The notes under the pieces: model-generated | The model's input: the letters and a program-made list of their open reading frames with translations, nothing else | The model's database searches: none | What the model was told of the DNA's origin: nothing | Position numbers and translations under genes: made by a program | In this document: positions 1-64,000 of the stretch, piece by piece | Layout: each line of letters starts with the position of its first letter | Numbering within the stretch: the stretch's first letter is position 1 | Virus record (IMG/VR): IMGVR_UViG_3300044645_002359 | Location: 1 to 64,000 of that record | Length of the DNA: 64,000 nucleotides | Direction: 5' to 3' (one strand)

Positions 1-17
1 AATTAATTCCAAGTTAA

Positions 18-90
18 GGGTCACTAACTCAATTGGTAGAGTAACTCCCTCTTAAGGAGTAGGTTCGGGGTTCAATTCCCCGGTGGCCCA
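18..90 (+). tRNA. tRNA-Lys(CTT)
   Basis: Cloverleaf; AC arm actcc-ctcttaa-ggagt. Confidence 0.9.
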
Positions 91-192
91 TACGTCTTTA
101 GTGAAGTCACTTTAGGCAACCGTGCTGGAGTAACCACTACTAAACTGCTCCTTCTTTCGAGAAATGTTTTCGGTTAAAAGATCGAAGAAAAC

Positions 193-265
193 GGGGGCAA
201 ATGTTCCAAGGTGGCGAGGACGCTTTGCAAGCGACTTGTGATCGGTTCAATTCCGATTGTCTCCA
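193..265 (+). tRNA. tRNA-Ala(TGC)
   Basis: Loop tttgcaa; G3:U70 pair. Confidence 0.8.
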
Positions 266-363
266 TTTCTGCTAACTCAGAATTATCCCTAAGTTCGCAA
301 TTTCTGAGGGATTTGATTTAAAAGTCTAGACTGTGAAATTGCACCCCAACTCTTGGGGTTAAT

Positions 364-432
364 GGGTTGTAGATTCAGTGGAAGAACGCCTCCTACTTGG
401 GGGCAGGCGCAGGTTCGATTCCTGCCAACCCG
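364..432 (+). tRNA. Aberrant tRNA-like gene, anticodon unclear
   Basis: D and T arms intact; cctcc-tactt-ggggg gives a 5-nt loop. Confidence 0.55.
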
Positions 433-669
433 ATTGTTTCCCTTGAGGAAACAGTTCCTTAGCATTAATATAGGTTGCCGGTTTGCGGCTAAGGATTAGT
501 AATAACCGGAAATGGCGCAGGATGCCCGCCCACCAGTTCACCTGGCAGAGTCCTTAAGGCGACGAAGCGTGACTCGTAAGTTCTTCGTGACAGGCTACCC
601 TGCGCTGCCTACACAAGTAGCATAGAGGTGTATCCGGCAACAAGACACCGAAAAACGAGGGATACTAAA

Positions 670-879
670 ATGAAAGGAACAATTTCTCCGGAACTTAGGG
701 CCATCTTAGCAAACCCTTCGACTTCAGAGGCTTTTCAGGAAGGGTTCTTAAATCGGGACCGTTCCAGACCAGCGGTGAATATAGACCTAGGCAACGGTCA
801 AACAGTCACCGTGAGAAACTTCTGGGCAGCGGCTCCTAAAAAGAAGAGAAATCTGTTTCAGATTCTCTTCGGGCGATAA
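670..879 (+). CDS. Hypothetical protein
   Basis: ORF in a tRNA spacer, ATG 670. Confidence 0.55.
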   Translation: MKGTISPELRAILANPSTSEAFQEGFLNRDRSRPAVNIDLGNGQTVTVRNFWAAAPKKKRNLFQILFGR

Positions 880-882
880 ATT

Positions 883-1040
883 TGAAGTGTGCCGGAACTG
901 GTATACGGGGGTGTGGTATCAGCCAATACGGATGGGGTTGTAAATGCTAATAGCAACTTCCTGGCTCATGGTCGGAACCACCTGTTAAGTAGCAGCCAAA
1001 CGCAATCTTAACATTGAGAGTTCGAGTCTCTCCACTTCAA
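883..1040 (+). ncRNA. Leu-like tRNA body with greatly expanded anticodon and variable regions (two CAGCCA motifs)
   Basis: Acceptor tgaagtg/cacttca, Leu-type D arm, T arm gagag-ttcgagt-ctctc; 158 nt. Confidence 0.65.
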
Positions 1041-1058
1041 TGTTTTTCTTCGAAAAAC

Positions 1059-1130
1059 GGGACCATAGCTCAGTGGTAGAGCGTTTCTTTGACACGGAAA
1101 AGGTCACAGGTTCAAGCCCTGTTGGTCCCA
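1059..1130 (+). tRNA. tRNA-Val(GAC)
   Basis: tttct-ttgacac-ggaaa. Confidence 0.9.
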
Positions 1131-1246
1131 CTTTTCGCTAACGCGAAAACGCAGAATCGTCTCCTGCGTTAAGAAACTTCGGTTGGTTGACGATAGGCCA
1201 AGGTCCGAAAACTGTAGGGTTCCTGGGTACCGTAAACCTGGGACGT

Positions 1247-1319
1247 GGGAATGTCGTATAGTGGACTAATACCCTCGGCCGATTACCGAGATACACAGGT
1301 TCGAATCCTGTCATTCCTA
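1247..1319 (+). tRNA. tRNA with GAT anticodon (Ile?), atypical C33
   Basis: ctcgg-ccgatta-ccgag. Confidence 0.65.
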
Positions 1320-1358
1320 CTTTGCTTAGGCAAAACTCTCTGTTTTTCGCAGAAAAAC

Positions 1359-1431
1359 GGCCCTATCGACTAATGGCGTAGGTCGCTACCTTCTCAAGGT
1401 GGAAATACCGGTTCGAATCCGGTTGGGGCAA
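1359..1431 (+). tRNA. tRNA-Glu(CTC)
   Basis: ctacc-ttctcaa-ggtgg. Confidence 0.85.
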
Positions 1432-1580
1432 TTTCCCTAAGGTTCTTAGGGCTTCCTGAACTAAATATAGGAACTGAAACCGAGTTCGATTCTCGGGGTA
1501 CTTGGTAGTTGTGTGGGTTCGATTCCCACCTAGAGTGCACGGTGCACGGGAAGGTTCGAAACCTTCTGGTTTAGGAAAAT

Positions 1581-1665
1581 GGAAGGGCAATCCGATTGGC
1601 GACGGAACCGATCTTGAAAATCGTTGAGTGTAAAAGCCTTGGGAGTTCGACTCTCCCCTCTTCCG
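1581..1665 (+). tRNA. tRNA-Ser(TGA)
   Basis: Loop cttgaaa, long variable arm. Confidence 0.9.
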
Positions 1666-1707
1666 TGCTTTCTGCTTTTGCAGAAAGAAACTGCTCCAAG
1701 GAGCAAT

Positions 1708-1779
1708 GCGAACGTAACTCAGCGGTAGAGTGCCTCGTTGCCAACGAGACTGTCGAGGGTTCAAATCCCTTCGTTCGCT
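1708..1779 (+). tRNA. tRNA-Gly(GCC)
   Basis: Loop ttgccaa. Confidence 0.9.
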
Positions 1780-1956
1780 TGAAACCTTGCGGTTTCAGGT
1801 TGTTGCCCGACATAAAAACACCGCCCTTCTCGGGCTGTTGCAAAGTCGGAATTTGCACTCGCAACATTTGCAATGAGTGGCAAAGGCAAAGGGAAGAGAC
1901 AACAACTTCAACTTCTGCGGGGGATGGCGCCATCCCTCTCAGAGCTTAAAAAGTGA

Positions 1957-2038
1957 GCGCACGTGGCGGAACAGGCAGACGCGTATGGTTTAGGCCCATA
2001 TGGGGTACCCCATGGAGGTTCGAGTCCTCTCGTGCGCA
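1957..2038 (+). tRNA. tRNA-Leu(TAG)
   Basis: tatgg-tttaggc-ccata, variable arm. Confidence 0.9.
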
Positions 2039-2164
2039 CTTACCTCTGGTTAATAATCTAGAGGCAAAGGCAAGTAGCTCAGTTGGTAGTCCAACCTTGT
2101 TGTTTGACGAGACAAAAGTTTACTTATTGTGGGCACAACTATGATAAGTTCACTTCTGGAAAGA

Positions 2165-2237
2165 GCCTTCTTAACTCAGTGAACAGAGTACCGGGTTTCG
2201 AGCCGGTGGGTCGCAGGTTTGAATCCTGCAGAGGGCG
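2165..2237 (+). tRNA. tRNA-Arg(TCG), apparent 8-nt anticodon loop
   Basis: accgg-gtttcgag-ccggt. Confidence 0.7.
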
Positions 2238-2256
2238 TTTTCCTTACGGAAAACAT

Positions 2257-2345
2257 AGAAGAGTGGCCGAGTGGCTTAAGGCGACGGTTTGCTAAACCGT
2301 TGAGTCGCGAAAGCGGCTCCGGGGGTTCGAATCCCCCCTCTTCTG
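2257..2345 (+). tRNA. tRNA-Ser(GCT)
   Basis: Loop ttgctaa, long variable arm. Confidence 0.9.
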
Positions 2346-2347
2346 TT

Positions 2348-2435
2348 GAGAGTGCGTCTGGGCAGGACGGGTGCGACGGCATCGAAAGTTCGATTCTTTC
2401 ATCTGGCAATGGTGGTTCGAATCCACCTACTCTCA
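2348..2435 (+). ncRNA. tRNA-like RNA with two T arms and no anticodon loop
   Basis: Acceptor gagagtg/tactctc; T arms gaaag-ttcgatt-ctttc and ggtgg-ttcgaat-ccacc. Confidence 0.6.
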
Positions 2436-2439
2436 AATT

Positions 2440-2529
2440 GGAGAATTGACCGAGTGGCTTATGGTGCCTGCTTGGAAAGCAGGTGGTGTCCTCATCGGGC
2501 ACCCGTGGGTTCAAATCCCTCATTCTCCG
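2440..2529 (+). tRNA. tRNA-Ser(GGA)
   Basis: cctgc-ttggaaa-gcagg. Confidence 0.9.
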
Positions 2530-2617
2530 TCGCCCCTAAAATGAGGGGGTCAATGTAGAATCGTCTAGCGGCTTCTCTACACGGTAAAGCCCGGTCTTTT
2601 GCTTCAGCAAAAGGGTT

Positions 2618-2680
2618 CGGTTAACCGCCCTGAACCGTTCGGTTCACACCCTTGTTTCTGCTCCGCAGAAACGCTATCAT
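2618..2680 (+). promoter_or_regulatory. Class I repeated promoter
   Basis: cggttaaccg; TTGTTT-17-TATCAT; ATG 2687. Confidence 0.8.
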
Positions 2681-2686
2681 AGAGTT

Positions 2687-2953
2687 ATGGAAAGCACTTC
2701 ACGGATGAGACTGAAAGACTGGTAGAATCTTGGGCGTAACGCTCGAGTAGAGGGTGAGAACCAAGCAAGCTGGATTGCTCTTATTCAAGATGATCTGTCT
2801 CAACTAACTCACTCTGACGAAGCCTTTTTGTCAGGACACACCTCGCTATTGTCTTGGAGGCCCCTCTCAGCCTTCTCTCCCAAGATGATTAGCACGGGTC
2901 CCTCTCCCTTAATTCGTCAAGTTTTCGAGAGACCTTTTCGCTTCTTTCTCTGA
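2687..2953 (+). pseudogene. Leaderless hypothetical ORF with in-frame TAG at 2723
   Basis: MESTSRMRLKDW*NLGRNAR... stays open to TGA 2951. Confidence 0.6.
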
Positions 2954-2969
2954 GAAGCCCCATCTATAA

Positions 2970-3040
2970 TCCGGAGTCGTCTAACGGCAGGACACCTCCC
3001 TTTGAAGGAGTTTACATAGGTTCGAATCCTATCTCCGGAA
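2970..3040 (+). tRNA. tRNA-Gln(TTG)
   Basis: Loop ctttgaa; acceptor tccggag/ctccgga. Confidence 0.9.
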
Positions 3041-3135
3041 TTGTCTGAAAGTAAACTTAATTCAAGTGAGTTTACTTTTCAGCAAGCCCCTATAATAGGG
3101 ATGTAACGCGGGTGAGTGTTTCGCTCCGCGAACTC

Positions 3136-3183
3136 AGATGATTCAGCGATTGACTCCTTCGAACTGGAAAAACAATCATCTAG
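3136..3183 (+). ncRNA. Helix-CAGC(A/G)A module, type 1
   Basis: agatgatt-cagcga...aaaac-aatcatct. Confidence 0.65.
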
Positions 3184-3470
3184 CCTAATTTTGTTAGAAA
3201 TTTTCAAAACACAGTAAAGTCCCAAAGTAATCGGAACAGGCATCAGGGTTCAAATCTATAAGTAAATGCTGATAGGCGTATTGAACCTACGTTGATAAGG
3301 ACGGTATCGAAACCCCGCCTTCTTATTGAAAATAGATTCTTTTGCTTCCAGGTTCGATTCCCTGGTTGGGGCATTGCCCACGGTTGGGTCTGGGTAATAT
3401 GACTTAGGGTATAAATGGGAGACCATCACCTCAAAGTTTCATTACCCTTGGACTCAAACCAAAGCAGCAT

Positions 3471-3543
3471 GGTGGTAGTAGCCAAGCGGTAAGGCATCTG
3501 GTTGTGAGCCAGAGTAGCGCGGGTTCGATTCCCGTCTATCACC
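3471..3543 (+). tRNA. tRNA-His(GTG)
   Basis: tctgg-ttgtgag-ccaga, G-1. Confidence 0.9.
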
Positions 3544-3582
3544 CTTTGCTGACGCAAACATTGCGAAAGCATCACACAAAAT

Positions 3583-3664
3583 GCGGGTATAGCTCAGCGG
3601 TAGAGCACTTGTCTTCCAAACAAGAGGCGAATAGTTCACGCAGGTTCGAATCCTGTTACCCGCT
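3583..3664 (+). tRNA. tRNA-Gly(TCC) with extended variable loop
   Basis: cttgt-cttccaa-acaag; 15-nt variable region. Confidence 0.85.
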
Positions 3665-3693
3665 TTTTTCTCTCACGAGAAAATTTCAAATTT

Positions 3694-3764
3694 ACGTAGA
3701 TGGTGTAGCGGTAACATGACGGTCTCCAAAACCGTTGTCCACAGTTCAATCCTGTGTCTGCGTG
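3694..3764 (+). tRNA. tRNA-Trp(CCA)
   Basis: Loop ctccaaa. Confidence 0.9.
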
Positions 3765-3784
3765 TCTTTCGCTTCGCGAAAGTT

Positions 3785-3847
3785 CGGCTAACCGTCCCCA
3801 ACGGTTCGGTTCTCCCCCTTGTTTCTGCCCCGCAGAAACGCTATGAT
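3785..3847 (+). promoter_or_regulatory. Class I repeated promoter
   Basis: cggctaaccg; TTGTTT-17-TATGAT; GTG 3854. Confidence 0.8.
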
Positions 3848-3932
3848 ATAAGGGTGGTTGAGAGAGGGCTTCGCCCTCACCTCCTCCCTGGTTTTTGCGA
3901 AAGCAAAAAAGCAACTTGACAATTTAAACATT

Positions 3933-4013
3933 GCCCGTCTGGCGGAATGGTAGACGCACCTGACTTAAAATCAGGCGCCGAAAGGCGTGGGAGTTCAAGT
4001 CTCCCGATGGGCA
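3933..4013 (+). tRNA. tRNA-Leu(TAA)
   Basis: Loop cttaaaa, variable arm. Confidence 0.9.
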
Positions 4014-4133
4014 TTGCGTTGGCAAACGCAAAGGCGAATGGCTACTATGCACGGTTGCCGCCAGCCTGAGATTGGCCCCTTGGTTCGATTCCCTGGCCTC
4101 TGGTGAGGTGGGTTCCCAATCTCTCAATTTTTT

Positions 4134-4207
4134 GCCCTGGTAGCTCAGTGGAAGAGCACTACGCTACGAACGTAGGTTTTGCGGGGGTTCGAATCCCTCC
4201 CAGGGTG
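4134..4207 (+). tRNA. tRNA-Arg(ACG)
   Basis: ctacg-ctacgaa-cgtag. Confidence 0.9.
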
Positions 4208-4274
4208 TTGCCTCCAGCAGGTTTGCTAGTGCGGTTCTTAAGAACAAGCAAGTGAGCCATTTCTTGAGGTTAAT

Positions 4275-4348
4275 GACCTTGTAGCTTAGCGGCTTAAAGC
4301 GCCTCCCTGTCACGGAGGAGATCAGGGGTTCGAATCCCCTCAGGGTCG
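4275..4348 (+). tRNA. tRNA-Asp(GTC)
   Basis: Loop ctgtcac. Confidence 0.9.
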
Positions 4349-4478
4349 TTTTTGCTATCGCAAAAACCCAAAGCCATGGGTAACTGATGGCACAAAGGGT
4401 GTGAGTCCCGAGGGGAAAGCAACTGCAATTGTAATACCCGGCCCTTCAAAGTAACTTGCAGGTTTCTTCATAGGGATT

Positions 4479-4548
4479 TGGACGTTAGCTCAACTGGAAG
4501 AGCGCCGCCCACCGGTGGAGGTTGCGGGTTCGAGTCCCGTGCGTTCAA
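4479..4548 (+). tRNA. tRNA-like gene with 4-nt anticodon loop
   Basis: ccgcc-cacc-ggtgg; D and T arms and acceptor intact. Confidence 0.7.
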
Positions 4549-4609
4549 TTTGCCCTCAGGTGAAAGTCTAGGGGTAATAATTACCGGGAGATCAAACCCT
4601 GGTAAAAAA

Positions 4610-4686
4610 CGGGAATTAGCTCAGTCTTGGTGAAGAGCGCTCGTCTGAAAAACGAGAGGTCCGCAGTTCGATTCTGCGATTTCCGG
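4610..4686 (+). tRNA. tRNA-Phe(GAA)
   Basis: ctcgt-ctgaaaa-acgag. Confidence 0.9.
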
Positions 4687-4707
4687 TTGTTTTGCGATAG
4701 CAAAACT

Positions 4708-4761
4708 AAGATGGTTCAGCAATCTAAAAACTTTCTTTTTGGTAGAAAAACAACCATCTTG
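4708..4761 (+). ncRNA. Helix-CAGCAA module presenting a Gln(TTG)-like anticodon stem-loop
   Basis: aagatggtt-cagcaa...tttct-ttttggt-agaaa...aaccatctt. Confidence 0.75.
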
Positions 4762-4879
4762 TGTAACCTCACAGTTACAAGCTTCGGAATTGACTTAGAA
4801 AGTGGTGCCGTCACCACTCACAGTTTTAACTGCAGAGTTTAGTCAATCTCCTTGATCGTAGCGGGTAAACGGTCTTCAA

Positions 4880-4951
4880 CGGAATGTAGCTCAGAGGGAG
4901 AGCACTCGTCTGGGGGGCGAGAAGTCGTCGGTTCAATCCCGGCCATTCCGA
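4880..4951 (+). tRNA. tRNA-Pro(GGG)
   Basis: ctcgt-ctggggg-gcgag. Confidence 0.85.
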
Positions 4952-5142
4952 TACCGACCGCAATAGATCTTGCGCGGTCGGGTTCACCTAGTAAGTGGTG
5001 AGACGAATTACACGATTTCCCATCGGTAATACTATAAAAAGCAAACTTGCAAGAAAGGTGTAAGTCCTAGGTTGAGTCCTCGCCAAGGAAGCAACCCTCT
5101 CCGCGAAGCGATTGGCAGTCGTTAGCATAAGGAGAGCCAAAC

Positions 5143-5210
5143 CGCTCCGTAGTTTAGTGGCAGAACGTCCCCGCGACGGGGTTAATTCGGGTTCGAATCC
5201 CGACAGAGCA
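5143..5210 (+). tRNA. tRNA-like gene with 5-nt anticodon loop
   Basis: cccc-gcgac-gggg; T arm tcggg-ttcgaat-cccga. Confidence 0.6.
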
Positions 5211-5396
5211 ATTTGCCCACAAGTGACAAATCCTATTTCATATGAAAGTAGAAACACCGAAATTGGTGAGAGAGATTCTTCAAGATGCTGAGGCAAGGAA
5301 ACAACTGGCTGCTGCCATAGCTAATCCTTCTCTCACTGTCACACTTAAGGGTAAAACCTATACGCTGGAAAGCATTAAGTTACACACTTAGCACAA

Positions 5397-5470
5397 GGGC
5401 TCGTAGCTCAATTGGAAGAGCACCTGTTTTGCAAGCAGGGGGGTTGTCGGTTCGAGACCGATCTTGTCCA
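5397..5470 (+). tRNA. tRNA-Ala(TGC), second copy, mismatched acceptor
   Basis: cctgt-tttgcaa-gcagg; G3:U70. Confidence 0.8.
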
Positions 5471-5530
5471 CTTGGGGTCGCTCCCCCTCTGAGTAAGTCC
5501 ACCAGGTCTATAATAGACGAAAGGGCTCCA

Positions 5531-5604
5531 CGGGATGTAGCTCAGTTTGGTAGAGCCTTCGCTTTGGGAGCGAGAGGTCGCAGGTTCGAATCCTGTCATC
5601 CCGA
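5531..5604 (+). tRNA. tRNA-Pro(TGG)
   Basis: Loop tttggga. Confidence 0.9.
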
Positions 5605-5632
5605 TTGCCGTAATTAACACACGGTACAATAA

Positions 5633-5704
5633 CGCGGAGTAGAGAAGTAGAATCTCGTCAGGCTCATACCCTGAAGATCGCTGGTGCAAATCCAGCTTCC
5701 GCCA
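5633..5704 (+). tRNA. tRNA-fMet(CAT)
   Basis: tcagg-ctcatac-cctga; 1:72 mismatch. Confidence 0.8.
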
Positions 5705-5874
5705 TGTTTGCTCCAGCAAACCAACTATCTTGCATAACCTACCGGTTAGAGCGCGTAACGCTCGGTACCACCCCCCGAACGGGGTTCTCCCAGGCTTGTG
5801 CCCCAGGCCTGGAGCCTCCTGCCCCCTAAGGACAAGGTGCCCTACAAGGGCTTCCAGGCCCCTCTCAGAGGGGG

Positions 5875-5937
5875 CGGTAAGCCGACCCTTCCGGTTCGGT
5901 TCTCCGGCTTGTTTCTGCCTCGCAGAAACGCTATGAT
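5875..5937 (+). promoter_or_regulatory. Class I repeated promoter
   Basis: cggtaagccg; TTGTTT-17-TATGAT; ATG 5944. Confidence 0.85.
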
Positions 5938-5943
5938 ATTAAC

Positions 5944-6261
5944 ATGGAAATCACCGCTTCGTCATCGCCCCTTTCCCCCGCTGAGATGGTCATGGGTTTC
6001 GTACACCGGGCTCGCTCGTCCAGCTTTGCGGGCGGCTTCTCTGAGCGCGACTTTGCTGCTCATGTGCTTCTCTCCGCAGTTGATCAAGTTGATTTGGATC
6101 AATATTCGCGGGAAGCTTTTCTGGCGATCGCCGATGAATTGAGTCGCTATCGCCCGCTTGATATGGTCGAGGAACTGTCAGCCCGTCTTCGCCGTCGGGA
6201 AGCTAGCTTGCAGGCACGTCGTTTACGTCGTCAGCAGCGTATCGCAGACAGAGTAGAATAA
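5944..6261 (+). CDS. Hypothetical protein (leaderless)
   Basis: ATG 6 nt after -10. Confidence 0.7.
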   Translation: MEITASSSPLSPAEMVMGFVHRARSSSFAGGFSERDFAAHVLLSAVDQVDLDQYSREAFLAIADELSRYRPLDMVEELSARLRRREASLQARRLRRQQRIADRVE

Positions 6262-6492
6262 TACGAGGCTCAACTGGTTTTGAGCCACTTTAACTAGTGC
6301 AACTCTAAACCAACATGACAACCCTGTACGTCTTCAAAAAACCAGATATGTACTTGTACGAACCCTAGGCAAAACACCAGAGGAACCTCTCTTTTCGGTG
6401 ATTGCCAGCGGTCCATGAAAGCCATTAACAAAGAACGGCTCCGTTTATTCTGACCTTAGCGGAGTGAAATACAATCTTAGACTCAAACAACT

Positions 6493-6693
6493 ATGAAAAT
6501 TAAGGCAATCACACCTCTTGGAACTTTTGTCTCTGTAGAGCAACCCTTCACCGAGTCTCAAAGGAAAAGACTCGACGAGATCTTGACAAATAATATAGAA
6601 GACCTTAAGTTCTACACTTGTGTAACTGAGGAGGGTCCGGTATATTTCGGGCTGAATGTAATTCAAAACTCCGTTTTTGTCCTCCTGGACTGA
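6493..6693 (+). CDS. Hypothetical protein
   Basis: ORF track. Confidence 0.6.
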   Translation: MKIKAITPLGTFVSVEQPFTESQRKRLDEILTNNIEDLKFYTCVTEEGPVYFGLNVIQNSVFVLLD

Positions 6694-6724
6694 AATAAGG
6701 GGGCAGTCACCGTGGCCCTTTATC

Positions 6725-6796
6725 GGGAGATTAGCTCAGCGGTAGAGCGCCTGCCCTACAAGCAGGATGTCATCGGTTCAAGCCCGGTATCTCCCA
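6725..6796 (+). tRNA. tRNA-Val(TAC)
   Basis: cctgc-cctacaa-gcagg (C33). Confidence 0.85.
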
Positions 6797-6950
6797 TTTG
6801 CTCTGAATCTAGATGAAGGGCAAAGTTTTCAACCTGTGAAAACCTGGTAATGCGCACCCTGCCAGTGTCTGGCTTTTTCGATAAGAGCCCGTTACTAGCC
6901 TATATCAACGTTAAAATAAGGGTAGAGCGGAGGTCGCGCCTTCGCATCTT

Positions 6951-7022
6951 AGGTATGTAGCCAAGTGGTAAGGCAGCTCACTGTTAATGAGCCCAGCGTA
7001 GGTTCGATCCCTACCATACCTG
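6951..7022 (+). tRNA. tRNA-Asn(GTT)
   Basis: Loop ctgttaa. Confidence 0.9.
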
Positions 7023-7048
7023 TCCCAAGGGCTTAACACCCTCGGCAA

Positions 7049-7119
7049 GCCCCTATAGCTCAGTGGTAGAGTGCCTCTTTGGTAAGGAGGAGACGCGAGT
7101 TCAATTCTCGCTGGGGGCT
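7049..7119 (+). tRNA. tRNA-Thr(GGT)
   Basis: Loop ttggtaa. Confidence 0.85.
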
Positions 7120-7136
7120 TTCGCTTCGCAAAGGTT

Positions 7137-7199
7137 CGGTTAACCGCCCCGAAACGTTCGGTTCTCACCCTTGGCAAGCCCTGGCAAAGACCCTATAGT
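7137..7199 (+). promoter_or_regulatory. Class I repeated promoter
   Basis: cggttaaccg; TTGGCA-17-TATAGT; ATG 7206. Confidence 0.8.
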
Positions 7200-7205
7200 T
7201 AGAGC

Positions 7206-7382
7206 ATGAACGAAGACACCAAGCGGCGGATCCTTGAAACTCTCCAAGATGAGCGGGAGGCTCGGTCCAAGGCCCTTGCCTCGCGAGGTTTCACGAGTGA
7301 GCAAGCCCACGCTTACATCGCGGGATACACGGAATCCGTTCTCAACCGCATCCAAGAGCTTCTCTCTGATTCAATCTTGTGA
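7206..7382 (+). CDS. Hypothetical 58-aa protein (leaderless)
   Basis: MNEDTKRRILETLQ...; read manually. Confidence 0.65.
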   Translation: MNEDTKRRILETLQDEREARSKALASRGFTSEQAHAYIAGYTESVLNRIQELLSDSIL

Positions 7383-7523
7383 CGAAACCCGTGAGCCGAA
7401 ACCAAAGCAGATACCTCAGAGAGGTTAGAGACTTTCCTACGAAAATTGCTAAGCAACTCTGGAAGAAGTTTGCCAGAAGAGCAGTTAGACTCCGCAACAA
7501 GAAAACCTTTGAACGTGAAAACC

Positions 7524-7751
7524 ATGACAAATACCAACGCGACTGACGCCCAAACTGTGATCCAACAAGGTTTGAAGATCAACCAACTTCTGCGAGAAAT
7601 TGATTCCCTTAAGAGTCTGGCAGAGGATATGATCCACGCTCTAAATATGGCCTCGTATGACGTTGAGGATCCTTCCAAGAGCCACCTGCTGGAGGTGAAC
7701 GCCGACCAATTTAGCGATAGGTTCCTGTCGATTATTCGGTCAGAGCCCTGA
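7524..7751 (+). CDS. Hypothetical protein
   Basis: ORF track, internal ATG. Confidence 0.6.
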   Translation: MTNTNATDAQTVIQQGLKINQLLREIDSLKSLAEDMIHALNMASYDVEDPSKSHLLEVNADQFSDRFLSIIRSEP

Positions 7752-7788
7752 GTTTACTTTCCTAAGGCAACCCTATAATAGGTTCAAC

Positions 7789-7861
7789 GTTCCAGTGGCC
7801 AAGTGGTCTAAGGCTGGTGCCTGCAAAGCACCGATCGTCGGTTCGACTCCGACCTGGAACT
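7789..7861 (+). tRNA. tRNA-Cys(GCA)
   Basis: Loop ctgcaaa; U73. Confidence 0.9.
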
Positions 7862-7890
7862 TTGCGTTAGAGTGAAAATTCTAAAGCCAC

Positions 7891-7964
7891 GCTGGCTTAG
7901 CTCAGTTGGATAGAGCAGCTGTTTTGTAAACAGCAGGTCGTCGGTTCGAGTCCGACAGTCAGCT
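7891..7964 (+). tRNA. tRNA-Thr(TGT)
   Basis: gctgt-tttgtaa-acagc. Confidence 0.9.
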
Positions 7965-7981
7965 TTTTAAATCAATCGAAA

Positions 7982-8221
7982 ATGTCAAGGGTAACCCTAA
8001 AGCAGCTGATCAAACAAGGTTTCGAACAAGAACCTCGTGACGGCACCGTGACAATTTTTCGAAACCTGCGGGACGGAAACTTGTATCGCATCTACCTGGC
8101 TTCCCCACGGATGTATACTGGAAGCCGGTTAATTGCTGAGCGCATGTTTTATCCCAACGGAGTCACAAAGCGGATTCCTGAGTCCCATCAGAAAGATTAC
8201 GTTGTTGTTTCCTATCGATAA
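7982..8221 (+). CDS. Hypothetical protein
   Basis: Tiled + strand ORF. Confidence 0.6.
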   Translation: MSRVTLKQLIKQGFEQEPRDGTVTIFRNLRDGNLYRIYLASPRMYTGSRLIAERMFYPNGVTKRIPESHQKDYVVVSYR

Positions 8222-8240
8222 TCATGATTGATATCAACGA

Positions 8241-8474
8241 ATGAAACCCACGAATTCTCCACCTGAACTTTTCCTGCCGCTTGAACGAGCTGTCGTAGCT
8301 GCAGCCTATCAGAACCTTTTGATTGATCGAATCAACGTTCCCCTTGAACAGGGTGAAGAGGAAACCCCTTGGCAAAATTACCTTGAAGAGGCTCGCTACC
8401 TTCTTAAGGAGACTGGGGAAAACTACAAGGGTCAACACGGTCATCCCACTATCAAAGTTTTCACTGAAAATTAA
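8241..8474 (+). CDS. Hypothetical protein
   Basis: Tiled ORF. Confidence 0.6.
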   Translation: MKPTNSPPELFLPLERAVVAAAYQNLLIDRINVPLEQGEEETPWQNYLEEARYLLKETGENYKGQHGHPTIKVFTEN

Positions 8475-8485
8475 GACCCTGAATT

Positions 8486-8776
8486 ATGGAAATTTGGCAA
8501 ACCTACCGAAACGCCGACGACATTGAAGGGCGAGGCCCCATGGTCCCTGACCGGGCATTCCTCCATGAGCACCATGCTGCTGAGTACATTGATGCCCAAC
8601 CGGGCATTATGGGCCGGAGGGGGGAATGGTCCAAGCAAAAGTATGGGGATTGGGAGATGAAGAGGGTGTTTGTGTATGAACACAGCGTCATTGAGCAAGA
8701 ACGCCAATTGGCTGCGCTCAAAGAAACTGCGTTAGCTAAGCTCACTGTGGCGGAAAAAGAGGCTCTGGGACTATGA
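8486..8776 (+). CDS. Hypothetical protein, C-terminal ALAKLT..E.EALGL motif
   Basis: Tiled ORF. Confidence 0.7.
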   Translation: MEIWQTYRNADDIEGRGPMVPDRAFLHEHHAAEYIDAQPGIMGRRGEWSKQKYGDWEMKRVFVYEHSVIEQERQLAALKETALAKLTVAEKEALGL

Positions 8777-8799
8777 CGATCAAGTCAATCTAAAGACAG

Positions 8800-9252
8800 A
8801 TGGGAAAGTATTCTTGCAATGTTGACGGAAAGGTTCTGGACTGGAAGTTCACCAAATCTAAGGCTAGCTCTGGCACCGAAATAACTTGGAACTTCTTTCT
8901 AGGTGAAACGTTTATTGGGCAGATGGTTAAGGCCCGACGCAGCGGGTGGGACCCGTACGTTCACCATACTCGGTGCCCTTTCGGCGGCCTGCAAGGTTTT
9001 GCAACCAGGTACGATGCGGCAGAGTACATGCTGAAAGTTTGCGGTTTCATCAAACACCCGGACCAGCAGTATATCGCAGAGATGATAGACTTGGAGCACA
9101 TGCCTTTCGAGTTTGGGACCTTCAAGGAGTTTATTGACTGCAAACAGAAACTAAAGGTTGCTGAAGAGAAGTTGGCTGCTGCGTATGAAAGGGAAGTTGC
9201 ACTAGAGAGTCAGCTCTCTTGGGCCGAAAACCCTGAACGTATGGGCAACTAA
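8800..9252 (+). CDS. Hypothetical protein
   Basis: Tiled ORF, 150 aa. Confidence 0.7.
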   Translation: MGKYSCNVDGKVLDWKFTKSKASSGTEITWNFFLGETFIGQMVKARRSGWDPYVHHTRCPFGGLQGFATRYDAAEYMLKVCGFIKHPDQQYIAEMIDLEHMPFEFGTFKEFIDCKQKLKVAEEKLAAAYEREVALESQLSWAENPERMGN

Positions 9253-9285
9253 CTCACACCAAATAACACTAACCCTACCAAAAAA

Positions 9286-9576
9286 ATGAACCCTGAAGAA
9301 TTTTGCATTTGGTTAAGAGGCTTCCTAGATGGGGCTGATACTTTATATGGCCTTAGCCTTGATAAATTGAATACACTTGTAGAAAAACTGAACTCGGTCT
9401 CACCCCAGTCAGTTAAAACGGAATTCACCCTCCCTAAGATTACAGAAGACGAAGCTTATCGTATGAAAAAAGCAATTGACGATTACCAATGGCCACCTAA
9501 AAAGAGTGACCCCTGGGCACCTCCGTACAGATTTACCTGTGACAGTCAGGAGCCTGATATTAGATTAAACTGCTGA
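9286..9576 (+). CDS. Hypothetical protein, FCxWLxG family 1
   Basis: MNPEEFCIWLRGF. Confidence 0.7.
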   Translation: MNPEEFCIWLRGFLDGADTLYGLSLDKLNTLVEKLNSVSPQSVKTEFTLPKITEDEAYRMKKAIDDYQWPPKKSDPWAPPYRFTCDSQEPDIRLNC

Positions 9577-9599
9577 TTCCCCCTAAAATTATAACAAAA

Positions 9600-9788
9600 A
9601 TGAGTCAAAACGACTTCCTGTGTTGGCTTCAGGGCTACATCCTAGGTGTAACCGGCACTCAATTATCAGACGAACAAGTTGATCGTATCCATGGTAATCT
9701 GGTAAAAGTCACTTACCCGCCACAACCGGGGCAAACACCTTTTCCTGTTAACGGCCAGAGCCCAACCGGGGAACTTTACCGCTGTTAA
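9600..9788 (+). CDS. Hypothetical protein, FCxWLxG family 2
   Basis: MSQNDFLCWLQGY. Confidence 0.7.
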   Translation: MSQNDFLCWLQGYILGVTGTQLSDEQVDRIHGNLVKVTYPPQPGQTPFPVNGQSPTGELYRC

Positions 9789-9807
9789 TTCCACTTTCAT
9801 AAACACA

Positions 9808-10080
9808 ATGCAATCACGAGACTTTTGCTACTGGCTCCAAGGACTCTTTGAGCTTGGGAACCCTCAGACGCTTACCTCTGAGCAAATCCAAATCATCCGC
9901 AATCACCTCAACATGGTTTTCTACCATGAGATTGACCCTAGTTTCGGGGGACCCGAGGTTCAGGATGCCCTAAACACGCTACACTCGGGGTCTGTCTCAC
10001 TGTCAAACCAAACACAGTCTAGCGAGTTGTTTCACCCCGCCCAAAGACCCCCACGAAATGGTCCCCTCATGAAATGCTGA
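9808..10080 (+). CDS. Hypothetical protein, FCxWLxG family 3
   Basis: MQSRDFCYWLQGL. Confidence 0.7.
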   Translation: MQSRDFCYWLQGLFELGNPQTLTSEQIQIIRNHLNMVFYHEIDPSFGGPEVQDALNTLHSGSVSLSNQTQSSELFHPAQRPPRNGPLMKC

Positions 10081-10314
10081 ATTGCGAGTAACGTGAACTG
10101 ATAAGAAAAATGGACAGCAAGACTCGAGAAGAAATCTCAGCATTGATTGATGGCAAAATTCGTGAGCATGAATTCAAGGTTGGTTGGGTCAGCGGACTCA
10201 TTGGCGTGGCCTTCGTGGTTGGTATAGTCCATGCTATTTGGCTGCTGAAACAGCTTGCCTCGTTTACGGCTGCGAGCTGAAGGTAAAATAACCCTGTAAA
10301 TAAACAGGGAACAA

Positions 10315-10386
10315 GGTTGGATAGTTCAGAGGTAGAACGGCTCTTTCATACGGAGTAAGTCGCAGGTTCGAATCCTGCTCCAGCCA
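10315..10386 (+). tRNA. tRNA-Met/Ile2(CAT)
   Basis: gctct-ttcatac-ggagt. Confidence 0.8.
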
Positions 10387-10393
10387 TTTTACC

Positions 10394-10411
10394 GGGGTAA
10401 GTTTAACTGAG
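10394..10411 (+). promoter_or_regulatory. Putative late promoter GGGTAAGTTTAAYTGAG
   Basis: Also at 11321 and 27022; variants at 45711, 52097 and 22919. Confidence 0.6.
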
Positions 10412-10423
10412 TCCACGAAACAT

Positions 10424-11262
10424 ATGCAGAGTTCTTTTTCAGCTAAAGCTATTGAGACAGTTAACCTTCTCCTGGGTAGTTCAGGCACACTTGACTACAC
10501 ACGTTGTGTAAGACCGGATGGTACCGCCTATGGGACTTCAGGTTCCTGTCGCAAGGGTACGCAGCAAAATAAAGCTGAAATTCGGAAGCTAAAAGCCAAG
10601 ATAAAAGAAGCTGAGGGGGTTATAGAGTACCAGCTGAAAGCAGGCGACCCGGCATACGCAAGTCTCTGGGCCAAGCGATTAGAGGAACACAAAAGAAAAC
10701 TAACCGAACTTGAGGGCAATGAGCCGGTCAAGCCAACTACAAAATCAAACGCTCCAGTCTTAACTGGCGTTGAAAAAAGCGCCTTGGTTAACTATATGAC
10801 CGGGGGCTCCATGGAAACTGGGAATTTGCTGGATATAAACTGGAGGCTCAGGGGATTAGGTGAAGGGCTGATCTCATCTACCGAAAACGAACAAATCAAG
10901 AATCTGGACTCAGCCTTGAAGAAACTACCCGGTAATTCGTCTGGGCAGGAGTTTTATCGGGGTGTATCTTTGGAGCCTGAGCAAGCCAGGAATCTCTTAA
11001 CTTCACTGAAAAGTCAAGGGTCGTGGAAAGACCCAGGTTTTCTTCCTACTCGCGAGACAGAGAACAGGCAGAAGAGTTTGCAGGTCAAGGGGAAGTTTCC
11101 GTCATTTTCATTACGCGGTCCAAAAACTTACGAGATGCCGGTAAATACGCTCCCGAAGAATTTTCGGATCAGCAAGAATCAATCCTCCCCCGGAATACCC
11201 CTTTAAGGGTTACAAACATTAAAAAAGACGGCGAGCTAATTGTGGTCCATCTGGCTGATTGA
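10424..11262 (+). CDS. DFTRC-family protein with C-terminal VIP2/Alt-like ADP-ribosyltransferase; single-base frameshift at 11038-11041
   Basis: YRGV...GFSSYS...DQQESILP once 10424..11206 and 11023..11262 are joined. Confidence 0.75.
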
Positions 11263-11350
11263 GCTTCCCATATCCACAATTAAACTTCCTTGGCTCAGCG
11301 GTTTCAACCTTTGGTGCAAGGGGGTAAGTTTAATTGAGCTCCCTTAACAG

Positions 11351-12127
11351 ATGCAAAGCTCCTTTTCAGTCGATGCCCTAAACAAAGTCGACCGGCTCTT
11401 GGCTGGTGCGGATGCTTTAGACTTCACTCGTTGCGTAAGGCCCAATGGCACAGCCTAGGGGACAGCAGGTCAATGCCGTAAAGGAGTAGAACGTCCAGAA
11501 GAAGAGACGGAGAGGCAAGATCGTGAGAAAAAACAAGTTCTGTATCTGATTGACAAGCGTTACTCCGATGACCCGGAAAGAAAGGCCAAGGTTCTTAACA
11601 GCTTCGAGGCCAACGGAAACTTAGCCGACAAGATTCGAGAGTTGGATGACGGGAACACCGTAATACTTTCAAACCACATGAACATTCATCTGGAGAGAAA
11701 ACTCAATGACATTGACAGTGTATCCCTGACATTAGTAGGCAGAGCAGACCAAAAAGTAAAAGAGATCAGCTTCACTGCCAACGGGGAATTGGATTACGGA
11801 AGCATAGAAGATCCAAAGGATCGCGTCAAAGCTGCTTTAACTGTACGAAAGTTATTTACGATGCTAACAAAGGCTTTGAACCCAGGGGATATGCTCTCTT
11901 GCTACGCCTGGGATGAAGACGGAAGAGAGCAACAAAGAGAAAAAGCCTACAAGAAAATTGGCTTTCAGCCCCAGGCTGACGGTAGTTTGTTAGGAGAAGT
12001 TCAATCGGGTGGCGGTGTTGCCTTCCGAGCTGAACCTGCATTCTCAGAAAGCAAAGGAAGCTGGGTAGACTGGTATGTGGCCCTATTCGGTGAGCTGCCC
12101 CGGAGAAGCTCCTCCAAGGCTCTCTGA
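11351..12127 (+). CDS. DFTRC-family protein with in-frame TAG at 11456
   Basis: MQSSFS...DFTRCVRPNGTA*GTAGQCRKG; open to 12127. Confidence 0.7.
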
Positions 12128-12255
12128 GGCTGCTTAGGCGAAGGGCTACCCTTCCGTGCCCCTCGGCTGAGACCCCGTCCGAGGCTCCTCTAGCCCCCTT
12201 AGAGCGGTGGTGCGTCTTTGCTGAGCAAAGGGTCGGTCTTTACTACGTAAAGGGT

Positions 12256-12318
12256 CGGTAAGCCGCCCTGAACCGTTCGGTTCCCACCCTTGGCCTTCGG
12301 TCACAAAGGTAGTATAGT
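12256..12318 (+). promoter_or_regulatory. Class I repeated promoter
   Basis: cggtaagccg; TTGGCC-17-TATAGT; ATG 12325. Confidence 0.8.
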
Positions 12319-12324
12319 ATTTGT

Positions 12325-12621
12325 ATGAAAAGCGACCTCACTCCCGTCCACTTCGCTGCTATTGAAGAAACGCTAACCCTGATCGGTAGTGGGTTCGAAC
12401 CACGCAGTCTCATGAACAAACTTCTGTTCGATCTTTTTCCGAACGAAGACCAAAAGTTCTTGGATTACTGGGCTGGTTACAGGTTCGTTCACCTAAAAGG
12501 AACTGCTTTTCTGTCGAGTCGAGAATGGATCCTGACAGACATGGTTCGCGAAGTTCTTCAAGGCACTGCCCAAAAGTGGTTTGAAGATTGGCTTCAAGAG
12601 CACGGTCAGGTAGCTGCCTGA
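12325..12621 (+). CDS. Hypothetical protein (leaderless)
   Basis: ATG 6 nt after -10. Confidence 0.7.
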   Translation: MKSDLTPVHFAAIEETLTLIGSGFEPRSLMNKLLFDLFPNEDQKFLDYWAGYRFVHLKGTAFLSSREWILTDMVREVLQGTAQKWFEDWLQEHGQVAA

Positions 12622-12630
12622 TCACAACAA

Positions 12631-12703
12631 ACCGGCATAGTTCAGCGGACAGAACGCGAGCCTTCTAAGCTTGATGTCGGGGGTTCAAATCCCTCTGCCG
12701 GTG
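12631..12703 (+). tRNA. tRNA-Arg(TCT)
   Basis: cgagc-cttctaa-gcttg. Confidence 0.9.
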
Positions 12704-12720
12704 TTTGTCTACTTAATCAA

Positions 12721-13059
12721 ATGTTTCAAGATCGCGAATCCTACCTGCGCGAAGTTGCCGAATGGCAAGCAACCTACGCCCAGCTGAGTGAGCGCCAGCG
12801 CAACCGCAAACTAGAAATCAAGGGCACACAGCGGAACGCCAGTGAAATCCCCGTGTTTTCTTACCTCTGGCCCGTTGAACAGCAAGAGGCGTGGAACCGT
12901 GAATACGGTCGCTCCTACGGCTCCTACACGAGCCGACATTCCGCCTTGCAGCTCACCGTCAACGACGTAGCCCTTCAGGCCCAAGCAATGCTTCGAGCTC
13001 GCTCTGCCATGAAGGCTGAAGCCGGTCGCCAAACAGCCTTGCTTCCCGCTGTTGTCTGA
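12721..13059 (+). CDS. Hypothetical protein
   Basis: ORF track. Confidence 0.7.
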   Translation: MFQDRESYLREVAEWQATYAQLSERQRNRKLEIKGTQRNASEIPVFSYLWPVEQQEAWNREYGRSYGSYTSRHSALQLTVNDVALQAQAMLRARSAMKAEAGRQTALLPAVV

Positions 13060-13073
13060 ACCCTTCGGAGGGG

Positions 13074-13136
13074 CGGTGAACCGAACGAACCGGTTCGGTT
13101 CGCAGCCTTGTTTTCGCCTCGCGAAAACGCTATGAT
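13074..13136 (+). promoter_or_regulatory. Class I repeated promoter
   Basis: cggtgaaccg; TTGTTT-17-TATGAT; ATG 13143. Confidence 0.85.
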
Positions 13137-13142
13137 TATTGT

Positions 13143-13337
13143 ATGAAAACAGCCTACCGAGTCGACGTCATCACTGGAACCAACAAGCGCAACCGGCGTG
13201 AAGTTGTCAATCGAGACGGATTTACCGTTTTCAGTGAAGCCCAGCGTTGGCGAGATTCGGTAGCTCGTGAAAATCCGCAAGCGTTGGTTGTAGTTACCGC
13301 ATACGCTTCTCCAGAGAGCCTACTAATTAGGCTCTGA
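13143..13337 (+). CDS. Hypothetical protein (leaderless)
   Basis: ATG 6 nt after -10. Confidence 0.7.
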   Translation: MKTAYRVDVITGTNKRNRREVVNRDGFTVFSEAQRWRDSVARENPQALVVVTAYASPESLLIRL

Positions 13338-13357
13338 CAGGAACCTCTCAGAAAACA

Positions 13358-13639
13358 ATGAAATCGAAAACCTATTCATTCGCAAAACAACCTGGCCGCA
13401 AGGTTTCTCTTTACGAGGTCGAATGCCTTGAGGATAGGGTGAACACCTTGGAGTCTTGCCTAGAGCACTCAGAACGGCTGAGGAAAGTAGAAAACCTGAG
13501 TGCCGATAACTTTGAGCACTTTCTCATCGAGAATGAGCCCCTGGTTGCGTTCACACCTGAAGGAGAGTCCTTCTTTCCTTGCACCTCCTCGATCTCAAAG
13601 TCAGGAAACGGTGTAGGAAAGTTCGCCCGTCAGTGTTGA
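13358..13639 (+). CDS. Hypothetical protein
   Basis: Tiled ORF. Confidence 0.6.
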   Translation: MKSKTYSFAKQPGRKVSLYEVECLEDRVNTLESCLEHSERLRKVENLSADNFEHFLIENEPLVAFTPEGESFFPCTSSISKSGNGVGKFARQC

Positions 13640-13646
13640 CGGCCAC

Positions 13647-13719
13647 GCTCCTTTAGCTATCTGGTGAAAGCAGCAAACTCATAATTTGCCTCAGACGTGT
13701 TCGATCCACGTAAGGAGCA
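13647..13719 (+). tRNA. tRNA-Ile2/Met(CAT)
   Basis: gcaaa-ctcataa-tttgc. Confidence 0.85.
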
Positions 13720-14102
13720 TTCTAAAACAACGGAGTTACAAATGGATTATAACGATCTCTTAATCGAGATTTTAAACATGACACCGGAACAACGCACCCA
13801 GAAGGTGAAAGTTGCTGATGGCGACCACGGAATGGGTTTCTCTGAATCTGATTGTACAGACATCCGACGGCTTGAAATCTTAAACTGGTGCGGCCCGGCG
13901 CTGTTTCTTAACTAACTTTGATACCAATGCTAACACGAGAGCAAGAAACGTCAGTTATGCGTTTCTACGACGAACTTTCCCTTGATCATAGAGAATCTGT
14001 AAACTTCTTTGTTAACATGGTTTCCAGACTAACTGACTTTGAAGCCATCGAGATTGACACAACCAATAATAAAGTTCACTTAAAGAAACTTTGACTCCAT
14101 AA

Positions 14103-14176
14103 GCCTTGTTAGCTCAGCTGGATAGAGCACATCTTTCCTAAAGATGAGGTCGCAGGTTCAATTCCTGTACAGGGTG
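14103..14176 (+). tRNA. tRNA-Arg(CCT)
   Basis: catct-ttcctaa-agatg. Confidence 0.9.
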
Positions 14177-14237
14177 CTTTTCACAGGTAGGAACACAAAG
14201 GGGGTAGACTCCTCACACAACAAATCACTGAATCAAA

Positions 14238-14600
14238 ATGGAAAAAACAAAGAAACTGGTTAAAGAATACAAGTTGGACCCTGAAGAAACCAGGTACCTT
14301 CGGCCTTTGGAAGAGGACCTTGAAGACCTTCCCACAGACTTAAGTGAACTTGTAAGCCACATTAATTCTCTCATAGATGAAGGTTTTACGACCTTAGACG
14401 TAGACATCTCTGGATGGGAGGGGTCCGGTACAGCTTATCTTTCCTATTTCAAAGAAAGAGAGGAAGCTGACGCAGAATTTCAGGCACGACTGAAAGTTGA
14501 ACAAGAAAGGGAAGAAATAGCAGAAAGACGGAGGGTGACTATTGCGGGACTATCCCAGGAGCAAAGAGAGGCTTTGGGCATTAGTCAATACGCTTCTTAG
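14238..14600 (+). CDS. Hypothetical protein, C-terminal LSQEQREALGI
   Basis: ORF track. Confidence 0.7.
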   Translation: MEKTKKLVKEYKLDPEETRYLRPLEEDLEDLPTDLSELVSHINSLIDEGFTTLDVDISGWEGSGTAYLSYFKEREEADAEFQARLKVEQEREEIAERRRVTIAGLSQEQREALGISQYAS

Positions 14601-14630
14601 AGTTCTATTGAAAACAAAAACAAAGGCAAA

Positions 14631-14998
14631 ATGACGAAACTCAAAAGACTGACTGTGTATGACTACAAAATGCAGTCTAAAAAGAGCAATACACCGATGA
14701 TGCTACTTATGTTTTCAGTGGGGAAATTTCAGCAGTTATTGCGTATCTTCAAGATATCTTAAACGAGGGTTTCACCCACATGGATACAGAAAAGTGGGTT
14801 GAGGAGGAGTACGGCCATGGGTATGCAATGTGTGAAACTAAATATTACAAAGTTAGAGAGGAGACTGACGGAGAATATGAAAAACGGTGTGAAAACCACC
14901 GAAAACAAAAGGAAGCGGAAAAAGTTAAGGCGGAAGCAAGGAGGGTAGCAATGGAAGCATTGACCCTTGAGCAAAGGGGCGCACTTGGGATTCGTTGA
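14631..14998 (+). CDS. Hypothetical paralog of 14238; frameshift in A-run 14689-14693
   Basis: One extra A gives ...ILNEGFTHMDTEKW...LTLEQRGALGIR. Confidence 0.6.
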
Positions 14999-15116
14999 CT
15001 TCGACTTCCGATGGCGTAATAACCGAACCTTTTTGTACGGTAATCCGAACCCACACCCGAAAGTAAACGACCTCTAATAGCACCAACACCCTCCAGCCCC
15101 AAACCCTAAGCAAACC

Positions 15117-15575
15117 ATGCCAAGCCCCAAACAACCACAATCCGGCGAAGAAAAAGCTCTTCGCAAGCAGCAACGTCTGGAAAAAGAAGCTGAATTAAAG
15201 GCCGCCGTTATCCAGACTCAAAAGAAGGAGATGGAGAATTACTTCCAGGGTTTACCTCGTCTTATCCTTAATTTGCTTTCAGAACTTGATAAAGAGGTTA
15301 TTGACTATACCTTAAAACAACCGGAATCCAATAAATTCGAACTTACCACCCATAATTCAAACTTCGGCCTCTCAGATAATAGCCTTAATTTTACGGTATC
15401 TCAAGATGACTACTCTTACTCTGACTACGTTAATCTGAAATACAATATCGATAATGCCTTCTCAGTGATTGAGTCCATTAGACGCTCTCGTCTTGAAGAA
15501 GAAGAAAAACACCGTAAACGGCAAGCTGCCCTTGCAAAACTTGACCCCGAAGACCGTAAACTTCTAGGGCTTTGA
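15117..15575 (+). CDS. Hypothetical protein, C-terminal ALAKLDPEDRKLLGL
   Basis: ORF track. Confidence 0.7.
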   Translation: MPSPKQPQSGEEKALRKQQRLEKEAELKAAVIQTQKKEMENYFQGLPRLILNLLSELDKEVIDYTLKQPESNKFELTTHNSNFGLSDNSLNFTVSQDDYSYSDYVNLKYNIDNAFSVIESIRRSRLEEEEKHRKRQAALAKLDPEDRKLLGL

Positions 15576-16162
15576 TTGCCTTTGAGAAGCAAAGACTACT
15601 ATTCATGGCCAACCAATCAACCCAAATGAAGCCCGAATTTCGCATCCGAGAACGCCACTATGGCAGCGAATCTATACCTTATCGTACAACCTTTTTCTAC
15701 TGTGAGAAAAAATTTCTATGGTTCTGGATACCAGTGTTTAAGATAGATGTCGGTAAAGGCAGAGACGTAATCCGAGGTTTCGGGTCCCTGGAAAAGCCCA
15801 AAAGGCAATAAGTGACTATTGCGAATACACGAAGTTTCACTACCCCTGCTAAAACAATGACCGAACCCCCAATCAAAAACTGCTCTACATGCGGCCACAG
15901 CACCCCCGGTGAGTATAGCTCGCAAGTAGGCAAAGATCGATATCGCTTTTGCAATCTTTGCAGTGAGTCTTGTTCTTTGGTCAATAACCCAGCACTATCG
16001 GGCTCGCATTGGGCTTGCTTTAGACACAGCCAATGGGTACCTCAACCAACCTCGCCACCGAAACCCTCAACTATTTGGCAACAAATCGGTAAGGCAATCC
16101 TTGCCAAACTTACGCCGGGTTACCCAAAGTGAAGGGAGGTTCGGTCTTTGCTACGCAAAGGA

Positions 16163-16225
16163 CGGTTACCCGAACCGACCCGTTCGGTTCCCCCCCTTGT
16201 TTCTGCACTGCAGAAACGGTATAGT
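16163..16225 (+). promoter_or_regulatory. Class I repeated promoter
   Basis: cggttacccg; TTGTTT-17-TATAGT; ATG 16232. Confidence 0.85.
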
Positions 16226-16231
16226 ATATGT

Positions 16232-16624
16232 ATGGAAAGCACTACCTCTCGCCGTGGAATCCTCTGGTTGTCTGACCCAGACCAAGAGTTTCGGGTGTGC
16301 ACAACCTTTGCCAACGCTGCACGCCACTTGCATGTGACTTTGCAGTTTGGGATTTATGAGAACGAGATTCCTGCCGGGATTTTGGGTCACACTTTCTCTG
16401 TTCGGGCTACAAGCATCTGTTACAATACCCGAATTCAAGCTTTGCGCGTAGAACTGCCTACCGAACTCCAAGACGTTTGTCAAAACGAAAACCCTCATAT
16501 GACAATCTCGATGATTCCTGGAGTTCGCCCCGTTGAGTCAAACGAGATGTTGCAGGGTTCCTATCATTCCGAGTCAGTAGACTTTGAAATGTCTCTCATC
16601 TGCGAATTTTCACCCTTCAACTAA
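16232..16624 (+). CDS. 2H phosphoesterase (tRNA ligase CPD-like)
   Basis: Two HxT motifs: LHVTLQFG and PHMTIS. Confidence 0.7.
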   Translation: MESTTSRRGILWLSDPDQEFRVCTTFANAARHLHVTLQFGIYENEIPAGILGHTFSVRATSICYNTRIQALRVELPTELQDVCQNENPHMTISMIPGVRPVESNEMLQGSYHSESVDFEMSLICEFSPFN

Positions 16625-16835
16625 TCATGTTTCCTAACAGTCCAGAAAAAATCGTGTCCTTCCAGGTTGTACCTGCAAGCTGCCTTGAATACCCAAGCGA
16701 GCTAGGAGAGAGTGTGGTATATTTGACCAAAGAGCACGTGGTTGCCCTCGACTCAGAAGGGATGTTATGGGCAAGAAACGTTGACGAAACAGGTTGGACC
16801 TGCTTAAACCCTTCCTAAATTAAATCCGGAGACCA

Positions 16836-17105
16836 ATGACAGCAACTTCTTTTGATGACATCCTCGACGAATACTATGAGGAAATGAACCAATACATGAA
16901 AAATCTGGCAGTTGAACTAGGTGTGTCCATCTGGTGCGCGGAAGACGTTTGGTACTTGCGTACTCGTTCACGCCACACCCCGGAACTGGAAGCCGAACTG
17001 ATTGCACTCCATGCTGCAGGCACTCCTCCGAACATGTGTGATTTCGGTGTGACCGAAAACACTCAGGCTTACATCCGAGAATCTTGCGCTGACACCCGAG
17101 GGTGA
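16836..17105 (+). CDS. Hypothetical protein
   Basis: Tiled ORF. Confidence 0.65.
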   Translation: MTATSFDDILDEYYEEMNQYMKNLAVELGVSIWCAEDVWYLRTRSRHTPELEAELIALHAAGTPPNMCDFGVTENTQAYIRESCADTRG

Positions 17106-17480
17106 CTGTGTCAAGTAACGAAGATGAAAAAGACGCCGAACTGTTTCGATTCCGGGCGCAAGAACTATGTGCCCGCCGCAAAGAAGTTTCTAATGCACTA
17201 GAGTGGTGCAGAACTCCAACCGAAGCCCGAAACACCCTTTCCGCCATCATGACGTTGAAAAAAGCTTGTCCAAAGTCAAATCCCTAACTTCCGTAAAAAA
17301 AATGATCCCCAACATTAAATCCAAGGACATCGAAGTGCGCCTGCTCAGCGAACTTTCTCCGCAACTTCCGGCAGTCAAAGAACCTGACAATCGCCGTTGT
17401 GTATACAAGCAGATTCAAGCAGAATTTCGCCATGAGGGGTTGTACTGAACTGAATTAGTTCCCCCCAATTAAGGGGACAC

Positions 17481-17552
17481 ACCCACGTAGCACAGCGGTA
17501 GTGCAGCCGTTTCGTAAGCGGCAGGTCGCTGGTTCGAGTCCAGTCGTGGTTT
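17481..17552 (+). tRNA. tRNA-Thr(CGT)
   Basis: gccgt-ttcgtaa-gcggc. Confidence 0.85.
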
Positions 17553-17781
17553 TTCCTTTACTCTTACAAAGTGCCTTCCTTTATTTACAGACCAGAAACT
17601 CGAATTGCTGTTGGAACCTTATTAAGCGTCATTGGCTTGGCAATTCCGGGTCGTTCTCCGGGTATAATTTTTTGTGCTGTCGGTGGCGCGTTACTTGGGT
17701 CGGGAGTTTCTGGTTTTCTTCGGTGATTGCCCCCGGACAGCTTAACCGACTATCTATAACTCTGGATCCCTTGAAATCAAA

Positions 17782-18042
17782 ATGGTAAAATCAGCCCGAA
17801 GACGCCACCATGCCATGCGCCTGAGGAATAAATGGCTGAGGCTGCTACACAACCTGAGCCCTGAGCGCGGTCTTGACTGCATCACCTTTGGCAAGGTCTA
17901 TAGCAAAGACCCAATTGATTGCGGAAACCCACGGTGCAAACTTTGCTCTTATGCGAAGGTCTTACACAGCAAAGAGAAAAGGTTGCTTGAGAAGAGAGTT
18001 GCCAAGAATGAAACTTTAGAATTTAATAAGGAGGGCGGTTAA
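17782..18042 (+). CDS. Hypothetical basic protein with CxxxxCxxC
   Basis: DCGNPRCKLC. Confidence 0.65.
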   Translation: MVKSARRRHHAMRLRNKWLRLLHNLSPERGLDCITFGKVYSKDPIDCGNPRCKLCSYAKVLHSKEKRLLEKRVAKNETLEFNKEGG

Positions 18043-18098
18043 CCGTCCCGAACCGTTCGGTTCCCACCCTTGTTTCTGCGTTTCAGAAACGCTATAAT
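18036..18098 (+). promoter_or_regulatory. Class I repeated promoter
   Basis: cggttaaccg; TTGTTT-17-TATAAT; ATG 18105. Confidence 0.85.
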
Positions 18099-18104
18099 AT
18101 GATT

Positions 18105-18629
18105 ATGAAGAAACCAACCTACACCATTTCAGCGGTAAACACCGACGGCTCATCCGAGTTTCCTCGTCCCGAATGTCTACCTCAAGCTGGCGATGTCCTT
18201 GTGGTTGAAAAGCCTTTCAGGACTCTGGCTGGTTATGACTATCAAGTTGGTTCTAGGCTGCGTCTTATTGAGCGAACGCTAGATGCCCCTTTTAGACTTC
18301 TCAGTTCTCTTGGTAATTGGGTGGTAGAATGCCCATTTCAAAAGTCCGTATGGACCAATATTGAGCTGATGATTGCTGAGGGGACGTTGAGTTGTGACAG
18401 GGGACCCGAAGCTGGGGAATGGCTACCGATTAGTACCGCTCCAAAAGAATACAAACCTTACTCAATGTTTGTCGTGATTGCTATGGATGTCACCGTTGGC
18501 GCCGCGATCCGCTATACGACAGACCCCTATTGTGTTTACCGCACGGGCGGAACATACGTGAGGTGGCCACACTTTTTTCCTCCAACACATTGGAGGCCAC
18601 TCCCTGATTATAACCCAAAAACCAAATGA
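18105..18629 (+). CDS. Hypothetical protein, DUF551-like C-terminus
   Basis: W..IST.PK...PTHWRPLP. Confidence 0.6.
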   Translation: MKKPTYTISAVNTDGSSEFPRPECLPQAGDVLVVEKPFRTLAGYDYQVGSRLRLIERTLDAPFRLLSSLGNWVVECPFQKSVWTNIELMIAEGTLSCDRGPEAGEWLPISTAPKEYKPYSMFVVIAMDVTVGAAIRYTTDPYCVYRTGGTYVRWPHFFPPTHWRPLPDYNPKTK

Positions 18630-18756
18630 CTAACTTCCTCAGTAGACTCAATGCCCTTCTTCCCCCAAAGAAGAAATTCATCGTGCTCACAGATTTAAAG
18701 TCGGGCGACCCGTTAACTCCCCAGACCAACCTGCCAACTTAAACGTACAAACCAAC

Positions 18757-18987
18757 ATGACACTTACACCCGAACAAATTAGTCTCTTCAATTCTCTCGT
18801 AGAGAGACTCCAGGCTAAAGCTTCCCGGCCACATGCAATTGATTACCGAGGCGATGACTTTTGTGCGATAGATGCAGGAAGCTATGACGATGCTTTCGAT
18901 TGGGGCTGCCAAGTAGGCGAGATTGACTATGCCCGAGAACTATGCAACTTTCTGAAAGTTCCCTACACCGTAGACAAAGAATGGTGA
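18757..18987 (+). CDS. Hypothetical protein
   Basis: Tiled ORF. Confidence 0.65.
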   Translation: MTLTPEQISLFNSLVERLQAKASRPHAIDYRGDDFCAIDAGSYDDAFDWGCQVGEIDYARELCNFLKVPYTVDKEW

Positions 18988-19355
18988 CGCCTCCACTCAT
19001 TTACGTGGCTGCACCTTACAATGACCCTGACCCGGTAATCGTCCAAAGGCGCATGGAAACCGTTACTTACGAGCTTGCTGTATTGGCATCAAAAGGCTCC
19101 GTTGCTTTCTCTCCACTGCTCATGCACTTTTGCTTAAACACGGGCATCGAACTCCCGTCTGACTACAATTTTTGGGAGAATTTCTGCCTGACAATGCTGA
19201 GCAAATCAGACGCACTCGTGGTCTTGACACTTCCAGGATGGGTTGGGTCTTCCGGAGTTCAATCCGAAATTTCCTTTGCCAAGGATATAGACATTCCAAT
19301 TTCTTATCAAACACCAAAGCAAAATGACTACACAAATTCGACAAGCAGTATTTGA
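18981..19355 (+). CDS. DUF1937 / nucleoside deoxyribosyltransferase-like protein
   Basis: IYVAAPY...FSPL...SDALVVL..GW..SSGV..EI..A. Confidence 0.7.
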   Translation: MVTPPLIYVAAPYNDPDPVIVQRRMETVTYELAVLASKGSVAFSPLLMHFCLNTGIELPSDYNFWENFCLTMLSKSDALVVLTLPGWVGSSGVQSEISFAKDIDIPISYQTPKQNDYTNSTSSI

Positions 19356-19785
19356 GACCAATAGCTCAAGCACTCACTCACTCAGTATATCCTCGGGTGA
19401 CTCTACTGATCTACTAAGCACCCTGCCATTGGACGAAGAGGGAAACGTTGTACTCATCGGAGGTGAATTTGGTTGGGAAATTGAAGACTACACTGACGCC
19501 GACATTAAGGCTAATTACGCGGCTATCTATGTTGAATCTTGGGCAGGAGAGAAAAGTGAGGAATACAGGGAAGTTCTAAATTCGGTGATCAAACAGCAAA
19601 CCGGTTGCTTCAGTGTTGTATATGACCTTAACACGTCGTGGGAGGAAGGTAAAGATCCTTCCTACATTGACCACCAGTCTGTAGAAGGAGGTCAGTTAGA
19701 CTACTTGTTTGAAGACCCCGAACTCTTGCGACAGTTTATCTTTAACCCCCGCAGCGTCCTTCACACCGACAATGACAACTACTGA
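19324..19785 (+). CDS. Conserved FETNSSSTHS-motif protein
   Basis: QIRQAVFETNSSSTHSLSI. Confidence 0.75.
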   Translation: MTTQIRQAVFETNSSSTHSLSISSGDSTDLLSTLPLDEEGNVVLIGGEFGWEIEDYTDADIKANYAAIYVESWAGEKSEEYREVLNSVIKQQTGCFSVVYDLNTSWEEGKDPSYIDHQSVEGGQLDYLFEDPELLRQFIFNPRSVLHTDNDNY

Positions 19786-20674
19786 GTCAATTCTTCACAG
19801 TTACAAAAACGGCAACTGCAAAGTTACCTTATGCTCGAATGGGACTAAGATCCGAGAAACCCTTGACAACAACCCCCCGTGGGCGAGACACCCGGAGAGT
19901 ATTGACGTGAAAATTACAAACTTTTGTGATCTAGCGTGCCCCTACTGTCACGAAAATTCCACCCTTGGGGGGAAGCCTGGGGATCTGAACCGTTTGCTTT
20001 CCATACTGAAGCCCTTGCCAGCAGGAGTGGAGCTGGCCATAGGCGGTGGTAACCCGCTTTCCCATCCTGAACTCATTCCGTTTTTAACCGAAGTACGCGA
20101 CAGGGGGTTAGTATCAAATCTAACTGTGAACGAAAGACACTTGAAACCCTACGAGTTTCTTTTGAGTACCCTAAGTAGGAAAGGCTTGGTCAAAGGAATC
20201 GGAGTTTCTGTCACAGGTACAAACTTACCTCTTCTCAAGCAATTTCTAGAAAACAATCCGCACACTGTGTTCCACGTGATCGCAGGGGTTCATTCCCCGG
20301 AAGTCTTGTCGGACCTTAGCGCTCTGGAAAACAGCAAAACTTTGGTCCTAGGGTACAAAACGTTCGGACGAGGGATTCAGTACTATAGCGACAAAACCAA
20401 ACAGTTGCTAACCGAATGGTATCGAACTATACCATCTTTCCTTGGAAAGATCCACTTGTCGTTCGACAATCTAGCCGTTGAACAGCTTAACATTAGGAGA
20501 TTGTTGACAAACGCAGGGTGGTCCAAGTTTTACATGGGTAATGACGGTACATTCACCATGTACATCGACGCTGTCGAAGGCACCTACGCAAAGACTAGCC
20601 GGAGTATTAAACGAACCCTGTTCAAGGAAATGGACTTAATCACCTACTTCCGGAACCTACCGAAGTTTGCCTAG
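19772..20674 (+). CDS. Radical SAM protein
   Basis: CDLACPYCHE; GGGNP. Confidence 0.9.
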   Translation: MTTTESILHSYKNGNCKVTLCSNGTKIRETLDNNPPWARHPESIDVKITNFCDLACPYCHENSTLGGKPGDLNRLLSILKPLPAGVELAIGGGNPLSHPELIPFLTEVRDRGLVSNLTVNERHLKPYEFLLSTLSRKGLVKGIGVSVTGTNLPLLKQFLENNPHTVFHVIAGVHSPEVLSDLSALENSKTLVLGYKTFGRGIQYYSDKTKQLLTEWYRTIPSFLGKIHLSFDNLAVEQLNIRRLLTNAGWSKFYMGNDGTFTMYIDAVEGTYAKTSRSIKRTLFKEMDLITYFRNLPKFA

Positions 20675-20693
20675 TCCGACTTTTATAAAACGA

Positions 20694-20756
20694 CGGTTAA
20701 CCCTCCCGCCCGGTTCGGTTCTCCGGCTTGTTACTGCAACTTAGAAACGCTAAACT
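20694..20756 (+). promoter_or_regulatory. Class I repeated promoter
   Basis: cggttaaccc; TTGTTA-17-TAAACT; ATG 20763. Confidence 0.75.
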
Positions 20757-20762
20757 TATTCC

Positions 20763-21050
20763 ATGAAAGACGAACAACACGCCACTTTAAGCCACGAAAC
20801 AACATCGGAGGAGCGTCCTATTTGCTTCCTTAAAATTGAACTGGCCCCGAAAGATGGCCGCCCTATTTGGGCTAAGGGGTATATTTGGGGTGATACTTCT
20901 GGTTCCTTGGGCACTTTTTGTGTATGGGCCTATTGGGACGGAAATGTTTGGAAAGAAGCTGGAGTAGAGAACTCAAGCCTTAATTCCCGTCACCTGTATG
21001 AATACATGCCCCTTACACTGAACTCTGCTGTCAGAGATATACCAATCTAG
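20763..21050 (+). CDS. Hypothetical protein (leaderless)
   Basis: ATG 6 nt after -10. Confidence 0.65.
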   Translation: MKDEQHATLSHETTSEERPICFLKIELAPKDGRPIWAKGYIWGDTSGSLGTFCVWAYWDGNVWKEAGVENSSLNSRHLYEYMPLTLNSAVRDIPI

Positions 21051-21089
21051 TTTAATTCCGATAACTCTAAACATACCGGATCACAACAA

Positions 21090-21413
21090 ATGAAAAAAGC
21101 CATCTACAAGTTCTACCAAGACCACGGCCGGATGGGTAGCCTCGAAGGAATCTTCGTAGCTGACCCCGAAGAAGTAAAGCGACTGATTAACAGCCAAGAA
21201 GAAATCTACTTTGGCGAAGTCCTTGGAAAGCACAGTGAAATTTTCGGCCCCATTAGCGAAGGCGAAATCACAATGGTATCCGACGATCCCGCGTTTGTAA
21301 AGCTTTTTGAATTCCACGATTTATCTTCTGGGTATTGTCCCTTTGATTATCTCGAAGATGATGACTACGGTGATGATGACTATGAGGGACCCGAAGGCCC
21401 CTGCCCAGCTTGA
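21090..21413 (+). CDS. Conserved phage hypothetical protein
   Basis: GRMGSLEGIFVA...YFGEVLGKHSEI. Confidence 0.7.
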   Translation: MKKAIYKFYQDHGRMGSLEGIFVADPEEVKRLINSQEEIYFGEVLGKHSEIFGPISEGEITMVSDDPAFVKLFEFHDLSSGYCPFDYLEDDDYGDDDYEGPEGPCPA

Positions 21414-21474
21414 ATTAACGGGCACCAAAGTGAATCCCAATGCTCCACCCCTCAAATAAGTACCTAAAATCAAA

Positions 21475-22083
21475 ATGACCAACTTCCCACCCACAATCCC
21501 ACAAATTAAAGCACTTCGTGAAAAAACTGGGGCAGGTATGATCCTTTGTAAGGAAGCACTTATTAACTCCAAAGGCGATGAAGCAGGGGCAATCACTTGG
21601 CTGCGCCAAAAGGGTATTGTCTTAGCTGATGGTAAAATTGGTAGGGCTGCCAAAGAAGGGATCATCTCCAGCTATATCCATACAGGTGGCAAGATCGGTG
21701 TACTCATCGAAGTGAATTGCGAAACTGATTTTGTGGCAAGATCTGGGCCATTCCAAGAGTTCGTTCGCACTTTGGCAATGCAAATCGCAGCTTGCCCCTC
21801 CGTTAATTACATCTCAATTACCGAAATTCCAGAGTCTATTCTTTTGGACGAGACACGGATCGAAATGAGCAAGGAAGATCTTGCAAAGAAACCCGAAGCA
21901 ATGCGTGGCAAAATTGTTGAAGGTAGGGTAGCCAAACGTTTCAAGGAAATGTCTTTGATGGACCAACCATATATCAAAGATGGCACAATGACTATCGAGA
22001 CTTATGTCAAAAACTTCGCTGCTACGGTTGGCGAAAACATCGTTGTGAAGCGATTCGCTCGCTTCGTTCTCGGCAACTCCTGA
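21475..22083 (+). CDS. tsf: Translation elongation factor Ts, short cyanobacterial type
   Basis: IKALREKTGAGM..CKEAL...EVNCETDFVAR...GENIVVKRFARF. Confidence 0.95.
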   Translation: MTNFPPTIPQIKALREKTGAGMILCKEALINSKGDEAGAITWLRQKGIVLADGKIGRAAKEGIISSYIHTGGKIGVLIEVNCETDFVARSGPFQEFVRTLAMQIAACPSVNYISITEIPESILLDETRIEMSKEDLAKKPEAMRGKIVEGRVAKRFKEMSLMDQPYIKDGTMTIETYVKNFAATVGENIVVKRFARFVLGNS

Positions 22084-22183
22084 ACCTGTCACCTGCGAAC
22101 AAATGTGGAGCCCAGCATATCTACCATTGTGGATGAGGCAACCATTGCCCCCCATTAATAAACGCACACAAGCGTCTCAGGTC

Positions 22184-22281
22184 GAAGAAATGGCTCTCAA
22201 GGCCGAAGAGATGGCTAACAAAGCCGAACGCATGGCTCTCAGGGCCGAAGAAATGGCTCTCAGGGCCGAAGAAATGGCTCT
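22184..22281 (+). repeat. About five 21-nt tandem repeats (AEEMALR heptads) in ORF 22103-22330
   Basis: gaagaaatggctctcagggcc units. Confidence 0.85.
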
Positions 22282-22326
22282 AATACTCCTATCATTAGAA
22301 ATTGAATTTGATCAGCGGCGAAAACA

Positions 22327-22539
22327 ATGAATATCAAACTTGCAACTCCCGGGGTCCGGGTAGCTTATATTCCGGGACACGCTTTTGGAGACATGGCCCA
22401 TCCAGACGTTGAACATGGTATTGTATCATCTAGCAATGGCAAATACGTGTTTGTAAGGTTTGACAGAACAGTTTCACGATTCGGGTGGGACGGAGCTACA
22501 TCACAATCTTGCTGCCCTGAGGATTTGGTAATCCTATGA
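22327..22539 (+). CDS. Hypothetical protein
   Basis: Tiled, ATGA overlaps. Confidence 0.65.
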   Translation: MNIKLATPGVRVAYIPGHAFGDMAHPDVEHGIVSSSNGKYVFVRFDRTVSRFGWDGATSQSCCPEDLVIL

Positions 22540-22793
22540 ATAAGCCCTACTTGTTAATTGCCGGAGACTGCTATTACCCCCATGACACTTTAGATTGGGT
22601 AGGTTGTTTCTCAACCTACGAAGAAGCTCGAGAGCAAGTAGAACCCATTACTACACATGATTACTACACTCAAGGGAAAAACAAGGGTGAAATTAAGTCT
22701 ACTCGCACTACTTATGTTGTGAAAGGCGAAGAGTATGGAGCCCGGACTTGTGATTGGTACGAAATTGTTGACTTGAAGCGATGGACACAGTAA
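22536..22793 (+). CDS. Hypothetical protein
   Basis: Tiled ORF. Confidence 0.65.
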   Translation: MNKPYLLIAGDCYYPHDTLDWVGCFSTYEEAREQVEPITTHDYYTQGKNKGEIKSTRTTYVVKGEEYGARTCDWYEIVDLKRWTQ

Positions 22794-22811
22794 ACACCTC
22801 CCTACAAGGAC

Positions 22812-22874
22812 CGGTCACCCGAACCGAACCGGTCGGTTTGCACCCTTGTTTCTGCAGCGCAGAAACGGTTTAAT
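22812..22874 (+). promoter_or_regulatory. Class I repeated promoter
   Basis: cggtcacccg; TTGTTT-17-TTTAAT; GTG 22881. Confidence 0.75.
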
Positions 22875-22937
22875 ATTAGAGTGAAAGACTCCGAAGCCCT
22901 GTTGACACGACTCGTCGAGGGTAAATACTAAGTTCCT

Positions 22938-23417
22938 ATGTACTCAGCAATGACTATTGAAACTGAAGCCATCGATAAAATCGAACTGGTATTCAATCAC
23001 ATTCAAAATGTTCAAAGAAGTTGTTATAAGCTAGGGCTGAAACTTATGAAGCGTGGAGATATTGAACTTGGTCGCAACCTAATTGCCAACGGACAAATCC
23101 ACGACAACTCCAAATTTAAAGGCATTGAGTTTGCCCACCTTTTTCATTCAGACCCTTTGCTTTCTGAAGTCGTCAAGCACCATCAATCTGTGAACCCTCA
23201 TCACCCCGAATACTGGGGTAGCATCCACGATATGCCAAAAGTTTACGTTGCTGAAATGGTGTGCGATTGGTATGCTCGGTCAACTGAGTTCGGTACCGGT
23301 ATTCGAGAGTGGATTGATAGCAAAGCAACACAAAAATTCTCCTTCACTACTGAAGACCAGGTGTACAAAACCATTCAGGAAATGTTGTTCTTACTACTTG
23401 AGCCGAGCTTCAGCTAG
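22938..23417 (+). CDS. DUF5662 / HD-like metal-binding protein
   Basis: IHDNSKF...HHQSVNPHHPEYW...EMVCDWYAR. Confidence 0.75.
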   Translation: MYSAMTIETEAIDKIELVFNHIQNVQRSCYKLGLKLMKRGDIELGRNLIANGQIHDNSKFKGIEFAHLFHSDPLLSEVVKHHQSVNPHHPEYWGSIHDMPKVYVAEMVCDWYARSTEFGTGIREWIDSKATQKFSFTTEDQVYKTIQEMLFLLLEPSFS

Positions 23418-23450
23418 CCTGGGTTATCTCTCTTTCGCACAGCGAAGGCT

Positions 23451-23513
23451 CGGGTAATCGACCGAAGACTTTCGGCTTGCACCCTTGTCTTTGCAACTCA
23501 AAACTACTATACT
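23451..23513 (+). promoter_or_regulatory. Class I repeated promoter (divergent)
   Basis: TTGTCT-17-TATACT; ATG 23520. Confidence 0.7.
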
Positions 23514-23519
23514 ATAAGT

Positions 23520-23759
23520 ATGAATTACAACGAGTTCCTCAAGCGTTTTTGGGATAGTGCCGGAGAGGCGCGGCATAGTTTAAGGGTAGGGCAGCACCTT
23601 ATGAATGAACTTGGCAAGGTGAGCCCCATTGCTTACAGCCGAATTCCCTCAGAGTTAGACCCGTTCTACAACGATCTTCTTCTCCCCAACTTCCTCAAAT
23701 ACCTGAAAGCAAACTGGAACGACCTGACCGATCCACTCAATTCTCCCGAACGCAAATGA
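23520..23759 (+). CDS. Hypothetical protein (leaderless)
   Basis: LRVGQHLMN motif. Confidence 0.7.
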   Translation: MNYNEFLKRFWDSAGEARHSLRVGQHLMNELGKVSPIAYSRIPSELDPFYNDLLLPNFLKYLKANWNDLTDPLNSPERK

Positions 23760-23938
23760 CTCGTGTAGTGCCACTGTCTAACAAAGCTAAGAATCGTTTG
23801 GTCAACACCATGGAAAGTAACCCGGATATCCGCATTGAACAGCGGAAGGGTAATAAGGTGTTTTTCATTTCAGCAAACGGAAAGTACTGTGCCTGGGTCG
23901 ATCTTTCCGGCGACCCTAACTGGGTCATTGTTCTTTAA
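23756..23938 (+). CDS. Hypothetical protein
   Basis: ATGA overlap. Confidence 0.65.
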   Translation: MTRVVPLSNKAKNRLVNTMESNPDIRIEQRKGNKVFFISANGKYCAWVDLSGDPNWVIVL

Positions 23939-24107
23939 CACACCTGTCTTTAACCTTAACGTGACTCAACTAAAGACCGAAGTACCTTCCCAAACCATTA
24001 GCGATCCGATAGCCCTTAGCAACCCTGTTGTTGATAGTGTCCTTATTATAATACTTTTCACCGCTCTCGTTTTCATGTTGAAACTCGCTGTGAAAGTCTC
24101 GAAAGTT

Positions 24108-24170
24108 CGGTAAACCGAACCGATCCGTTCGGTTCTCACCCTTGTTTCTGCAAGGCAGAAACGCTATGAT
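24108..24170 (+). promoter_or_regulatory. Class I repeated promoter
   Basis: cggtaaaccg; TTGTTT-17-TATGAT; ATG 24177. Confidence 0.85.
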
Positions 24171-24176
24171 TATTGT

Positions 24177-24419
24177 ATGAAACACTACCGGCTGTCCGTA
24201 TCGGGTGAAGTGGTTACCAAGATCGTTGGTTTCGACTCACCCGACTCAGAACTTTACATTATCGCCCACGCTCACAATCTTTTGAAGTCGGGTGATTTTT
24301 TCTTCTTGGAGAAGGCAATTCTTGAGGAATGCCGTCCTAAAGATGAATCTGACGTCACTGTCGCAGAGTTTACTTTTAGCCGAGAAGGTTGGACTGCTTT
24401 CTACCCTGCGAGGGTCTAG
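24177..24419 (+). CDS. Hypothetical protein (leaderless)
   Basis: ATG 6 nt after -10. Confidence 0.65.
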   Translation: MKHYRLSVSGEVVTKIVGFDSPDSELYIIAHAHNLLKSGDFFFLEKAILEECRPKDESDVTVAEFTFSREGWTAFYPARV

Positions 24420-24660
24420 GGTCTAAGGGCAAAGCCCTACCATACGGCTCAAAACTGGGTGTAGCTCGGGCAGACGTTGCGGTGGACAAGGGGGCAGTAC
24501 CCTTTAGCTCCACTTTCCCTTTACGGGGCTAATCTAGTTTCGACACCGTGAAAGTGTCACTTGAGTGAAAGCCGCTTGCATAAGCACAAAATAGACGCTA
24601 ACAAAATCGTCAAATTCGAGAGGACTGCCGTAGCCGTTTGAGCTATAGCATTCTGACTCA
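24420..24660 (+). ncRNA. ssrA: Circularly permuted (two-piece) tmRNA, tag (A)NKIVKFERTAVAV
   Basis: T arm and acceptor tagctcca end at 24512, upstream of 5' ggggctaatctagtttcgac at 24525; tag frame 24597-24641. Confidence 0.85.
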
Positions 24661-24664
24661 TTGC

Positions 24665-24683
24665 GGGGGCTTCGGCCCCCCTT
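24665..24683 (+). terminator. GC hairpin with TTCG loop after tmRNA
   Basis: gggggc-ttcg-gccccc-tt. Confidence 0.7.
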
Positions 24684-24701
24684 AAACCAATTAGAAACAA
24701 A

Positions 24702-25094
24702 ATGTTGCAAATTACCTACGAGTCAGAACTAGACTCTGACTACAGGAAAGAACTTGATTCTTGCACAAGCGTTCAAGATTTGAAAGCCTTGATTGACAAG
24801 TACAAGGCAGTCTCCCCCGACTTAAAGGATGTTGTAATTGAGAGCGATGCCGATTACAATGAGTTCAAGAAAGGCTTAGCCGTGGAACGAACTGGGCAAT
24901 ATGCTGGTGACGAATGGTGTGAAAGATTTGGCTCTTTGGCCCTTCCTGTCTACATGCTTTACGCTTCACTTTTAGCCGGAGAGTATGGGGCACCTTGGGG
25001 AGTTGCTTACTTTAGAATGTGCGCGGAAGGGGCTGTCCCAGGTGTAGACCCTGAGCTTGCGAAACAAGAAATTTTCTCATTTCTGCCCAGTTAA
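24702..25094 (+). CDS. Hypothetical protein
   Basis: ORF track. Confidence 0.7.
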   Translation: MLQITYESELDSDYRKELDSCTSVQDLKALIDKYKAVSPDLKDVVIESDADYNEFKKGLAVERTGQYAGDEWCERFGSLALPVYMLYASLLAGEYGAPWGVAYFRMCAEGAVPGVDPELAKQEIFSFLPS

Positions 25095-25099
25095 ACAAA

Positions 25100-25450
25100 A
25101 TGGAAATCAACCCTAAATTATTGACCTCTTCCGGAAAGAAGAAAGTTAAGAAAATCCTAGCAGAGTACAGTCCCCCAAACTATAACAGTCTAAATTGGAG
25201 TGACTTCCAAAGGGGGGAAGATTATTACAAGTTCCAATCTGAGTGGAATACCCACAAGGTCCTCAGGGAAATTTTTGATGGGTCTGGAATTGAAGAGAAT
25301 GATGAATACGAAAGCGGTTTTGAAGACCTTAGTTATAATGAAGGAATAATTTACACGAACATTGCCAACATTATAATCAGTTTAAGAAACCAAATTCAAA
25401 ACACTGAAGAAACCGCCGATGAAGCTATCAGGCGATTGAATAATATCTGA
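25100..25450 (+). CDS. Hypothetical protein
   Basis: Tiled ORF. Confidence 0.65.
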   Translation: MEINPKLLTSSGKKKVKKILAEYSPPNYNSLNWSDFQRGEDYYKFQSEWNTHKVLREIFDGSGIEENDEYESGFEDLSYNEGIIYTNIANIIISLRNQIQNTEETADEAIRRLNNI

Positions 25451-25931
25451 TTGGAAAAATGACGCACTTACTTCTTGAAGGGCCAGACGGACGGTCTTAT
25501 ATTGCTAGGAAAGCAGAGCTTTCAAATGTTCCATGGGCATATGATAGGGAAAGCTGGTTGGTCACAGAATTTAACCACGGTACTAACCCGCCCACAGATT
25601 GGTGGATTGAAGAATCGGTGAACCAATGGGGTAGAAGCCAGACCTATGATAACCTGGACAAGTTTACCATCTTAGCAGCTCACTCAGACTAACCCTTGCA
25701 CCTTTAAAACAAAATGAACATTTACAATCAAGTTGCCTTAGTTGAAGGGCCTGACGGAAGACATTATATCGCAGAATGGCACCCTAACTCTTACTGTATT
25801 ATAGAAAACGAGGGAATTGGGTGGTGGTTGGGACCATTCGAGAAATTTGGATTATTTGATGACAGGGAATGTCCGAAAGGTCCCCTACCTTCTTTGAAGG
25901 GTTACAAGATACTTGCACTTCCCCCGAAGCA

Positions 25932-26639
25932 ATGAAAATCCTATCAAAATTCAAAGATTACTACGACTATGTAGAATACCTGTATAGCCAAGAAGGTGGA
26001 GACCCGGCTAACACTTATGTTCGTAGGGACGTGGAAGGTAGGGACGAGTATAGTTGTGGTTATTTTTCCATTGGTGCGAAAGGGGGAATTCCACCCAAAC
26101 CGTTGCCAAAAGATGGCATATACTGGAAAAGAAACCCAGATGTATTCCCCTGGTCATATAAATGGTGCTCGGTATGTGGTAAGTTGTATCTATTGGTGGC
26201 TGAGGAACCTGGAGTGTGTCTCCCCAAATATAAACTAATTACCGAGGCTCACCCATCCCTGGACTTAGTCTACAGCAGATCCCCTGGAGTTTGGTTCAAA
26301 GAACCGGACATTAAAAAGCTAATTGGAGTACCTAACCCAGCCTGCGTTGAAATATCCAGAAAGCTACAAATTCCTGTCTTCATTTTGGAAGATTCCTACT
26401 ACAAGAACCTTGGGGAACCATTTCATGTGACACTGAATCGAACGGTGCCAAACTTGGGGGAACTGGGGTTTGCGTCTATAATTTCTGCTGAGCAAATGTA
26501 CCAGGAGATTGCAATGTTTTTGACTTCCCTTAGGGATAACCCCGACAGTTTGCCACCAGTTAATATTTCGGACAAGGACCGATTGACACAAAAGGGGTTT
26601 GATTCTAAGATTTCTTTCCGCGGAAAACCACCTAAATAA
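25932..26639 (+). CDS. Conserved phage hypothetical protein
   Basis: MKILSKFKDYYDY...QEIAMFL...DKDRLTQKGFD. Confidence 0.75.
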   Translation: MKILSKFKDYYDYVEYLYSQEGGDPANTYVRRDVEGRDEYSCGYFSIGAKGGIPPKPLPKDGIYWKRNPDVFPWSYKWCSVCGKLYLLVAEEPGVCLPKYKLITEAHPSLDLVYSRSPGVWFKEPDIKKLIGVPNPACVEISRKLQIPVFILEDSYYKNLGEPFHVTLNRTVPNLGELGFASIISAEQMYQEIAMFLTSLRDNPDSLPPVNISDKDRLTQKGFDSKISFRGKPPK

Positions 26640-26667
26640 CCCACCGTAAATTCAACAACAACAACAA

Positions 26668-27042
26668 ATGTATTTCTACGCTATCTCCCGCCGGGACCTT
26701 CCAACGCACCAACAAGCTATTCAGTCGGCCCATGCTCAGCTGGAGTATTGCCGTTTACGGGGAGTTCCTGAGGGCGAGCATCCCTCTTTCGTTTGGTTAA
26801 CGGTGGAGGAGAGGTGGCACCTGATAGATTTACTCTTATCATTAGAGTATCACTCTATACCGGTAGTTAAGTTCCACGACCCAGACTACAAGGGCTATGA
26901 CCCTAGCGCAATCGCTTGTTTGGTTAATGAGGAAAAACGATACTTGTTGTCTCATCTTCCCCTCTGGAAGTGTGAAGCTCCTCGAAAGAAAAGTGGGCTG
27001 TTGAGCTGGTTTATCAGAAGAGGGGTAAGTTTAACTGAGTGA
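26668..27042 (+). CDS. Peptidyl-tRNA hydrolase PTH2-like protein
   Basis: RRDL...QAIQSAHA...F.DPD...SAIA...LPLW. Confidence 0.6.
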   Translation: MYFYAISRRDLPTHQQAIQSAHAQLEYCRLRGVPEGEHPSFVWLTVEERWHLIDLLLSLEYHSIPVVKFHDPDYKGYDPSAIACLVNEEKRYLLSHLPLWKCEAPRKKSGLLSWFIRRGVSLTE

Positions 27043-27052
27043 ATGAGATACA

Positions 27053-28645
27053 ATGCAAGGTTCCTTTTCTGAACAGTCACTGAAGCAGTACGAAGAGTTA
27101 ATCGGAGAAATAGCTTCTGTAAACTTTTCCGAATTAAATTCAGATGTGTACGATTTCACACGTTGCGTTCGCGCGGACGGTACTGTCTACGGTTCACGAG
27201 GAAAGTGCCGCAAGGGACGTGAGGCTGCCGCAGGCGCTGGCCCTTCTCAAGCCCCGAGGAAGAGTACGGCAGCTCGAATGGCTGCTGCCGCTGAAAAGTT
27301 AGAAAGTCCTAAGCAAACTCCGGCCAAAGTTAAGGCACCGGTTCCCGCTCCCGTAGCAACTCCAGCAGTTAGAACCGTTAAAAAGCCCAGGGCAGCCCCA
27401 CTCACCGCTGAGGGAAAGGCAGAGAAGAAGTGGCTCGCACAGAAAGATAAATTAGACGCGATAAAGGCAGAACACGCCAAGATGATTGCTGAGGTTGAAG
27501 CGCAGGGGCACAAAGTATACGCCACCGGTACGGGGGCCAGTATGCTTCATAGGCTGGCTAAAGAGAGGGGAATTGCTACACCGGCTCAGCTATCCAGTAT
27601 GCGAATAAAACTCTTCCAACAAGAGCCTGAGCGCATCAAAAAAGAAAGGTTGGCGGAAGAAGAGAAGAAAAGACTGTCGGAAATTGCTGGAACCACTAGA
27701 GAACAGCGCAAGGGGATGGTCCGTGAGCGAATTGAGGAGCTGAAGAAGAGCAAATATCTAGACACGTTGAAGGACGTTAATAACAACGTCGAAATGATGA
27801 AGAAGTGGATAGAAACAGACCCTTCCATGGATACCCTGAAAAACCGTGTTGCTTTGACGGCAATGCGGTCTTTCCGTGCGCAAATGGTGAGAGAAGCAAG
27901 GCTTAAGCGAGAAGAAAAGTACAGGAGCCTTGACGAATTCCTCAAAGAGTCGCCCAAGTATAACAGAACCCCTGGTTCCAGGGAGCCTATGAAAGCTAAG
28001 TATGATGACAGCGAAAGGGAGCAAAAAAGACTTGAAAAGATTTATGAAGCACAAGGGTTTAACGCTAGACCAGAACTTGTAAGGTCAAGATCTGACCTTG
28101 AGAAAAGGAAGGACATCCTAAGAGAGCCTGACGGAAGGCCACTAATTCTCTATCGAGGGGTATCGGAAGAAAGCTTAGCAAGACAGTTCCAAGGCTCTGG
28201 TCCAGACGGAGACAGACACTACCCTGGTCGGGGGGTGTATGGAAACGGGAGTTACGCTGCTTCTGCGGGGGGAAATCCGGGTTCTTGGAACACGGACGGA
28301 AACTTTGACAAGACTGCACAAAGAACAGCTTCTTCGTATACGAGTAGTGGTGGAAACCCTAAGGATAAAGTTACAGCCTTCGCTCTTCGTTCGGACGCAA
28401 ATGTGGTTCAGTTCGAAGGGACAAATCCTGCGCTAAGGGACTTAGAATACAGAAAATGGTCAAGAGAAATTAGGAAACAGGCGTCAGAGAAATTCGGGGC
28501 TGAGTTTAACGATCAGGGCGAAGCTGCCGCTGCTATGGGAATCCACGCCTATAGAGTTCCAATGAGTTCTGACGAAGACTACTGGATTATTCTAAATCGC
28601 GGTGCTGTCATCGCTGCACAAGATTCTCAACTACCAGACTTATGA
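27053..28645 (+). CDS. DFTRC-family protein with coiled coil and C-terminal ART-like domain
   Basis: YDFTRCVRADGTVYGSRGKCRKG; LYRGV...GVYGNGSYAA. Confidence 0.75.
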   Translation: MQGSFSEQSLKQYEELIGEIASVNFSELNSDVYDFTRCVRADGTVYGSRGKCRKGREAAAGAGPSQAPRKSTAARMAAAAEKLESPKQTPAKVKAPVPAPVATPAVRTVKKPRAAPLTAEGKAEKKWLAQKDKLDAIKAEHAKMIAEVEAQGHKVYATGTGASMLHRLAKERGIATPAQLSSMRIKLFQQEPERIKKERLAEEEKKRLSEIAGTTREQRKGMVRERIEELKKSKYLDTLKDVNNNVEMMKKWIETDPSMDTLKNRVALTAMRSFRAQMVREARLKREEKYRSLDEFLKESPKYNRTPGSREPMKAKYDDSEREQKRLEKIYEAQGFNARPELVRSRSDLEKRKDILREPDGRPLILYRGVSEESLARQFQGSGPDGDRHYPGRGVYGNGSYAASAGGNPGSWNTDGNFDKTAQRTASSYTSSGGNPKDKVTAFALRSDANVVQFEGTNPALRDLEYRKWSREIRKQASEKFGAEFNDQGEAAAAMGIHAYRVPMSSDEDYWIILNRGAVIAAQDSQLPDL

Positions 28646-29185
28646 ACATTAACGAACCAAGCACCAGCCGTCAACTTGCTGCCCTGATTCAGGGTGTCAA
28701 AGGCGAGCACAGAGACCAATTTATTGAAGACGCTAAGAAAGCGAAAGACATGGGATCTTTCATCAAGCACTTTCTGAAATCTTACGAATGACCGAAGAAG
28801 AGGAAACCTTCGAGGCCACAATGCAGAAACTATTCACTGCAAAGTGGAATATCCCTCAAGCAACCGCAGCTTTGGGCAAATCGGCGAATAAAGAAAACTG
28901 GGAAGAAACGAAAGATCTATTTCGGGAGTTTTGTGCTTTACACCCGCCTGCAACCTTTTGAGGTTGGCGGAAGGGGAGAAGTTTACCGGACCTTCGGCGA
29001 AGCTAAAATATGGGTGCCCTGAGACGTAAATACGTCGCCCATTATGAGAGGGTTCCCTGCCGAACTAGCAGGGTAGGACTCGGAGCCTAACATTGCGCTC
29101 TTAAACTTCTTGTGCCGTGGGAAAACGCACCTTGAAACAGGTGAGTGACCGTTTCCTATACGGATGTTGAATTCTATTTTACTGA

Positions 29186-29863
29186 ATGCTTGACCTCACT
29201 ACACTTGTGGCCGTTTCCATCGTTGGAACTGCTGCAACCCCTCTGAGCGGATTCACTGAGTTAAACAGACTGGAATACCCTGTCCCTCAGCAAGTCGCTA
29301 TCAGAGTGATTGCCCCAGAAACGACCCTGGAATCGGGCCTCATTTGCACAGGCTGCGATCCCACAAAGTTTCTATCGGCTCCCGCTTACAAACTCACACC
29401 AGAGCGCAGAGCCCTTTTAAATACCATTCGCTTCGCTGAAGGAACCTGGAAAGATGGCCACGAGGATGGCTACCGGGTTTTGTTCGGAGGTCGAATGGTT
29501 TCGTCTTTAGATAGACACCCGAACCAAATCCAATACTCCTCGCGCTACACCAGCGCAGCAGCCGGAGCTTACCAATTCCTTCCGGGAACTTGGGGAGAAG
29601 CCTCAAGAAAACTCAACCTTCTAAACTTCGGGCCTAAGAGCCAAGACCAAGCTGCTCTCTTTTTGATCGAACGGCGTAATGCCTTGAGCCTCGCAGATTC
29701 CGGGAAGATCACCCCAACGCTAATCGCAAAGCTAGCTCCTGAATGGGCCTCTCTTCCGACTTATGGCGGCAACAGCTACTATGGTCAGCCGGTCAAAAGG
29801 TATGAGGACCTGCGGCGCTTCTATGAGAGTAACTTGGCGATGCTCCGCCAGGAGGCAAGCTGA
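29186..29863 (+). CDS. Lambda-R-like muramidase / lysozyme (GH104)
   Basis: ALLNTIRFAEGT...SAAAGAYQF..TW...QDQAAL...EWASLP. Confidence 0.9.
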   Translation: MLDLTTLVAVSIVGTAATPLSGFTELNRLEYPVPQQVAIRVIAPETTLESGLICTGCDPTKFLSAPAYKLTPERRALLNTIRFAEGTWKDGHEDGYRVLFGGRMVSSLDRHPNQIQYSSRYTSAAAGAYQFLPGTWGEASRKLNLLNFGPKSQDQAALFLIERRNALSLADSGKITPTLIAKLAPEWASLPTYGGNSYYGQPVKRYEDLRRFYESNLAMLRQEAS

Positions 29864-30336
29864 TGAACGGTTTCCCGAACTTTACTTGCTCGTCGCAACA
29901 AGCTACAATGGTAGCGAGCCTGAGTAATCAGGCACTGAGCCGTGGTTGCCAACCGCAACAAACACGGATGTCGAACTCTAATGTTTTCATGCGTTTTTCC
30001 AAATTAGCCTCATTCTTCCTCGTCGCAGGAATTCTTTCCGGAGTACCTGCACAAGCAAGGCAGTGTGGCCAAGCCAGTTGGTATGGCCCTGGCTTCTACG
30101 GGAACAAAACTGCCAACGGTGAAATTTACCGTCGTGGTACCATGACTGCAGCGCACCCTTCACTCCCCCTTGGTAGCTGGGTAAGGGTTGTAAACCGAGA
30201 TAATGGACTCATTGCCGATGTTCGTATTAACGACCGTGGTCCTTACTATGGTGGTCGAATTCTCGATCTCGGTCACGGTGCTGCAAGGAGCCTTGGAGTT
30301 AGTGGCGTGGCCAACGTTTGCATTTCTCGTCTCTGA
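29863..30336 (+). CDS. rlpA: RlpA-like lytic transglycosylase (true start probably downstream)
   Basis: ASWYG...TANGE...TAAHPSLPLGS...INDRGPY..GRILDL. Confidence 0.9.
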   Translation: MNGFPNFTCSSQQATMVASLSNQALSRGCQPQQTRMSNSNVFMRFSKLASFFLVAGILSGVPAQARQCGQASWYGPGFYGNKTANGEIYRRGTMTAAHPSLPLGSWVRVVNRDNGLIADVRINDRGPYYGGRILDLGHGAARSLGVSGVANVCISRL

Positions 30337-30391
30337 TCGCCATGGGTGATGCCTTGCTGGTACTCACCCTTCTTTCCTATACTTCTTAAAA

Positions 30392-30610
30392 GTGACACGA
30401 TTCAAATTTCGGACCCCTAACGGCTTGACCCGGATTGAGCTTTTAATCTGTGTGGCTATTTTTGGGATCCTTGCATCAATTGTTGCCGGGGAACTCTCTG
30501 GTAAAAGTCCGTACAGAATGAGTGACTGTGTTCGGTCCGGGGGAAATTGGACTGAAGGTTATGAACTCGGGCATGACACCGCACTTTGCATCTACGGCCC
30601 GAGAAAGTAA
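30392..30610 (+). CDS. Type IV prepilin-like small protein
   Basis: NG|LTRIELLICVAIFGILASIV. Confidence 0.6.
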   Translation: MTRFKFRTPNGLTRIELLICVAIFGILASIVAGELSGKSPYRMSDCVRSGGNWTEGYELGHDTALCIYGPRK

Positions 30611-30630
30611 GTTCAACAACCTAAACTACA

Positions 30631-31602
30631 ATGTCCCAACTCAAAATAGAAACTCTTTTCAAGTACTTGAAAGTTACAGATTGGGGGGGAGAAGAGGTTT
30701 ATTTCCCCTTTTACCATCAGAGGCCGTGCCCTCCGCCTGGGACTAGATGGCAAAAATTTGACCCAGTTGATCTAGGATTCAACACTGGAAATCACTTCCC
30801 CCACACCCAGATGTTTGTAGTAGGGAATCCGGATAGGGAAAGTACAAATATGTATGTAGCTTTCCGTGAAAAGAGTTTACTAGAAAAGTTCATTTTCACG
30901 GTGAAGACACATTTCCACCCCTCAAGAGATGACTTTGTGTTGGTAGATGCAATTTTGTCTTTTATTAGAAAGTTTCCAGAATGTTGTTCCTCAGAAGCTT
31001 TCGAATTACAAAAAGAGATCCTACGGAAAAAAGGAAATTCCGAATTCAGCCGTTTCGATTTTTACGATAGAAGCCACATATACATTAACATAGTGAGTAA
31101 GTCCGAAGCTTCATACAAGGTCCATAACCTGAGGGATAGCTCCCGTTGTGTTACAACACTTTCTCCTACAAGCCATTTCATGATTGAGCGGTCGGAGTCT
31201 AAAGCCAGGAAACAAAACCCTTTCTTCACGTCAGTGAATCGTAAAATCCTAGAGATTACTAAAAAAGATGGGCAGACTTTGTTTTTTCCGATATTGCGAA
31301 ATTATTTCATGGGAGTCGCAATGAACACTTTTCAAGACGCATTAGATTTTCTAGACCTTGTCTCTCCCAATGTATATCCAGACTCGGACGTGCGTACAGT
31401 CGGGAAAGCTAAAAAAATCCTAGAAGATGTAACTAGAAGACTTTTTCAACTGAAAAACAGTTTAAATGCCCTCTCAGCCAACGAAGAGACAAGTAAATGG
31501 GTCGTCCAGGAAGTCCAAAAAGTCTATCCGAAGGGGAAAGTTTTTCATGGCTCACGGACAACGGCCTATGAGTTCGGCCCTATAGGAGAAACTATGGTAT
31601 AA
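30631..31602 (+). CDS. Hypothetical protein
   Basis: 323-aa AT-rich ORF. Confidence 0.75.
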   Translation: MSQLKIETLFKYLKVTDWGGEEVYFPFYHQRPCPPPGTRWQKFDPVDLGFNTGNHFPHTQMFVVGNPDRESTNMYVAFREKSLLEKFIFTVKTHFHPSRDDFVLVDAILSFIRKFPECCSSEAFELQKEILRKKGNSEFSRFDFYDRSHIYINIVSKSEASYKVHNLRDSSRCVTTLSPTSHFMIERSESKARKQNPFFTSVNRKILEITKKDGQTLFFPILRNYFMGVAMNTFQDALDFLDLVSPNVYPDSDVRTVGKAKKILEDVTRRLFQLKNSLNALSANEETSKWVVQEVQKVYPKGKVFHGSRTTAYEFGPIGETMV

Positions 31603-31758
31603 TCCCCCATGGTAAATCTCCCAATAATCGACCCAATAGCAAGGTGATTGTAACCCTGAGAGGGCAAAGTGCTATTTGCACCGGGGTTCATAACCCCACA
31701 ATCACATTCCGGGATTTGTAACCCGGATCTGTACAGACAAAACATAAACAAAAAAAAA

Positions 31759-32607
31759 ATGAAAATTCGCATTATTGCTACCTCAGCAGCTATCGCTTCA
31801 CTCGCCACTCCCGCGCTCGCCGCACCTCAATTTTCTGACGCTGCTCGGACAAATTGGGCCTATGGCGCTCTTCAAAACCTCGCTGAAAAGTATGGTTGTG
31901 TTGCTGGTTATCCCGATGGTACTTTCCGTGGTAGCAATTCCACCACCCGTTACGAAAGCGTTGCTCTCGTGAGTGCCTGCATTGATCGGGTTTATGACAC
32001 CCTGAGCCAAGCTGATCGTCGCATTGCAGACGAGGCTCGCATTGCAATCGTAGCGACTGATGCTCGTGTTTCTGCCCTTGAGAACACAGCAACTCGGAAA
32101 GCGGTTGGAGTCGGCAGTTACGTTGGTGCAGGCGTTAACCTGAATCGTCAAGGCGTTAGCAGCGATGCCTATGGAAACAATCGCACTGTTGTTGGAGCTA
32201 CCCTTCAGGGACGTTTCCCCCTGGGTAACCTCTACGGAGTTTCCACTTCTGCCCGCCCCTATGTAAACTTTGCGGCTGGACCAGATAGCCAAATTGGTTC
32301 TGCCCTCGGTGTTCTGGGTACCGTTGACGTTTCCTTGGCTGGGCGTACCATTGGCGGTATCCTCGTTAGCAGCACTAACCTCTACTTCGGTGCCGGTGGC
32401 CAATGGGCTTTGACGAATAATGGTCAGGCCAACTATCAAACTAGCGTTGGTCAAGGTTCTCAGTTTGTATTTGTTGCCGGTGTTGAGCGTTCCTTCACTC
32501 CGTCCCTGGTTGGTTTCGCTGATCTGAAGTTCCCGACCCAGGAAAATGGTGTTGCTGGAACGGCTTACGCCCCAGTTGGCACTATCGGCCTCGGATTTAA
32601 GTTCTGA
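31759..32607 (+). CDS. Cyanobacterial SLH-domain outer-membrane porin-like protein
   Basis: Signal peptide; FSDA..NWAYGALQNL.EKYGCVAGYPDGTFRG...TRYE; C-terminal GFKF. Confidence 0.85.
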   Translation: MKIRIIATSAAIASLATPALAAPQFSDAARTNWAYGALQNLAEKYGCVAGYPDGTFRGSNSTTRYESVALVSACIDRVYDTLSQADRRIADEARIAIVATDARVSALENTATRKAVGVGSYVGAGVNLNRQGVSSDAYGNNRTVVGATLQGRFPLGNLYGVSTSARPYVNFAAGPDSQIGSALGVLGTVDVSLAGRTIGGILVSSTNLYFGAGGQWALTNNGQANYQTSVGQGSQFVFVAGVERSFTPSLVGFADLKFPTQENGVAGTAYAPVGTIGLGFKF

Positions 32608-32614
32608 TTGCTGT

Positions 32615-32640
32615 GGGGGGTTTAACCCCCTCTTTCTTTT
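32615..32640 (+). terminator. Intrinsic terminator
   Basis: gggggg-tttaa-ccccc-tctttctttt. Confidence 0.75.
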
Positions 32641-33029
32641 CATCCATTATTCCAAGCAAAATGACACCCGAAGATCAAACCAACGCAGTTATCAACCAAG
32701 TTAAAACTTCTTCGTTTTTCGTGGTTGCCGCACTGTCCCCCAGCTTCCTTATTTCTCTGCTTTGCGTTTTTGCTTACTTGGTTACGCAATTCCCCGAAAT
32801 TAAGGAGCCAGTTTCTAACGTAATCAGCAACCTCCTGGCCCGTGCCGGAGTTAGGCCCAACCAACAAGACACTCACACCGATAGCAAATGAGTTCGATCC
32901 TTTCCCTTGAATTGATTTTCGCTCTGGTTATGTACGGGGCTGGTGTCATTACGGGGGCTTGGATTGTCGGAAAGCTTCGGCGCCAAAACCCTGTGACAAC
33001 CAACAGGAATTAAAGTTGAGAGTATGGGG

Positions 33030-33092
33030 CGGAAAACCGAACGAAAACCTTCGGTTTTCACCCTTGTTTTCGCTCACCGAAAACGGTATGAT
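33030..33092 (+). promoter_or_regulatory. Class I repeated promoter (ATA at +1)
   Basis: cggaaaaccg; TTGTTT-17-TATGAT. Confidence 0.75.
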
Positions 33093-33120
33093 TACTACAT
33101 AAGCGAAACGAAACTCCCAG

Positions 33121-33372
33121 ATGACCATCAGCCAAATAGTTCACGAGCTATCCCTCGACAAGCTCAAAGAGCTCACTTCAGACTACGAACAGTTCGAGTG
33201 CGATGGTTCGATTCCCAACTGTTACCTTCGAAGGATGGCGGAACGGGCTCAACGAGAGCTGGGCCTGAACTCAGGCTTTCCTGTAATTCTTTGGGTGGAG
33301 AAGGTTGCGTTTGAAGCTTACCGTGAACTTTATAAGCGGTTGCAACACTTGCTTAGCGAAGAGGTCGGTTAA
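33121..33372 (+). CDS. Hypothetical protein
   Basis: ORF track. Confidence 0.65.
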   Translation: MTISQIVHELSLDKLKELTSDYEQFECDGSIPNCYLRRMAERAQRELGLNSGFPVILWVEKVAFEAYRELYKRLQHLLSEEVG

Positions 33373-33407
33373 CCGACCTTTACCTCCATCCTAAACAAGG
33401 CTATACT
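33363..33407 (+). promoter_or_regulatory. Promoter with perfect palindrome ggtcggttaaccgacc upstream of the prs-nampt pair
   Basis: TTTACC-17-TATACT. Confidence 0.7.
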
Positions 33408-33439
33408 TAATTTAACAAGAAACTACGACGGAGCTGAAA

Positions 33440-34429
33440 ATGATCGCCCTACCCAACGTCAAGGAAGAAACGGTTATCGAGCCGTTAGTCAAAGAACTGA
33501 TTCAGGTTACCGTTGAAACAGAAGGCGGTTTGGGTTACGTTCATAGGAAAACTTTTCAATTCAGTGCAGGAGAGACTCAAGTTCGCCTCAGTCCTTTGCC
33601 TACAGGAGTCAGGAAGATTCGAGTTAGGGCGGATATTGAGAGCAGCCAAACTTTGGTAGAACTTCTTCTGACTTTGGATGCTATTAACAATCTAGAGTAC
33701 CAAGGTCCTGTCGGATTAACCCTCCCATACCTTCCTTACAGCCGTCAAGACCGCGCCTGCGCACCTGGCGAGGCTTTTGCCCTTTCTGTTCTTGTAAACT
33801 GCCTCGTCCCGTATCTCGGTGCCGACGACACTATCACAACTTGGGATGTTCACAGCAGTGTGGCACGAACCCTTTTCGATAGTAAATTCCAGGGAGTATT
33901 CTATAATGTCTCCGCAGCGAGTCTCTTGCAGAATTTTGAGCTTGAAAAAGATGTGGTATTCAATCCCTCAACCATTGTCATTGCCCCAGATAAGGGTGCT
34001 GTAGACCGGGCCACAGAAGTTCAAAATGTCCTGGGACTAGAACGGACCGTGTACGCAACCAAAGTTCGCAATCCGGACGACGGCCAGATCCTAAGAACAG
34101 AAGTTCCCGAAGACGTGAATTACCGAGGCAAAAACCTTTTGATTGTAGACGACATTTGTGATGGTGGCCGCACTTTCATCGAACTTGCCAAGGTTTTGCG
34201 AGAATACGAGCCGTCACGTATTGACCTTTATGTGACACATGGGATCTTCTCAAAAGGTTTCAAAGTTTTTGAGGGCTTTATTGACAACATCTACGTAGCC
34301 AACCTGTTGATGGAACTCATTGAGCACCGCGATGGACGAAAGTCGTTCCCATCAGGTTCTGACCTCTGTGAAAATGTGGGATGTTATAGAGAATTTCCGA
34401 GCAACGTGACTTATCTCCGAAACATTTAA
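33440..34429 (+). CDS. prs: PRPP synthetase-like protein (NARP1 Adps-like)
   Basis: FSAGE...PYLPYSRQDR...DVHS...APDKGA...IVDDICDGGRTF. Confidence 0.9.
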   Translation: MIALPNVKEETVIEPLVKELIQVTVETEGGLGYVHRKTFQFSAGETQVRLSPLPTGVRKIRVRADIESSQTLVELLLTLDAINNLEYQGPVGLTLPYLPYSRQDRACAPGEAFALSVLVNCLVPYLGADDTITTWDVHSSVARTLFDSKFQGVFYNVSAASLLQNFELEKDVVFNPSTIVIAPDKGAVDRATEVQNVLGLERTVYATKVRNPDDGQILRTEVPEDVNYRGKNLLIVDDICDGGRTFIELAKVLREYEPSRIDLYVTHGIFSKGFKVFEGFIDNIYVANLLMELIEHRDGRKSFPSGSDLCENVGCYREFPSNVTYLRNI

Positions 34430-34467
34430 CCCTGCTCGACAACCCAAGTCAAACCTCTTAACAAACA

Positions 34468-35970
34468 ATGAAACTCTTCGCCCCTAACCTTACAGACTTC
34501 TACAAGACGGGTCACTACCGCCAGTACCCTGAAAACACGGAGTTCATCTACTCGAACATGACCGCACGGTCGGACCGTCTCGCCAAGATGCTCCCCGACT
34601 ACGACCACAAAGTAGTGGTAGCAGGTATTCTGGGCACAGCAGCTTGGTACCTTCGCGACCTTTGGAACGATACTTTCTTCAGTCAACCTAAAGACCGAGT
34701 ACTTGAAAAGTACCGCAGGCGAATGGACTCGGCTCTCGGACCTGGCGCCGTGAGCACAGCCCACCTGGCCGAACTTCACGACCTCGGTTACCTTCCAATC
34801 CGAGTAAAGGCTCTCCCAGAAGGCACCCGTGTCAATCTGCGCGTCCCCTTCCTCACGGTGGAGAACACACACCCCGACTTCTATTGGGTGACTAACTACA
34901 TTGAAACTGCCCTGTCGGCTGAAGTTTGGAAGCATGTCAACAATGCAACCATCGCCTACGAGTTTCGCCGCCTACTTGACCGATACGCAGATCTAACAGG
35001 GACTGACCGGTCTTTTGTTGACTTCCAGGCGCACGACTTTTCCTTCCGAGGAGTTAGTGGTATTCACGATGCTGCTGCCCACGGGATTGGACACCTGTTC
35101 TCCTTCAAGGGTACGGACAACATCCCGGCAATTGACTTCTTGGAAGATTACTACAACGTTGAAGGCGAATTTATCGCCGGTGGCGTCCCTGCTACCGAAC
35201 ACAGTGTTATGTGCACCGGGGGCCAAGATACTGAGATTGACACCTACAGGCGTCTGATTTCTGAAACTTACCCGACTGGTATTGTTAGCATTGTTAGCGA
35301 CACTTGGGACTACTGGAACGTTCTCACGAACATTGCTGCCCAACTGGAGGAGACGATCCTGAATCGCCAACCGGATGCCCTTGGCCTTGCCAAAGTTGTA
35401 TTCCGCCCTGATAGTGGAGACCCCGAGAGAATCCTTTGCGGCGACCCGGACGCTGAACCCGGCAGTCCAGCCTTCAAAGGCTCTCTGCAGCTCCTCTGGG
35501 ACCTCTTCGGAGGCACCGTAAACGAGCAGGGCTTCCGCGTCCTTAACCCTCGCGTGGGCCTCATCTACGGTGACTCGATCACCCTTCCTAGAGCTCTTTC
35601 CATTCTGGAGAACATGCACAGCAACGGATGGGCCAGCGGTAACGTTGTTTTCGGTGTGGGTTCGTACACTTACCAGTTCCACACTCGCGATACATTCGGC
35701 ATCGCTTTCAAGACGACTTGGACTCAAATCAACGGTCAACCTGTCGAAGTTATGAAAGATCCGATTACCGACCGTGGAACTAAGAAGTCGGCCAAAGGGT
35801 TGCTTCGTGTTGAAGAAGAGAATGGCGAGTACGTTCTCTACGAGCAACAAAGTCGAGATGAAGAGAGTCGAGGAGAACTGCGAACCGTATTTATGAATAG
35901 CCAGGTCTTCGAAAGACCCGACGAGAGTTTGACGAACATTCGCAGTCGTCTTGTCTCGCCAAATTCCTAA
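34468..35970 (+). CDS. nadV: Nicotinamide phosphoribosyltransferase-like protein (NARP1 Namat-like)
   Basis: TDFYKTGH...HDFSFRG...PATEHSVM...VSDTWD...RPDSGDP...KKSAKG. Confidence 0.92.
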   Translation: MKLFAPNLTDFYKTGHYRQYPENTEFIYSNMTARSDRLAKMLPDYDHKVVVAGILGTAAWYLRDLWNDTFFSQPKDRVLEKYRRRMDSALGPGAVSTAHLAELHDLGYLPIRVKALPEGTRVNLRVPFLTVENTHPDFYWVTNYIETALSAEVWKHVNNATIAYEFRRLLDRYADLTGTDRSFVDFQAHDFSFRGVSGIHDAAAHGIGHLFSFKGTDNIPAIDFLEDYYNVEGEFIAGGVPATEHSVMCTGGQDTEIDTYRRLISETYPTGIVSIVSDTWDYWNVLTNIAAQLEETILNRQPDALGLAKVVFRPDSGDPERILCGDPDAEPGSPAFKGSLQLLWDLFGGTVNEQGFRVLNPRVGLIYGDSITLPRALSILENMHSNGWASGNVVFGVGSYTYQFHTRDTFGIAFKTTWTQINGQPVEVMKDPITDRGTKKSAKGLLRVEEENGEYVLYEQQSRDEESRGELRTVFMNSQVFERPDESLTNIRSRLVSPNS

Positions 35971-36070
35971 ACTCAGGGCAAGGGAGAGTTTACTCTCCCT
36001 CTCCGGGGGGTATAATGATGAAAGAACTAACGTCCCCGTGCGATGGGGGAACACCTAAATCACTAAGGTT

Positions 36071-36661
36071 ATGGACTACAAGACAATCGCATACAAAAAG
36101 ACCATTCTGGTCCTCAATTCCACGTATGAACCACTCAATAGTACCTCATGGCGCAGGGCTAGAGTTCTAGTCTTGAAGGAAAAAGCTCATGTAGTTTCTA
36201 GTCGCACAATTCGCCTGAAAAACTACGTGAAGGTCCCCCAAGCCAAAATGGCTGCTGGAAAGCCTTCTCGCGCTCTCATTTTGAAGAGAGACGGACACAC
36301 CTGCCAGTACTGTGAGTATTCCGGTCCCAACCTTACAATCGACCACGTAGTTCCGAAGTCTCGAGGCGGCCAAGACACTTGGCAGAACCTTGTTACTAGC
36401 TGCCTAGAATGTAACAACTGCAAGGACAATCGTACCCCAGAAGAATGGGCTATGGCCCTGAAGAAGGTGTTTGCCAAAGAAACTACGAATGTTTCCCCCT
36501 TGCCATTCACCTGGGATAGCTTCCAGGTCGGAATGATGGAGACCAGAGTAAACAGCCGGGGCACAACCTTAATTGGAAAGCCGAAGGCACCTTACAGCAA
36601 GATGTCTGTTACGATTAGCACTGCCGAAGTTGACGAGTGGCGCGAATACGTTTACGTGTAA
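36071..36661 (+). CDS. HNH endonuclease (McrA-like, cyanobacterial type)
   Basis: RDGHTCQYC...TIDHVVPKSRGG..TWQNLVTSC.ECNN.K. Confidence 0.9.
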   Translation: MDYKTIAYKKTILVLNSTYEPLNSTSWRRARVLVLKEKAHVVSSRTIRLKNYVKVPQAKMAAGKPSRALILKRDGHTCQYCEYSGPNLTIDHVVPKSRGGQDTWQNLVTSCLECNNCKDNRTPEEWAMALKKVFAKETTNVSPLPFTWDSFQVGMMETRVNSRGTTLIGKPKAPYSKMSVTISTAEVDEWREYVYV

Positions 36662-36904
36662 CATCAACAGCCCTGTTTATCGGGGCTTTGCTTTTACAAA
36701 CTTCCCCACTGAAACCTTACTGAAGTTTACAGAGAAAGTGAAAAAATCTAAGTTTAAGAAACTCATTCAGAAGCCACTAAGATTTCATCACCAGGACATT
36801 CACGAAGAGATTGAGGGTTTAACAGACCTTCTGCTTAACGTTTCCAACCGGCTGATTCGAGTAGAGTCCTTGCTAGATAATCTAACTTCAAATAGCCCGA
36901 AGGG

Positions 36905-36967
36905 AGGGTAACCGAACGAAAGCCTTCGGTTCACACCCTTGTTTCTACGAGGCAGAAACGCTATACT
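36905..36967 (+). promoter_or_regulatory. Class I repeated promoter
   Basis: TTGTTT-17-TATACT; ATG 36974. Confidence 0.8.
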
Positions 36968-36973
36968 TAGTTC

Positions 36974-37585
36974 ATGGAAAAGACCCCAACTACAACAAAA
37001 GAGCGGCCGATCTTTTTCAAAGGAGAAATGGTCCGAGCCATTTTGGACGGCAGCAAAACGCAGGAGCGGCGAATCGCTAAAGAGTTTGATGGCTTTCAAA
37101 ATATGGATAAACTTTTGGCTCGGTTCCCTAATCAGGAAGGCTGCCCCTACGGCAAACCTGGCGATCGGTTGTGGATTCGCGAAACGTGGGCCGTTAGCAA
37201 CATGTATGACAAACTCGCGCCATCGGCTATTTGCAAAGACTTGCCAAAGGGTCCTGGCCACGCACCAACCAAAGTCTTGTACCCATCAACCGACAGAATA
37301 TCCGAAGGGATTAAACTTCGCCAATCTATCTTTATGCCCCGCTGGGCCAGCCGCATCACTCTGGAGATCACTGCCATCAGGGTGGAGCAGCTGAATACAA
37401 TCAGTGAGCCTGACGCAATGGCAGAAGGCGTAATTGAAGATTTCAGGCCACCTTTAGACAGGATGGGCATATGCAGCAACTACAGAGTTGCTTACCGAGA
37501 TCTGTGGCAATCCATCCACGGCCCCGGATCATGGGCCGCCAACCCGTGGGTGTGGGTTGTGGAGTTTCGAAGGGTGCAGCTATGA
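36974..37585 (+). CDS. ASCH-like phage protein
   Basis: ERPIFF..EMVRAILDG.KTQ.RR...SIFMPRWASRITLEI...NPWVWVVEF. Confidence 0.8.
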   Translation: MEKTPTTTKERPIFFKGEMVRAILDGSKTQERRIAKEFDGFQNMDKLLARFPNQEGCPYGKPGDRLWIRETWAVSNMYDKLAPSAICKDLPKGPGHAPTKVLYPSTDRISEGIKLRQSIFMPRWASRITLEITAIRVEQLNTISEPDAMAEGVIEDFRPPLDRMGICSNYRVAYRDLWQSIHGPGSWAANPWVWVVEFRRVQL

Positions 37586-38178
37586 GCTACCCAATCCTGG
37601 GAAAAGGCGTGTCAAAACGACTAGGCCCAGCGGTAAACATCATTACTAGGTTTAACACCTTTCGGCCAAGCGCACATTATCCATTGCGCGATGAGTTGGG
37701 TAGGGGTCGCTGGTATTATTCGAAAGAACTATTATCCATAGGCTATCGCCACACCGGCAAAAACATTGTATGGGGTCAAACCATCAGCAGGGGGGAAGGT
37801 CTTCAGTTGCTTTTTGATGATCTTCTAGAACTAGAGTCCAATCTAAATCGCGAGTTGCCTTGGTTTCATCAGTGGCATTATTTGGTGCGTGCTGCTGTAA
37901 TTTCAAGAGCCTTCCATGAAGGGTCCTATTTTTTCAGTAGCATGATGGGTATTGCAATGGGGAACGGCCCTTGGGGCACGCTTAACGGCTCGCATCGCCC
38001 TAGCTTATGCCTTGAAGAATGTCTTTCCTCGCAATGGGAGCACCTTGACGAACAACAAAGAGAACTACGCATTGCTGAGCTTGATTTAGTGGACTTAAAA
38101 GACAAGCTTATGGAGCTGAAAGAAAAAGAAAAACCCCACGTAGGGCACTCGGGGAACGCTCGGAGGATACAACCATGA
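37582..38178 (+). CDS. Hypothetical protein
   Basis: ATGA overlap. Confidence 0.65.
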   Translation: MSYPILGKGVSKRLGPAVNIITRFNTFRPSAHYPLRDELGRGRWYYSKELLSIGYRHTGKNIVWGQTISRGEGLQLLFDDLLELESNLNRELPWFHQWHYLVRAAVISRAFHEGSYFFSSMMGIAMGNGPWGTLNGSHRPSLCLEECLSSQWEHLDEQQRELRIAELDLVDLKDKLMELKEKEKPHVGHSGNARRIQP

Positions 38179-39657
38179 CTCGCCATATGGGCGGAAACTT
38201 TGATGATTTCCTTAGTGATGACGGTCTGTTGGAAGATTGCGAATTGATGGCCCTAGGACGGGTTTCAGGCCATGAAACTAGCCAGGGGTTGGATAGTAAA
38301 GTGATTGAGGAACTAAGGAATATCCACCACGAGCTGCTTGAAAAATCAAAGAACCTCGACCCTGATTCCGAACGCATCCTTAGGGAAAATCTCTGGGACT
38401 TGTATGACTCTTGAGATCAATATGGATGATTTCTGGTTGCATGAAGAAACCAAGCATGAACTCCTACTTATGAGAGCCCGTAAAAAGGTTTGCTCTTATA
38501 ATCAGATTATACCGTCCGAGGATTTCACCACAGATAGCTACCTAGTTTTTCTAGAGTACGCTTCACCGAAGGAGCTGTCTGAGGATATTATAACAGAAGC
38601 TACATTTCAGAAAATTAACCCGATAGGGTGAGGACCATGAAAATTAAACACAAGGACATACTATCACGCGGGCGGTGGAGTGTAGGTGATTTACATCTCA
38701 ATGAAGAACTAGATGAAGAATACAATGTAGACAAAACTTTTGACACCTCGAAACGAGCCCGTTCTTATGCCAAGAGCCTCTTTCTCAGGAACCCTAGCCA
38801 CACCATCTTCCTGACTGCCATCAAGCGAATAAAATTCGATGGTAAATACCTAACTTGTACAAAGAAAGAGTGGGTTGTGACCTTGAAAAGTGGCAAAGTG
38901 AAGTTTAAAAGCAATGGTTTCTATTTTAGCTGATTACCAAAACTAAACGGGCGGTTAACCGCCATAGCCCCCAGGTGACAGTCAGTGTAGGATGACCTTG
39001 GATTTGATCCCCCTTTTTTACAAACCCGTACCCCGGCAGCAATGACATTTAAAGTTTTTACAGTCGAATACCGAGTTGGTGTAGTTTGTTATGATGCACT
39101 ACCCCAAGTAGTATGCACAAGTATGGGCGATTTAAAATCTTTTTGCAGTCTTTTGGAGAGAGATAAAGACGTAATTGAGTATAAAATTACCTCTTGTGGT
39201 GTTACTTTCAGTAAAAAAACTTTAGATGCTGAGTATTTGATGACCAAACTTGTAGAAAAGTTCAATTGGAATTATGAAATTCCAGTGGTTCCATTTGTTT
39301 TTGAGGGTGATTAAATGTTGTAGACAAACTTCCAGATTTGGCATATTCTTGAAATCAACTGGCTCGTCGTGAGCATCTGCCCCGTAATTGACCCATTCGC
39401 ATTACTACCCCACAGCAAAATGGCACGAATCACAGAAGAACAAATCCTGAGCACAATCGGCGAACTTTGGCTTGTCGAGGTAAGAGAGTCTGAACGCGGG
39501 TGGGGAGGTGAGACCTGGAACGAACTTTTCACCACCTTCGGGGAAGCCCAGACTAGATTCATGGAAATTAACAAGGGTAATCCAACCGATCACGTTCCTG
39601 ATTATTACATTGTTGCGTCCAAACCAAGGGTGGCCAAGATACACTTTAACTGAGGGG

Positions 39658-39720
39658 CGGTAAACCGCCCTACCCGGCTCGGTTTCCCGGCTTGTTTCTG
39701 CCACGCAGACACGGTATCAT
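39658..39720 (+). promoter_or_regulatory. Class I repeated promoter
   Basis: cggtaaaccg; TTGTTT-17-TATCAT; ATG 39727. Confidence 0.8.
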
Positions 39721-39726
39721 TAGTTC

Positions 39727-40392
39727 ATGAACGAAGCTCCCTCGAAAACCATGAAACCGCTTCCTGAAGCTGTGACACAAGCTATCCTGTTGAAACCAGG
39801 GGACAGCGTCCAAGTCCCGGCTGTCGGCGTAAAAACAAAGGACGGTTGGAAGTACGAGACCCAAGTCCCTTACCTCCACTTTCGGCAACAACCTGTAGAA
39901 CCCGGTCTGTATCTAGTCACAGACATTTGGATGCACCCGAACGCGACAAATCCGGCTGACCCCTCTTCTTATTGTTACACTCTAAGGAGAATCCGTAGTA
40001 AGCGACGTCTTACTAGCTTAGAGTCAACCTGGAGGGAAAAGTACAAAAAGTCTGGATTTCAAGAGAAGTACTTTTCTTCCCAAAAAGTGAACTACAATTG
40101 CCTCGATTGGGATCAACTTATTAAGGAAGGTAAAGTTAAAACCGATGTGTACAAACCGGGTGAGAAATTCAACCTAGACGAGTTCAAGAAGGATCTTGGT
40201 CAAGTGCTTTACAAGCACAAAGCAACTTTCCGACTTCGTCGCAGTTATGACGGGCCTTGGGATGCTGAGGGTTTTAATGTACTGATGGTATCTGTTCAAG
40301 GGGAAGATAAGGCCACACTTGCGACCGAGTGGCTGGACTTCCCTATCAGACGGTCGGAACCCACCTGGAAGGACGGTAAGCCGAACCGCTGA
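39727..40392 (+). CDS. Hypothetical protein (leaderless)
   Basis: 221-aa ORF. Confidence 0.75.
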   Translation: MNEAPSKTMKPLPEAVTQAILLKPGDSVQVPAVGVKTKDGWKYETQVPYLHFRQQPVEPGLYLVTDIWMHPNATNPADPSSYCYTLRRIRSKRRLTSLESTWREKYKKSGFQEKYFSSQKVNYNCLDWDQLIKEGKVKTDVYKPGEKFNLDEFKKDLGQVLYKHKATFRLRRSYDGPWDAEGFNVLMVSVQGEDKATLATEWLDFPIRRSEPTWKDGKPNR

Positions 40393-40436
40393 GGGCGGTT
40401 AACCGCTCTTGTCCACACCCGAAAAACCTCTATAAT
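40374..40436 (+). promoter_or_regulatory. Class I repeated promoter variant
   Basis: cggtaagccg and cggttaaccg; TTGTCC-16-TATAAT; ATG 40443. Confidence 0.75.
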
Positions 40437-40442
40437 GGAACC

Positions 40443-41082
40443 ATGGAACAAAATCTGCGCCACTACCTGATCGACTGGCTTAACGAGTGGGGCTACAATG
40501 CCCTGGAAGAGTTGGCCGAATTTGACATCCGCGTTGCTCGCGATGAGCGTTACCCGAACCTCTTCAACCTGAAGTACGGCAGCGTGATGGCGGACAAGTC
40601 GCTGCCGATCGTTCGCGCTTGTCGTGGTGCTGTGGTTGAGCGTGTTGATAACGATGGCGACCACTCGCCGTACTACCGCCTGGTAGCGTATGCTTTCGAT
40701 CGTTTCTTCAACGTCGGCGAAGGTTATTGTCACGAACTAGATTGGTCGCATACCAAGGTTTATGAGAAGTACGATGGTTGCTTACATGCTGAGACTAAGG
40801 TAGAAACCTCAAAAGGTACAAACTATCAAAGAGATTTGCGAGAAGCCTGATGAAGTCAAAGTTTACGGCTTCGACCACAAATCTGAAGAGAAAGTAGAAG
40901 TTCCCATTGAGGCTGTCTCTGTCAAACAATGCAAGCCTGACACCCAGTGGTACAAAATCACATTGGAGAACGGAAACACCATCGTTCTAACAGGGAACCA
41001 TAAAGTCTGGGATGAAGTGTCCCATTCCTACATCAGAGTAGATCAACTTTCTGGAGAAGAGGAACTAAAGGAGTTTACTTGA
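40443..41082 (+). CDS. RNA ligase 1 N-extein plus N-half of split intein (frameshift at ~40810-40824)
   Basis: CRG...YAFDRFFN..E...YEKYDG|CLHAETKVET...LTGNHKVW...EELKEFT*. Confidence 0.85.
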
Positions 41083-42131
41083 TACTTGACACTTTCACTA
41101 AGCTCATCTAGACTCATGTCCCGAATGTCTCTCTCCCAGATGTATATTACCGTAAACCCGTATTTCTCCGCAACTCCCTTCTTCTCTATATCCCTCTCCC
41201 AAATTTCTTCCACAAGGGTACTACCCCCTCCCGGAAGGTGAATACTGTCCCCAAACGAATAGATTTCGGGGTTAGCGTGCCAATAGTCCCCCTGGACCTC
41301 TATTAGCACTTTGGTCCCCGTAATCAAAAAGTCAAATTGCCTTCTGGCAACAAATCGAGAGAACTGAAATTTCAGACCCGCAAGTTCTAAAGCTTGAGAC
41401 ACCTTTTCTTCAACCTTGTTCATTTTCGTAAAAAACTTACCACTCAAGAAGTCATCATTGACTTGCTTCCAGAATTTCCTTGTAAGCTCTCCTCTTCTTT
41501 CGGAGTACTCCTGCTTTCTTTCCTCGCCCCACCCCCTTCTCGTTTCCCTGAGTTTTTCTGCTATTGAACTCATCTTTTCCAAGGAAAAAGAAGCTCTAGT
41601 CAGAGAAATTGCCTCCGGGTTGGTAACCCTAAGCTTACCATAGCGCTCAAGATGAGTTTCGTTTATCTTTTCTTTGACATCTGAAAGTTGGAAAACATTG
41701 TCCACCCCGTACTTTGATCTAACTGTTTCATTTCTCTTGTGGTAAAATTCAGTTCCCTTACAGAGAACATTATTCACTCCGTACTTTTCTTGAGAAACTT
41801 TCACCATTTTACTTTTCTTTTGATTTGAACCATTAGCTTCTTTAATTTTTCTTACAGGTATCTCAAAGTAGTCCATTAGAAAAGATAGTCTCCTGCCCGG
41901 TAATCCAAAAAGCTCTTTGAAGTCCGGGAAGCTGAACCCCTTAATCAGGTACAAGTGCTTTAGTTTTCTGCCACTCTCTAGTTTCAGCGCCGGGTAGCTA
42001 AGCTTCAAGGTGTTAAACCTGTACTCCTTTTCCGATAAACCAGGCCCCTTAAGACAGGTTTTCAAATGAATCTTCCTTCCACACTCCTTAAGACAAACAA
42101 AGCAAACCAAACTCTTAACTAGAACCCCCAT
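41043..42131 (-). mobile_element. Free-standing Vsr/DUF559-like homing endonuclease, antisense, between the intein halves
   Basis: KYGVNNV/KYGVDNVFQ repeats; FDF...LIEVQGDYWHA...IYIWERDI. Confidence 0.85.
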
Positions 42132-43008
42132 GAAAATCTCCAAAATAGAAAAGATAGAAAGTGACTCCCACCTATATGATATACAAACTTTTACCCGTAA
42201 CTTCTACGCTGAGGGGGTATTGGTACACAATAGCTTAATCAAGCTCTTCAACTACAACGGGGACTGGATTGTTTCGACGTCCGGATCGGTGGCAGCAGCT
42301 TCGGAAGTTGGTTCCACTGGGCGTTCTTTTGAGGAACTGTTCTGGCTTGTCTTTGACGAAGTTGGTTATTCTCGGGAATGGCTCGATGAGGGTCTGTGCT
42401 ATATCTTCGAACTGTGCCACCGCGATAACCGCATCGTTGTGGATTATGCAGAGCCTCAGTTACCGCTGCTGGCTGTGCGCGACCGTTCCAACGATTTCGA
42501 AGAGCTTGAACTTGTTTCGTTCTGCAACCTGTTCGGGTTCAAAGCTGCCAAGTCGTATGACCTGGGGAGCATGGAAGGCTTGATGGCAGTCGTGAACGAT
42601 CGTGGCGCCGACCACGAAGGGTTTATCCTGTTTGACGGTGTTGGTCGTGCGAAAGCAAAGTCCGATGTGTACTGCCAAATGCACCGTGTTCGCGGAAACG
42701 GCGATCCGGACTTCTCCGAGCTTTTTCTGAACGACGATTTGGAAGAATTCCTACTGCACTTCCCTGAGTACCGTGAGGGCTTCGACGTTCACCTGCGTTC
42801 CATCGACATAATGGAAGTTGCTGTGGAAGAGATCATGGGGGTTTACAACCACTTGAATCAGAAGGACTTTGCTCAAGTTGTAATTGCTAAGGAGAGGGAA
42901 CTGTCGGGGGCTTGTTTTGCGATTCGCTCCGGTAAAGTTGGCTCCTTCGGTCAGTGGCTGGAAGGCTTGTCTCCGAAGAAGCTGGATGCCCTGCTGGGTA
43001 TCAACTGA
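42130..43008 (+). CDS. C-half of split intein (34 aa) plus RNA ligase 1 C-extein
   Basis: MKISKIEK...LYDIQ...NFYAEGVLVHN|SLIKLF..GDW.VSTSG...YIFEL...HEGFILFD...AKAKS. Confidence 0.9.
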   Translation: MKISKIEKIESDSHLYDIQTFTRNFYAEGVLVHNSLIKLFNYNGDWIVSTSGSVAAASEVGSTGRSFEELFWLVFDEVGYSREWLDEGLCYIFELCHRDNRIVVDYAEPQLPLLAVRDRSNDFEELELVSFCNLFGFKAAKSYDLGSMEGLMAVVNDRGADHEGFILFDGVGRAKAKSDVYCQMHRVRGNGDPDFSELFLNDDLEEFLLHFPEYREGFDVHLRSIDIMEVAVEEIMGVYNHLNQKDFAQVVIAKERELSGACFAIRSGKVGSFGQWLEGLSPKKLDALLGIN

Positions 43009-43365
43009 CCTTAATTCCCTTTAGTAAAATCCAAACAAAATGTCAATGTCAACCTACGTCTACGGTTATCGTTCCCCTGACGATGACGAACATCAAAAAC
43101 ATCTCAAAGTTCTAAGAGTTTGCCGCGAAGTTGGGGTTTCCCTTCCAGATGAAACTTCGGACTATTTCGACGGTGTCAAACCAGAGTATATCGACCCAGA
43201 TTGTACTCTGAAAGTGAGGATCCCGTTCATGAAGTCGTCCCCTGTCCTGGTTCCGCAGGCTATGAGATCATCCTTTCGGAGATTCCCCAAGGTGTCCATA
43301 AAATTCGATTTGAACATAGTTGGTAATCCCTAGTTTTCTTTCTTACACATGCACTCAACGAAACT

Positions 43366-43671
43366 ATGAACCCGAACAACGACGATCTGAACTATCTGCT
43401 TAGCCTACCCACCCCCAGACTGCTCAAGGTATTTCAAAGAGTGCGCGGCCAGTTGAGCGTGATAAATGAGTGTGACTGGGACAATTATAAACTTCAAGAC
43501 GAGGAACTTAACTGGCTTCCTGAAAATGCGGATGTTTCGAGGTGAGTTACAGACGAACACGGTCACCCTAAGTTTAACCCAATATATGGGGCTTTGCAGA
43601 TCAGAAATCTAGTGAATCTAAAAGAGAATCTTAAGGCAGAACTTGGCAAAAGGGAACATGTCACCCGTTGA
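43366..43671 (+). pseudogene. Hypothetical ORF with in-frame TGA at 43543
   Basis: ...DVSR*VTDEHGHP...LKAELGKREHV. Confidence 0.55.
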
Positions 43672-43925
43672 ATTCATTACAATTTCATCCTTTATATAAA
43701 ATGATTTCAGTTCAATTTACAAACGCTGATTATGGCAATTCACCCATCGACCATTACCCAGTGACACTTCCTTCAATTCCTGAGAGAGATAGTTTGGTGG
43801 AACTAGATGGAAAGTTACACCGTTTCAATGGCTCAACCTGGGAAGTCTGGTCCCATAGCAATACACACGAGGTTAAGGTTGGCTTGTGTCCCATTTATTC
43901 CGAAAGTAATTAACACGTCAGCAAA

Positions 43926-44399
43926 ATGGCAAAGTCTCAACATTATATCAATGCCCATGGTGAAGAAATTGACTTCACAGTTCAAGTGGCTACTCGTCCG
44001 AACCTTCGAGACAGTATTTCATACATGTTTCAATACCGTGGAATGAACATCCTTGAGCAGATGTTTGACAAGTGCGAAGTGGATCTCACCGTAGAAAAAT
44101 TTGACCTTGAGTACCCCGAGCGATGGGCAAACTTGCTAGAGCTAAGAGCCATCCCTGAGAGAATGATGGTATGTTTTCCCAATCTAAAGACGGTATTCAT
44201 TCAAACCCACTCTGTTTACCTTATTCAGAGCGTACATAATGGTCACGTATTTATTGAGAAATTAATGGATGAAGAAGGTAACGAGGTGATCTACGATGAG
44301 GGAGACCCCAAAGATTTGACAAAACGCTATTGCCCACTTAATCGTGAGTTCAAGGGAATGTTCGTAGCCACTCCCAGTTCGATTCAACATATCCTTTAA
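43926..44399 (+). CDS. Hypothetical protein
   Basis: PERWANLLE...IQTHSVYLIQ. Confidence 0.7.
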   Translation: MAKSQHYINAHGEEIDFTVQVATRPNLRDSISYMFQYRGMNILEQMFDKCEVDLTVEKFDLEYPERWANLLELRAIPERMMVCFPNLKTVFIQTHSVYLIQSVHNGHVFIEKLMDEEGNEVIYDEGDPKDLTKRYCPLNREFKGMFVATPSSIQHIL

Positions 44400-44759
44400 A
44401 TGGCCGAAATCAAAGTAGTCAACAAGTACCACATCGGCGGGAGGCCGATGAAGCCCCCGGAAGGAGTCATTCGTGCAGCAGTTTACCGCAGCACACCTTT
44501 AGGCAACCCTTTCAAAATGGTTAACTCTTCTATTGAGGAGAGGAACAGGGTGTGCGACGCTTACGAACAATGGTTACCAGCTAAGCTCCTGCAAGATGGA
44601 GCTGAGTTAGCCCAGTTCAACGAACTACTGAAACTAGCTCAAACACCGGGGTGCGAGGCACTAGAACTAATCTGCCATTGCGCCCCAAAACGTTGCCACG
44701 GAGACACCATTAAACGCTTACTCGAAACAGAACTTCAAAATGAAATTACCTTTGACTAA
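44400..44759 (+). CDS. DUF4326-like protein
   Basis: VYRSTPLGNPF...LICHCAPKRCHGDTIK. Confidence 0.85.
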   Translation: MAEIKVVNKYHIGGRPMKPPEGVIRAAVYRSTPLGNPFKMVNSSIEERNRVCDAYEQWLPAKLLQDGAELAQFNELLKLAQTPGCEALELICHCAPKRCHGDTIKRLLETELQNEITFD

Positions 44760-44975
44760 CGTCCTGTCAGAACTCTCTACTGAAGACAAGAATCTTTACA
44801 CGGCACTTTTGAGTGTCGTCACAGTTGTAATTCTGCTCCTGCTGGGAATGACCTCTTGTGCTATCACGGAAAGTCGAGAGCGGATTAATAGAACAATCCT
44901 AGATTGCAGAAGTACAGCTGTTAATAGAGTCGAGTCAACAGATACACTCGACTTGATTTGTGGGAAACTGCCTCA

Positions 44976-45716
44976 GTGACACACTCCCGATATGCCATTA
45001 TCGGAGACGTTCACTCTCAAGCATTCCCCTTGAAGAATGCCCTAGACTACTGTTACGATAACAACTTAACTCCAATTATTCTTGGCGACCTTTTTGATTC
45101 GCAGTGTCAGGTTTCAGAGTCAGTTTCTGTTTACAACCTTGTAAGAAAGTCTCAGGGCGATCTTGGAGCGATTGTACTTCGCTCGAACCACCAGCACCTC
45201 CTTGAGAAACTTATCAAAAAAGAAGAGGTTTCCCTTAAAAAAGACTTGTGTAAAACAGTCAGAGAGTTTCAAGAGGCAGGAATTTGTCTAACTGAGGTAG
45301 GGCAGTGGCTTGAAACTTTCCCTTACGTTTTCGCCTTCCGAGACTCTCGAGGACAAGAGTACAGAGTCGCTCACGCGGAAATTCCTGCTTCAGTAAAGGT
45401 ACCGAACTTCGATCAAACCTGGATGTATCTTCACCCCACGGAACAAGAGCTGCGATGCCTGCTTTGGGGCGCCGATTACTCCCTGCCCAACCGTGACCGG
45501 TTCTGGTGGCTCGGGAAGCCCGAGAGGGACTGGGTAGCCGTCGCGGGCCATTACCACAAGGTTGTCAACGATGGCCGCTCTCTCGTCCTCGACGCTGGGT
45601 GTGGAGGGAAGACCCGCGCCTGGTACGACAAGCGTCCCCCTGCGTTACTTCTCTACGACGTTGAGGTCCAAAGCCTGATTGAATTCCCGGCTTTTGATAA
45701 CTCGGTCGTAGGGTAA
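44976..45716 (+). CDS. Calcineurin-like metallophosphoesterase (paralog A)
   Basis: GDVHSQ...LGDLFD...SNHQ...AH...GHYH. Confidence 0.85.
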   Translation: MTHSRYAIIGDVHSQAFPLKNALDYCYDNNLTPIILGDLFDSQCQVSESVSVYNLVRKSQGDLGAIVLRSNHQHLLEKLIKKEEVSLKKDLCKTVREFQEAGICLTEVGQWLETFPYVFAFRDSRGQEYRVAHAEIPASVKVPNFDQTWMYLHPTEQELRCLLWGADYSLPNRDRFWWLGKPERDWVAVAGHYHKVVNDGRSLVLDAGCGGKTRAWYDKRPPALLLYDVEVQSLIEFPAFDNSVVG

Positions 45717-45741
45717 GTTTCATCAGCGCAACTTCTTGATA

Positions 45742-46386
45742 ATGAATCCTGGGTCAATCTCCGAAAGCACTCGCGAACTTGTATTTGACTTTACTCGGTG
45801 CGTCAAAGCCGACGGGAGCTTTTATGGTACGTCAGGTAAGTGCCGAAAAGGCTCCGAAGTTGATGCCAAGGAAAAACCCTATAAAGTAGGAGTAACTTGG
45901 GGCAAGTACAATATTCCAACCCCAGGCCACGCTCGCGTTGTCAAGAACCTGCTCAAGAAATCTCAGGTTGTGAACGTGATTATGAGCGGAGCGAAGACCA
46001 ACGTCGACTGGAACTTGCGAAATCTAATGTTTCGCCGAGTGCTCAAGCAACAAGGGGTGGACGTTTCTCGTGTGAAATTCGTTCACGCCTCAAATACCTT
46101 TGAAGCTCTGACAAAGATCATTGATTCTCAAGGTTCGAAAAATGTTCTCCTTGCACTTGGCGAAGATCGTAAGAACTACCTAGATGGACTGACCAAAAAG
46201 TTAGGGATCGGAGGGCAGTTAATCCCTCGTGCCGCTGGGTCGGAAAGTTCAACTATGATGCGTGGGTTGATTGACTCCAAGGACTTCAAAAAGTTAGGAG
46301 AAATATACGGCAATGATCCTTATTTGGTGAAACTGGCTAGAATTATCCGGAACGAAGAGACGAAGAGGGACGGTAAACCGAACTGA
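45742..46386 (+). CDS. DFTRC-family protein with HIGH-type nucleotidyltransferase domain
   Basis: FDFTRCVKADGSFYGTSGKCRKG; GKYNIPTPGHARV...GEDR...SST.MR. Confidence 0.75.
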   Translation: MNPGSISESTRELVFDFTRCVKADGSFYGTSGKCRKGSEVDAKEKPYKVGVTWGKYNIPTPGHARVVKNLLKKSQVVNVIMSGAKTNVDWNLRNLMFRRVLKQQGVDVSRVKFVHASNTFEALTKIIDSQGSKNVLLALGEDRKNYLDGLTKKLGIGGQLIPRAAGSESSTMMRGLIDSKDFKKLGEIYGNDPYLVKLARIIRNEETKRDGKPN

Positions 46387-46433
46387 AGCCTTCGGCTTCC
46401 ACCCTTGTTTTCGCTGAGCGAAAGCGGTATGAT
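46371..46433 (+). promoter_or_regulatory. Class I repeated promoter
   Basis: cggtaaaccg; TTGTTT-17-TATGAT; ATG 46440. Confidence 0.85.
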
Positions 46434-46439
46434 TAATGT

Positions 46440-46763
46440 ATGAAAAGGAAAGTTAAAAAGAGAATCCAAAAACGGCTTCAGAAAAAAGTCTTTGATTTCG
46501 TACACCCGGTAGATCTGAACAAGGTTGTACCTCAAATTGAGAAAAACAAAAGGGCTATTCAGGCTCTTAGGGCTTTACACCTTGCTTACGATTCCGATCG
46601 ACGGAGCGGTAGTGAGACCTACGGGTACTCTAGTTTAGAGAGTATCGAATCTAGCTTAGAGTACATCTGCGATCGCTGGGGCTGTGCATTCCGCTTAACT
46701 TGGCTTCTCGGAGTACCTGAAGCAGTGAGCAACCTGAAACAATTCAACTCATCTTCAAAATGA
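46440..46763 (+). CDS. Hypothetical protein (leaderless)
   Basis: ATG 6 nt after -10. Confidence 0.65.
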   Translation: MKRKVKKRIQKRLQKKVFDFVHPVDLNKVVPQIEKNKRAIQALRALHLAYDSDRRSGSETYGYSSLESIESSLEYICDRWGCAFRLTWLLGVPEAVSNLKQFNSSSK

Positions 46764-47065
46764 CCCTCAAGAATCTGAAAACTTTCCAGTCTGAAATCGA
46801 AAATCTTCTGAAGTTCGTGAAAAGAACTATTCAGTCTGATGACCGAGCTTGTGAAGATGACACCCTTCCTGGAATTCTGGTGACGGTTGGCGCCGGTGAG
46901 AACGATGACGGTTCTTTCTCTTGGAGTTACCAGACCGGTGACAACAGCTATACTGGAGGGGCATACGGCTTTCCCCACTGGGCCGTAATCAGCCTGCATC
47001 GCCGGAGCAACTGCCGCGCTCTTGCTCAGGATGCTGTGAACGAAATTCTCTACAGCCTAGTTTGA
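46760..47065 (+). CDS. Conserved phage hypothetical protein
   Basis: WSYQTGDNSYTGGAYG.PHWAV. Confidence 0.75.
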   Translation: MTLKNLKTFQSEIENLLKFVKRTIQSDDRACEDDTLPGILVTVGAGENDDGSFSWSYQTGDNSYTGGAYGFPHWAVISLHRRSNCRALAQDAVNEILYSLV

Positions 47066-47100
47066 TACAGCGAATTCAACCCACTTAAACAACCGAAACC

Positions 47101-47481
47101 ATGCCTTGCAGTGACCCTTTCCCCTATGATCTCCCGGAGCCCCCTCCAAGGGAGCACACTCAACAAAAACTAAAATCAAACTCCTCTTACCAGAGAGCGA
47201 AGAATCTGGGACTTTACGGAGTCGAAACCACCGACGAAGAACTCCCTGGCAGATTGATGGAAATTGCGTGCCAGGCGTTTCAAGAGTTGGATAATGCCCT
47301 CTCTGTGCTTATGTTTCCTGGGTTCGTGTACGAGTGTAAATTTCCAGAAAACCACGAATGGTGGATCAACCATCAAGCGCGTGATGCAAAACGACTCGAA
47401 AGAGTTCTAGAGAATGCCCTAGCTAAACTAAGTGCTGAAGAGCAAGAGGTTCTCAAGGCTTTCTTCGGAGAGCAAAAATGA
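47101..47481 (+). CDS. Hypothetical protein, C-terminal ALAKLSAEE
   Basis: MPCSD...WW..HQ..DAKR. Confidence 0.7.
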   Translation: MPCSDPFPYDLPEPPPREHTQQKLKSNSSYQRAKNLGLYGVETTDEELPGRLMEIACQAFQELDNALSVLMFPGFVYECKFPENHEWWINHQARDAKRLERVLENALAKLSAEEQEVLKAFFGEQK

Positions 47482-48011
47482 ATACCATTGAACGAATTGC
47501 GGAGAACCTGGCTATATCTCTCTTAGAGTTTACGGGGAATTACTCAGGGTCTCCTTACAAAGAGAAGGCGGAGAAGGCTCTGGCAGAGTACAATATATGG
47601 GTGAGTAAAGGTTTGCAGTACGCTGCGGCGACCGGGTCTTTGAAGGACTTGGAGAAAGACATTTACTGGTTTCTCTGTGAGAACGAAGACAGCAGAACCG
47701 TTCAGTCTGCCGAGGTTGCAAGGATGGTTGAAGCCTTCCTAATCAGGCAGTCTGCTAAAGTAGACGCTGGCTCTCAAACACATGGAAAAACTTCCAGTGT
47801 AAGGGTGGATCCAGACAAAGTCATGCGATCTTTTCAAGAGGCCCTAGAGTCAGGACTCTCGCAGGAAAGTGCGGTAGGGCAAGCAATCCTGTCGGCAACT
47901 CAGCAAATGTGGAGCCAATCTGATCTAGATGCCAATAGCGCTTCGATTCTATGCAGCTTTTCGGACCTGTGGAAAGAACTTTCCCTAAGCAAACCCTCTG
48001 AACAAACCTGA
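47478..48011 (+). CDS. Hypothetical protein
   Basis: Tiled ORF. Confidence 0.65.
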   Translation: MNTIERIAENLAISLLEFTGNYSGSPYKEKAEKALAEYNIWVSKGLQYAAATGSLKDLEKDIYWFLCENEDSRTVQSAEVARMVEAFLIRQSAKVDAGSQTHGKTSSVRVDPDKVMRSFQEALESGLSQESAVGQAILSATQQMWSQSDLDANSASILCSFSDLWKELSLSKPSEQT

Positions 48012-48014
48012 ACA

Positions 48015-48236
48015 ATGTCTTACCGCTCCCGTCGAAATTCAACCACCATGTCATCTTCCTCATCTTCTGGATGAGGATTTTCCGGATTGCTTACCGTCCT
48101 CTTCATCGGATTGAAACTCACCGGCCACATCACCTGGCCTTGGATTTGGGTTCTTTCCCCGTTGTGGATTTCCGCCCTGATCGCCATTGCTTTTATCGTC
48201 CTGTTCCTAGTTTTGGCTGTCCTCCTTAATAAGTGA
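48015..48236 (+). pseudogene. Small phage membrane protein with in-frame TGA at 48072
   Basis: SSSSG*GFSGLLTVLFIGLKLTGHITWPWIWVLSPLWI. Confidence 0.65.
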
Positions 48237-48706
48237 CCCTTAGCACAACCAACATCCGGAGAATCACCCCCGAGATCGCAGCCAAACTTGACATGCGACC
48301 GGGAGAGTGGTTTCGCAACTTGTTGCTGTGGGATTGCTATAAGGCAAGGCCCTTGGCTTTTAATCGTTGCACAGACCATCAGGAAGTTGTGGCCAAAGGG
48401 CTGTTGCCTGACGAGTTGTTGATTGGCGATTGCATTGACTTGGACTCTTCCTAGTTACCAACATGTTTGAAAATTTAAAACAAAAATTCAGCGAGTGGCT
48501 CGAAGACACTACCCACTGGTTTAAAATCGGTGAGTCAACTATGTGGAGAGCTCGGAACAAACATTAAATTTAACAACCTGACACAAATGACAATACTACT
48601 CTCTTTTCTCCTAGTGGCAGCTACACTGGCTGTGAATCTTTCTATCTGGAGAGCTGCTGAGACTAAAGACGATCTCAAAAAGAATAAAACTAGTTTTTAG
48701 GGGGGA

Positions 48707-48780
48707 CGGTTAACCGACTTTCTGCGGGGCGGAAAGGTTCGGTTCCCCCCCTTGTTTCTACTGTGCAGAAACGCTATGAT
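48707..48780 (+). promoter_or_regulatory. Class I repeated promoter
   Basis: TTGTTT-17-TATGAT; ATG 48787 opens uORF MNMTRA*. Confidence 0.8.
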
Positions 48781-48815
48781 TATTGCATGAACATGACACG
48801 AGCCTAATCTACAAA

Positions 48816-49940
48816 ATGGCAAACATCGAACGCAAACTTGCATCTGTCCGCAAAGTAACGGACATTCGCCCCATCCCCGACGCTGACGCCATCGAATGCG
48901 CCATTGTAGGTGGTGGTTGGCCCGTGGTAGTGAAAAAGGGAGAATTTCAGGTTGGCGACCTCGCCATCTACTTCGAGATTGATTCCTGGATTCCTCACGA
49001 ACTTGCCCCATTCCTCTCCAAGGGGAAGAAACCAAGGGAGTATAATGGAGTGAAGGGGGAGAGGCTGAAAACTGTCAGGCTCCGTGGTCAAGTCTCCCAG
49101 GGTCTCCTGCTCCGCTTCTCGGACATCTCTCCAAGCTTCTACGTTGTCTCGCTAGCCGAACCTTACGGGGGGAGGGAATTTCTCCGAGTTGATCAGTGCG
49201 TGTGGGAGGAAGGTGAGGACTTCACTCTAGAGTTCGGAATTCAGAAATGGGAAGCTCCTGTCCCAGCTTGCTTGGCTGGTCAAGTTCGCGGGAACTTTCC
49301 TAGCTTCCTCGTGAAGACGGACCAGGAACGTTGTCAGAATGTTGTGGAGGAAATCTTTGAGCGCCATAAGGGTGAAACCTACGAAGTTACTATCAAACTT
49401 GATGGGTCTTCCTGCACGGTCTACGTCAAGGACGGGGAAGTTGGGGTGTGCAGCCGTAACCTTGACCTCAAGGAAACCGAAGGCAATAGTTTCTGGAAGG
49501 CTGCTAGGGATCAGGGCATTATCGATGCTATGCTTGCATACAATGGGAAGACTGGTCACAGTATTGCCTTGCAGTCGGAAACCCTTGGAGAAGGCATCCA
49601 GGGCAACCAGGAAGGAATCAAGGGACAACGCCTATTCCTGTTTGACATCTTCGATATCGACAGCCAAACTTACATGAAGCCAGGGGCCAGAATGAACCTC
49701 TTGGACAAGTACCTAGTTCCATTAGGCGCTGATTTAACCCATACCCCTGTCCTACACCCCGCAATGTGTGTAACTGATAGTTCCGCCAACCTTGATGAGC
49801 TACTAGCGTACGCCGATGGCCCGTCCATGAACCCCAAAGTCAAACGCGAAGGCTTAGTATTCAAGTCCAATGACTCTGAGTTTTCCTTCAAGGCCATTAG
49901 TAATGAATGGCTCTTATCCAAGGGAAAGAAGGGTGGCTGA
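48816..49940 (+). CDS. RNA ligase, Rnl2/DRB0094 family
   Basis: RKLASVRKV...YFEIDS...SQGL...KTDQER...KLDGSS...EGLVFK...FKAISNEWL. Confidence 0.92.
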   Translation: MANIERKLASVRKVTDIRPIPDADAIECAIVGGGWPVVVKKGEFQVGDLAIYFEIDSWIPHELAPFLSKGKKPREYNGVKGERLKTVRLRGQVSQGLLLRFSDISPSFYVVSLAEPYGGREFLRVDQCVWEEGEDFTLEFGIQKWEAPVPACLAGQVRGNFPSFLVKTDQERCQNVVEEIFERHKGETYEVTIKLDGSSCTVYVKDGEVGVCSRNLDLKETEGNSFWKAARDQGIIDAMLAYNGKTGHSIALQSETLGEGIQGNQEGIKGQRLFLFDIFDIDSQTYMKPGARMNLLDKYLVPLGADLTHTPVLHPAMCVTDSSANLDELLAYADGPSMNPKVKREGLVFKSNDSEFSFKAISNEWLLSKGKKGG

Positions 49941-50912
49941 TGCCAGTGCCCAAAGGACCCGTTGGCTGAATATTTAAAGTTTATCCACTCCGAAAAATGC
50001 CCCCCCTAATCCGCTACGCAAACTGGCACATTCGCCGTTATAGGCAAAGAAATTCTACTCTGGAGCTAGCAATTATCTTTGCTTTTCATTGTTTGATTGC
50101 TTGTATTTCCTTGGCCGTAGGGGTCATGTCAACCCCTGTGAATCCCCTATTGGTGTCATGGGGCATCTCACTCCTTGCCGTTACCTGCTACATTCATCGC
50201 CCCATTCGCTACTACTGACCGTCCCGCAACCCTTCACCGAAACATCCGACCCTCAACTACAAAAAGGGTATACCACCCGTACTCACACACCGCAATGACT
50301 AAGCCCTTAGCCTACAACTACCCGCCCGGAACCACGCCGGAAGCAATCGAAGCCTTCCGCACCATGTGGGGACAAACCCCCGAAGATGACATTCGTTTGG
50401 GTTCAACCTTTGAGATTTTCCTGAAGGGTTATGTGTGCGGAAGAAATTTATCTAGGAATTTAGACCCTCAAGTAAGAGATAATGATAGTATACGAGATGA
50501 AATCAACGACTTGACTCAAAGGATTGAAGACTTGGAAAGATTCAAAGAAGCTACAGTGAGTTATGATTCCCATGGCAATTATGCCAGACATGTTGGTTGA
50601 TACTGTAATTAATTACCATGCAAACAAATAAACCACAACAACCATGATCGACACCATCCCGCCAACAACATTCGATACTCGAACAGATACCATTAGGTAT
50701 CCGGACGGCGTTGAAGAAACCTTAGTCCAATACCAAAAACGCAACCGCCAATTTGAATATATCCGGGGCCTGCAAAATGCTTTAGAAAGAATGAAGGTCC
50801 TATATCAGAACCCCGGCTGCCTTACCGAAGGGGAGTATAACGCAGCGAAGGACGCCATCCAAGGGCAATTTGACTATTGGGAAATGAATCTGTTTATCGA
50901 ATTCGGAGACAA

Positions 50913-51380
50913 ATGACCATTACCAAATTCTCAGGCCAATTCAGTTTCCTGTCAAACTTTTATGAGAGCGTTCTAGAATACGAGGGGATCAAATACCCCA
51001 CAGTCGAACACGCCTTTCAAGCAGCTAAGACTCAGGATCCCGAAGCTCGCCAGCAAATTGCAAATATGCAAAAGCCGAGCGAGGCCAAAGCTGCGGGAAA
51101 CCGTAACGGCATTATCAGGGACTTTGACCCCGTAGAGTGGGAACTTAGAAAAAACGGAGTCATGGAAGAGTTACTACGCATTAAATTTCAGAACCCAGAT
51201 CTAAAAAACCTCCTAGCACAAACAGGAAACGCAAAACTAATCGAAGGCAACACTTGGGGAGACACTTATTGGGGAGTTGATGTTGTGACCGGCGAGGGCG
51301 CTAACAAACTTGGTGTCATCCTTGAGGGGATTCGCAACGAGATTGCTGAGGCAATGGCAAAGAATAAGCGTCAATCTTGA
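50913..51380 (+). CDS. NADAR family protein
   Basis: FLSNFY...TVEHAFQAAK...KF.NP.L...LIEGNTWGDTYWG...G.NKLG. Confidence 0.9.
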   Translation: MTITKFSGQFSFLSNFYESVLEYEGIKYPTVEHAFQAAKTQDPEARQQIANMQKPSEAKAAGNRNGIIRDFDPVEWELRKNGVMEELLRIKFQNPDLKNLLAQTGNAKLIEGNTWGDTYWGVDVVTGEGANKLGVILEGIRNEIAEAMAKNKRQS

Positions 51381-51395
51381 ACATCCGCACAAACA

Positions 51396-51917
51396 ATGAC
51401 TGCACTCAACAAAACCGAAGGCGACCTATTAGCAATGGCTCGCGAGGGCCAGTTTGACATAATCGTTCACGGGGCAAACTGCTTCAACAAAATGGCTTCT
51501 GGAATTGCCGGGCAAATCAGCCGTGAACACCCTGAGGCTGCTGAAGCCGACCGCGCCACAGAGTCTGGTGACAGGGGCAAGCTTGGCAACTATACTATGG
51601 CTCACGTGCGAGAGATATGGTTGATACAACGTGCCTTCACGATCGTTAACGCTTACACTCAGTACACCTATGGGCGAGAAGGAGACTTGTTTGAGTACAA
51701 CGCCTTTGAAAAGTTTCTGGCAAATTTTGAGACTTTTCTGAGAAAAGTGTACGTGTTGGCGGGTGCCGACAAGAAAACCAGGGTTGGCTTCCCTTACATC
51801 GGTTGTGGCCTTGCAGGTGGAGACGAGCAAAGAATAGTAGAGATGATCGAAAACTTCTCTGTGTCTTGCCAAGACATTGCGGATGTCACTCTTGTTAGAT
51901 TTGTCCGAGATACATGA
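51396..51917 (+). CDS. Macrodomain ADP-ribosylhydrolase
   Basis: GDLL...IVHGANCFNKMASGIA...PYIGCGLAGGD. Confidence 0.9.
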   Translation: MTALNKTEGDLLAMAREGQFDIIVHGANCFNKMASGIAGQISREHPEAAEADRATESGDRGKLGNYTMAHVREIWLIQRAFTIVNAYTQYTYGREGDLFEYNAFEKFLANFETFLRKVYVLAGADKKTRVGFPYIGCGLAGGDEQRIVEMIENFSVSCQDIADVTLVRFVRDT

Positions 51918-52126
51918 ACTCACTACAATGGCTTAACGTTGCCAGTTGCTCTGCCCGCCGCTTATCAAGCCTTCGCTTCAGAGGTAGTTCCACATCGGAA
52001 ACTAAGAAGGGAGAGAAAGAAACTCTCGATATGGCGCTCGCCAAGGTTAATACCACTATCCTAAACCGTCTGAGGAAGCAACTCCCGAACCCTCAAGGGT
52101 AAAAGTAGTATAACTGCGGCTTCAAC

Positions 52127-52459
52127 ATGCAAGGTTCATTCTCTGAAGATTCTCTTAAAATCTTTCACAATTTGGCTTCACAGTCCCAAGGTTTAAGCTA
52201 TAGTGAGTCTAGGGAAGATTCGTATGACTTTACACGCTGTGTAAGACCAAATGGGACCAGCTTTGGAACCTCAGGGAAATGCACACCACCGAATCGCCAA
52301 GCGGCGCCAAGTAATCTTGTAGCGGAAGTTAACCGCGAGGAAGTAGAGGCTCGGCAGTTAATGTCCGGTGGCCGCAGAAACAGCAGGGCTATGCAGCGCC
52401 GCGCAAAAGAACTACTTGAGAGTGCTCGAAGAAAGAGGAGCGGCAAGCCGACGGCATGA
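52127..52459 (+). CDS. Short DFTRC-family protein
   Basis: MQGSFSE...YDFTRCVRPNGTSFGTSGKC. Confidence 0.8.
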   Translation: MQGSFSEDSLKIFHNLASQSQGLSYSESREDSYDFTRCVRPNGTSFGTSGKCTPPNRQAAPSNLVAEVNREEVEARQLMSGGRRNSRAMQRRAKELLESARRKRSGKPTA

Positions 52460-52667
52460 GTTCGGTTCTCACGCTTCACTCCTACAGGTGAGGCACTATA
52501 CTTGTAATACCCTTGTGGAAGCCCTTAGAGCGCACCAGGCGCTCCTAGAGGAGCCCGTTTCTCCTAACCCGGAGACCCCTGCCCCAATAGCGGCGGATGC
52601 TCTACAGGCGGTGTCCGTGCCCTCTGAGTTCATACACAAAGGCACCTCCACCCTGTGACGCAAAGGG

Positions 52668-52730
52668 CGGTAAACCGACCAAAAACTTTCGGTTCTCCCC
52701 CTTGTGCCTGCAGCGCAGAGACGCTATAGT
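52668..52730 (+). promoter_or_regulatory. Class I repeated promoter
   Basis: cggtaaaccg; TTGTGC-17-TATAGT; ATG 52737. Confidence 0.85.
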
Positions 52731-52736
52731 AATAAT

Positions 52737-53468
52737 ATGAAGAACGTCAATTACGCCTTTATTGGCGACCTCCACTCTCAAATTTCGCCTTTGCGAAAAG
52801 CACTGAACTATTGCAACGAAAACGGATGCGTCCCTGTGCTTTTGGGCGACCTGTTTGACTCGCGCATGGAAACCAGCGATAGCGTAGCTGTCTACAACAC
52901 TGTGCGTCAAGCTGTTGAAAACGGTGCGATTGCTCTGAGAAGCAATCACCAGAACAAGCTGGAGCGTCACGCTCGCGGTAACAACGTTCTGTTGAAAGAA
53001 GGTTTTGATCGCACTGTCCGAGACTTTCAAGAAGCTGGTATCTGCTTGACTGAAGTAGGGCAATGGCTGGAAACTTTCCCGTATGGTATCGCCCTGAGGG
53101 ACTCTCGAGGAGTCGAATACCGCTGCGCCCACGCAATGTTCCCCCGATGGGTTCTCGTTCCTGAAAACTACGATGGGGTTTACCGTGTGAACGAAGTGAC
53201 TCGTAAAGCGAAAGATTACATGCTGTATGGGCCACGCCGTGCTGGTGCGGTCTGGCCTCAAGACCAAACTCGAGTGTTCTGGTGGGAAGAAGAATCGAAT
53301 CGCGATTGGGTTCGTGTCGCGGGCCACTACCACCACATTCACGTGAGCGATAAGAGCCTTGTTCTCGACGGACAGATGGGTGGCAGCACCCAAGAAGGCT
53401 TCGACCCGGCGCAAGCTCGCCTCTGCGTCTGGAACCTCGAAGAGCAAACGCTTACTCAATTCACCTGA
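52737..53468 (+). CDS. Calcineurin-like metallophosphoesterase (paralog B)
   Basis: GDLHSQ...LGDLFD...SNHQ...GHYH. Confidence 0.85.
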   Translation: MKNVNYAFIGDLHSQISPLRKALNYCNENGCVPVLLGDLFDSRMETSDSVAVYNTVRQAVENGAIALRSNHQNKLERHARGNNVLLKEGFDRTVRDFQEAGICLTEVGQWLETFPYGIALRDSRGVEYRCAHAMFPRWVLVPENYDGVYRVNEVTRKAKDYMLYGPRRAGAVWPQDQTRVFWWEEESNRDWVRVAGHYHHIHVSDKSLVLDGQMGGSTQEGFDPAQARLCVWNLEEQTLTQFT

Positions 53469-53973
53469 TTGCCTTATGAACTATACTCCTGACCCCGGAC
53501 CCACAGACAATGTCCTCCCGGAAGAAGTCGCTTTTCGAAGTACTGGTTTCTCCCTTGAGGACGCAGTCCAAATTCACTTGTGGGATTTGGTCGTTCAGTG
53601 CGAGAAACTTCGCAAACAGCGAAAGTTTAACCTTGTGAAGTTGCTTCAAACCGAGGGTGAGGATCTCGCCCTAGCTTACGAAAACAAAGAACTTTTCATC
53701 ATTTCATACTTTCACCAAAACAAACAAGTTTGATCTATGCTTAGTCGTTTCTTAGGAGTTCTCTCTGGCCTTACCCTTATTTTGTTCGTCCTTCACTGGC
53801 GCGGTCTCCCCGTTCTCATCCTACTGAAGGCTATCCCCCTTCTACTTATTGTGGGTGCAGGGATTCTACTCATAGTAGCAGGTTTGTCCAAGGACTAACC
53901 CTTTACCCTCCTCTTCTGACTTAAGATAAAAGTCACAACCACGAAAACCAAACTTTCTCAAAAACAAAACCAA

Positions 53974-54792
53974 ATGTCTGTCACTAAAGTTGCAATCGGC
54001 TCTGGCGCCATTCTCCTTTCTCTGGTTCTAGCCGCAGGCCAATTTACCACAATTAGCACGGGTGAAAATGGTCTTTACATTGGCTTCGATGGCCAAGTCA
54101 AAAACGAAGTGCTGACCCCAGGCATCAAGTACGACGGGTTGGGCTCCATCAAGGTGTTTAACACTCGTAAGATCACTGTCACAGCGAACGACCTTCGTCC
54201 CAAGACTAAAGATAACACCATCATGAAAGAGATGGACGTCACGGTTACTTACAGCATTAATCCTAACTCCCTTTACGAGTTTTTCACCAACTACGACCTT
54301 ACCAACCACGGTATTGCCGAAAACGGTCAGCTTCAACTGATGTCAAGTTACATCTCTCGTCTTATTACATCCGCTGTTAACCAGTCGGTAGACGAATTCC
54401 CTGCTTTGGCTGTTAACAGTAGTCTTGAGCAAATTCAAGACACAATTAAGGCCAACCTTTCGGAAGCTTTACAGAAAAATGGTCTTGAAGGTAAGATCAC
54501 CGTGGATTCAATCATAGTTGGCAAGGCAGACCTTCCTGACGACCTGGTTGCCTCGGTTAACCGTGTGGTTGCCGCTCAGTCGGGTTTGAAAGAACAACAA
54601 GTTAGGACAGAAACTGCCCAATTGAAGGCGGAAGAGAACAAAGCTCTGGCTTCTACCGTTACCGCACAATCGTTGGAATACCAGCGAAATGAAATCCTGA
54701 AGGCTGCCTTTGCCAACGGATCCATTCAGAAGATGGTTATCATCAACGGTGCCAAGATGGACTTTCTGCCCGGTGGCTTGACCGATAAGTAA
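53974..54792 (+). CDS. SPFH/band 7 (prohibitin-like) membrane protein
   Basis: N-terminal TM segment, SPFH fold, C-terminal coiled coil. Confidence 0.8.
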   Translation: MSVTKVAIGSGAILLSLVLAAGQFTTISTGENGLYIGFDGQVKNEVLTPGIKYDGLGSIKVFNTRKITVTANDLRPKTKDNTIMKEMDVTVTYSINPNSLYEFFTNYDLTNHGIAENGQLQLMSSYISRLITSAVNQSVDEFPALAVNSSLEQIQDTIKANLSEALQKNGLEGKITVDSIIVGKADLPDDLVASVNRVVAAQSGLKEQQVRTETAQLKAEENKALASTVTAQSLEYQRNEILKAAFANGSIQKMVIINGAKMDFLPGGLTDK

Positions 54793-54815
54793 ACATAAGC
54801 TGAAGCAACGGGGGA

Positions 54816-54877
54816 CGGCTAACCGAACCGAAAGGGGCGGTTCCCTCCCTTGTTTCACTGAGAGAAAACGCTATAGT
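54816..54877 (+). promoter_or_regulatory. Class I repeated promoter
   Basis: cggctaaccg; TTGTTT-16-TATAGT; ATG 54884. Confidence 0.8.
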
Positions 54878-54883
54878 AAGTTC

Positions 54884-55237
54884 ATGAAAACACAATCACT
54901 GGCACCAAAAACCAAAGAAATTCGCGGCGGCAAAGTTGCCGTCTTGTACAGCCCAGGCTTTGGCGCAGGTTGGAGCACCTGGAACTCAGACCCCGATAAA
55001 GGTCTCGAGCATTTCCTATTGTTTGACCCAACCTTGGTCCACATGGTGGAAAACGACCAAAGGGAACGTATCCTCGCTTACGTTGAGTCCGTTTACCCTG
55101 ATTCTGGCTTTTACGCAGGAGGGGCAGATAATCTCTCCATTCAGTGGATTCCAGAAGGTTGTCTGTTCAAAGTTACGGAGTACGATGGGGCAGAGTCCAT
55201 TGAGTACCGTGATTACGATAACTGGAAAATTGCATGA
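54884..55237 (+). CDS. Conserved phage hypothetical protein
   Basis: KVAVLYSPGFGAGWSTWN...F.VTEYDG.ESI. Confidence 0.8.
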   Translation: MKTQSLAPKTKEIRGGKVAVLYSPGFGAGWSTWNSDPDKGLEHFLLFDPTLVHMVENDQRERILAYVESVYPDSGFYAGGADNLSIQWIPEGCLFKVTEYDGAESIEYRDYDNWKIA

Positions 55238-55264
55238 ATCATAAATTTACAAAGAAGAATAAAT

Positions 55265-55638
55265 ATGGGTATGTACACTGAGATTTACGTGAATGTTGAG
55301 CTCAAGCGGGACACACCCGAGGAGGTACTCCATGTTCTCAAGGCAATGTGCGGCAAACTTGACCCCGAGGTGGAGAAAGAAGCACTGGAAGGTTACCCTG
55401 ACAGGTGGTGCATGCTCTTCAGTGACTGCAGCTACTACACTCCAAAACTTACTGCAAGTATTTAGAGTGGGACACAATTTCAAAACAGTGGTCCCTCCTT
55501 GGCAAGGGAGACATTAAGAACTACGAAGGAGAGATTGAGAAGTTCTTTGAATGGATCTCCCCACACGTGGATGCTTGGGATAGAGATTTTATGGGTTACA
55601 AACGATACGAGGAAAGTCAAATACCTCTTTTGTTCTAG
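55265..55638 (+). CDS. Conserved hypothetical protein; frameshift in A-run ~55444-55447
   Basis: MGMYTEI...DIKNYEGEIEKFFEWI...GYKRYEE after one-base repair. Confidence 0.65.
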
Positions 55639-55952
55639 AAGAAGGGCGACTCCTACACGACTGAGCAACCCTCACCACAACTATACTAACACACCCTGAC
55701 TTCAACCGAGAAGCAACAATGAACTTCGAACAAATCTGGAATGAATCCCGTGGCCGTTTCACGAAAACCGGACGAGAGGCCATCCATAATGCTGATACCA
55801 CCGATTGGGTGCAGAAAGGCATTGACCTAGCGTTCAACCACTCTTTCTGGGAAGACATGGCTCGTGAAGCTGTTGAACGCCTTCAAGAAGAAATTGCAGG
55901 GGTAGACAACCTCCGCTGATTACTTCAACGAAACAACTATTCAAAACAAACA

Positions 55953-56477
55953 ATGGGACTCGACTCTCACCTCTACGCCGAAAAGTACGTCAGCAACTAC
56001 GATCATTCCTCTCCTCAAGAGAGGGAAACTTACCACAAAATTGTGGAGGCCACGGGACTCTCATCCCTTGAATACCCTTTGCCTCGGAGCAACAGTGCAA
56101 CGATCCGTGTGAAGGTTGCCTACTGGCGCTAAGCCAATCAGATTCATCAGTTCTTCGTGGAAGTTTCCAAAGAAGAGGACAACTGCCAAGACATTGAGGT
56201 TTCACGTGAAGATCTAGAGAATTTGCTGAACCTTGCAAAGCAAGCTCTAAAAACTCGAGACAAGACTTTGGAGAACTTGAAAGAAGGAGAAGTTGTGGTA
56301 GGGCCGGAAGACATTCTTCCTACTCGATCAGGCTTTTTCTTCGGCTCCACAGACTACGACGAGTATTACTACTCCGACCTTGAACACACGGTTAAAGTCC
56401 TGGAGAAAATACTCAACCATCCGGGTATCCCAAAAGAGGACTACAGCTGGAGCTTCATCTACCGAGCGTCCTGGTAA
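55953..56477 (+). pseudogene. Conserved phage protein with in-frame TAA at 56130
   Basis: MGLD...VAYWR*ANQIH..F...LPT.SGFFFGST.YDEYY...Y.ASW. Confidence 0.7.
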
Positions 56478-56567
56478 TTGCCGAGAGTTTACCGTCTACC
56501 CCTGGCCCTATGTTAGGGCTGTCGGTGTCCACGCCGCCATTTCCCTAGGGTAACCCCGGGAACAAAG

Positions 56568-56593
56568 TTGATACAGCCATCACTTGTATCCAA
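56568..56593 (+). promoter_or_regulatory. CAGCCA hairpin in the leader of the TROVE-like gene
   Basis: ttgataca-gccatcact-tgtatc(c)aa. Confidence 0.55.
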
Positions 56594-56624
56594 AACACAA
56601 AAACAATCAACTTGAGAGAAGAAA

Positions 56625-58118
56625 ATGACAACCTTTTTGAACGCACTCGAAAACGAATTCAATACTACGACCACAGCCAACGGCGCAAAAGCCTATAAGT
56701 CCACAGGTTCCAAGAACCTGGACCTTTTCGGGAAGATTGCAGCCTGCCGCAACGACGTTAGCGAAGCAACTCGCCTATTCAACCTTGCTTATGCTGAAGA
56801 CCCTGAGACCGCAACCAGAATCCTGTTCTGGGCACGTGACATTCGCGGTGGCCAGGGTGAGCGTAAGATCTTCCGAGAAGTTTTCAAGGAGCTGGTTCGC
56901 AATGATGCTACAATCGGCGCGAAACTCATTAGTTTGATCCCGCAGTATGGACGCTGGGATGATGTGGTAGCCCTTGAAGGCACCCTAGTTTGGAATGTTG
57001 CACTCGAGGCAATCAAGGCACAGCTGAACGCTGACTTGAACACCGAAGTTGGAAACTCCGTGTCATTGCTTGCGAAATGGCTCCCTTCCATTAACGCCTC
57101 TAGCAAGGAGTCTAAGAGGATTGGCCGCAAGATTGCCGAGGCAATGGGTTGGAATGAGCGTCAATATCGCAAGGCTTTGACTGCTCTTAGGACACAAATC
57201 AAAATTGTCGAACAGGCAATGTGTGCCCGTGAGTGGGATGCCATTGATTATAGCAAGTTGCCTTCTCGTGCAGGCTTCATGTATCGGAAAGCTTTCGCAA
57301 ATCGTGATGGCGACCGTTACCAGTCCTACCTGGATGCAGTTAAAAAAGGTGAAGCAAAGATCAATGCCGGTACTTTGTATCCGTATGACATCGTTGAGAA
57401 GTGTCTCTACAACCAAGAATCCAATGATACTCTAGAAGTAATGTGGAAAGCCCTGCCGAACTTCATGGAGGGCAAGGAATTGAATGGGCTTGTTGTTGCC
57501 GATGTTAGCCGTTCTATGTCAGGCCGTCCAATGGCAGTATCCATCTCTCTGGCGATGTATATCGCAGAGCGTAATACCGGCATCTGGAAGGACAAGTTCC
57601 TAACATTCTCAGGGAATCCTTCTCTACAGACTGTGACTGGCAGTAGCCTTTCAAACAAGGTTCGCAACCTTAGCCGAGCAGATTGGGGCGGTAACACTGA
57701 TATTCAGAAGACGTTTGACCTTATTCTGGATACTGCAGTTCGGAACAACATTCCAGAGTCAGACATGCCCCGCAAACTGATTATTGTCTCAGACATGCAG
57801 TTTGATAACTGTGTTATCATGGGAGGTAATTACTCCGGTCGTATGAGTTATGGCGGAGCCCGAGTCACCAACTACGAAGCAATCCGCATCAAGTACGCTC
57901 AAGCTGGCTACAGCTTGCCCGAAGTTATCTTCTGGAATGTCGATTCCTCAGATAACGTCCCGATGAAGGCACATGATTCCGGTACCGCTCTCGTTAGCGG
58001 TTGCTCTCCGTCAATCCTGACCGCAGTTCTTACCAGAAACGCAATCACCCCATTGTCCCTAATGAGAGATGCTGTTTATACTGAAAGGTATGACGCTGTG
58101 GGTGCGGTCTTTAACTGA
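56625..58118 (+). CDS. TROVE/Ro60-related DUF2828 + vWA protein
   Basis: T.NGA.AY.STG...LDLF...RDIRGG.GER...YGRWDD...AKWLPS...ADVSRSM...SDMQFD...FWNV...SG.SP. Confidence 0.85.
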   Translation: MTTFLNALENEFNTTTTANGAKAYKSTGSKNLDLFGKIAACRNDVSEATRLFNLAYAEDPETATRILFWARDIRGGQGERKIFREVFKELVRNDATIGAKLISLIPQYGRWDDVVALEGTLVWNVALEAIKAQLNADLNTEVGNSVSLLAKWLPSINASSKESKRIGRKIAEAMGWNERQYRKALTALRTQIKIVEQAMCAREWDAIDYSKLPSRAGFMYRKAFANRDGDRYQSYLDAVKKGEAKINAGTLYPYDIVEKCLYNQESNDTLEVMWKALPNFMEGKELNGLVVADVSRSMSGRPMAVSISLAMYIAERNTGIWKDKFLTFSGNPSLQTVTGSSLSNKVRNLSRADWGGNTDIQKTFDLILDTAVRNNIPESDMPRKLIIVSDMQFDNCVIMGGNYSGRMSYGGARVTNYEAIRIKYAQAGYSLPEVIFWNVDSSDNVPMKAHDSGTALVSGCSPSILTAVLTRNAITPLSLMRDAVYTERYDAVGAVFN

Positions 58119-58305
58119 TGGAAAGGACCCTAGTAACTACGTTAATGTCAGCCCAGGGTCTTCTCCTTGGGTTGAAGTTAACAGGGCAAATAGCCTGGTC
58201 GTGGCTGTGGGTGTTTAGTCCTATTTTAGTTGTAAGCTGTGGGTTAGGGTTACTTATCCTCCTATTGATCCTAGGGTTGATGGGCGGTAAGTAAGGCAGA
58301 CCCGT

Positions 58306-58359
58306 AAGATGGTTCAGCAATCAAACCTTTCTTTGTAACAGAAAAAACCAACCATCTTG
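58306..58359 (+). ncRNA. Helix-CAGCAA module presenting a Tyr(GTA)-like anticodon stem-loop
   Basis: aagatggtt-cagcaa...tttct-ttgtaac-agaaa...aaccatctt. Confidence 0.75.
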
Positions 58360-58403
58360 TTTAAATAAAGTCAACTTCCCTGGTAGTTCACCGGGGCAAC
58401 AAT

Positions 58404-58520
58404 GGGGAATGGTGCAATGGCAGCACACGTAATTAACGGTTACCTTGGATAAGGTACAGACAGCAATTACAAAAATTCCATTCCACGGACGTGACGGAGG
58501 TTCGATTCCTTCTTCCCCAT
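58404..58520 (+). ncRNA. tRNA body (Gly TCC-like) with CAGCAA hairpin inserted in the anticodon stem
   Basis: D and T arms; gtacctt-ggat-aaggtac-aga-cagcaa; cc-attccac-gg. Confidence 0.7.
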
Positions 58521-58719
58521 TTTCGAAAATCAACTCAAGCAATCAACAATGAAGTCATCTCATCTTTACACTTTGATCGGTGTTGTAGCACTGTGGTTTG
58601 TATTGACCTTGACACTAATTCTCAAGGAAAACTATCAAGGTGCTATCGGAACCGGATTGGCCCTTTTCTTTTCCTCGGTTGGTACGATAGGTGTTGTTGC
58701 CCATTTTGAAGGGAACAGG

Positions 58720-58782
58720 CGGTAAACCGCCCCATGTGGTTCGGTTTGCACCCTTGTTTTCGCACCGCGAAAACGCTATGAT
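58720..58782 (+). promoter_or_regulatory. Class I repeated promoter
   Basis: cggtaaaccg; TTGTTT-17-TATGAT; ATG 58789. Confidence 0.85.
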
Positions 58783-58788
58783 TATAAC

Positions 58789-59232
58789 ATGAACCAAGAG
58801 ACCTACTTCCCTTGCTCTCGCCAGATCGAGATCCTCGATCAGCACGAGAACGCCAACGAGATTCCTCCGTACGTTAATTATCTGGTGCGGTTTGAGAACC
58901 CCTACGGTGGAGAAAGTGTCGGAGTGGTAATTGAGCCCAACTCCGAAGGCGTCGAAGAAGTTTACACTAACCAGAAATTTCCGGTAGCTTCCATGCTTCC
59001 TGGCCAATCGGAAAATGACGAGCTTCTGCTCAACCTTTTCCGCACCTGGGTGTTGACTCCGCCGATGTTTACACAAGTCACTGTTCGTCAACAGACGGAC
59101 AAGTTCTACACCTTGAGTTTTCACAATCAGCACTGGAATTTCCATGCCCGCTCTCGGAACCTCTCGTACATCAAAGGGAAGATTCGGAACCTAGCAAAGT
59201 CCCGTGATGTGAAGGTCACCTGGGAGGTTTGA
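58789..59232 (+). CDS. Hypothetical protein (leaderless)
   Basis: ATG 6 nt after -10. Confidence 0.7.
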   Translation: MNQETYFPCSRQIEILDQHENANEIPPYVNYLVRFENPYGGESVGVVIEPNSEGVEEVYTNQKFPVASMLPGQSENDELLLNLFRTWVLTPPMFTQVTVRQQTDKFYTLSFHNQHWNFHARSRNLSYIKGKIRNLAKSRDVKVTWEV

Positions 59233-59272
59233 CTCCAAGTTTACCTCCCTCCTTGAGGCCTATGCTGTTTTT

Positions 59273-59363
59273 GAGACGAGTCAGCGTTAACTAAAGGATA
59301 ATGCGAGACAGTTAAAAACTTTTTCAGCTAGGTGGTTCAAATCCACTGTCAACACTCATCTTG
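59273..59363 (+). ncRNA. Y-RNA-like module: terminal helix, CAGCG and internal T arm
   Basis: gagacgagt-cagcg...gtgg-ttcaaat-ccac...actcatctt; starts at predicted +1 of the TATGCT promoter. Confidence 0.65.
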
Positions 59364-59377
59364 TTCACAAATAAAAC

Positions 59378-59501
59378 CGAAGAGTAGACAAGTGGTTAGG
59401 CAGCGGTAATGCAAAAAAGATTATCTAGTTTAGGTGATTCAGCAATACCCTAATACGCTAAAAGGAACCGCCATACGCAAGTTCGAATCTTGCCTCTTCG
59501 A
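59378..59501 (+). ncRNA. tRNA body with CAGCAA hairpin inside the anticodon loop
   Basis: cgaagag/ctcttcg; gcggt..accgc encloses gattatcta-gtt-taggtgatt-cagcaa. Confidence 0.7.
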
Positions 59502-59521
59502 TTGTTTTTCTTTGAAAACGT

Positions 59522-59570
59522 AGATAGTTCAGCAATTCACCCTAACTCAATAAGGAAAACAACTATCTTG
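59522..59570 (+). ncRNA. Helix-CAGCAA module, type 1
   Basis: agatagtt-cagcaa...cct-aactcaata-agg...aactatct. Confidence 0.7.
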
Positions 59571-59609
59571 CTGAATCTAGTTTCAACAAACTATTTGCGA
59601 AGCAAATAA

Positions 59610-59727
59610 GGGACCGTAGCTCAACTGGTAGAGCGCTAAATAAAAGTTATCTTGTACAAGATACGTCAGCAATTAAAAAATACCTCGTTTAAAGGAGTGG
59701 TTGCAGGTTCGAGTCCTGCCGGTCCCA
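59610..59727 (+). ncRNA. tRNA body (Lys TTT-like) with CAGCAA hairpin between the D and anticodon arms
   Basis: gggaccg/cggtccc; tatcttg-tac-aagata-cgt-cagcaa; cct-cgtttaa-agg. Confidence 0.7.
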
Positions 59728-59970
59728 TTTACCCCAAGTCTAGCCATGAAAATTTCACGGTTGTTACCCTGCTGGCCTGCACAGTGCTAACTCTCTCGCC
59801 AACGTGGGCAAAATACCAGAGTCTAATCACTGGCGCAAACCCGGAGGAAGTTCAAGAAAATGCCTTCAAGAAAAGTATGAGCTATCCGGTGGGCTCTCTC
59901 AAGTGTAGCCAGCGTTGTTCTCAGTGGTGGCATCACGACTGACTTAGCATCAAGAGTAAAAAAGTTTAAC

Positions 59971-60339
59971 ATGACAAATAGTACAACCCCGTTTCACTTG
60001 ACCCAAAGTCACCTGAAACTGCTGAGGAGAATGCACGTAGGTTGGAGCGTCTGTGAGTTTGGTGCTCCCGAGATAGACCCAAAGAGACCATACGGCAACA
60101 GTTGGGTGCTTGGCGACATACACGAGATTTTGACAGGGGAAGACATAGACGAACTAACTGAATCTCAGAAGGAGGAATACAGGCAGTTACACGAAGAAAC
60201 TCAAACAGCCCTCCAGATTATCCTTTCCATGGGCAAGTTTGAGGAAGGCTTGTACATACGGACTAACCCGTACTCTTCCACCTGGGTACCGTACCCACTC
60301 GCGGGCAGAATCGCGGAAAAATCACAAAACGCTACTTAG
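59971..60339 (+). CDS. Conserved phage hypothetical protein
   Basis: GAPEIDPKRPYGNS....DIHEIL. Confidence 0.75.
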   Translation: MTNSTTPFHLTQSHLKLLRRMHVGWSVCEFGAPEIDPKRPYGNSWVLGDIHEILTGEDIDELTESQKEEYRQLHEETQTALQIILSMGKFEEGLYIRTNPYSSTWVPYPLAGRIAEKSQNAT

Positions 60340-60491
60340 TGGGCCAAATCGTAAGACCTCTTTCAGATTTACACCAGACTCTACCAACGAAGCGGGGACA
60401 AGGGCTGCCTTGAACTGCCAGAAACACCGACTTTTTCGGTTTTTGGGGCGAGAACCGGGGGTCAACCGGCTGAGACAGTTTCCAAGAGGTT

Positions 60492-60554
60492 CGGTTACCC
60501 GAACCGGGTGGTTCGGTTCCCCTCCTTGTTTTTGCAGCGCAAAAACGCTATAGT
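60492..60554 (+). promoter_or_regulatory. Class I repeated promoter
   Basis: cggttacccg; TTGTTT-17-TATAGT; ATG 60561. Confidence 0.85.
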
Positions 60555-60560
60555 AAGAGT

Positions 60561-60764
60561 ATGAAAGTTGATCCCTCCACTCAAGTCTCCATCCGCTTTG
60601 ACCCTGTGTCGGTCGAATGGTTTTTGCAAGAAACCGTGAAGGCAGGTGCCTTCAGTTTTCAAGCCACTAAGGTATCCCCGAATTTCTCGAGGCTCTCCGA
60701 GGCTGAAGCTGCTCTGGCTGCTCTGCTTGAAGTGTACGACGCTGCGATGAAAGCCTGCGCCTGA
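60561..60764 (+). CDS. Hypothetical protein (leaderless)
   Basis: ATG 6 nt after -10. Confidence 0.65.
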   Translation: MKVDPSTQVSIRFDPVSVEWFLQETVKAGAFSFQATKVSPNFSRLSEAEAALAALLEVYDAAMKACA

Positions 60765-61020
60765 GCTCAGTGAGTTCGGTAACCCAACCTTTTATTCTTT
60801 CTGAGAAACCGTCCCAGTATGATTATGAAAACTACTAACGCCTCTGAGGAGGCTCTGCTCCTCGCTGGGTTAATGGCGGATTGCGCCATTCGTCTTGTCG
60901 GAGGACAAGACTTAAACGGCACGGTCCCCGCAGCGCACCCGGACGATTTTTCTTACTTTGTCAAACACTTGCGTATTTCAGTAGAGCGGTACAACCGACA
61001 CATCATGTCAATGAACAGCA

Positions 61021-61266
61021 ATGACTAAGCTCCTCTCCCTCGCCGCTCAAGCTACGCTTGATGCTTTCACCGCCGGATGGCTAGACGAGCCCTTGGATCA
61101 GGATCGTTGTCAGTTGGCATCCTCTATTCGCGCCTTAGCAAATCAGCCCCAGGAAGTTCCTGTTCATATTCAGGGCGAGAGCTATTGGCCGTATGTGAAC
61201 GGCATTGAGGCCATGCAAGTGTTCCTCGAGCGCATCGCCGACGAACTAGAGGGCCCCAATGGCTGA
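61021..61266 (+). CDS. Hypothetical protein, paralog of 61259
   Basis: LS.AAQA...IRA.A....IA.ELEG. Confidence 0.7.
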   Translation: MTKLLSLAAQATLDAFTAGWLDEPLDQDRCQLASSIRALANQPQEVPVHIQGESYWPYVNGIEAMQVFLERIADELEGPNG

Positions 61267-61510
61267 CTTATCCCCTGCCGCGCAAGCAGTGGTCAACAAA
61301 ATTGCTGCCAGTGACTGCATTGATCGCGGGGATGTCTACTACCGCCAAGTCGCCACCGTCACCATTCGCGCCGTGGCAGATCTGGTAGTTCCCCTTGAGC
61401 TAGGCCCCCCAGAGCAAGCGCCGATAGACAGCTTCCAGAGGCAAGACCAGCGCAGCAAGACCCGCCGCGAACTCCTTGCCCTAGCCACCGAGTTGGAGGG
61501 CTCCATTTAA
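61259..61510 (+). CDS. Hypothetical protein, paralog of 61021
   Basis: LSPAAQAV...IRAVAD...LATELEG. Confidence 0.7.
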   Translation: MADLSPAAQAVVNKIAASDCIDRGDVYYRQVATVTIRAVADLVVPLELGPPEQAPIDSFQRQDQRSKTRRELLALATELEGSI

Positions 61511-61932
61511 TGTCACCTTGTTCATCCTGCATCCACTATCGAGTGGCCATAGGCAGTCTTCACCCTATCGAAAGGTGGTGCGCTATTTCGGGAGAATGGT
61601 TAAGTGCCAGCGACGTATGGCACAATAATCCTGAGGCACATACCCGAGTTTGGGGAGTCAAAACAAACGACATCCCCGAGTGTAAGTTTACCATGTCTGC
61701 CCGAGAAGTTTGGGAGTTTGACGAATGGCGTGCTTCAAAAATGACTCTATACTATCGGGAGAATCGCGGAGGGTACAAAGGCTTCCACAACGATTTGCGT
61801 AATAGCCACTGGATAGACGCTCTCAACGAAGAAAAAGAGGTGGAATTAAACAACAGTAAGAGGTTCTGGCCCGGTGGTGATCTTCACCACTTTGTACAAC
61901 GACAACCCCGCGCCATCGCCAACGAGCTATAG
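61510..61932 (+). CDS. Hypothetical protein
   Basis: Tiled ORF, N-terminal CxxC. Confidence 0.6.
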   Translation: MSPCSSCIHYRVAIGSLHPIERWCAISGEWLSASDVWHNNPEAHTRVWGVKTNDIPECKFTMSAREVWEFDEWRASKMTLYYRENRGGYKGFHNDLRNSHWIDALNEEKEVELNNSKRFWPGGDLHHFVQRQPRAIANEL

Positions 61933-61935
61933 GGT

Positions 61936-61999
61936 CGGTAAGCCGCCCGTAAACGTTCGGTTCTCCCCCCTTGTTTTCGCACCGCTAAAACGCTAAAAT
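61936..61999 (+). promoter_or_regulatory. Class I repeated promoter (leadered transcript)
   Basis: cggtaagccg; TTGTTT-17-TAAAAT; ATG 62031. Confidence 0.8.
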
Positions 62000-62030
62000 A
62001 CTTACAGTTCAAACAACCCTAACAAACAAA

Positions 62031-62858
62031 ATGCCCGCATTTGCAGTCACAGACAACCTCAACTGGGAAGTTGAGCAGCGTCCCGTTTTCTTCCCTGATT
62101 CCCAGGGTAATCCCGTCCGCTTCGAGGACCGGGTTGCTATTGTTCGCAGCGACAATGAGTTCCCCCTGGGTATCGTGTCCGAGGATTACGAAACGGTCCA
62201 GAACAAAGACCTGCTTGGTCTCATCAACCCTATGGTTGAAGAAGGTCTGCTTACCATTGAAAACATGGGTTATCTGGCCCACGGCGCCAAAGTGTTCGCC
62301 CAGGCTGAGATTAACCAAGAGTTCCGCGTGATCGGCGAAGATTACAAAGCTTTCATCACCCTGCTGAACGGTCACGTGGGTAATGCCTCTGTGGCTATCG
62401 GTCCGGTGGCCACCCGCGTTATTTGCGGTAACACTTTCTCCATGGCATACTCTAACATTGGAGAGAAGTTCCGCCACTCTCTGGGTGTGAATGAGCGCAT
62501 TCTTGAGAGCACCGCAGTGCTTGACTTTGTGAATAGCGCCATGGAAAAGTATTCCAAAAACGTTGAAACCATCGCCTCGGCAACTTGCACTTCCGCTCAA
62601 TTCCGCACCTTCCTGGAAGCAACCTATAAGAAGGAAGCGGATAAGATGCGCAATGTGAACGTTCTCAACGATCTGTTCTACAACGGCGCTGGCAACGAAG
62701 GTCGTACCTTCTACGACGCCATGAATGCGGTCACGGACTTCAGCTCCAATCGCAGCCGGAAGACTTCCTCTGGCCGCTTCGGCTACGCCAACTTCGGTCA
62801 AGGTGCCTCCATCAACCAACGGGCGATGCGAGTGGCCCTGGAGATGGCGGCGGTCTGA
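62031..62858 (+). CDS. DUF932 family protein
   Basis: LGIVS.DY..VQN...LLNGH.G...RVIC.NT. Confidence 0.85.
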   Translation: MPAFAVTDNLNWEVEQRPVFFPDSQGNPVRFEDRVAIVRSDNEFPLGIVSEDYETVQNKDLLGLINPMVEEGLLTIENMGYLAHGAKVFAQAEINQEFRVIGEDYKAFITLLNGHVGNASVAIGPVATRVICGNTFSMAYSNIGEKFRHSLGVNERILESTAVLDFVNSAMEKYSKNVETIASATCTSAQFRTFLEATYKKEADKMRNVNVLNDLFYNGAGNEGRTFYDAMNAVTDFSSNRSRKTSSGRFGYANFGQGASINQRAMRVALEMAAV

Positions 62859-62872
62859 CCTGAGCTTACAAG

Positions 62873-62900
62873 GGTCACAGGGTTGTCCCTGTGGCCTTTT
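62873..62900 (+). terminator. Intrinsic terminator
   Basis: ggtcacaggg-ttgt-ccctgtggcc-tttt. Confidence 0.8.
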
Positions 62901-62925
62901 CACACTGGTACACACCCTGTAAACT

Positions 62926-63525
62926 ATGAATATCGAAACGCTAGAAAAGTTCTGTTCGTCTTGGAGAACAAACTTTGAGAAGCCCTTCGTCTACGATAAA
63001 AAAACTTATTCTACTGATGGGCACATTCTCCTCCGTATCGACAGGATGCTAGAAGGTGTTGAAGAGAATCCTGACTTTCCTTATGACAGGATTAAGGAAA
63101 ACTTCGACGGATCTTTTTTGAACCCTGCTCCCTTGGCCGACTATCGCACTGAGGAGAAGACAGAGATCTGTCCCGAGTGTAATGGAAAAGGAATTGTGTC
63201 GACTTGCCCTGAATGTGCAGGAAGTAGGGAGGTAGAATGGGACTCCGGATGGAACTACTACACTGCTGAATGCCAATCTTGTGAAGGTACAGGGACCCTA
63301 GCTGACGGAGATTCGGGGGATGAATGCGATAACTGCGATGGAAAGGGAGTAATTGCGGTGAGAGAGACAGTACAGATTGGAAACTCAACTTTCACTAATC
63401 TCCTAATCAACAAACTTCTAAACAATTTGCCCGAAGACCTTGAGATCTTCCCGAGCACCGAGAAGCGAAAGCCAGCACTCCTGCGTTGGAATGGTGGTGA
63501 CGGTCTTCTTATGCCCCTCCTCTGA
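62926..63525 (+). CDS. Protein with DnaJ-type CxxCxGxG zinc-finger repeats
   Basis: CPECNGKG, CPECAGS, CQSCEGTG, CDNCDGKG. Confidence 0.8.
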   Translation: MNIETLEKFCSSWRTNFEKPFVYDKKTYSTDGHILLRIDRMLEGVEENPDFPYDRIKENFDGSFLNPAPLADYRTEEKTEICPECNGKGIVSTCPECAGSREVEWDSGWNYYTAECQSCEGTGTLADGDSGDECDNCDGKGVIAVRETVQIGNSTFTNLLINKLLNNLPEDLEIFPSTEKRKPALLRWNGGDGLLMPLL

Positions 63526-64000
63526 TTCACCTCGTAAACAACAAAACTCACAAAAAAATGACAATCACCAACCTTGCACAATCCGCTCGCCTAAGCATTC
63601 AACTGGACACTTCCCCAGGTCTTCCAAAGCTGCCCCACATTCCCCGCAACATCCTCGCCGACAAACTGACTCCGGAACAGCAGGAGGCAAACCTCCTTCA
63701 CGTGTCTCTCTGGATCGTTGAGCGCGACCAGGGAAACTTGAAGATGAACTCGTGGCATGATTCTTGGGCGAACAATTTTGGCTGTGATTTGGATGGCAAG
63801 TACTGGAAGTGGTGCGGTGAACCCTCCTATAAGGAAGGTTTCTACAGCTGCGGTACCGTTCACTGCATTGCCGGTTTCGCCCAGGCAATGGCCGGAGAGG
63901 TGGCGTTTGCTACGTACCCGGCTGCTGCCGGTGAGCACCTGCTCGGAATAGAAGCTGCCTGCCACTTTAACGACAAAGAACACACAGCACTGCAATACCT

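What the first reader, a model, noticed from the sequence alone, without database searches (positions are those of the whole stretch)
2618..61999. Twenty-three copies of a fixed-geometry promoter making leaderless mRNAs
Each copy has TTG(T/G)NN, a 17-nt spacer (16 in two) and a TA(T/A)NNT-type -10. In 19 of 23 an ATG lies exactly 6 nt after the -10 hexamer, and in 2 more a GTG, so transcription should start on the start codon. The exceptions are 33030 (ATA) and 61936 (leadered). Downstream genes mostly have A/C-rich leaders without Shine-Dalgarno sequences. Inference: the phage relies on SD-independent, 70S-type initiation, which fits its fMet tRNA, EF-Ts, tmRNA and Pth2-like gene.
Basis: seen in the sequence. 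Interest (0 to 1): 0.7.

Follow-up and report, generated by a model that had tools for sequence, protein, structure and literature searches.

The report
Hairpin-flanked early promoters making leaderless mRNAs
A large uncultured freshwater phage, probably of cyanobacteria, repeats a rigid ~70-90-base promoter cassette whose predicted transcription start is the A of the first gene's ATG, so most of its early operons should begin with mRNAs that have no leader and no ribosome-binding site.

Summary
I found exactly 23 sites in the window: 19 with ATG, 2 with GTG, one ATA and one AGT. Nine more lie further along the 201-kb contig. All are on the + strand and intergenic, and none lies beyond 114 kb.

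The repeat starts 34 nt upstream of the -35 with conserved hairpin-forming blocks. The 17-nt spacer is itself a conserved 8-bp/3-nt-loop inverted repeat with compensatory changes. The second codon is also constrained.

In related IMG/VR phage contigs the same promoter is followed by an ATG or by a 16-26-nt SD-less leader. The base 7 nt after the -10 is a purine in every copy, which places the start site independently of the ATG.

Leaderless expression is therefore well supported for 17 of the 23 window sites. Four start codons, including both GTGs, open only 6-21-codon ORFs, and two of those cassettes precede tRNA genes. Two sites have leaders.

No start site has been mapped. The 70S mechanism and the link to EF-Ts and tmRNA are inference, and no Pth2 was found. 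The closest known thing is the PeSL promoter/stem-loop cassette of T4-like phages. This is a leaderless variant of it.

The parts
2618..2689 (+). Cassette; TTG at 2652, ATG(+1) at 2687 opens only 12 codons; tRNA-Gln follows at 2970
3785..3856 (+). Cassette; TTG at 3819, GTG(+1) at 3854 opens 21 codons; tRNA-Leu follows at 3932, so probably a tRNA-cluster promoter
5875..5946 (+). Cassette; ATG(+1) at 5944 opens a 105-codon ORF with no upstream in-frame start
7137..7208 (+). Diverged cassette (TTGGCA, TATAGT); ATG(+1) at 7206, 58 codons
12256..12327 (+). Diverged cassette (TTGGCC, TATAGT); ATG(+1) at 12325, 98 codons; geometry kept in the orthologue in L016
13074..13145 (+). Cassette with the TCGC/GCGA spacer-stem variant; ATG(+1) at 13143, 64 codons
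16163..16234 (+). Cassette; ATG(+1) at 16232, 130 codons (tRNA-ligase CPD-like). The alternative TTG at 16148 would read through the cassette. The orthologue in L016 carries two compensatory stem changes
18036..18107 (+). Cassette with a consensus TATAAT; ATG(+1) at 18105, 174 codons. The in-frame ATG at 18099 lies in the discriminator, upstream of the predicted start
20694..20765 (+). Cassette with a degenerate stem and TAAACT; ATG(+1) at 20763, 95 codons; heads the unit that contains EF-Ts (21475-22083)
22812..22883 (+). Cassette with -10 TTTAAT; GTG(+1) at 22881 opens 16 codons; the real gene starts at 22938 (57-nt leader)
23451..23522 (+). Cassette (TTGTCT, TATACT); ATG(+1) at 23520, 79 codons
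24108..24179 (+). Cassette; ATG(+1) at 24177, 80 codons, then the permuted tmRNA at 24423-24732. One related contig has ACG in place of the ATG
33030..33101 (+). Cassette with ATA at +1; first ATG at 33121 (22-nt leader); the same arrangement is in L036
36905..36976 (+). Cassette; ATG(+1) at 36974, 203 codons
39658..39729 (+). Cassette; ATG(+1) at 39727, 221 codons
40375..40445 (+). Diverged cassette with a 16-nt spacer and TATAAT; ATG(+1) at 40443, 135 codons (Rnl1-like fragment)
46371..46442 (+). Cassette (TCGC/GCGA variant); ATG(+1) at 46440, 107 codons
48718..48789 (+). Cassette; ATG(+1) at 48787 opens only 6 codons; the RNA ligase gene starts at ATG 48816 in another frame (29-nt leader)
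52668..52739 (+). Cassette; ATG(+1) at 52737, 243 codons
54816..54886 (+). Cassette with a 16-nt spacer; ATG(+1) at 54884, 117 codons
58720..58791 (+). Cassette (TCGC/GCGA variant); ATG(+1) at 58789, 147 codons
60492..60563 (+). Cassette (TTGC/GCAA variant); ATG(+1) at 60561, 67 codons
61936..62008 (+). Cassette with AGT at +1; gene ATG at 62031 (25-nt A/C-rich leader)

Best explanation
These are the early promoters of a large myovirus of a cyanobacterium, read by the host RNA polymerase with its primary sigma-70-type factor. Each copy is a rigid cassette. It starts with conserved hairpin-forming blocks 34 nt upstream of the -35, followed by a C-rich tract. Then come TTGTTT (-35), a 17-nt spacer that is itself an 8-bp stem with a 3-nt loop, TATrrT (-10), a 6-nt A/T-rich discriminator and a pyrimidine-purine-pyrimidine start element. 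In this phage lineage the purine is usually the A of the first gene's ATG. The first cistron of most early units would therefore be made as a leaderless mRNA and translated from its 5'-terminal AUG. Later cistrons use SD-less, A-rich intergenic leaders. What the sequence shows: the motif, its geometry, its strand and intergenic placement, its conservation in relatives, the invariant purine, and ORFs that start exactly at that ATG. What is inferred: that host RNAP uses the site, that transcription starts on the A, that initiation is of the leaderless (70S or IF2/fMet-tRNA-driven) kind, and that the units are early. The hairpins most likely act in read-through RNA from the upstream unit as attenuators or 3'-end protectors, as shown for PeSL cassettes of T4-like phages. 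That part is the least certain.
For: Count, geometry and chance level. All 32 copies are intergenic, face the genes and head units of 1-15 genes. 23 of 32 copies (17 of 23 in the window) have an ATG(+1) opening an ORF of at least 45 codons (at least 58 in the window), mostly with no upstream in-frame start. Two such proteins align to Pfam domains from the very N-terminus: AAA_33 residue 8 to profile position 3, and an exonuclease residue 7 to profile position 5. In 17 related IMG/VR contigs the position 7 nt after the -10 is a purine in all 93 cassettes found (92/92 in the subset with enough flank for base counts). In that subset -1 is a pyrimidine in 75/92 and +2 is a pyrimidine in 71/92. This holds whether an ATG or a leader follows. 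It matches the Y-1 R+1 Y+2 start element reported to fix the start site across bacteria (PMC12641261). The leadered copies have leaders tightly clustered at 16-26 nt, which fits the same start point. Orthologous genes keep the ATG(+1) geometry at 80-95 % DNA identity. The 23 real leaderless candidates all use ATG, and both GTG sites lead to trivial ORFs. The second codon is AAA, GAA, AAC, AAG or AAT in 22/23, against 61/240 other genes, p = 2e-11. No phage RNAP or sigma domain was found in the 201 kb. The motif is absent from 185,579 prokaryote genomes. Host assignment: TerL is 58 % identical to Synechococcus phage S-CBWM1; the 16 best EF-Ts homologues are almost all labelled cyanobacterial, at 54-59 % identity; the tmRNA is permuted. 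S-CBWM1 has a related cassette of hairpin plus TTTACA-N17-TAAGCT, with a leader. Spacer hairpin: compensatory pairs CG 14/UA 12 and UA 18/CG 8; 101 distinct spacers fold at a mean of -6.4 against -2.5 kcal/mol for shuffles; z-scores range from -1.8 to -5.4.
Against: No transcription start has been mapped. The only RNA run holding this DNA gave two internal contigs. The -35 matches TTGACA in only 3 of 6 positions, so a generic E. coli-type scan flags just 2 of the 7 cassettes in 12-26 kb and is not above chance overall. Five ATG/GTG(+1) codons open only 6-21-codon ORFs, so a start codon at +1 is not always a gene start. One relative has ACG instead of the ATG at the tmRNA-linked cassette. The record is about 71 % complete, so a phage sigma or RNAP could lie in the missing part. 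Read-through transcripts from upstream units would also carry these ATGs internally, behind an A/U-rich stretch. Leaderless translation may therefore not be the only route.
Confidence: 0.7

Rival explanations
1. The cassette is mainly an RNA element, such as a terminator, a processing site or a 3'-end stabiliser, inside long polycistronic transcripts. The -35/-10 likeness is secondary. The A/U-rich 'TATGAT + 6 nt' acts as an S1-type, SD-independent ribosome landing pad at a fixed distance from an internal AUG.
For: The hairpins show compensatory changes, and in some copies UUCG- and GNRA-type loops, which points to RNA-level structure. All genes lie on one strand, so read-through is likely. 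The 12 nt before the ATG are A/U-rich, and the host group is reported to use S1-dependent initiation (PMC5607370).
Against: In relatives the same motif is followed by 16-26-nt leaders, so its distance to the AUG is not what is conserved. What is conserved is TTG-N20-TAnnnT and a purine 7 nt later. Two cassettes precede tRNA clusters with no gene to translate. No U-tract follows any of the hairpins, whereas the late region does use canonical T-run terminators.
Confidence: 0.1
2. The promoter is read by a phage-encoded or phage-modified polymerase or sigma factor, which would explain the long conserved flanks and the spacer hairpin. The hairpin recalls the promoters of the phage N4 virion RNA polymerase.
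For: Conservation extends about 35 nt upstream of the -35 and through the spacer, far beyond what sigma-70 needs. The -35 is TTGTTT rather than TTGACA. The record is about 71 % complete.
Against: No T7/N4-type RNAP, RpoB-like or sigma-70 region 2 or region 4 domain was found in the 201 kb. The TTG / 17 nt / TATrrT / 6 nt / purine layout is the canonical housekeeping-sigma geometry. The related isolate S-CBWM1 uses TTTACA-N17-TAAGCT behind the same hairpin. Leaderless starts would still follow under this rival.
Confidence: 0.1
3. The spacer palindrome is a DNA operator for a dimeric phage regulator that switches all early promoters off, or on, together. It is not a nucleic-acid hairpin.
For: A palindrome centred between the -35 and -10 is the classic position for a repressor. 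The stem sequence is conserved while the 3-nt centre is free. The upstream blocks sit at a fixed 34-nt distance, as DNA-level recognition would require.
Against: Both arms change together (CTGC/GCAG, TCGC/GCGA, TTGC/GCAA, TTCC/GGAA). Some variants shift the centre by half a base and have 4-nt GNRA-like loops. An orthologous promoter carries two compensatory pair changes. A single protein reading specific bases would not tolerate this.
Confidence: 0.15
4. The ATG at +1 is there because the cassette is a recombination module of the PeSL type. It is copied together with its start codon and first codons and captures ORFs at that point. Leaderless expression is then a by-product, not the selected function.
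For: Several cassettes share 9-12 nt after the ATG, for example 2687 and 16232, and four copies begin ATGAACGA. Cassette 2652 carries such a stub but no gene. Homology breakpoints against relatives fall in cassettes 12/168 times against 2.7 % expected. Contigs of related strains join different cassette copies.
Against: The breakpoint test is confounded because intergenic DNA diverges faster, and the joints may be mapping effects of a repeat. A sister lineage keeps the cassette but mostly with leaders, so the ATG is not an obligatory part of the module. This rival is compatible with the main explanation.
Confidence: 0.2

Closest known systems
PeSL (promoter-early stem-loop) cassettes of T4-like phages RB49/phi1, T4/PST and KVP40/nt-1 (PMC2839356, PMC4122927)
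   Same: Both are repeated intergenic cassettes in the early or plastic part of a large myovirus. Both have a sigma-70-like -35/N17/-10 promoter combined with a stem-loop that most often lies between the -35 and -10. Sequence is conserved beyond the hexamers, and the cassettes are linked to gene-content differences between relatives.
   Different: PeSLs end with a Shine-Dalgarno sequence and then the start codon. Here there is no leader at all in most copies. This cassette has extra conserved hairpin blocks at a fixed 34 nt upstream, a C-rich tract instead of an A/T-rich one, and much tighter geometry. The phage is not T4-like by its terminase. Terminator activity and recombination are not shown here.
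Leaderless phage mRNAs: lambda cI from PRM, P2 gene V, and the middle/late genes of Thermus phage phiYS40 (from my own knowledge; Brock et al. 2008 is cited in PMC5312081)
   Same: Transcription starts on the A of the AUG, and translation depends on a 5'-terminal AUG rather than an SD.
   Different: In lambda and P2 it is a single regulatory gene. In phiYS40 it is the middle and late classes, from promoters lacking a -35, in a host where leaderless mRNAs are common. Here it is the early class, from full -35/-10 promoters, in a host group where only a few percent of start sites are near the start codon.
Hairpin-plus-promoter repeats of Synechococcus phage S-CBWM1, the nearest cultured relative
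   Same: It shares the GC-rich CGG-N4-CCG hairpin block just upstream of a -35/N17/-10 promoter, repeated at least 10 times on the gene strand. The terminase is 58 % identical.
   Different: In S-CBWM1 the hairpin abuts the -35 (TTTACA). The -10 is TAAGCT or TAAAGT, a second palindrome follows the -10, and the genes have leaders of about 20 nt. There is no ATG(+1) geometry in that genome.
Phage N4 early promoters (DNA hairpin with a 5-7-bp stem and 3-nt loop, read by the virion RNAP; from my own knowledge)
   Same: A short stem with a 3-nt loop lies inside the promoter.
   Different: N4 promoters have no -35/-10 and need a giant virion RNAP. No such polymerase domain is present here, and the hexamers and their spacing fit sigma-70.

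Membership tests
Sigma-70-type (housekeeping sigma) promoter | -35 hexamer resembling TTGACA | tested here: inconclusive
   TTG is near-invariant but the rest is TTT (TTGTTT, 3 of 6). A generic scan needing 4 of 6 misses most copies.
Sigma-70-type (housekeeping sigma) promoter | -10 hexamer TATAAT-like with A2 and T6, and a 17 +/- 1 bp spacer | tested here: met
   TATGAT, TATAGT or TATAAT in most copies. The spacer is 17 nt in 30 of 32 and 16 nt in 2.
Sigma-70-type (housekeeping sigma) promoter | Purine start about 7 nt after the -10, within a Y-R-Y start element | tested here: met
   +1 is a purine in 32/32 own copies and in all 93 cassettes found in relatives. In the 92 with enough flank for base counts, -1 is a pyrimidine in 75 (30/32 own). 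Element as defined in PMC12641261.
Sigma-70-type (housekeeping sigma) promoter | Intergenic and co-oriented with the downstream genes | tested here: met
   All 32 copies are intergenic and on the gene strand.
Sigma-70-type (housekeeping sigma) promoter | Experimentally mapped primary 5' end or promoter activity | not testable with these tools
   Only one metatranscriptome run holds the DNA, and it gave two internal contigs. No reads at the cassettes.
Leaderless mRNA | Transcription start within 0-5 nt of the start codon | not testable with these tools
   Predicted from promoter geometry only. The A of the ATG is the 7th base after the -10.
Leaderless mRNA | AUG (not GUG or UUG) at the 5' end that opens a genuine ORF | tested here: met
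   This holds for 17 of 23 window copies and 23 of 32 overall. Both GTG copies open trivial ORFs. Pfam domains start at residues 7-8 in two products.
PeSL cassette | Strong sigma-70-like early promoter with a stem-loop between or overlapping the -35 and -10 | tested here: met
   An 8-bp stem with a 3-nt loop lies in the spacer, with compensatory variants. Definition from PMC2839356.
PeSL cassette | Shine-Dalgarno sequence and start codon at the 3' end of the cassette | tested here: not met
   There is no leader or SD in most copies. The ATG sits at the predicted +1.
PeSL cassette | The stem-loop terminates or attenuates upstream transcription | not testable with these tools
   No U-tract follows the hairpins. 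The function is untested.
PeSL cassette | Cassettes lie at the boundaries of gene insertions, deletions or replacements between close relatives | tested here: inconclusive
   Breakpoints fall in cassettes 12/168 times against 2.7 % expected, p = 0.002, but the test is confounded. Joints between copies are seen in contigs of related strains.
N4-type hairpin promoter | Read by a phage virion RNA polymerase, with no -35/-10 | tested here: not met
   No single-subunit RNAP domain was found (the control genomes also lack it, so the absence is weakly shown). Clear -35/-10 hexamers are present.

The most novel reading that the evidence does not exclude
One lineage of large freshwater cyanophages has moved nearly all of its early transcription units onto a self-contained, ribosome-binding-site-free expression module made of insulating RNA hairpins, a promoter and a start codon at +1. 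A sister lineage keeps the same promoter with 16-26-nt leaders. The phage's own initiator-like tRNA would then help push host ribosomes toward 5'-terminal-AUG initiation early in infection. That would amount to a translational takeover strategy and a ready-made gene-capture device.
Probability: 0.25. Interest if true: 0.75.

Novelty: new variant of a known kind. Interest (0 to 1): 0.6.

Why it matters
If the start sites map to the ATGs, this would be a phage in which leaderless mRNAs are the rule for the first gene of early operons. About 70 % of 32 promoters would be leaderless, in a host group where such mRNAs are a small minority. That offers a natural system for asking how cyanobacterial ribosomes handle 5'-terminal AUGs. 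A sister lineage uses the same promoter with short leaders and would serve as a built-in control. The cassette is also a compact (about 40 nt core), insulated, RBS-free expression part that could be tried in cyanobacterial engineering. For annotation, the motif fixes 23 start codons, for example 18105 rather than 18099 and 16232 rather than 16148. It also marks the early/late boundary near 114 kb.

Tried and rejected
- **Public RNA data.** One metatranscriptome run held 6 % of the words of 16-22 kb, and none was listed for 22.8-25.1 kb. Laying it gave two contigs inside the radical-SAM gene and short diverged pieces, so nothing on 5' ends.
- **Near-identity search in the phage collection.** No match.
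- **RNAalifold on the 32 cassettes.** It found only a 3-bp helix, because the upstream blocks pair in different registers. I tested explicit helices instead. The proposed closing helix (59 % paired) and hairpins 1 and 2 (62-73 %) are not convincing as one common structure. Only the spacer hairpin is.
- **Rfam.** No family covers the cassette.
- **Generic sigma-70 and terminator scan.** Not above chance and blind to TTGTTT.
- **ATG as part of the promoter signal.** Rejected, because relatives carry GTT, AGC, AGT or ATA there with the purine kept.
- **Host-borne motif or prophage.** Rejected: 0 matches in 185,579 genomes.
- **psbA as a host marker.** Absent from the 201 kb. The host was inferred from EF-Ts and TerL instead.
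- **Pth and Pth2.** Not found even at E <= 10 for PF01981.
- **First pattern search in S-CBWM1.** I may have miscounted the Ns, so I repeated it in a script.

Full report
**What the window is.** The window is the first 64 kb of a single 201,260-bp virus contig. IMG/VR classes it as linear and about 71 % complete. It comes from lake-water metagenomes. All large ORFs are on the + strand.

The contig encodes myovirus parts: tail sheath, portal, protease, baseplate wedge and terminase. It carries 35 tRNA genes and a permuted tmRNA. Its terminase is closest to that of Synechococcus phage S-CBWM1, at 58 % identity. Its EF-Ts gene (21475-22083) has its 16 best homologues almost all labelled cyanobacterial, at 54-59 % identity, before identity drops to 51 % or less elsewhere. 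A cyanobacterial host, probably a freshwater picocyanobacterium, is therefore a well-based inference. It is not proven, and no psbA is present.

**The observation.** They have the stated make-up: 19 ATG, 2 GTG (3819, 22846), ATA at 33064 and AGT at 61971, with 16-nt spacers at 40409 and 54850.

The full pattern with the ATG occurs 17 times against 0.09 expected from dinucleotide shuffles. Nine more copies lie at 68-114 kb. None is on the minus strand and none lies beyond 114,114. All 32 are intergenic and head units of 1-15 genes or tRNA genes.

The repeat is longer and more rigid than two hexamers.
- It begins with a CGG-N4-CCG block exactly 34 nt (35 in two copies) upstream of the TTG. This block never occurs without the promoter.
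- Next come a second pairing block around TTCGG and a C-rich tract (TCnCaCCC) that abuts the -35.
- The 17-nt spacer, together with the last four bases of the -35, forms an inverted repeat, GTTTCTGC-nnn-GCAGAAAC. Both arms change together (CTGC/GCAG, TCGC/GCGA, TTGC/GCAA). Two pairs split CG 14/UA 12 and UA 18/CG 8 among the 32 copies.
- In 101 distinct spacers from this and related phages the mean folding energy is -6.4 kcal/mol, against -2.5 for shuffles.
- An orthologous promoter in a related contig carries two compensatory pair changes. Other variants have 4-nt GNRA-like loops.
- The upstream blocks fold, with z-scores of -1.8 to -5.4, but not in one common register. Their conserved feature may be sequence as much as structure.
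- Downstream, the second codon is AAA, GAA, AAC, AAG or AAT in 22 of 23 leaderless candidates, against 61 of 240 other genes (p = 2e-11).

**Is the ATG the transcription start?** This cannot be shown with the data available. The one RNA run that holds this DNA gave only two internal contigs. The comparative evidence is nevertheless strong.

The exact core of the cassette occurs in 17 IMG/VR contigs of 9-279 kb and in none of 185,579 prokaryote genomes. A weight-matrix scan of the fetched stretches finds 93 further distinct cassettes. In every one of them the base 7 nt after the -10 is a purine. It is followed by TG in only 43 of them. In the 92 with enough flank to count bases, the preceding base is a pyrimidine in 75 and the following base a pyrimidine in 71.

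This is the pyrimidine-purine-pyrimidine 'start element' recently reported to set the start site across bacteria (PMC12641261). It is conserved here whether or not a start codon sits on it. Where no ATG is present, the first long ORF begins after a leader tightly clustered at 16-26 nt (mode 18). These leaders are A/C-rich and mostly without SD. So the ATG is not part of the promoter signal, and the same start point explains both designs.

The two designs sort by lineage. Contigs close to the window (80-95 % DNA identity) have ATG at 23 of 27 cassettes. A more distant lineage, which includes a 277-kb contig, has it at roughly one in seven. The cultured relative S-CBWM1 has a related cassette, with the same GC-rich hairpin abutting TTTACA-N17-TAAGCT. 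It always has a leader of about 20 nt.

**Are the ATGs gene starts?** For 17 of the 23 window sites (23 of 32 overall) the ATG opens an ORF of 45-243 codons (58-243 in the window), usually with a stop codon and no other start upstream. Two products align to Pfam domains from residues 7-8 onward, which leaves no room for a later start. Orthologues keep the geometry.

The exceptions matter.
- 2687 (12 codons) and 3854 (GTG, 21 codons) precede tRNA genes.
- 22881 (GTG, 16 codons) and 48787 (6 codons) precede genes that start 57 and 29 nt further on.
- 33064 and 61971 have 22- and 25-nt leaders.
- The 14-codon ORF at 68288 is ATA in a relative, and the ATG of the tmRNA-linked cassette is ACG in one relative.

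All credible leaderless genes use ATG. From my own knowledge, this fits the known strong requirement of leaderless translation for AUG.

The other genes do lack SD sequences. SD-like matches of 4 nt or more occur upstream of 23 % of 264 genes, the same as at random positions. The leaders are A 38, C 24, G 16, T 22 %. This is also reported for picocyanobacteria themselves, which are thought not to rely on SD. There only 6-8 % of start sites lie within 10 nt of a start codon (PMC5607370). Synechococcus elongatus has 19 leaderless transcripts (PMC6091082).

Only the first cistron of each early unit would be leaderless. The region beyond 114 kb uses another motif, GGGTAAA(A/G), 19-80 nt before start codons and often behind canonical T-run terminators. 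Late genes therefore have leaders.

EF-Ts, tmRNA and an initiator-like tRNA (C1:C72 mismatch) are present. No Pth or Pth2 was detectable. From my own knowledge of E. coli work, leaderless initiation is favoured by initiator tRNA and IF2 and opposed by IF3. The initiator tRNA therefore has a plausible link, and EF-Ts and tmRNA do not.

**Mechanism and rivals.** The most likely reading is that host RNAP with its primary sigma factor starts on the A of the ATG and the 5'-terminal AUG is translated without a leader. No phage RNAP or sigma domain was found in the 201 kb, though 29 % of the genome is missing.

The hairpins most likely act in read-through RNA as attenuators or 3'-end protectors. This was shown for PeSL cassettes, where the stem-loop also most often lies between the -35 and -10 (PMC2839356; PMC4122927). 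Against a classical terminator, none of the hairpins is followed by a U-tract.

A DNA operator in the spacer is a live alternative, but it fits the compensatory changes poorly. PeSL-like shuffling is hinted at. Some cassettes share the first 9-12 coding bases, and homology breakpoints are enriched in cassettes (12/168 against 2.7 %). Contigs of related strains join different cassette copies. Both tests are confounded.

**Comparison and novelty.** The cassette works like a PeSL but fails one defining feature, the SD and leader, and it sits in a non-T4-like cyanophage clade. Leaderless phage genes are known, but not as the standard design of a phage's early promoters. I found no paper on leaderless cyanophage transcripts in the library searched. 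I rate it a new variant of a known kind: real, clean and testable, but resting on prediction until 5' ends are mapped.

Noticed in passing
window 58403-58520 and 59610-59727, next to the ORF at 56625-58118: Two 118-nt tRNA-like genes have intact acceptor, D and T arms, but a 58-nt insert replaces the anticodon arm (Rfam tRNA, 41.5 and 50.1 bits; ARAGORN does not call them). They follow a 497-aa DUF2828/DUF7788 protein. The layout recalls bacterial Ro-like proteins with tRNA-like Y RNAs (from memory). Intron-containing tRNAs are the alternative.
   Followed up: partly
G000 114-201 kb; in the window at 22919 and 52097: A second promoter-like motif, GGGTAAA(A/G), occurs 42 times on the + strand and 16 on the - strand. 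About 22 copies are intergenic, 19-80 nt before start codons, and often sit just after a GC-rich hairpin with a T-run. This is a candidate middle or late promoter, and those genes have leaders.
   Followed up: partly
L044-L050 (Synechococcus phage S-CBWM1, NC_048106): The cultured relative carries at least 10 co-oriented repeats of a GC-rich CGG-N4-CCG hairpin directly followed by TTTACA-N17-TAAGCT/TAAAGT, a second palindrome (CTGACT..AGTCAG) and a leader of about 20 nt. This is a leadered cousin of the cassette.
   Followed up: partly
window 16232-16624, 40443-40850, 48816-49940; G000 71000-71461: A scattered RNA-repair gene set: tRNA-ligase CPD-like, Rnl1-like fragment, RNA ligase with a PHA02142 OB domain, and an AAA_33 kinase. 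Several are first genes of cassette units. This fits a tRNA-rich phage that repairs cleaved tRNAs.
   Followed up: no
window 24177-24732; L010: The permuted (two-piece) tmRNA lies directly behind an 80-codon ORF driven by cassette 24142. In one related contig that ORF's ATG is ACG, so the unit may chiefly serve the tmRNA.
   Followed up: no
window 21475-22083: The EF-Ts gene is short (202 aa; Pfam EF_TS profile positions 78-203 only). It is most like cyanobacterial EF-Ts at 54-59 % identity.
   Followed up: partly
window 2165-2237 and 4478-4549: ARAGORN calls two tRNAs with abnormal anticodon loops, a 4-base 'ttcg' and a 2-base 'ac' anticodon. They could be frameshift-suppressor-like or mis-called.
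   Followed up: no
window 33440-35970 and 31669-32607: An NAD-salvage pair, a PRPP-synthetase-like gene and a nicotinamide phosphoribosyltransferase, sits behind the leadered cassette 33064. An SLH-domain protein lies just upstream.
   Followed up: no
window 2687-2698 and 16232-16243; also 7206, 39727, G000 68288 and 71000: Different cassettes share the first 9-12 bases after the ATG (ATGGAAAGCACT; ATGAACGA). This suggests cassettes were copied together with a stub of coding sequence.
   Followed up: partly

What the first reader, a model, noticed from the sequence alone, without database searches (positions are those of the whole stretch)
4708..4761. Isolated anticodon stem-loops displayed on CAGCAA scaffolds (Gln-TTG here, Tyr-GTA at 58306)
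The 4708 and 58306 elements are nearly identical scaffolds (aagatggtt-cagcaa...tttct-[7 nt]-agaaa...aaccatctt). They differ mainly in the 7-nt loop: tt-TTG-gt versus tt-GTA-ac, both shaped like real anticodon loops (U33, purine 37). Elements 3136 and 59522 carry weaker loops (TCG-like; CAA or TCA-like). A swappable anticodon loop on a constant scaffold suggests decoys for host anticodon nucleases, or codon-specific regulators. No Tyr tRNA was found in this window.
Basis: partly seen in the sequence, partly recalled or inferred. Interest (0 to 1): 0.82.

Follow-up and report, generated by a model that had tools for sequence, protein, structure and literature searches.

The report
Phage Y-RNA-like RNAs displaying anticodon loops
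The "anticodon loops on CAGCAA scaffolds" are real, and they belong to an apparently undescribed family of small RNAs that always sits beside a phage gene for a Ro60-like RNA-binding protein, so they are best read as phage Y RNAs, some of which mimic an anticodon arm or are built into whole tRNAs.

Summary
The window holds five stand-alone elements: 3136-3181, 4708-4760, 56565-56613, 58306-58358 and 59522-59568. Each has an outer 8-9 bp stem that covaries, an unpaired CAGCRA motif and an apical hairpin. The same module, capped by a loop, is inserted into the anticodon stem of three tRNA or tRNA-like genes (58403-58520, 59378-59501, 59610-59727).

All lie on the gene strand. Six of the eight surround ORF 56625-58118, a DUF2828/vWA protein whose model matches only Ro60 structures.

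Stem-CAGCRA elements flank homologues of this gene in cyanophage, Escherichia, Mycobacterium, Listeria, Bacillus and Campylobacter phages. Some of these carry the T-arm, closed acceptor and D-arm layout of YrlA Y RNAs.

Best explanation: these are Y-RNA-like partners of a phage Ro60-like protein. The stem plus CAGCRA would be the protein handle and the apical part the effector module.

In the 4708/58306 subfamily the effector module is a 5-bp, 7-nt-loop mimic of an anticodon arm. U32 and U33 are fixed, position 37 is a purine, and each paralogue has its own triplet.

The decoy idea is neither excluded nor shown. Binding, expression and splicing are untested. Novelty: a new variant of a known kind.

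The parts
4708..4760 (+). E2, the stand-alone element in the finding: outer stem 4708-4716/4752-4760, CAGCAA 4717-4722, anticodon-arm-like hairpin 4732-4748 (loop TTTTGGT 4737-4743)
   Evidence: Sequence. Model R1 scores it 64.2 bits, E 2.5e-11. The outer stem is predicted by folding. The loop is conserved in 7 scaffold variants.
58306..58358 (+). E3, stand-alone element 188 nt after the stop of the Ro60-like gene: CAGCAA 58315-58320, hairpin TTTCT-TTGTAAC-AGAAA 58328-58344
   Evidence: Sequence. R1 scores it 61.3 bits. The minimum-energy fold gives a 5-bp stem with a 7-nt loop. Orthologues carry GTA in four scaffold variants plus one TTGTAGC variant (G at 37), and GCA in two.
3136..3181 (+). 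E1, stand-alone element in the tRNA array: CAGCGA 3144-3149; the apical loop is not anticodon-like
   Evidence: Sequence. R1 scores it 60 bits. An orthologue lies in L129.
59522..59568 (+). E4, stand-alone element between tRNA-like C and tRNA B: CAGCAA 59530-59535, interior CCCTAACTCAATAAGG
   Evidence: Sequence. R1 scores it 52.4 bits. Its interior is homologous to the 3' linker of tRNA-like C.
56565..56613 (+). E0, a divergent element (CAGCCA 56574-56579) ending 11 nt before the ATG of the Ro60-like gene; possible leader or autoregulatory site
   Evidence: R1 scores it 26.6 bits, E 0.002. Sequence. Counterparts sit at the same position in L027, L033, L107, L114 and Synechococcus phage B3.
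56625..58118 (+). Gene for the Ro60-like protein (DUF2828 + DUF7788/vWA, 497 aa), the proposed protein partner
   Evidence: Pfam assignment. The DxSxS MIDAS motif is invariant. The AlphaFold2 model's top 8 Foldseek PDB hits are all Ro60/TROVE proteins. Homologues are annotated 'Ro-like RNA binding protein' in Mycobacterium phages.
58403..58520 (+). tRNA A, carrying a 47-nt capped CAGCAA module (58431-58477) between nt 29 and 30 of the anticodon stem; without it the sequence reads as tRNA-Gly(UCC)
   Evidence: Rfam tRNA 41.5 bits. Model R2 scores the module 42.2 bits. ARAGORN calls a tRNA after removal in silico.
59378..59501 (+). tRNA-like C: acceptor, D-arm and T-arm, with the capped CAGCAA module (59413-59452) in place of the anticodon loop; no anticodon could be derived
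   Evidence: Sequence. R2 scores the module 39.1 bits. The orthologue L001:9378-9505 is called tRNA by Rfam at 47.8 bits. The window copy has a D-stem mismatch.
59610..59727 (+). tRNA B, carrying a 45-nt capped CAGCAA module (59638-59682) between nt 28 and 29; without it the sequence reads as tRNA-Lys(UUU) with loop CGUUUAA (G33)
   Evidence: Rfam tRNA 50.1 bits. R2 scores the module 46.9 bits. ARAGORN result. Orthologues have the canonical CUUUUAA loop and a compensatory 28:42 change.
3050..3090 (+). Weak capped hairpin followed by CAGCAA, not inside a tRNA
   Evidence: R2 scores it 21.3 bits. It was part of the training alignment, so the score is not independent evidence.

Best explanation
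The elements are Y-RNA-like small RNAs, the RNA partners of the phage-encoded Ro60-like protein at 56625-58118.

**Proposed parts.** The outer stem, the unpaired CAGCRA(UUA) strand and the A-rich strand opposite it form the protein-binding handle. This handle occupies the place of the 5'/3' stem and GNCGAA motif of bacterial YrlA/YrlB. The apical part is the variable effector module.

**Three forms of the effector module.**
- In E2 and E3 it is a bare mimic of an anticodon stem-loop.
- In other phages it is a T-arm, closed acceptor and D-arm domain, as in YrlA.
- In tRNAs A, B and C the handle is capped and grafted onto the 5' strand of the anticodon stem of a complete tRNA.

**Likely biogenesis (inferred).** The RNAs are transcribed within tRNA operons. 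They would be released by the RNase P and 3'-end cleavages that mature the neighbouring tRNAs.

**Likely function (inferred).** Y RNAs tether Ro60 to other proteins. By analogy, the handle would bring the Ro60-like protein to whatever recognises the displayed anticodon arm or tRNA. The most plausible targets are host tRNA-targeting nucleases, or tRNA repair and turnover enzymes. That would make the system part of the phage's defence of its translation apparatus.

**Shown:** the structure, the strand specificity, the gene linkage across distant phages, the Ro60 fold, and the anticodon-loop rules.

**Inferred:** binding, processing and the cellular target.
For: **1. The structure is real.**
- Outer stem: 97.5% paired, four of nine pairs compensatory, 0 of 500 shuffles as good.
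- Capped form: 87% paired, three pairs compensatory.
- G-U pairs are present and reverse-strand scores are far lower. This points to an RNA on the + strand.

**2. Linkage to the gene.**
- In the window, six of eight modules lie within 1.6 kb of the gene.
- Loci fetched only by a DNA pattern, and holding true elements, also hold a homologue of the gene: L021, L027, L033, L083, L100, L107, L114, L120, L122.
- Stem-CAGCRA elements lie next to the gene, on the same strand, in:
  - Synechococcus phage B3
  - E. coli Felixounavirus pinkbiff
  - Mycobacterium phage Silverleaf
  - Listeria LP-125, Bacillus Nate and Campylobacter F357

**3. The protein is Ro60-like.**
- The top 8 PDB fold matches are all Ro60/TROVE, full length, E 2.7e-7 to 2.8e-3.
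- The MIDAS motif is invariant.

**4. Continuity with YrlA.**
- In L018:2679-2795 a CAGCAA stem encloses a region matching Rfam YrlA positions 29-81.
- The same layout appears in Silverleaf, pinkbiff and Nate.

**5. A Ro60-like protein of a Felixounavirus counters a defence system.**
- Bas63 gp130 counters the 'ppl' system.
- Its authors guessed that nearby 'tRNA genes' are Y RNAs (bioRxiv 10.1101/2024.10.10.617714).
- I inferred that gp130 belongs to the DUF2828 family from its genus and gene position; I did not test this.

**6. Anticodon-arm mimicry.**
Against: - No expression, end-mapping or binding data exist for any of these RNAs.
- The motif is CAGCRA, not the GNCGAA/CGAA of known Y RNAs. 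No element reaches the Rfam YrlA threshold.
- The protein has no Pfam TROVE hit and no PDB sequence hit.
- The structure model is of moderate confidence (pLDDT 74.6). TM-scores to Ro60 are only 0.32-0.37.
- E1 and E2 lie about 52-53 kb from the gene in window coordinates.
- The apical hairpins are thermodynamically weak. The minimum-energy fold of E2 prefers a different interior helix. Natural variants do break that alternative helix.
- I chose the 11 sequences used for the hairpin covariation test by eye.
Confidence: 0.72

Rival explanations
1. One reading: the elements are free-standing anticodon stem-loop decoys that soak up host anticodon nucleases, or codon-specific regulators. The CAGCAA scaffold is only a stabilising frame and the Ro60-like protein is irrelevant.
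For: - All 18 variants of the TTTCT subfamily have 7-nt loops, U32-U33 and a purine at 37.
- Each genome carries 2-3 different triplets.
- Position 37 follows tRNA rules in embedded copies: G37 with UGG, A37 with UGU.
- The phage's own tRNAs show many unusual anticodon loops. This pattern has been linked to escape from tRNA-targeting defences (PMC10264068).
Against: - The scaffold is conserved in elements with no anticodon-like loop: E1, E4, E0, and the YrlA-like forms.
- The scaffold tracks the Ro60-like gene across phage families. It is therefore more than a frame.
- No nuclease target is known for most of the displayed triplets.
- The decoy function can equally be the output of the Y-RNA model, so this rival differs only in denying a role for the protein.
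Confidence: 0.13
2. The CAGCAA module is a new small tRNA intron, or an RNA-processing signal. It is cut out of tRNAs A and B and the ends are rejoined by phage RNA ligases. The stand-alone elements are relics or processing sites.
For: - Removing 39-49 nt at nt 28/29 or 29/30 turns 13 of 13 tested genes from five phage lineages into standard tRNAs.
- The restored stems are perfect 5-bp stems, and 28:42 changes are compensatory.
- The window encodes two RNA ligase-like proteins.
- Listeria phage LP-125 has an RtcB-like ligase nearby.
Against: - There is no group I intron signal.
- By my reading of the junctions there is no bulge-helix-bulge motif.
- No splicing endonuclease was found among the 20 ORFs scanned.
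- In stand-alone and YrlA-like forms the module is the terminal stem, where excision has no meaning.
- tRNA-like C yields no anticodon arm after removal.
- Some insertion-bearing tRNAs duplicate intact ones: Gly-UCC in the window, Pro-UGG in L027.
Confidence: 0.1
3. The elements act at the DNA level: a miniature inverted-repeat mobile element, a recombination site, or a promoter or terminator.
For: They are inverted repeats present in several copies, including inside genes.
Against: - All copies have one orientation, that of the genes.
- Reverse-strand scores are about 50 bits lower.
- G-U pairs would be A-C mismatches on the other strand.
- No T-run follows the stems, and promoter and terminator scans are at background.
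- Stems covary between phages instead of spreading as identical copies.
Confidence: 0.03

Closest known systems
Bacterial and phage Y RNAs YrlA and YrlB, the partners of Ro60/Rsr (Chen et al. 2014, PMC4201824; Rfam RF02553)
   Same: - They are encoded within a few kb of a Ro60-type gene, on the same strand.
- The 5' and 3' ends form a stem.
- A short conserved unpaired motif follows the 5' strand.
- The apical part is a tRNA-like domain (YrlA) or a small hairpin (YrlB).
- They sit in genomes that are rich in tRNA and RNA-repair genes.
   Different: - The motif is CAGCRA(UUA), not GNCGAAN0-1G.
- The protein partner is the DUF2828 family, which has no TROVE sequence match.
- No element reaches the Rfam threshold.
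- E2 and E3 display an anticodon arm, the one part of a tRNA that YrlA lacks.
- In tRNAs A, B and C the topology is permuted: the handle is capped and the ends lie in the acceptor stem.
Yrl1 and Yrl2 of Thermus phage phiLo with phiRo60 (PMC12135203; PDB 9KOP, 9L5Y)
   Same: - A phage-encoded Ro60 with two or more stem-bulge-stem RNAs next to its gene.
- phiRo60 is the best structural match of the window protein.
   Different: - The phiLo RNAs carry the CGAA motif.
- They were shown to bind the protein and host PNPase. Nothing has been shown here.
Bas63 gp130, a Ro60-like protein of an E. coli Felixounavirus that counters the 'ppl' defence system (bioRxiv 10.1101/2024.10.10.617714)
   Same: - The gene lies directly upstream of a tRNA array.
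- A phage of the same genus (pinkbiff) has a DUF2828 homologue followed by four stem-CAGCAA elements between its tRNAs.
   Different: - That study did not identify the RNAs.
- I did not test whether gp130 itself belongs to the DUF2828 family.
Intron-containing tRNA genes (group I introns in bacteria and phages; protein-spliced introns in archaea)
   Same: An insertion in the anticodon arm whose removal restores a standard tRNA.
   Different: - The insertion is only 39-49 nt.
- It lies in the stem at 28/29 or 29/30, not in the loop at 37/38.
- It has neither a group I core nor a bulge-helix-bulge motif.
- The same module exists free-standing.

Membership tests
Y RNA (YrlA/YrlB type) | Encoded close to, and on the same strand as, a Ro60-type gene | tested here: met
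   E0, E3, E4 and tRNAs A, B and C lie within 1.6 kb of 56625-58118. The same holds in 6 annotated phages from different families and 9 metagenomic loci. E1 and E2 lie in the distant tRNA array.
Y RNA (YrlA/YrlB type) | Stem formed by the 5' and 3' ends | tested here: met
   9-bp stem, 97.5% paired, four compensatory pairs.
Y RNA (YrlA/YrlB type) | Conserved GNCGAAN0-1G (CGAA) motif near the 5' end | tested here: not met
   The conserved motif in the equivalent place is CAGCAA, CAGCGA or CAGCCA. It is analogous in position but different in sequence.
Y RNA (YrlA/YrlB type) | tRNA-like domain with T-arm, closed acceptor stem and D-arm (YrlA only) | tested here: not met
   Absent from E0-E4. Present in relatives that share the CAGCAA handle: L018 (27.5 bits to RF02553, threshold 69), Silverleaf, pinkbiff and Nate.
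Y RNA (YrlA/YrlB type) | Physical binding to the Ro60 protein | not testable with these tools
   Needs immunoprecipitation or gel-shift assays.
Ro60/TROVE proteins (for the partner gene) | HEAT-repeat ring followed by a vWA domain with a MIDAS motif | tested here: inconclusive
   - The top 8 fold matches are all Ro60, aligned over the full length, with probability 1.0.
- DxSxS is invariant.
- TM-scores are only 0.32-0.37.
- There is no Pfam TROVE hit and no PDB sequence hit.
tRNA anticodon stem-loop (for the E2 and E3 hairpins) | 5-bp stem, 7-nt loop, U33, purine at 37 | tested here: met
   Met in 18 of 18 variants of the subfamily. The stem covaries. Not met by E0, E1 or E4.
tRNA (for E2 and E3 as a whole) | Acceptor stem, D-arm and T-arm | tested here: not met
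   Neither ARAGORN nor Rfam calls them as tRNAs. They are only 53 nt long.
Group I intron (for the insertions in tRNAs A and B) | Catalytic core recognised by RF00028 | tested here: not met
   No hit in the window at the gathering threshold, nor in 57900-60300 at E up to 10. The insertion is only 45-47 nt.
Archaeal-type tRNA intron | Bulge-helix-bulge motif at the two junctions, and a splicing endonuclease gene | tested here: not met
   By eye, the junctions (CGU|AAU and AUU|CC in A) cannot form two 3-nt bulges around a 4-bp helix. No endonuclease family was found among the 20 ORFs scanned. Not every ORF was scanned.

The most novel reading that the evidence does not exclude
The phage runs a modular ribonucleoprotein. 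One Ro60-like protein is loaded, through a common CAGCRA handle, with a set of interchangeable anticodon arms, either free-standing or still attached to whole tRNAs. It uses them as baits, decoys or sensors against host anticodon-specific nucleases. In a second version of this reading, the 40-50 nt handle is a new protein-dependent tRNA intron of bacterial viruses, placed at nt 28-30.
Probability: 0.2. Interest if true: 0.9.

Novelty: new variant of a known kind. Interest (0 to 1): 0.7.

Why it matters
Homologues of the Ro60-like gene occur in 702 deposited phage genomes. These include well-studied Escherichia, Salmonella, Listeria, Staphylococcus, Mycobacterium and Bacillus phages. No RNA partner was named for this protein family in any paper I could find, although my searches were few.

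A single short signature, a stem followed by CAGCRA, now marks candidate partners in every lineage I sampled. This makes several things directly testable in E. coli and Synechococcus phages:
- the function of the protein, one member of which counters a bacterial defence system;
- why Y RNAs imitate tRNA, a long-standing puzzle;
- whether phages protect or monitor their anticodon loops with dedicated RNPs.

The tRNA-embedded handles also explain 110-120 nt 'pseudo-tRNA' annotations such as tRNA-Pseudo-GCA in Synechococcus phage B3.

Tried and rejected
- **Known RNA families.** Rfam gave only tRNA and tmRNA hits, at gathering thresholds over the whole window and at E up to 10 on 57900-60300. No ribozyme, YrlA or intron was found. 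By eye I also saw no hammerhead, twister, pistol, hatchet or HDV-like core.
- **Promoters and terminators.** Scans were at background level.
- **PDB sequence search with the protein.** No hit. The fold search was needed.
- **Literature search for DUF2828.** Only irrelevant plant and animal papers.
- **Prior descriptions.** Searches for tRNA-embedded Y modules or small phage tRNA introns found nothing.
- **ARAGORN with its intron option on the unspliced genes.** It gave inconsistent anticodons, because it assumes a loop intron.
- **Anticodon arm for tRNA-like C.** I could not derive one under any junction.
- **First viral scan.** Longer patterns fixed this.
- **Hypervariable triplets.** The support is weak: tRNA A has three orthologues with three anticodons on one body. 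All 3 triplet columns vary against 8 of 114 others, hypergeometric p about 6e-4 by my arithmetic. However, n = 3, and the loop of E2 is conserved.

Full report
**1. The observation**

The window is the first 64 kb of a 201-kb viral contig (IMGVR_UViG_3300044645_002359). It is a distant relative of Synechococcus phages B3 and B23. It carries 35 tRNA genes and a permuted tmRNA.

Each has three parts:
- an outer stem of 8-9 bp: AAGATGGTT/AACCATCTT in E2 and E3, AGATGATT/AATCATCT in E1, AGATAGTT/AACTATCT in E4;
- an unpaired CAGCAA or CAGCGA directly after the 5' strand;
- an apical hairpin followed by an A-rich strand.

I aligned 31 such elements from the window and related contigs and built a covariance model from them.
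- The outer stem is 97.5% paired. Four of its nine pairs change on both sides, and none of 500 shuffles does as well.
- Run over the whole window without filters, the model finds E1-E4 at 52-64 bits.
- It also finds a fifth, divergent copy (E0, CAGCCA) at 56563-56615.
- The reverse strand scores at most 12 bits.
- 73 unrelated loci served as controls. They gave one hit, at E = 0.74.

**2. The same module sits inside tRNA genes**

Rfam calls two 118-nt tRNAs, at 58403-58520 and 59610-59727, that ARAGORN misses. Each carries a 45-47 nt insertion with the same stem sequence and CAGCAA. Here the stem is closed by a tetraloop and the open end joins the tRNA. It is a circular permutation of the free-standing form.

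A third gene (59378-59501) has an acceptor stem, a D-arm (with one mismatched pair in the window copy) and a T-arm, and holds the module where the anticodon loop should be.

A second model for the capped form finds exactly these three in the window, plus a weak hairpin at 3046-3092. Its stem also covaries.

I removed the insertion in silico from 13 genes of five phage lineages. The cut was always between nt 28/29 or 29/30 of the anticodon stem.
- ARAGORN then called a standard tRNA in every case.
- The restored stems are perfect 5-bp stems with 7-nt loops.
- Between orthologues, 28:42 changes from U-A to G-C.
- Without its insertion, tRNA A reads as Gly(UCC) and tRNA B as Lys(UUU).

**3. The link to a Ro60-like gene**

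Six of the eight modules surround ORF 56625-58118. E0 ends 11 nt before its ATG and E3 starts 188 nt after its stop.
- The protein carries DUF2828 and a vWA-type domain. Its DxSxS MIDAS motif is invariant.
- It has no TROVE or PDB match by sequence.
- Its AlphaFold2 model (pLDDT 74.6) finds only Ro60 proteins as its eight best PDB matches:
  - Thermus phage phiLo Ro60
  - Deinococcus Rsr
  - Xenopus Ro
  - human Ro60
- These matches span the full length, with E-values of 2.7e-7 to 2.8e-3. TM-scores are modest, at 0.32-0.37.
- Homologues occur in 702 phage records and are annotated 'Ro-like RNA binding protein' in Mycobacterium phages.

**4. The association holds across phage families**

- Loci fetched only through a 15-nt DNA pattern, and containing true elements, also contain the gene.
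- In distant metagenomic relatives (36-41% protein identity), stems of unrelated sequence are followed by AYA-CAGCAA and cluster around the gene.
- The same arrangement is seen in six annotated phages from different families:
  - Synechococcus phage B3
  - E. coli phage pinkbiff
  - Mycobacterium phage Silverleaf
  - Listeria phage LP-125
  - Bacillus phage Nate
  - Campylobacter phage F357
- In B3 the elements are unannotated, and the insertion-bearing tRNA is labelled 'tRNA-Pseudo-GCA'.

**5. Continuity with YrlA**

In several of these phages the CAGCAA stem encloses a T-arm, a closed acceptor stem and a D-arm. One such RNA (L018:2679-2795) matches positions 29-81 of the Rfam YrlA model at 27.5 bits, below the threshold of 69.

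This is the architecture of YrlA, the tRNA-like Y RNA bound by bacterial Ro60. There, a short motif (GNCGAAN0-1G) near the 5' end is thought to be the protein site, and genes lie within 4 kb on the same strand (PMC4201824). Phage phiLo Ro60 binds two neighbouring stem-bulge-stem RNAs and recruits host PNPase (PMC12135203).

I therefore read stem plus CAGCRA as the handle for the DUF2828-type Ro60-like protein, and the apical part as the effector module.

**6. The anticodon-like loops**

Viral and metagenome scans gave 18 distinct variants of the TTTCT/AGAAA subfamily.
- All loops are 7 nt, start with TT and have a purine at position 6.
- The triplets are:
  - TTG in 7 scaffold variants
  - GTA in 4, plus one with G37
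  - GCA in 2
  - GCT in 2
  - GTT in 1
  - TCA in 1
- The search pattern fixed the stem but left the loop free.
- Sister lineages keep the hairpin with other stems, for example TATGT-TTTGGGT-ACATA against TTTCT-TTTGGGT-AGAAA. On 11 sequences chosen by eye the stem is 96% paired, with three compensatory pairs.

Within a lineage the loop is conserved while the linkers drift. Each paralogue therefore has a specific triplet, not a freely swapped one.

E0, E1 and E4 have no such loop. The minimum-energy fold of E2 prefers another interior helix, but natural variants break that helix.

In embedded copies position 37 follows tRNA rules: G37 with UGG, A37 with UGU, on the same tRNA body. The three orthologues of tRNA A carry UCC, UAC and CAU on one body. 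This is suggestive, but n = 3.

**7. Mechanism**

*Shown:*
- an RNA-level structure on the gene strand;
- tight linkage to a Ro60-fold protein across phage families;
- homology of the handle among free, YrlA-like and tRNA-embedded forms;
- anticodon-arm geometry in one subfamily.

*Inferred:*
- The RNAs are released from tRNA operon transcripts by the enzymes that trim the flanking tRNAs. In L027 the spacing to neighbouring tRNAs is 2-6 nt.
- The Ro60-like protein binds the handle.
- The displayed anticodon arm or tRNA directs the RNP to an anticodon-recognising partner.

*Context for a role in the tRNA conflict between phage and host:*
- a Ro60-like protein of an E. coli Felixounavirus counters the 'ppl' defence;
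- many tRNAs in this window have unusual position-33 bases (PMC10264068);
- RNA ligase genes are present.

A decoy function is compatible with this model. It has not been demonstrated.

**8. Rivals**

- **Small spliced intron.** It is supported by the clean restoration of tRNAs. It lacks any known splicing signal or enzyme. It also cannot explain the free and YrlA-like forms.
- **DNA-level repeat, promoter or terminator.** It is contradicted by strand specificity, G-U pairs, covariation and the absence of T-runs.

**9. Novelty**

Y RNAs next to phage Ro60 genes are known. I found no description, in Rfam or in the searchable literature, of any of the following:
- the CAGCRA handle;
- its link to the large DUF2828 family;
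- the bare anticodon-arm effector modules;
- the handle grafted into the anticodon stem of complete tRNAs.

I class the finding as a new variant of a known kind.

Noticed in passing
window 24423-24732: A phage-encoded permuted tmRNA (Rfam tmRNA_permuted 73 bits; tag peptide ANKIVKFERTAVAV). A related contig, L027, has a cyanobacterial-type tmRNA, which points to a cyanobacterial host.
   Followed up: partly
window 1247-1320, 6725-6796, 5143-5211, 2165-2237, 4478-4549, 363-433: Several phage tRNAs have non-canonical anticodon loops. Ile-GAT and Val-TAC have C33, one gene has G33, and two are called with 4-nt or 2-nt anticodons. This resembles the loop changes proposed to evade tRNA-targeting defences.
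   Followed up: partly
window 3583-3664: tRNA-Gly(UCC) carries a 12-nt insert in the variable region. It duplicates the anticodon of insertion-bearing tRNA A.
   Followed up: no
window 4690-4706: A small hairpin, GTTTTGC-GATA-GCAAAAC, lies between tRNA-Phe and E2. It is conserved at the same place in relatives with altered loop and stem (L095, L129, L131). It may be a processing signal.
   Followed up: no
window 4762-4879: The spacer after E2 contains further hairpins and a long-range stem (GGAATTGACT ... AGTCAATCTCC). It may be another structured RNA in the tRNA array.
   Followed up: no
window about 59272-59362: A degenerate relative of the T-arm-bearing form: GAGACGAGT-CAGCGT ... GGTGGTTCAAATCCACT ... 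ACTCATCTTG. It has two stem mismatches and is not found by the covariance model.
   Followed up: partly
window 53974-54792: An SPFH/Band-7 gene lies upstream of the Ro60-like gene. A band-7-like gene lies in the same relative position in Mycobacterium phage Silverleaf, so the linkage may be conserved.
   Followed up: no
window 48783-49940 and 42130-43008: An Rnl2-type RNA ligase (PHA02142 OB-fold plus RNA_ligase domain), and an Rnl1-like fragment whose N-terminus matches an intein splicing domain. The second may be an intein-interrupted ligase gene.
   Followed up: no
window 33440-35970 and 10424-11206: NAD salvage genes (a PRPP synthetase-like gene and a NAPRTase-family gene) and a weak match to ADP-ribosyltransferase.
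   Followed up: no
L155 5866-5975 (Synechococcus phage B3, MN695334.1 221705-221814): The GenBank feature 'tRNA-Pseudo-GCA' (110 nt) contains a capped handle with a variant motif, CUGCAA (model R2, 33.3 bits). It is probably not a pseudogene. Five free-standing elements around gp345 are unannotated.
   Followed up: partly
L021 843-1040: A group I intron (Rfam 53.6 bits) in a related phage contig, near its tRNA and Y-like cluster.
   Followed up: no
L200 5355-6521 (Listeria phage LP-125): An RtcB-like 'tRNA-splicing ligase' gene lies 1.3 kb downstream of the DUF2828 gene. Three stem-CAGCAA elements lie just upstream of that gene. The arrangement echoes the bacterial rsr-yrlBA-rtcBA operon.
   Followed up: no

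What the first reader, a model, noticed from the sequence alone, without database searches (positions are those of the whole stretch)
5911..60546. Covarying palindrome inside the -35/-10 spacer
Most class I spacers hold an inverted repeat overlapping the -35, with compensatory variants. These are gtttctgc-N3-gcagaaac (2654, 3821, 5911, 24144), gttttcgc-N3-gcgaaaac (13110, 58756) and gtttttgc-agc-gcaaaaac (60528). Symmetry is kept while sequence changes, which points to selection on structure (DNA hairpin or cruciform, or an RNA hairpin in read-through transcripts) or a symmetric repressor site.
Basis: seen in the sequence. Interest (0 to 1): 0.6.

Follow-up and report, generated by a model that had tools for sequence, protein, structure and literature searches.

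The report
Palindrome inside cyanophage early promoters
A large lake-water phage that probably infects cyanobacteria reuses one roughly 90-base promoter cassette dozens of times, and most copies hold a 19-base palindrome between the two promoter boxes; the palindrome is real and keeps its symmetry as its sequence changes, but similar promoter-plus-stem-loop cassettes are already known from other phages and what it does remains untested.

Summary
GTTTYYGC-N3-GCRRAAAC occurs 9 times in the window against 0 in shuffles. Every copy sits at -33 to -15 of a sigma-70-type promoter (TTGTTT, 17 bp, TATgAT) whose +1 is the A of an ATG, so the transcripts are predicted to be leaderless. 16 of 22 window cassettes pair at 7 or 8 of 8 positions.

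The window is the left end of a 201-kb lake phage related to Synechococcus phage S-CBWM1. Relatives carry the same cassette. In 65 unique copies found without reference to the spacer, the arms covary, and at least 6 different complementary stems share one dyad centre.

The covariation rests on few independent events. The cassettes are recombining mosaics, the two arms are inherited together, and hairpin-templated mutation can keep arms symmetric without selection. There is no G·T excess, so no RNA signature, and the loops are random, so no N4-type extrusion signal. The dyad was not found in 301 genomes of the Cyanobium family.

Best reading (about 0.35): a promoter-registered operator for a phage-encoded dimeric regulator inside a PeSL-like mobile cassette. 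Rivals are a neutral self-maintaining palindrome, a supercoil-sensitive DNA hairpin and a read-through RNA attenuator. It is a new variant of a known kind.

The parts
5853..5947 (+). One whole cassette as an example. In order: a variable hairpin, dyad A (GGCGG-TAAG-CCG..), dyad B (CCGGTTCGGTTC), CTTG with -35 TTGTTT, the spacer palindrome at 5911-5929, GC, -10 TATGAT, six bases, then ATG at +1 (5944).
2654..2672 (+). Perfect 8-3-8 palindrome GTTTCTGC-TCC-GCAGAAAC. The promoter lies ahead of a 12-codon ORF and tRNA genes.
3821..3839 (+). Perfect palindrome GTTTCTGC-CCC-GCAGAAAC. GTG at +1; lies upstream of tRNA-Leu.
5911..5929 (+). Perfect palindrome GTTTCTGC-CTC-GCAGAAAC. ATG at +1 opens a 105-aa ORF.
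13110..13128 (+). Perfect palindrome of the variant type, GTTTTCGC-CTC-GCGAAAAC.
16199..16217 (+). The cassette with matching flanks in relative L027 reads GGTTTTGC-TCG-GCAAAACC, so two pairs changed on both sides.
22848..22866 (+).
24144..24162 (+). Perfect palindrome GTTTCTGC-AAG-GCAGAAAC. Its promoter lies ahead of an 80-aa ORF and the tmRNA gene.
58756..58774 (+). Perfect palindrome GTTTTCGC-ACC-GCGAAAAC. In relative L030 the orthologous gene sits behind a 24144-type cassette instead.
60528..60546 (+). Perfect palindrome GTTTTTGC-AGC-GCAAAAAC.
18072..18090 (+). Palindrome paired at 7 of 8 (innermost pair C·T).
33066..33084 (+). Palindrome paired at 7 of 8, GTTTTCGC type. +1 is ATA, so this transcript has a leader.
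36941..36959 (+). Palindrome paired at 7 of 8 (A·C at position 7).
39694..39712 (+). Palindrome paired at 7 of 8.
46407..46425 (+). Palindrome paired at 7 of 8 (T·G at position 2).
48754..48772 (+). Palindrome paired at 7 of 8; lies upstream of the RNA ligase gene.
61973..61991 (+). Palindrome paired at 7 of 8. +1 is not a start codon.
52704..52722 (+). Degenerate dyad, paired at 6 of 8.
20730..20748 (+). Degenerate dyad, paired at 5 of 8.
23487..23505 (+). Degenerate dyad, paired at 4 of 8. The matching cassette in relative L049 pairs at 6 of 8.
54852..54870 (+). Degenerate dyad with a 1-nt deletion.
7173..7191 (+). Cassette with the same upstream part, -10 and ATG but no spacer palindrome (3 of 8). 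Its -35 is TTGGCA.
12292..12310 (+). Cassette without a spacer palindrome (3 of 8). Its -35 is TTGGCC.

Best explanation
The palindrome is the dyad-symmetric core of a repeated early-promoter cassette of about 90 bp. The cassette belongs to a freshwater myovirus related to Synechococcus phage S-CBWM1.

The cassette reads, in order: a variable hairpin, dyad A, dyad B, -35 TTGTTT, the 8-3-8 dyad at -33 to -15, -10 TATgAT, six bases, and the A of an ATG at +1. It looks like a host sigma-70-type promoter that produces leaderless mRNAs. It behaves like the PeSL mobile regulatory cassettes of T4-type phages: about 34 copies, all co-oriented with the genes, lying between small genes mostly without known domains, and exchanged by recombination.

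My preferred mechanism for the dyad itself is an operator read in the DNA duplex, in fixed register with the promoter, by a phage-encoded symmetric (dimeric or tetrameric) regulator. That regulator would occlude the -35 and spacer and so shut off or tune the early promoters together. The arm centres are 11 bp apart, about one helical turn, and the three central bases are free.

On this reading the symmetric sequence changes come from two sources. The arms are inherited as one unit when cassettes recombine. Hairpin-templated (quasipalindrome) correction during replication also keeps the arms matched. Neither requires selection for a folded structure.

Shown: the anatomy, repetition, register, covariation and mosaicism, and that the dyad was not found in the 301 Cyanobium-family genomes searched. 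Inferred: the transcription start site, use of the host polymerase, and protein binding.
For: - Register. The dyad sits at the same promoter position in every copy in this phage. Relatives G001, G002 and G004 agree: the dyad centre is at index 9.0 in 44 of 49 stems of at least 6 bp.
- Sequence constraint. Arm positions 1-4, 7-8 and their partners are 83-98% conserved while the loop columns are close to random. 23 of 29 perfect copies share one stem across phages. This is more sequence constraint than pairing alone requires.
- Optional for the promoter. About a quarter of window cassettes lack the dyad yet keep the -35, the -10 and the ATG. The dyad is therefore not needed for promoter function.
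- Host polymerase. No sigma70_r2 match was found in the record and no RNA polymerase domain among about 75 ORFs scanned.
- Phage-side factor. The dyad was found in 1 of 301 Cyanobium-family genomes, against 3 for the reversed control, and that hit is not a cassette. Any binding protein should therefore be phage-encoded.
- Candidate proteins. The phage encodes small symmetric-operator-type DNA binders. One is a 69-aa ribbon-helix-helix protein (G000 96557-96766): a sub-threshold RHH_1 match, homologues named CopG/Arc/MetJ, and an AF2 model whose top matches are Arc-operator, CopG and ParD structures. There is a second RHH-like ORF (82617-82928) and a HigA-like HTH (114149-114415). Both RHH ORFs are present in G001 and G002, which carry the dyad, and absent from S-CBWM1, which lacks it.
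- Neutral routes to symmetry. Mosaic cassettes are shown. Template-switch homogenisation of inverted repeats is described in PMC7202029 and PMC8604942.
Against: - No protein is linked to the site.
- Homologues of the RHH protein at 63-75% identity occur in other cyanophage contigs, including a T7-like one, that show no dyad or cassette within 10 kb.
- The HigA-like gene is missing from the complete genome G001, which does carry perfect dyads. Its own cassette pairs at only 4 of 8.
- A protein operator does not by itself predict compensatory change.
- In G002, other complementary stems occupy the same place with shifted T/A tracts and 4-nt loops: CTTTCC-GNNA-GGAAAG in 8 copies, and GTTTTC-TTCG-GAAAAC. 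One rigid dimer could not read all of these.
- No transcription start site or expression data could be obtained. Only metatranscriptome contigs from a relative were available.
Confidence: 0.35

Rival explanations
1. The palindrome is a neutral, self-maintaining feature. An inverted copy of the T-rich -35-proximal sequence arose once in an ancestral cassette, for example by a template switch. It spreads with the cassette. It stays symmetric because replication hairpins template one arm on the other, while selection acts only on the 5' arm as part of the -35 region. The dyad has no function of its own.
For: - The loops are unconstrained.
- G·T and A·C mismatches are equally common, as expected for plain transitions.
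- Many cassettes carry decayed dyads yet keep every promoter element and a downstream ORF.
- The arms move as one unit in mosaic cassettes.
- Quasipalindrome template switching perfects imperfect repeats (PMC7202029, PMC8604942).
Against: - The 3' arm is conserved about as strongly as the -10 and -35 across phages whose proteins are only 40-90% identical.
- Different stems have been installed at the same dyad centre in G002. That looks like repeated selection for a dyad at this spot.
- The 5' arm, TTGTTTCTGC, is not the sigma-70 -35 consensus beyond TTG. Its own conservation therefore also needs an explanation.
Confidence: 0.22
2. The dyad acts as a supercoil-sensitive DNA hairpin or cruciform. 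At high negative superhelicity the 8-bp/3-nt dyad extrudes, removes part of the -35 and spacer from the duplex, and switches the early promoters off (or recruits a hairpin-binding factor). This would couple early transcription to DNA topology, which the phage's own type II topoisomerase could alter.
For: - Complementarity is kept through changes of sequence, register and loop length, and the dyad centre is fixed relative to the promoter.
- Neither strand's wobble pair is favoured, as expected if both strands must pair.
- The closing pair is always C..G.
- Single-strand DNA fold energy is -6.7 to -7.7 kcal/mol on either strand.
- There is experimental precedent. The N4 P1 hairpin placed between the -35 and -10 of rrnB abolished the promoter, and novobiocin restored it (PMC4496689).
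- The phage encodes a GyrA/ParC-like subunit.
Against: - Extrusion of such short hairpins at physiological superhelicity needed a G-N-A loop in N4. Here G-N-A occurs in 1 of 29 perfect copies on the plus strand and 2 of 29 on the minus strand.
- The stem is A/T-rich.
- Near-invariance of stem positions 1-4 and 7-8 is not required by structure alone.
Confidence: 0.15
3. The dyad acts as an RNA hairpin in read-through transcripts, as proposed for PeSLs. Polymerases arriving from upstream transcribe the dyad, and the stem-loop attenuates, terminates or marks a processing site. Each leaderless gene would then be expressed only from its own promoter.
For: - PeSL stem-loops can lie between the -35 and -10, and one was shown to terminate transcription (PMC2839356).
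- The hairpin appears in the minimum-energy or centroid RNA fold of all 7 folded cassettes whose dyad is perfect.
- An internal AUG without a Shine-Dalgarno sequence would gain nothing from read-through.
- Some G002 variants carry TTCG, GAA or G-N-N-A loops on the sense strand.
Against: - There is no G·U excess: 28 G·T against 26 A·C, and 10 against 20 in the larger set.
- The RNA stem is weak, at -5.9 to -8.6 kcal/mol. It is followed by GCUAUGAU, not a U-tract.
- The terminator scan does not flag the dyad, and terminator-like sites are not enriched (32 against 24 ± 5, and 31 against 25 ± 5).
- Stronger GC-rich hairpins already sit upstream in the same cassette.
- An RNA role does not require nucleotide-exact register with the promoter.
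Confidence: 0.15

Closest known systems
PeSLs (promoter-early stem-loop cassettes) of T4-type coliphages RB49 and phi1 (Arbiol et al. 2010, PMC2839356)
   Same: - A conserved intergenic cassette of about 100 bp that combines a sigma-70-like early promoter with a stem-loop.
- In some subclasses the stem-loop lies between the -35 and -10 or overlaps the -35.
- Many copies lie among small genes of unknown function.
- Recombination between copies shuffles genes, with crossovers near the -10. The same is seen here for L030 against window 58756 and 24144.
   Different: - There is no sequence homology and the phage lineage and host are different.
- Here the stem-loop position is fixed rather than falling into five subclasses.
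- The stem is A/T-rich (GTTTCTGC), not poly-G/poly-C.
- The cassette has three dyads.
- Transcripts are predicted to be leaderless.
- Terminator activity and mini-circles have not been tested.
Early promoter hairpins of coliphage N4 virion RNA polymerase (review PMC4496689)
   Same: - A small inverted repeat with a 3-nt loop and a C:G closing pair lies inside a phage early promoter.
- Some stem bases are conserved while others need only pair.
- The N4 hairpin, placed in a sigma-70 promoter spacer, acts as a gyrase-dependent off switch.
   Different: - N4 hairpins are centred at about -11, carry G-N-A loops, number three per genome and are read by a 3,500-aa injected polymerase.
- Here the dyad centre is about -24, it is flanked by -35 and -10 hexamers, the loops are random, there are about 34 copies, and no such polymerase gene was found.
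Ribbon-helix-helix operators at promoters (P22 Arc at Pant; CopG of pMV158). The structures appear as top fold matches; their promoter placement is from my own knowledge.
   Same: - A short dyad-symmetric operator lies between or over the -35 and -10, with half-sites about one helical turn apart.
- The phage encodes Arc/CopG-like proteins.
   Different: - Those operators are single autoregulatory sites, not a site repeated at dozens of promoters.
- No binding has been shown here.
- The candidate protein family also occurs in phages that lack the dyad.
Promoter cassette of Synechococcus phage S-CBWM1, the nearest cultured relative
   Same: - Repeated intergenic cassettes share dyad A (GGGGCGG-TAAA-CCGCCC) next to a -35 and a 17-bp spacer.
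- The genome layout is the same, with a tRNA array, then topoisomerase and polymerase genes.
   Different: - In S-CBWM1 dyad A abuts the -35 (TTTACA) directly.
- The spacers show no shared dyad of this type. The cassette model and a leaderless-promoter pattern found nothing in its first 50 kb.
- The -10 is TAAGCT or TAAAGT, and there is a transcribed CTGAC..GTCAG dyad and a leader.
Quasipalindrome template-switch mutagenesis (PMC7202029, PMC8604942)
   Same: It gives a non-selective route to matched changes in both arms, including matched indels as in G000 68255.
   Different: It is a mutational process, not a function. It was not observed directly here, and no loop inversions were seen.

Membership tests
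PeSL-type mobile promoter/stem-loop cassette | Sigma-70-like early promoter consensus inside the repeat | tested here: met
   TTG-N3, a 17-bp spacer and TATNAT in 22 window cassettes, with A at the expected +1. This is sequence evidence only; no transcription start site data exist.
PeSL-type mobile promoter/stem-loop cassette | Stem-loop-forming sequence within or next to the promoter | tested here: met
   An 8-bp/3-nt dyad lies at -33 to -15, with two further dyads upstream.
PeSL-type mobile promoter/stem-loop cassette | Many intergenic copies among small genes of unknown function | tested here: met
   About 34 plus-strand copies lie between 2.6 and 114 kb. Most neighbouring ORFs have no Pfam match.
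PeSL-type mobile promoter/stem-loop cassette | Recombination between copies reshuffles neighbouring genes | tested here: met
   In L030 the gene is 91.5% identical to window 58789, but the cassette is 86% identical to the 24144 copy and 73% to the 58756 copy, and the upstream sequence is unrelated. G000 110950 and L017 share their upstream half only. Assemblies join different copies.
PeSL-type mobile promoter/stem-loop cassette | The stem-loop terminates transcription | tested here: inconclusive
   A consensus terminator scan does not flag the spacer dyad, and it has no U-tract. Function cannot be tested with these tools.
PeSL-type mobile promoter/stem-loop cassette | Sequence homology to RB49/phi1 PeSLs | not tested
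   Only the description in PMC2839356 was compared. Those stems are GGGG..CCCC while these are GTTTCTGC, so the relationship is treated as analogy.
N4-type promoter hairpin | Stem of 5-7 bp with a 3-nt loop | tested here: met
   The stem is 8 bp and the loop 3 nt.
N4-type promoter hairpin | C:G closing pair plus a G-N-A loop, needed for extrusion | tested here: not met
   The closing pair is present. G-N-A loops occur in 1 of 29 copies on the plus strand and 2 of 29 on the minus strand.
N4-type promoter hairpin | Hairpin centred about -11 with no -35/-10 hexamers, read by a giant virion RNA polymerase | tested here: not met
   The centre is about -24 and is flanked by hexamers. The largest ORFs are tail-fibre, collar, sheath or tape-measure-like. 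The record is 71% complete.
MerR-type promoter | Over-long 19-20 bp spacer holding the dyad, plus a MerR-family gene | tested here: not met
   The spacer is 17 bp. No MerR_1 match was found in six frames.
Repressor operator (Arc, CopG or Cro type) | Dyad-symmetric site overlapping the core promoter, half-sites about one helical turn apart | tested here: met
   The layout is 8-3-8, the arm centres are 11 bp apart, and the site spans -33 to -15.
Repressor operator (Arc, CopG or Cro type) | A cognate DNA-binding protein that co-occurs with the site | tested here: inconclusive
   Candidate RHH and HigA-like proteins exist. The HigA-like gene is absent from the complete genome G001. RHH homologues occur without the dyad.
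Host transcription-factor regulon | The same dyad present in host genomes | tested here: not met
   The dyad was found in 1 of 301 Cyanobium-family genomes searched, against 3 of 301 for the reversed control, and that hit is not a cassette.
Intrinsic terminator | G+C-rich stem followed directly by a U-tract | tested here: not met
   The stem has 3 G·C pairs of 8, an RNA fold energy of -5.9 to -8.6 kcal/mol, and the tail GCUAUGAU.
Curated RNA family (Rfam) | A match at gathering score | tested here: not met
   Only tRNAs and a permuted tmRNA matched in the window.

The most novel reading that the evidence does not exclude
The dyad is a natural, genome-wide version of the hairpin-in-the-spacer switch. 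On this reading about 34 (in G002 up to about 80) sigma-70-type early promoters each hold a small extrudable DNA hairpin that overlaps the -35. Rising negative superhelicity, or a hairpin-binding factor, would then turn a whole temporal class of leaderless phage genes off together without a classical repressor.
Probability: 0.15. Interest if true: 0.8.

Novelty: new variant of a known kind. Interest (0 to 1): 0.45.

Why it matters
This cassette family is compact and highly repeated, and it offers a natural series of promoters that differ mainly in one dyad. Copies exist that are perfect, off by one pair, compensated, or decayed. That makes an old question directly testable: do short palindromes in promoter spacers act as protein sites, as DNA structures, or as nothing?

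The family also extends the 'mobile regulatory cassette' idea from T4-type coliphages to large freshwater cyanophages. It predicts widespread leaderless expression in a cyanophage, which would matter for annotating such genomes and for building cyanobacterial expression parts.

Finally, it is a caution. Covariation in a palindrome whose copies recombine is weak evidence for a selected structure.

Tried and rejected
- **RNAalifold.** The consensus fold over all 65 cassettes found only 2 pairs, because the decayed copies break the consensus. I used explicit pair counts instead.
- **Dyad B.** My first register was wrong because of a gap column, so its numbers should be ignored.
- **Reads.** The one RNA run is stored as contigs from a relative about 90% identical. 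No starts, ends or strand information came from it.
- **Host-factor idea.** Rejected, because the dyad was not found in the host-family genomes searched.
- **MerR idea.** Rejected.
- **Phage sigma factor or own polymerase.** Not found.
- **HigA-like HTH as the binder.** Weakened by its absence from the complete genome G001.
- **RHH protein as the binder.** The fold is supported, but the co-occurrence test failed.
- **Terminator reading of dyad B plus the T-rich arm.** It holds for a few copies (13076-13103, and some G002 copies) but not in general.
- **Orthologue-by-orthologue count of compensatory events.** Only one clean case was found (window 16199 against L027). Its loop changed completely as well, so it may be a module swap rather than in-place evolution.
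- **DNA search of the phage collection.** It matched only tRNA genes.

Full report
**Observation**

The pattern GTTTYYGC-N3-GCRRAAAC has 9 exact matches in the window and none in 100 dinucleotide-preserving shuffles. Two more perfect copies lie at 16199 and 22848. The rest of the 201,260-bp record holds no further exact copy.

All nine copies sit in the same longer repeat. A profile built from them finds about 34 copies, all on the plus strand, between 2.6 and 114 kb, plus one weak copy at 199 kb.

**Anatomy of the cassette**

Each cassette fills an intergenic gap of about 85-100 bp. It reads, in order:
- a variable hairpin;
- dyad A, centred on CGGTWAACCG;
- dyad B (GAACCG..CGGTTC or GGAAGCC-TTC-GGCTTCC);
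- CCCTTG;
- the 8-3-8 dyad;
- GC or GG;
- TATgAT, six bases, then ATG.

If TTGTTT is taken as the -35, the spacer is 17 bp, the -10 is TATGAT, TATAGT or TATAAT, and the A of the ATG falls seven bases after the -10. That is the expected start site. The dyad therefore spans -33 to -15.

In 20 of 28 cassettes of this genome, the ATG or GTG at +1 opens an ORF of 45-243 codons. In one of them an AAA_33 kinase domain begins at residue 8, which leaves no room for an upstream start. The transcripts are thus predicted to be leaderless. This is inferred from sequence only.

In the window, 9 of 22 cassettes pair at 8 of 8 arm positions, 7 at 7 of 8, one at 6 of 8 and five at 5 or fewer.

**Source organism**

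The window is the first 64 kb of an IMG/VR virus record estimated to be 71% complete.
- It encodes a Mu-like portal, a sheath-like protein, baseplate and tail-fibre proteins, a family A DNA polymerase and a GyrA/ParC-like subunit.
- Its large terminase is 58% identical to that of Synechococcus phage S-CBWM1.
- Its EF-Ts gene is closest to cyanobacterial EF-Ts, at 54-59% identity; the top 16 hits include 15 labelled cyanobacterial and one unlabelled MAG.
- It carries a permuted tmRNA and a DUF1517 protein.
- Runs that hold the sequence are lake and freshwater metagenomes.

No sigma-70 region 2 match exists in six frames, and no RNA polymerase domain was seen among about 75 ORFs scanned. Use of the host polymerase is the simplest reading.

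**Relatives and covariation**

A scan of viral contigs used a pattern that leaves the spacer unspecified (TTCGGYT-N5-CCTTG-N20-TATNNT). It recovered the cassette in about 15 further contigs. Whole-record searches found 15 copies in a complete 279-kb genome (G001), 84 matches on both strands in a 98%-complete 277-kb genome (G002), and more in G004 and G005.

On 65 unique cassettes (alignment A1):
- The spacer helix is paired in 85.9% of cells.
- Arm position 5 is C·G 35 and U·A 20. Position 6 is U·A 41 and C·G 11. Position 2 is U·A 42, G·C 3 and C·G 1.
- No column shuffle out of 500 reaches the observed covariation, and versions of the structure slid by 1-3 columns fall to about 40-49% paired.
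- Fisher tests on positions 5 and 6 give p of about 5e-9 and 4e-8. These ignore the relatedness of the copies.

Perfect or near-perfect stems of different sequence occupy the same place:
- GTTTCTGC, GTTTTCGC, GTTTTTGC, GGTTTTGC, GTTTTCTC and GTTTTTCC;
- two stems with 4-nt loops, CTTTCC-GNNA-GGAAAG and GTTTTC-TTCG-GAAAAC.

One copy (G000 68255) has lost one base from each arm and still pairs. In a test that allows any register, 49 of 124 spacers hold a stem of at least 6 bp, against 0.7 expected. The dyad centre is unchanged in 44 of those 49.

**How much the covariation proves**

It proves less than it seems to.
- The cassettes are mosaics. In L030 the gene orthologous to window 58789 (91.5% identical) sits behind a cassette that matches the 24144 copy (86%) rather than the 58756 copy (73%). 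The upstream DNA is unrelated, and the crossover lies in the shared -10 region.
- G000 110950 and L017 share the upstream half of the cassette but differ from the -35 onward.
- By flank similarity, the nearest neighbour of seven of nine GTTTTCGC-type copies is a GTTTCTGC-type copy.
- Because the arms are 3 nt apart, they are inherited as one block. The counts therefore reflect perhaps three to six founding double changes.
- Template switching at quasipalindromes converts a single-arm change into a matched pair without any selection (PMC7202029, PMC8604942).
- Positions 1-4 and 7-8 hardly vary, and 23 of 29 perfect copies share one stem across phages. That is not what a purely structural constraint produces.

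**Tests between the readings**

*RNA hairpin*
- G·T and A·C mismatches number 28 and 26 in the 65 cassettes, and 10 and 20 in 69 near-perfect dyads of the larger set. There is no tolerance for G·U.
- The RNA stem is worth only -5.9 to -8.6 kcal/mol and lacks a U-tract.
- A terminator scan neither flags the dyad nor finds an excess of terminators.
- Stronger GC-rich hairpins already lie upstream in the cassette.

*DNA hairpin*
- Both strands fold at about -7 kcal/mol, and the closing pair is C..G.
- The G-N-A loop that lets N4 hairpins extrude at physiological superhelicity (PMC4496689) is not enriched: 1 and 2 of 29 copies on the two strands.

*Host factor*
- The dyad was found in 1 of 301 Cyanobium-family genomes, against 3 for a reversed control, and that hit is not a cassette.

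*Phage factor*
- Six-frame family searches found a weak HTH_3 match. It is a HigA-like 88-aa protein just after the last cassette.
- It is present in G002 but absent from the complete genome G001.
- Two ribbon-helix-helix-like ORFs also turned up.
- For the 69-aa one, homologues are named CopG/Arc/MetJ. An AF2 model (pLDDT 83) has Arc-operator, CopG, CopA and ParD structures among its top matches, with TM-scores of about 0.8 when normalised by target length.
- Both RHH ORFs occur in G001 and G002 but not in S-CBWM1.
- However, homologues at 63-75% identity also sit in other cyanophage contigs that show no dyad within 10 kb.
- No binding protein can therefore be named.

**Comparison with what is known**

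- **PeSLs.** The closest described system is the PeSL of T4-type phages RB49 and phi1. It is a conserved cassette of a sigma-70-like early promoter plus a stem-loop. In some subclasses the stem-loop lies between the -35 and -10 or over the -35. It terminates transcription and mediates gene shuffling by recombination, with crossovers near the -10 (PMC2839356). The present cassette meets every sequence-level criterion. It differs in lineage, in the fixed position and A/T-rich sequence of the stem, in having three dyads, and in its leaderless design.
- **N4.** N4 promoter hairpins share the small stem and 3-nt loop but none of the other defining features.
- **MerR.** MerR-type promoters are excluded by the 17-bp spacer and the lack of a MerR gene.
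- **S-CBWM1.** This relative has a related cassette that shares dyad A, but its spacers show no shared dyad of this type and its transcripts have leaders.

**Verdict**

The element is a new variant of a known kind, a PeSL-like mobile early-promoter cassette. It is found in freshwater cyanophages, and its dyad is locked to the promoter geometry.

The mechanism of the dyad is open. My estimates are:
- a promoter-registered operator for a phage-encoded symmetric regulator, 0.35;
- a neutral self-maintaining palindrome, 0.22;
- a supercoil-sensitive DNA hairpin, 0.15;
- a read-through RNA attenuator, 0.15;
- something else, the remainder.

Reporter series with disrupted and restored arms, end mapping and topoisomer probing would decide among these.

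Noticed in passing
window 2687-62006 (the +1 positions of the cassettes); also G000 71000-71461: The ATG (or GTG) lies exactly seven bases after the -10 in most cassettes, so the mRNAs are predicted to be leaderless. 20 of 28 open ORFs of 45-243 codons. One kinase has its domain starting at residue 8, which confirms the start. Even cassettes ahead of tRNA genes keep ATGGAA or GTG at +1.
   Followed up: partly
window, about 60 to 15 bases upstream of each palindrome (for example 5875-5905, 24105-24140); L084 11170-11185: Two further dyads lie upstream of the -35. Dyad A is centred on CGGTWAACCG, and its flanks read GGGCGG..CCGCCC or GTTCGG..CCGAAC. Dyad B is GAACCG..CGGTTC or GGAAGCC..GGCTTCC. 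In some copies the middle segment can pair either way. Dyad A is also conserved in S-CBWM1, where it directly abuts the -35.
   Followed up: partly
L221-L229 (G002), for example G002 155967, 75169, 90014, 85095: The 277-kb relative has about 70-84 cassettes on both strands and other spacer dyad classes: CTC-GAA-GAG, CTTTCC-GNNA-GGAAAG (8 copies) and GTTTTC-TTCG-GAAAAC. The loops are of the especially stable kinds on the sense strand only.
   Followed up: partly
window 18-17552, 24423-24732, 21475-22083: The phage carries a set of translation genes: 35 tRNA genes, a permuted tmRNA (tag ANKIVKFERTAVAV) and its own EF-Ts, whose closest relatives are cyanobacterial (54-59% identity).
   Followed up: partly
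window 2165-2237 and 4478-4549: ARAGORN calls two tRNA-like genes with irregular anticodon loops, one with a 4-base 'ttcg' anticodon and one with a 2-base 'ac'. They may be pseudo-tRNAs or unusual decoders.
   Followed up: no
window 58403-58520 and 59610-59727: Two Rfam tRNA matches of 118 nt that ARAGORN did not call. They may be tRNA genes with insertions or introns.
   Followed up: no
window 48816-49940, 16232-16624; G000 71000-71461: An RNA ligase (PHA02142 OB-fold plus RNA_ligase domains), a domain resembling a tRNA-ligase phosphodiesterase, and an AAA_33 kinase. Together these look like a tRNA repair set.
   Followed up: no
window 10424-11206; G000 77009-78058: A weak, sub-threshold match to an ADP-ribosyltransferase domain, and a clear ADP-ribosylglycohydrolase. 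ADP-ribosylation of host proteins, perhaps the polymerase, might bear on how these promoters are used.
   Followed up: no
window 34468-35970 and about 34140-34180: A nicotinamide/nicotinate phosphoribosyltransferase gene. Nearby, a 42-base stretch is 95% identical to a ribose-phosphate pyrophosphokinase gene of Cronobacter phage GAP52. These suggest NAD salvage genes.
   Followed up: no
G000 114149-114415 (L003 10149-10415); G000 96557-96766; G000 82617-82928: Small DNA-binding candidates. One is a HigA-like HTH protein expressed from the last cassette, just before the topoisomerase gene. The other two are ribbon-helix-helix (Arc/CopG-like) ORFs.
   Followed up: yes
G000 150948-152711 and 152730-154127 (L005 6948-8711, 8730-10127): Two adjacent ORFs both match large terminase profiles (E 2e-80 and 7e-26).
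   Followed up: no
G000 80726-82213 (L001 16726-18213): A 495-aa protein with a Tet/JBP-type 2-oxoglutarate/Fe dioxygenase domain lies next to SNF2-like genes. This raises the possibility of DNA base modification.
   Followed up: no
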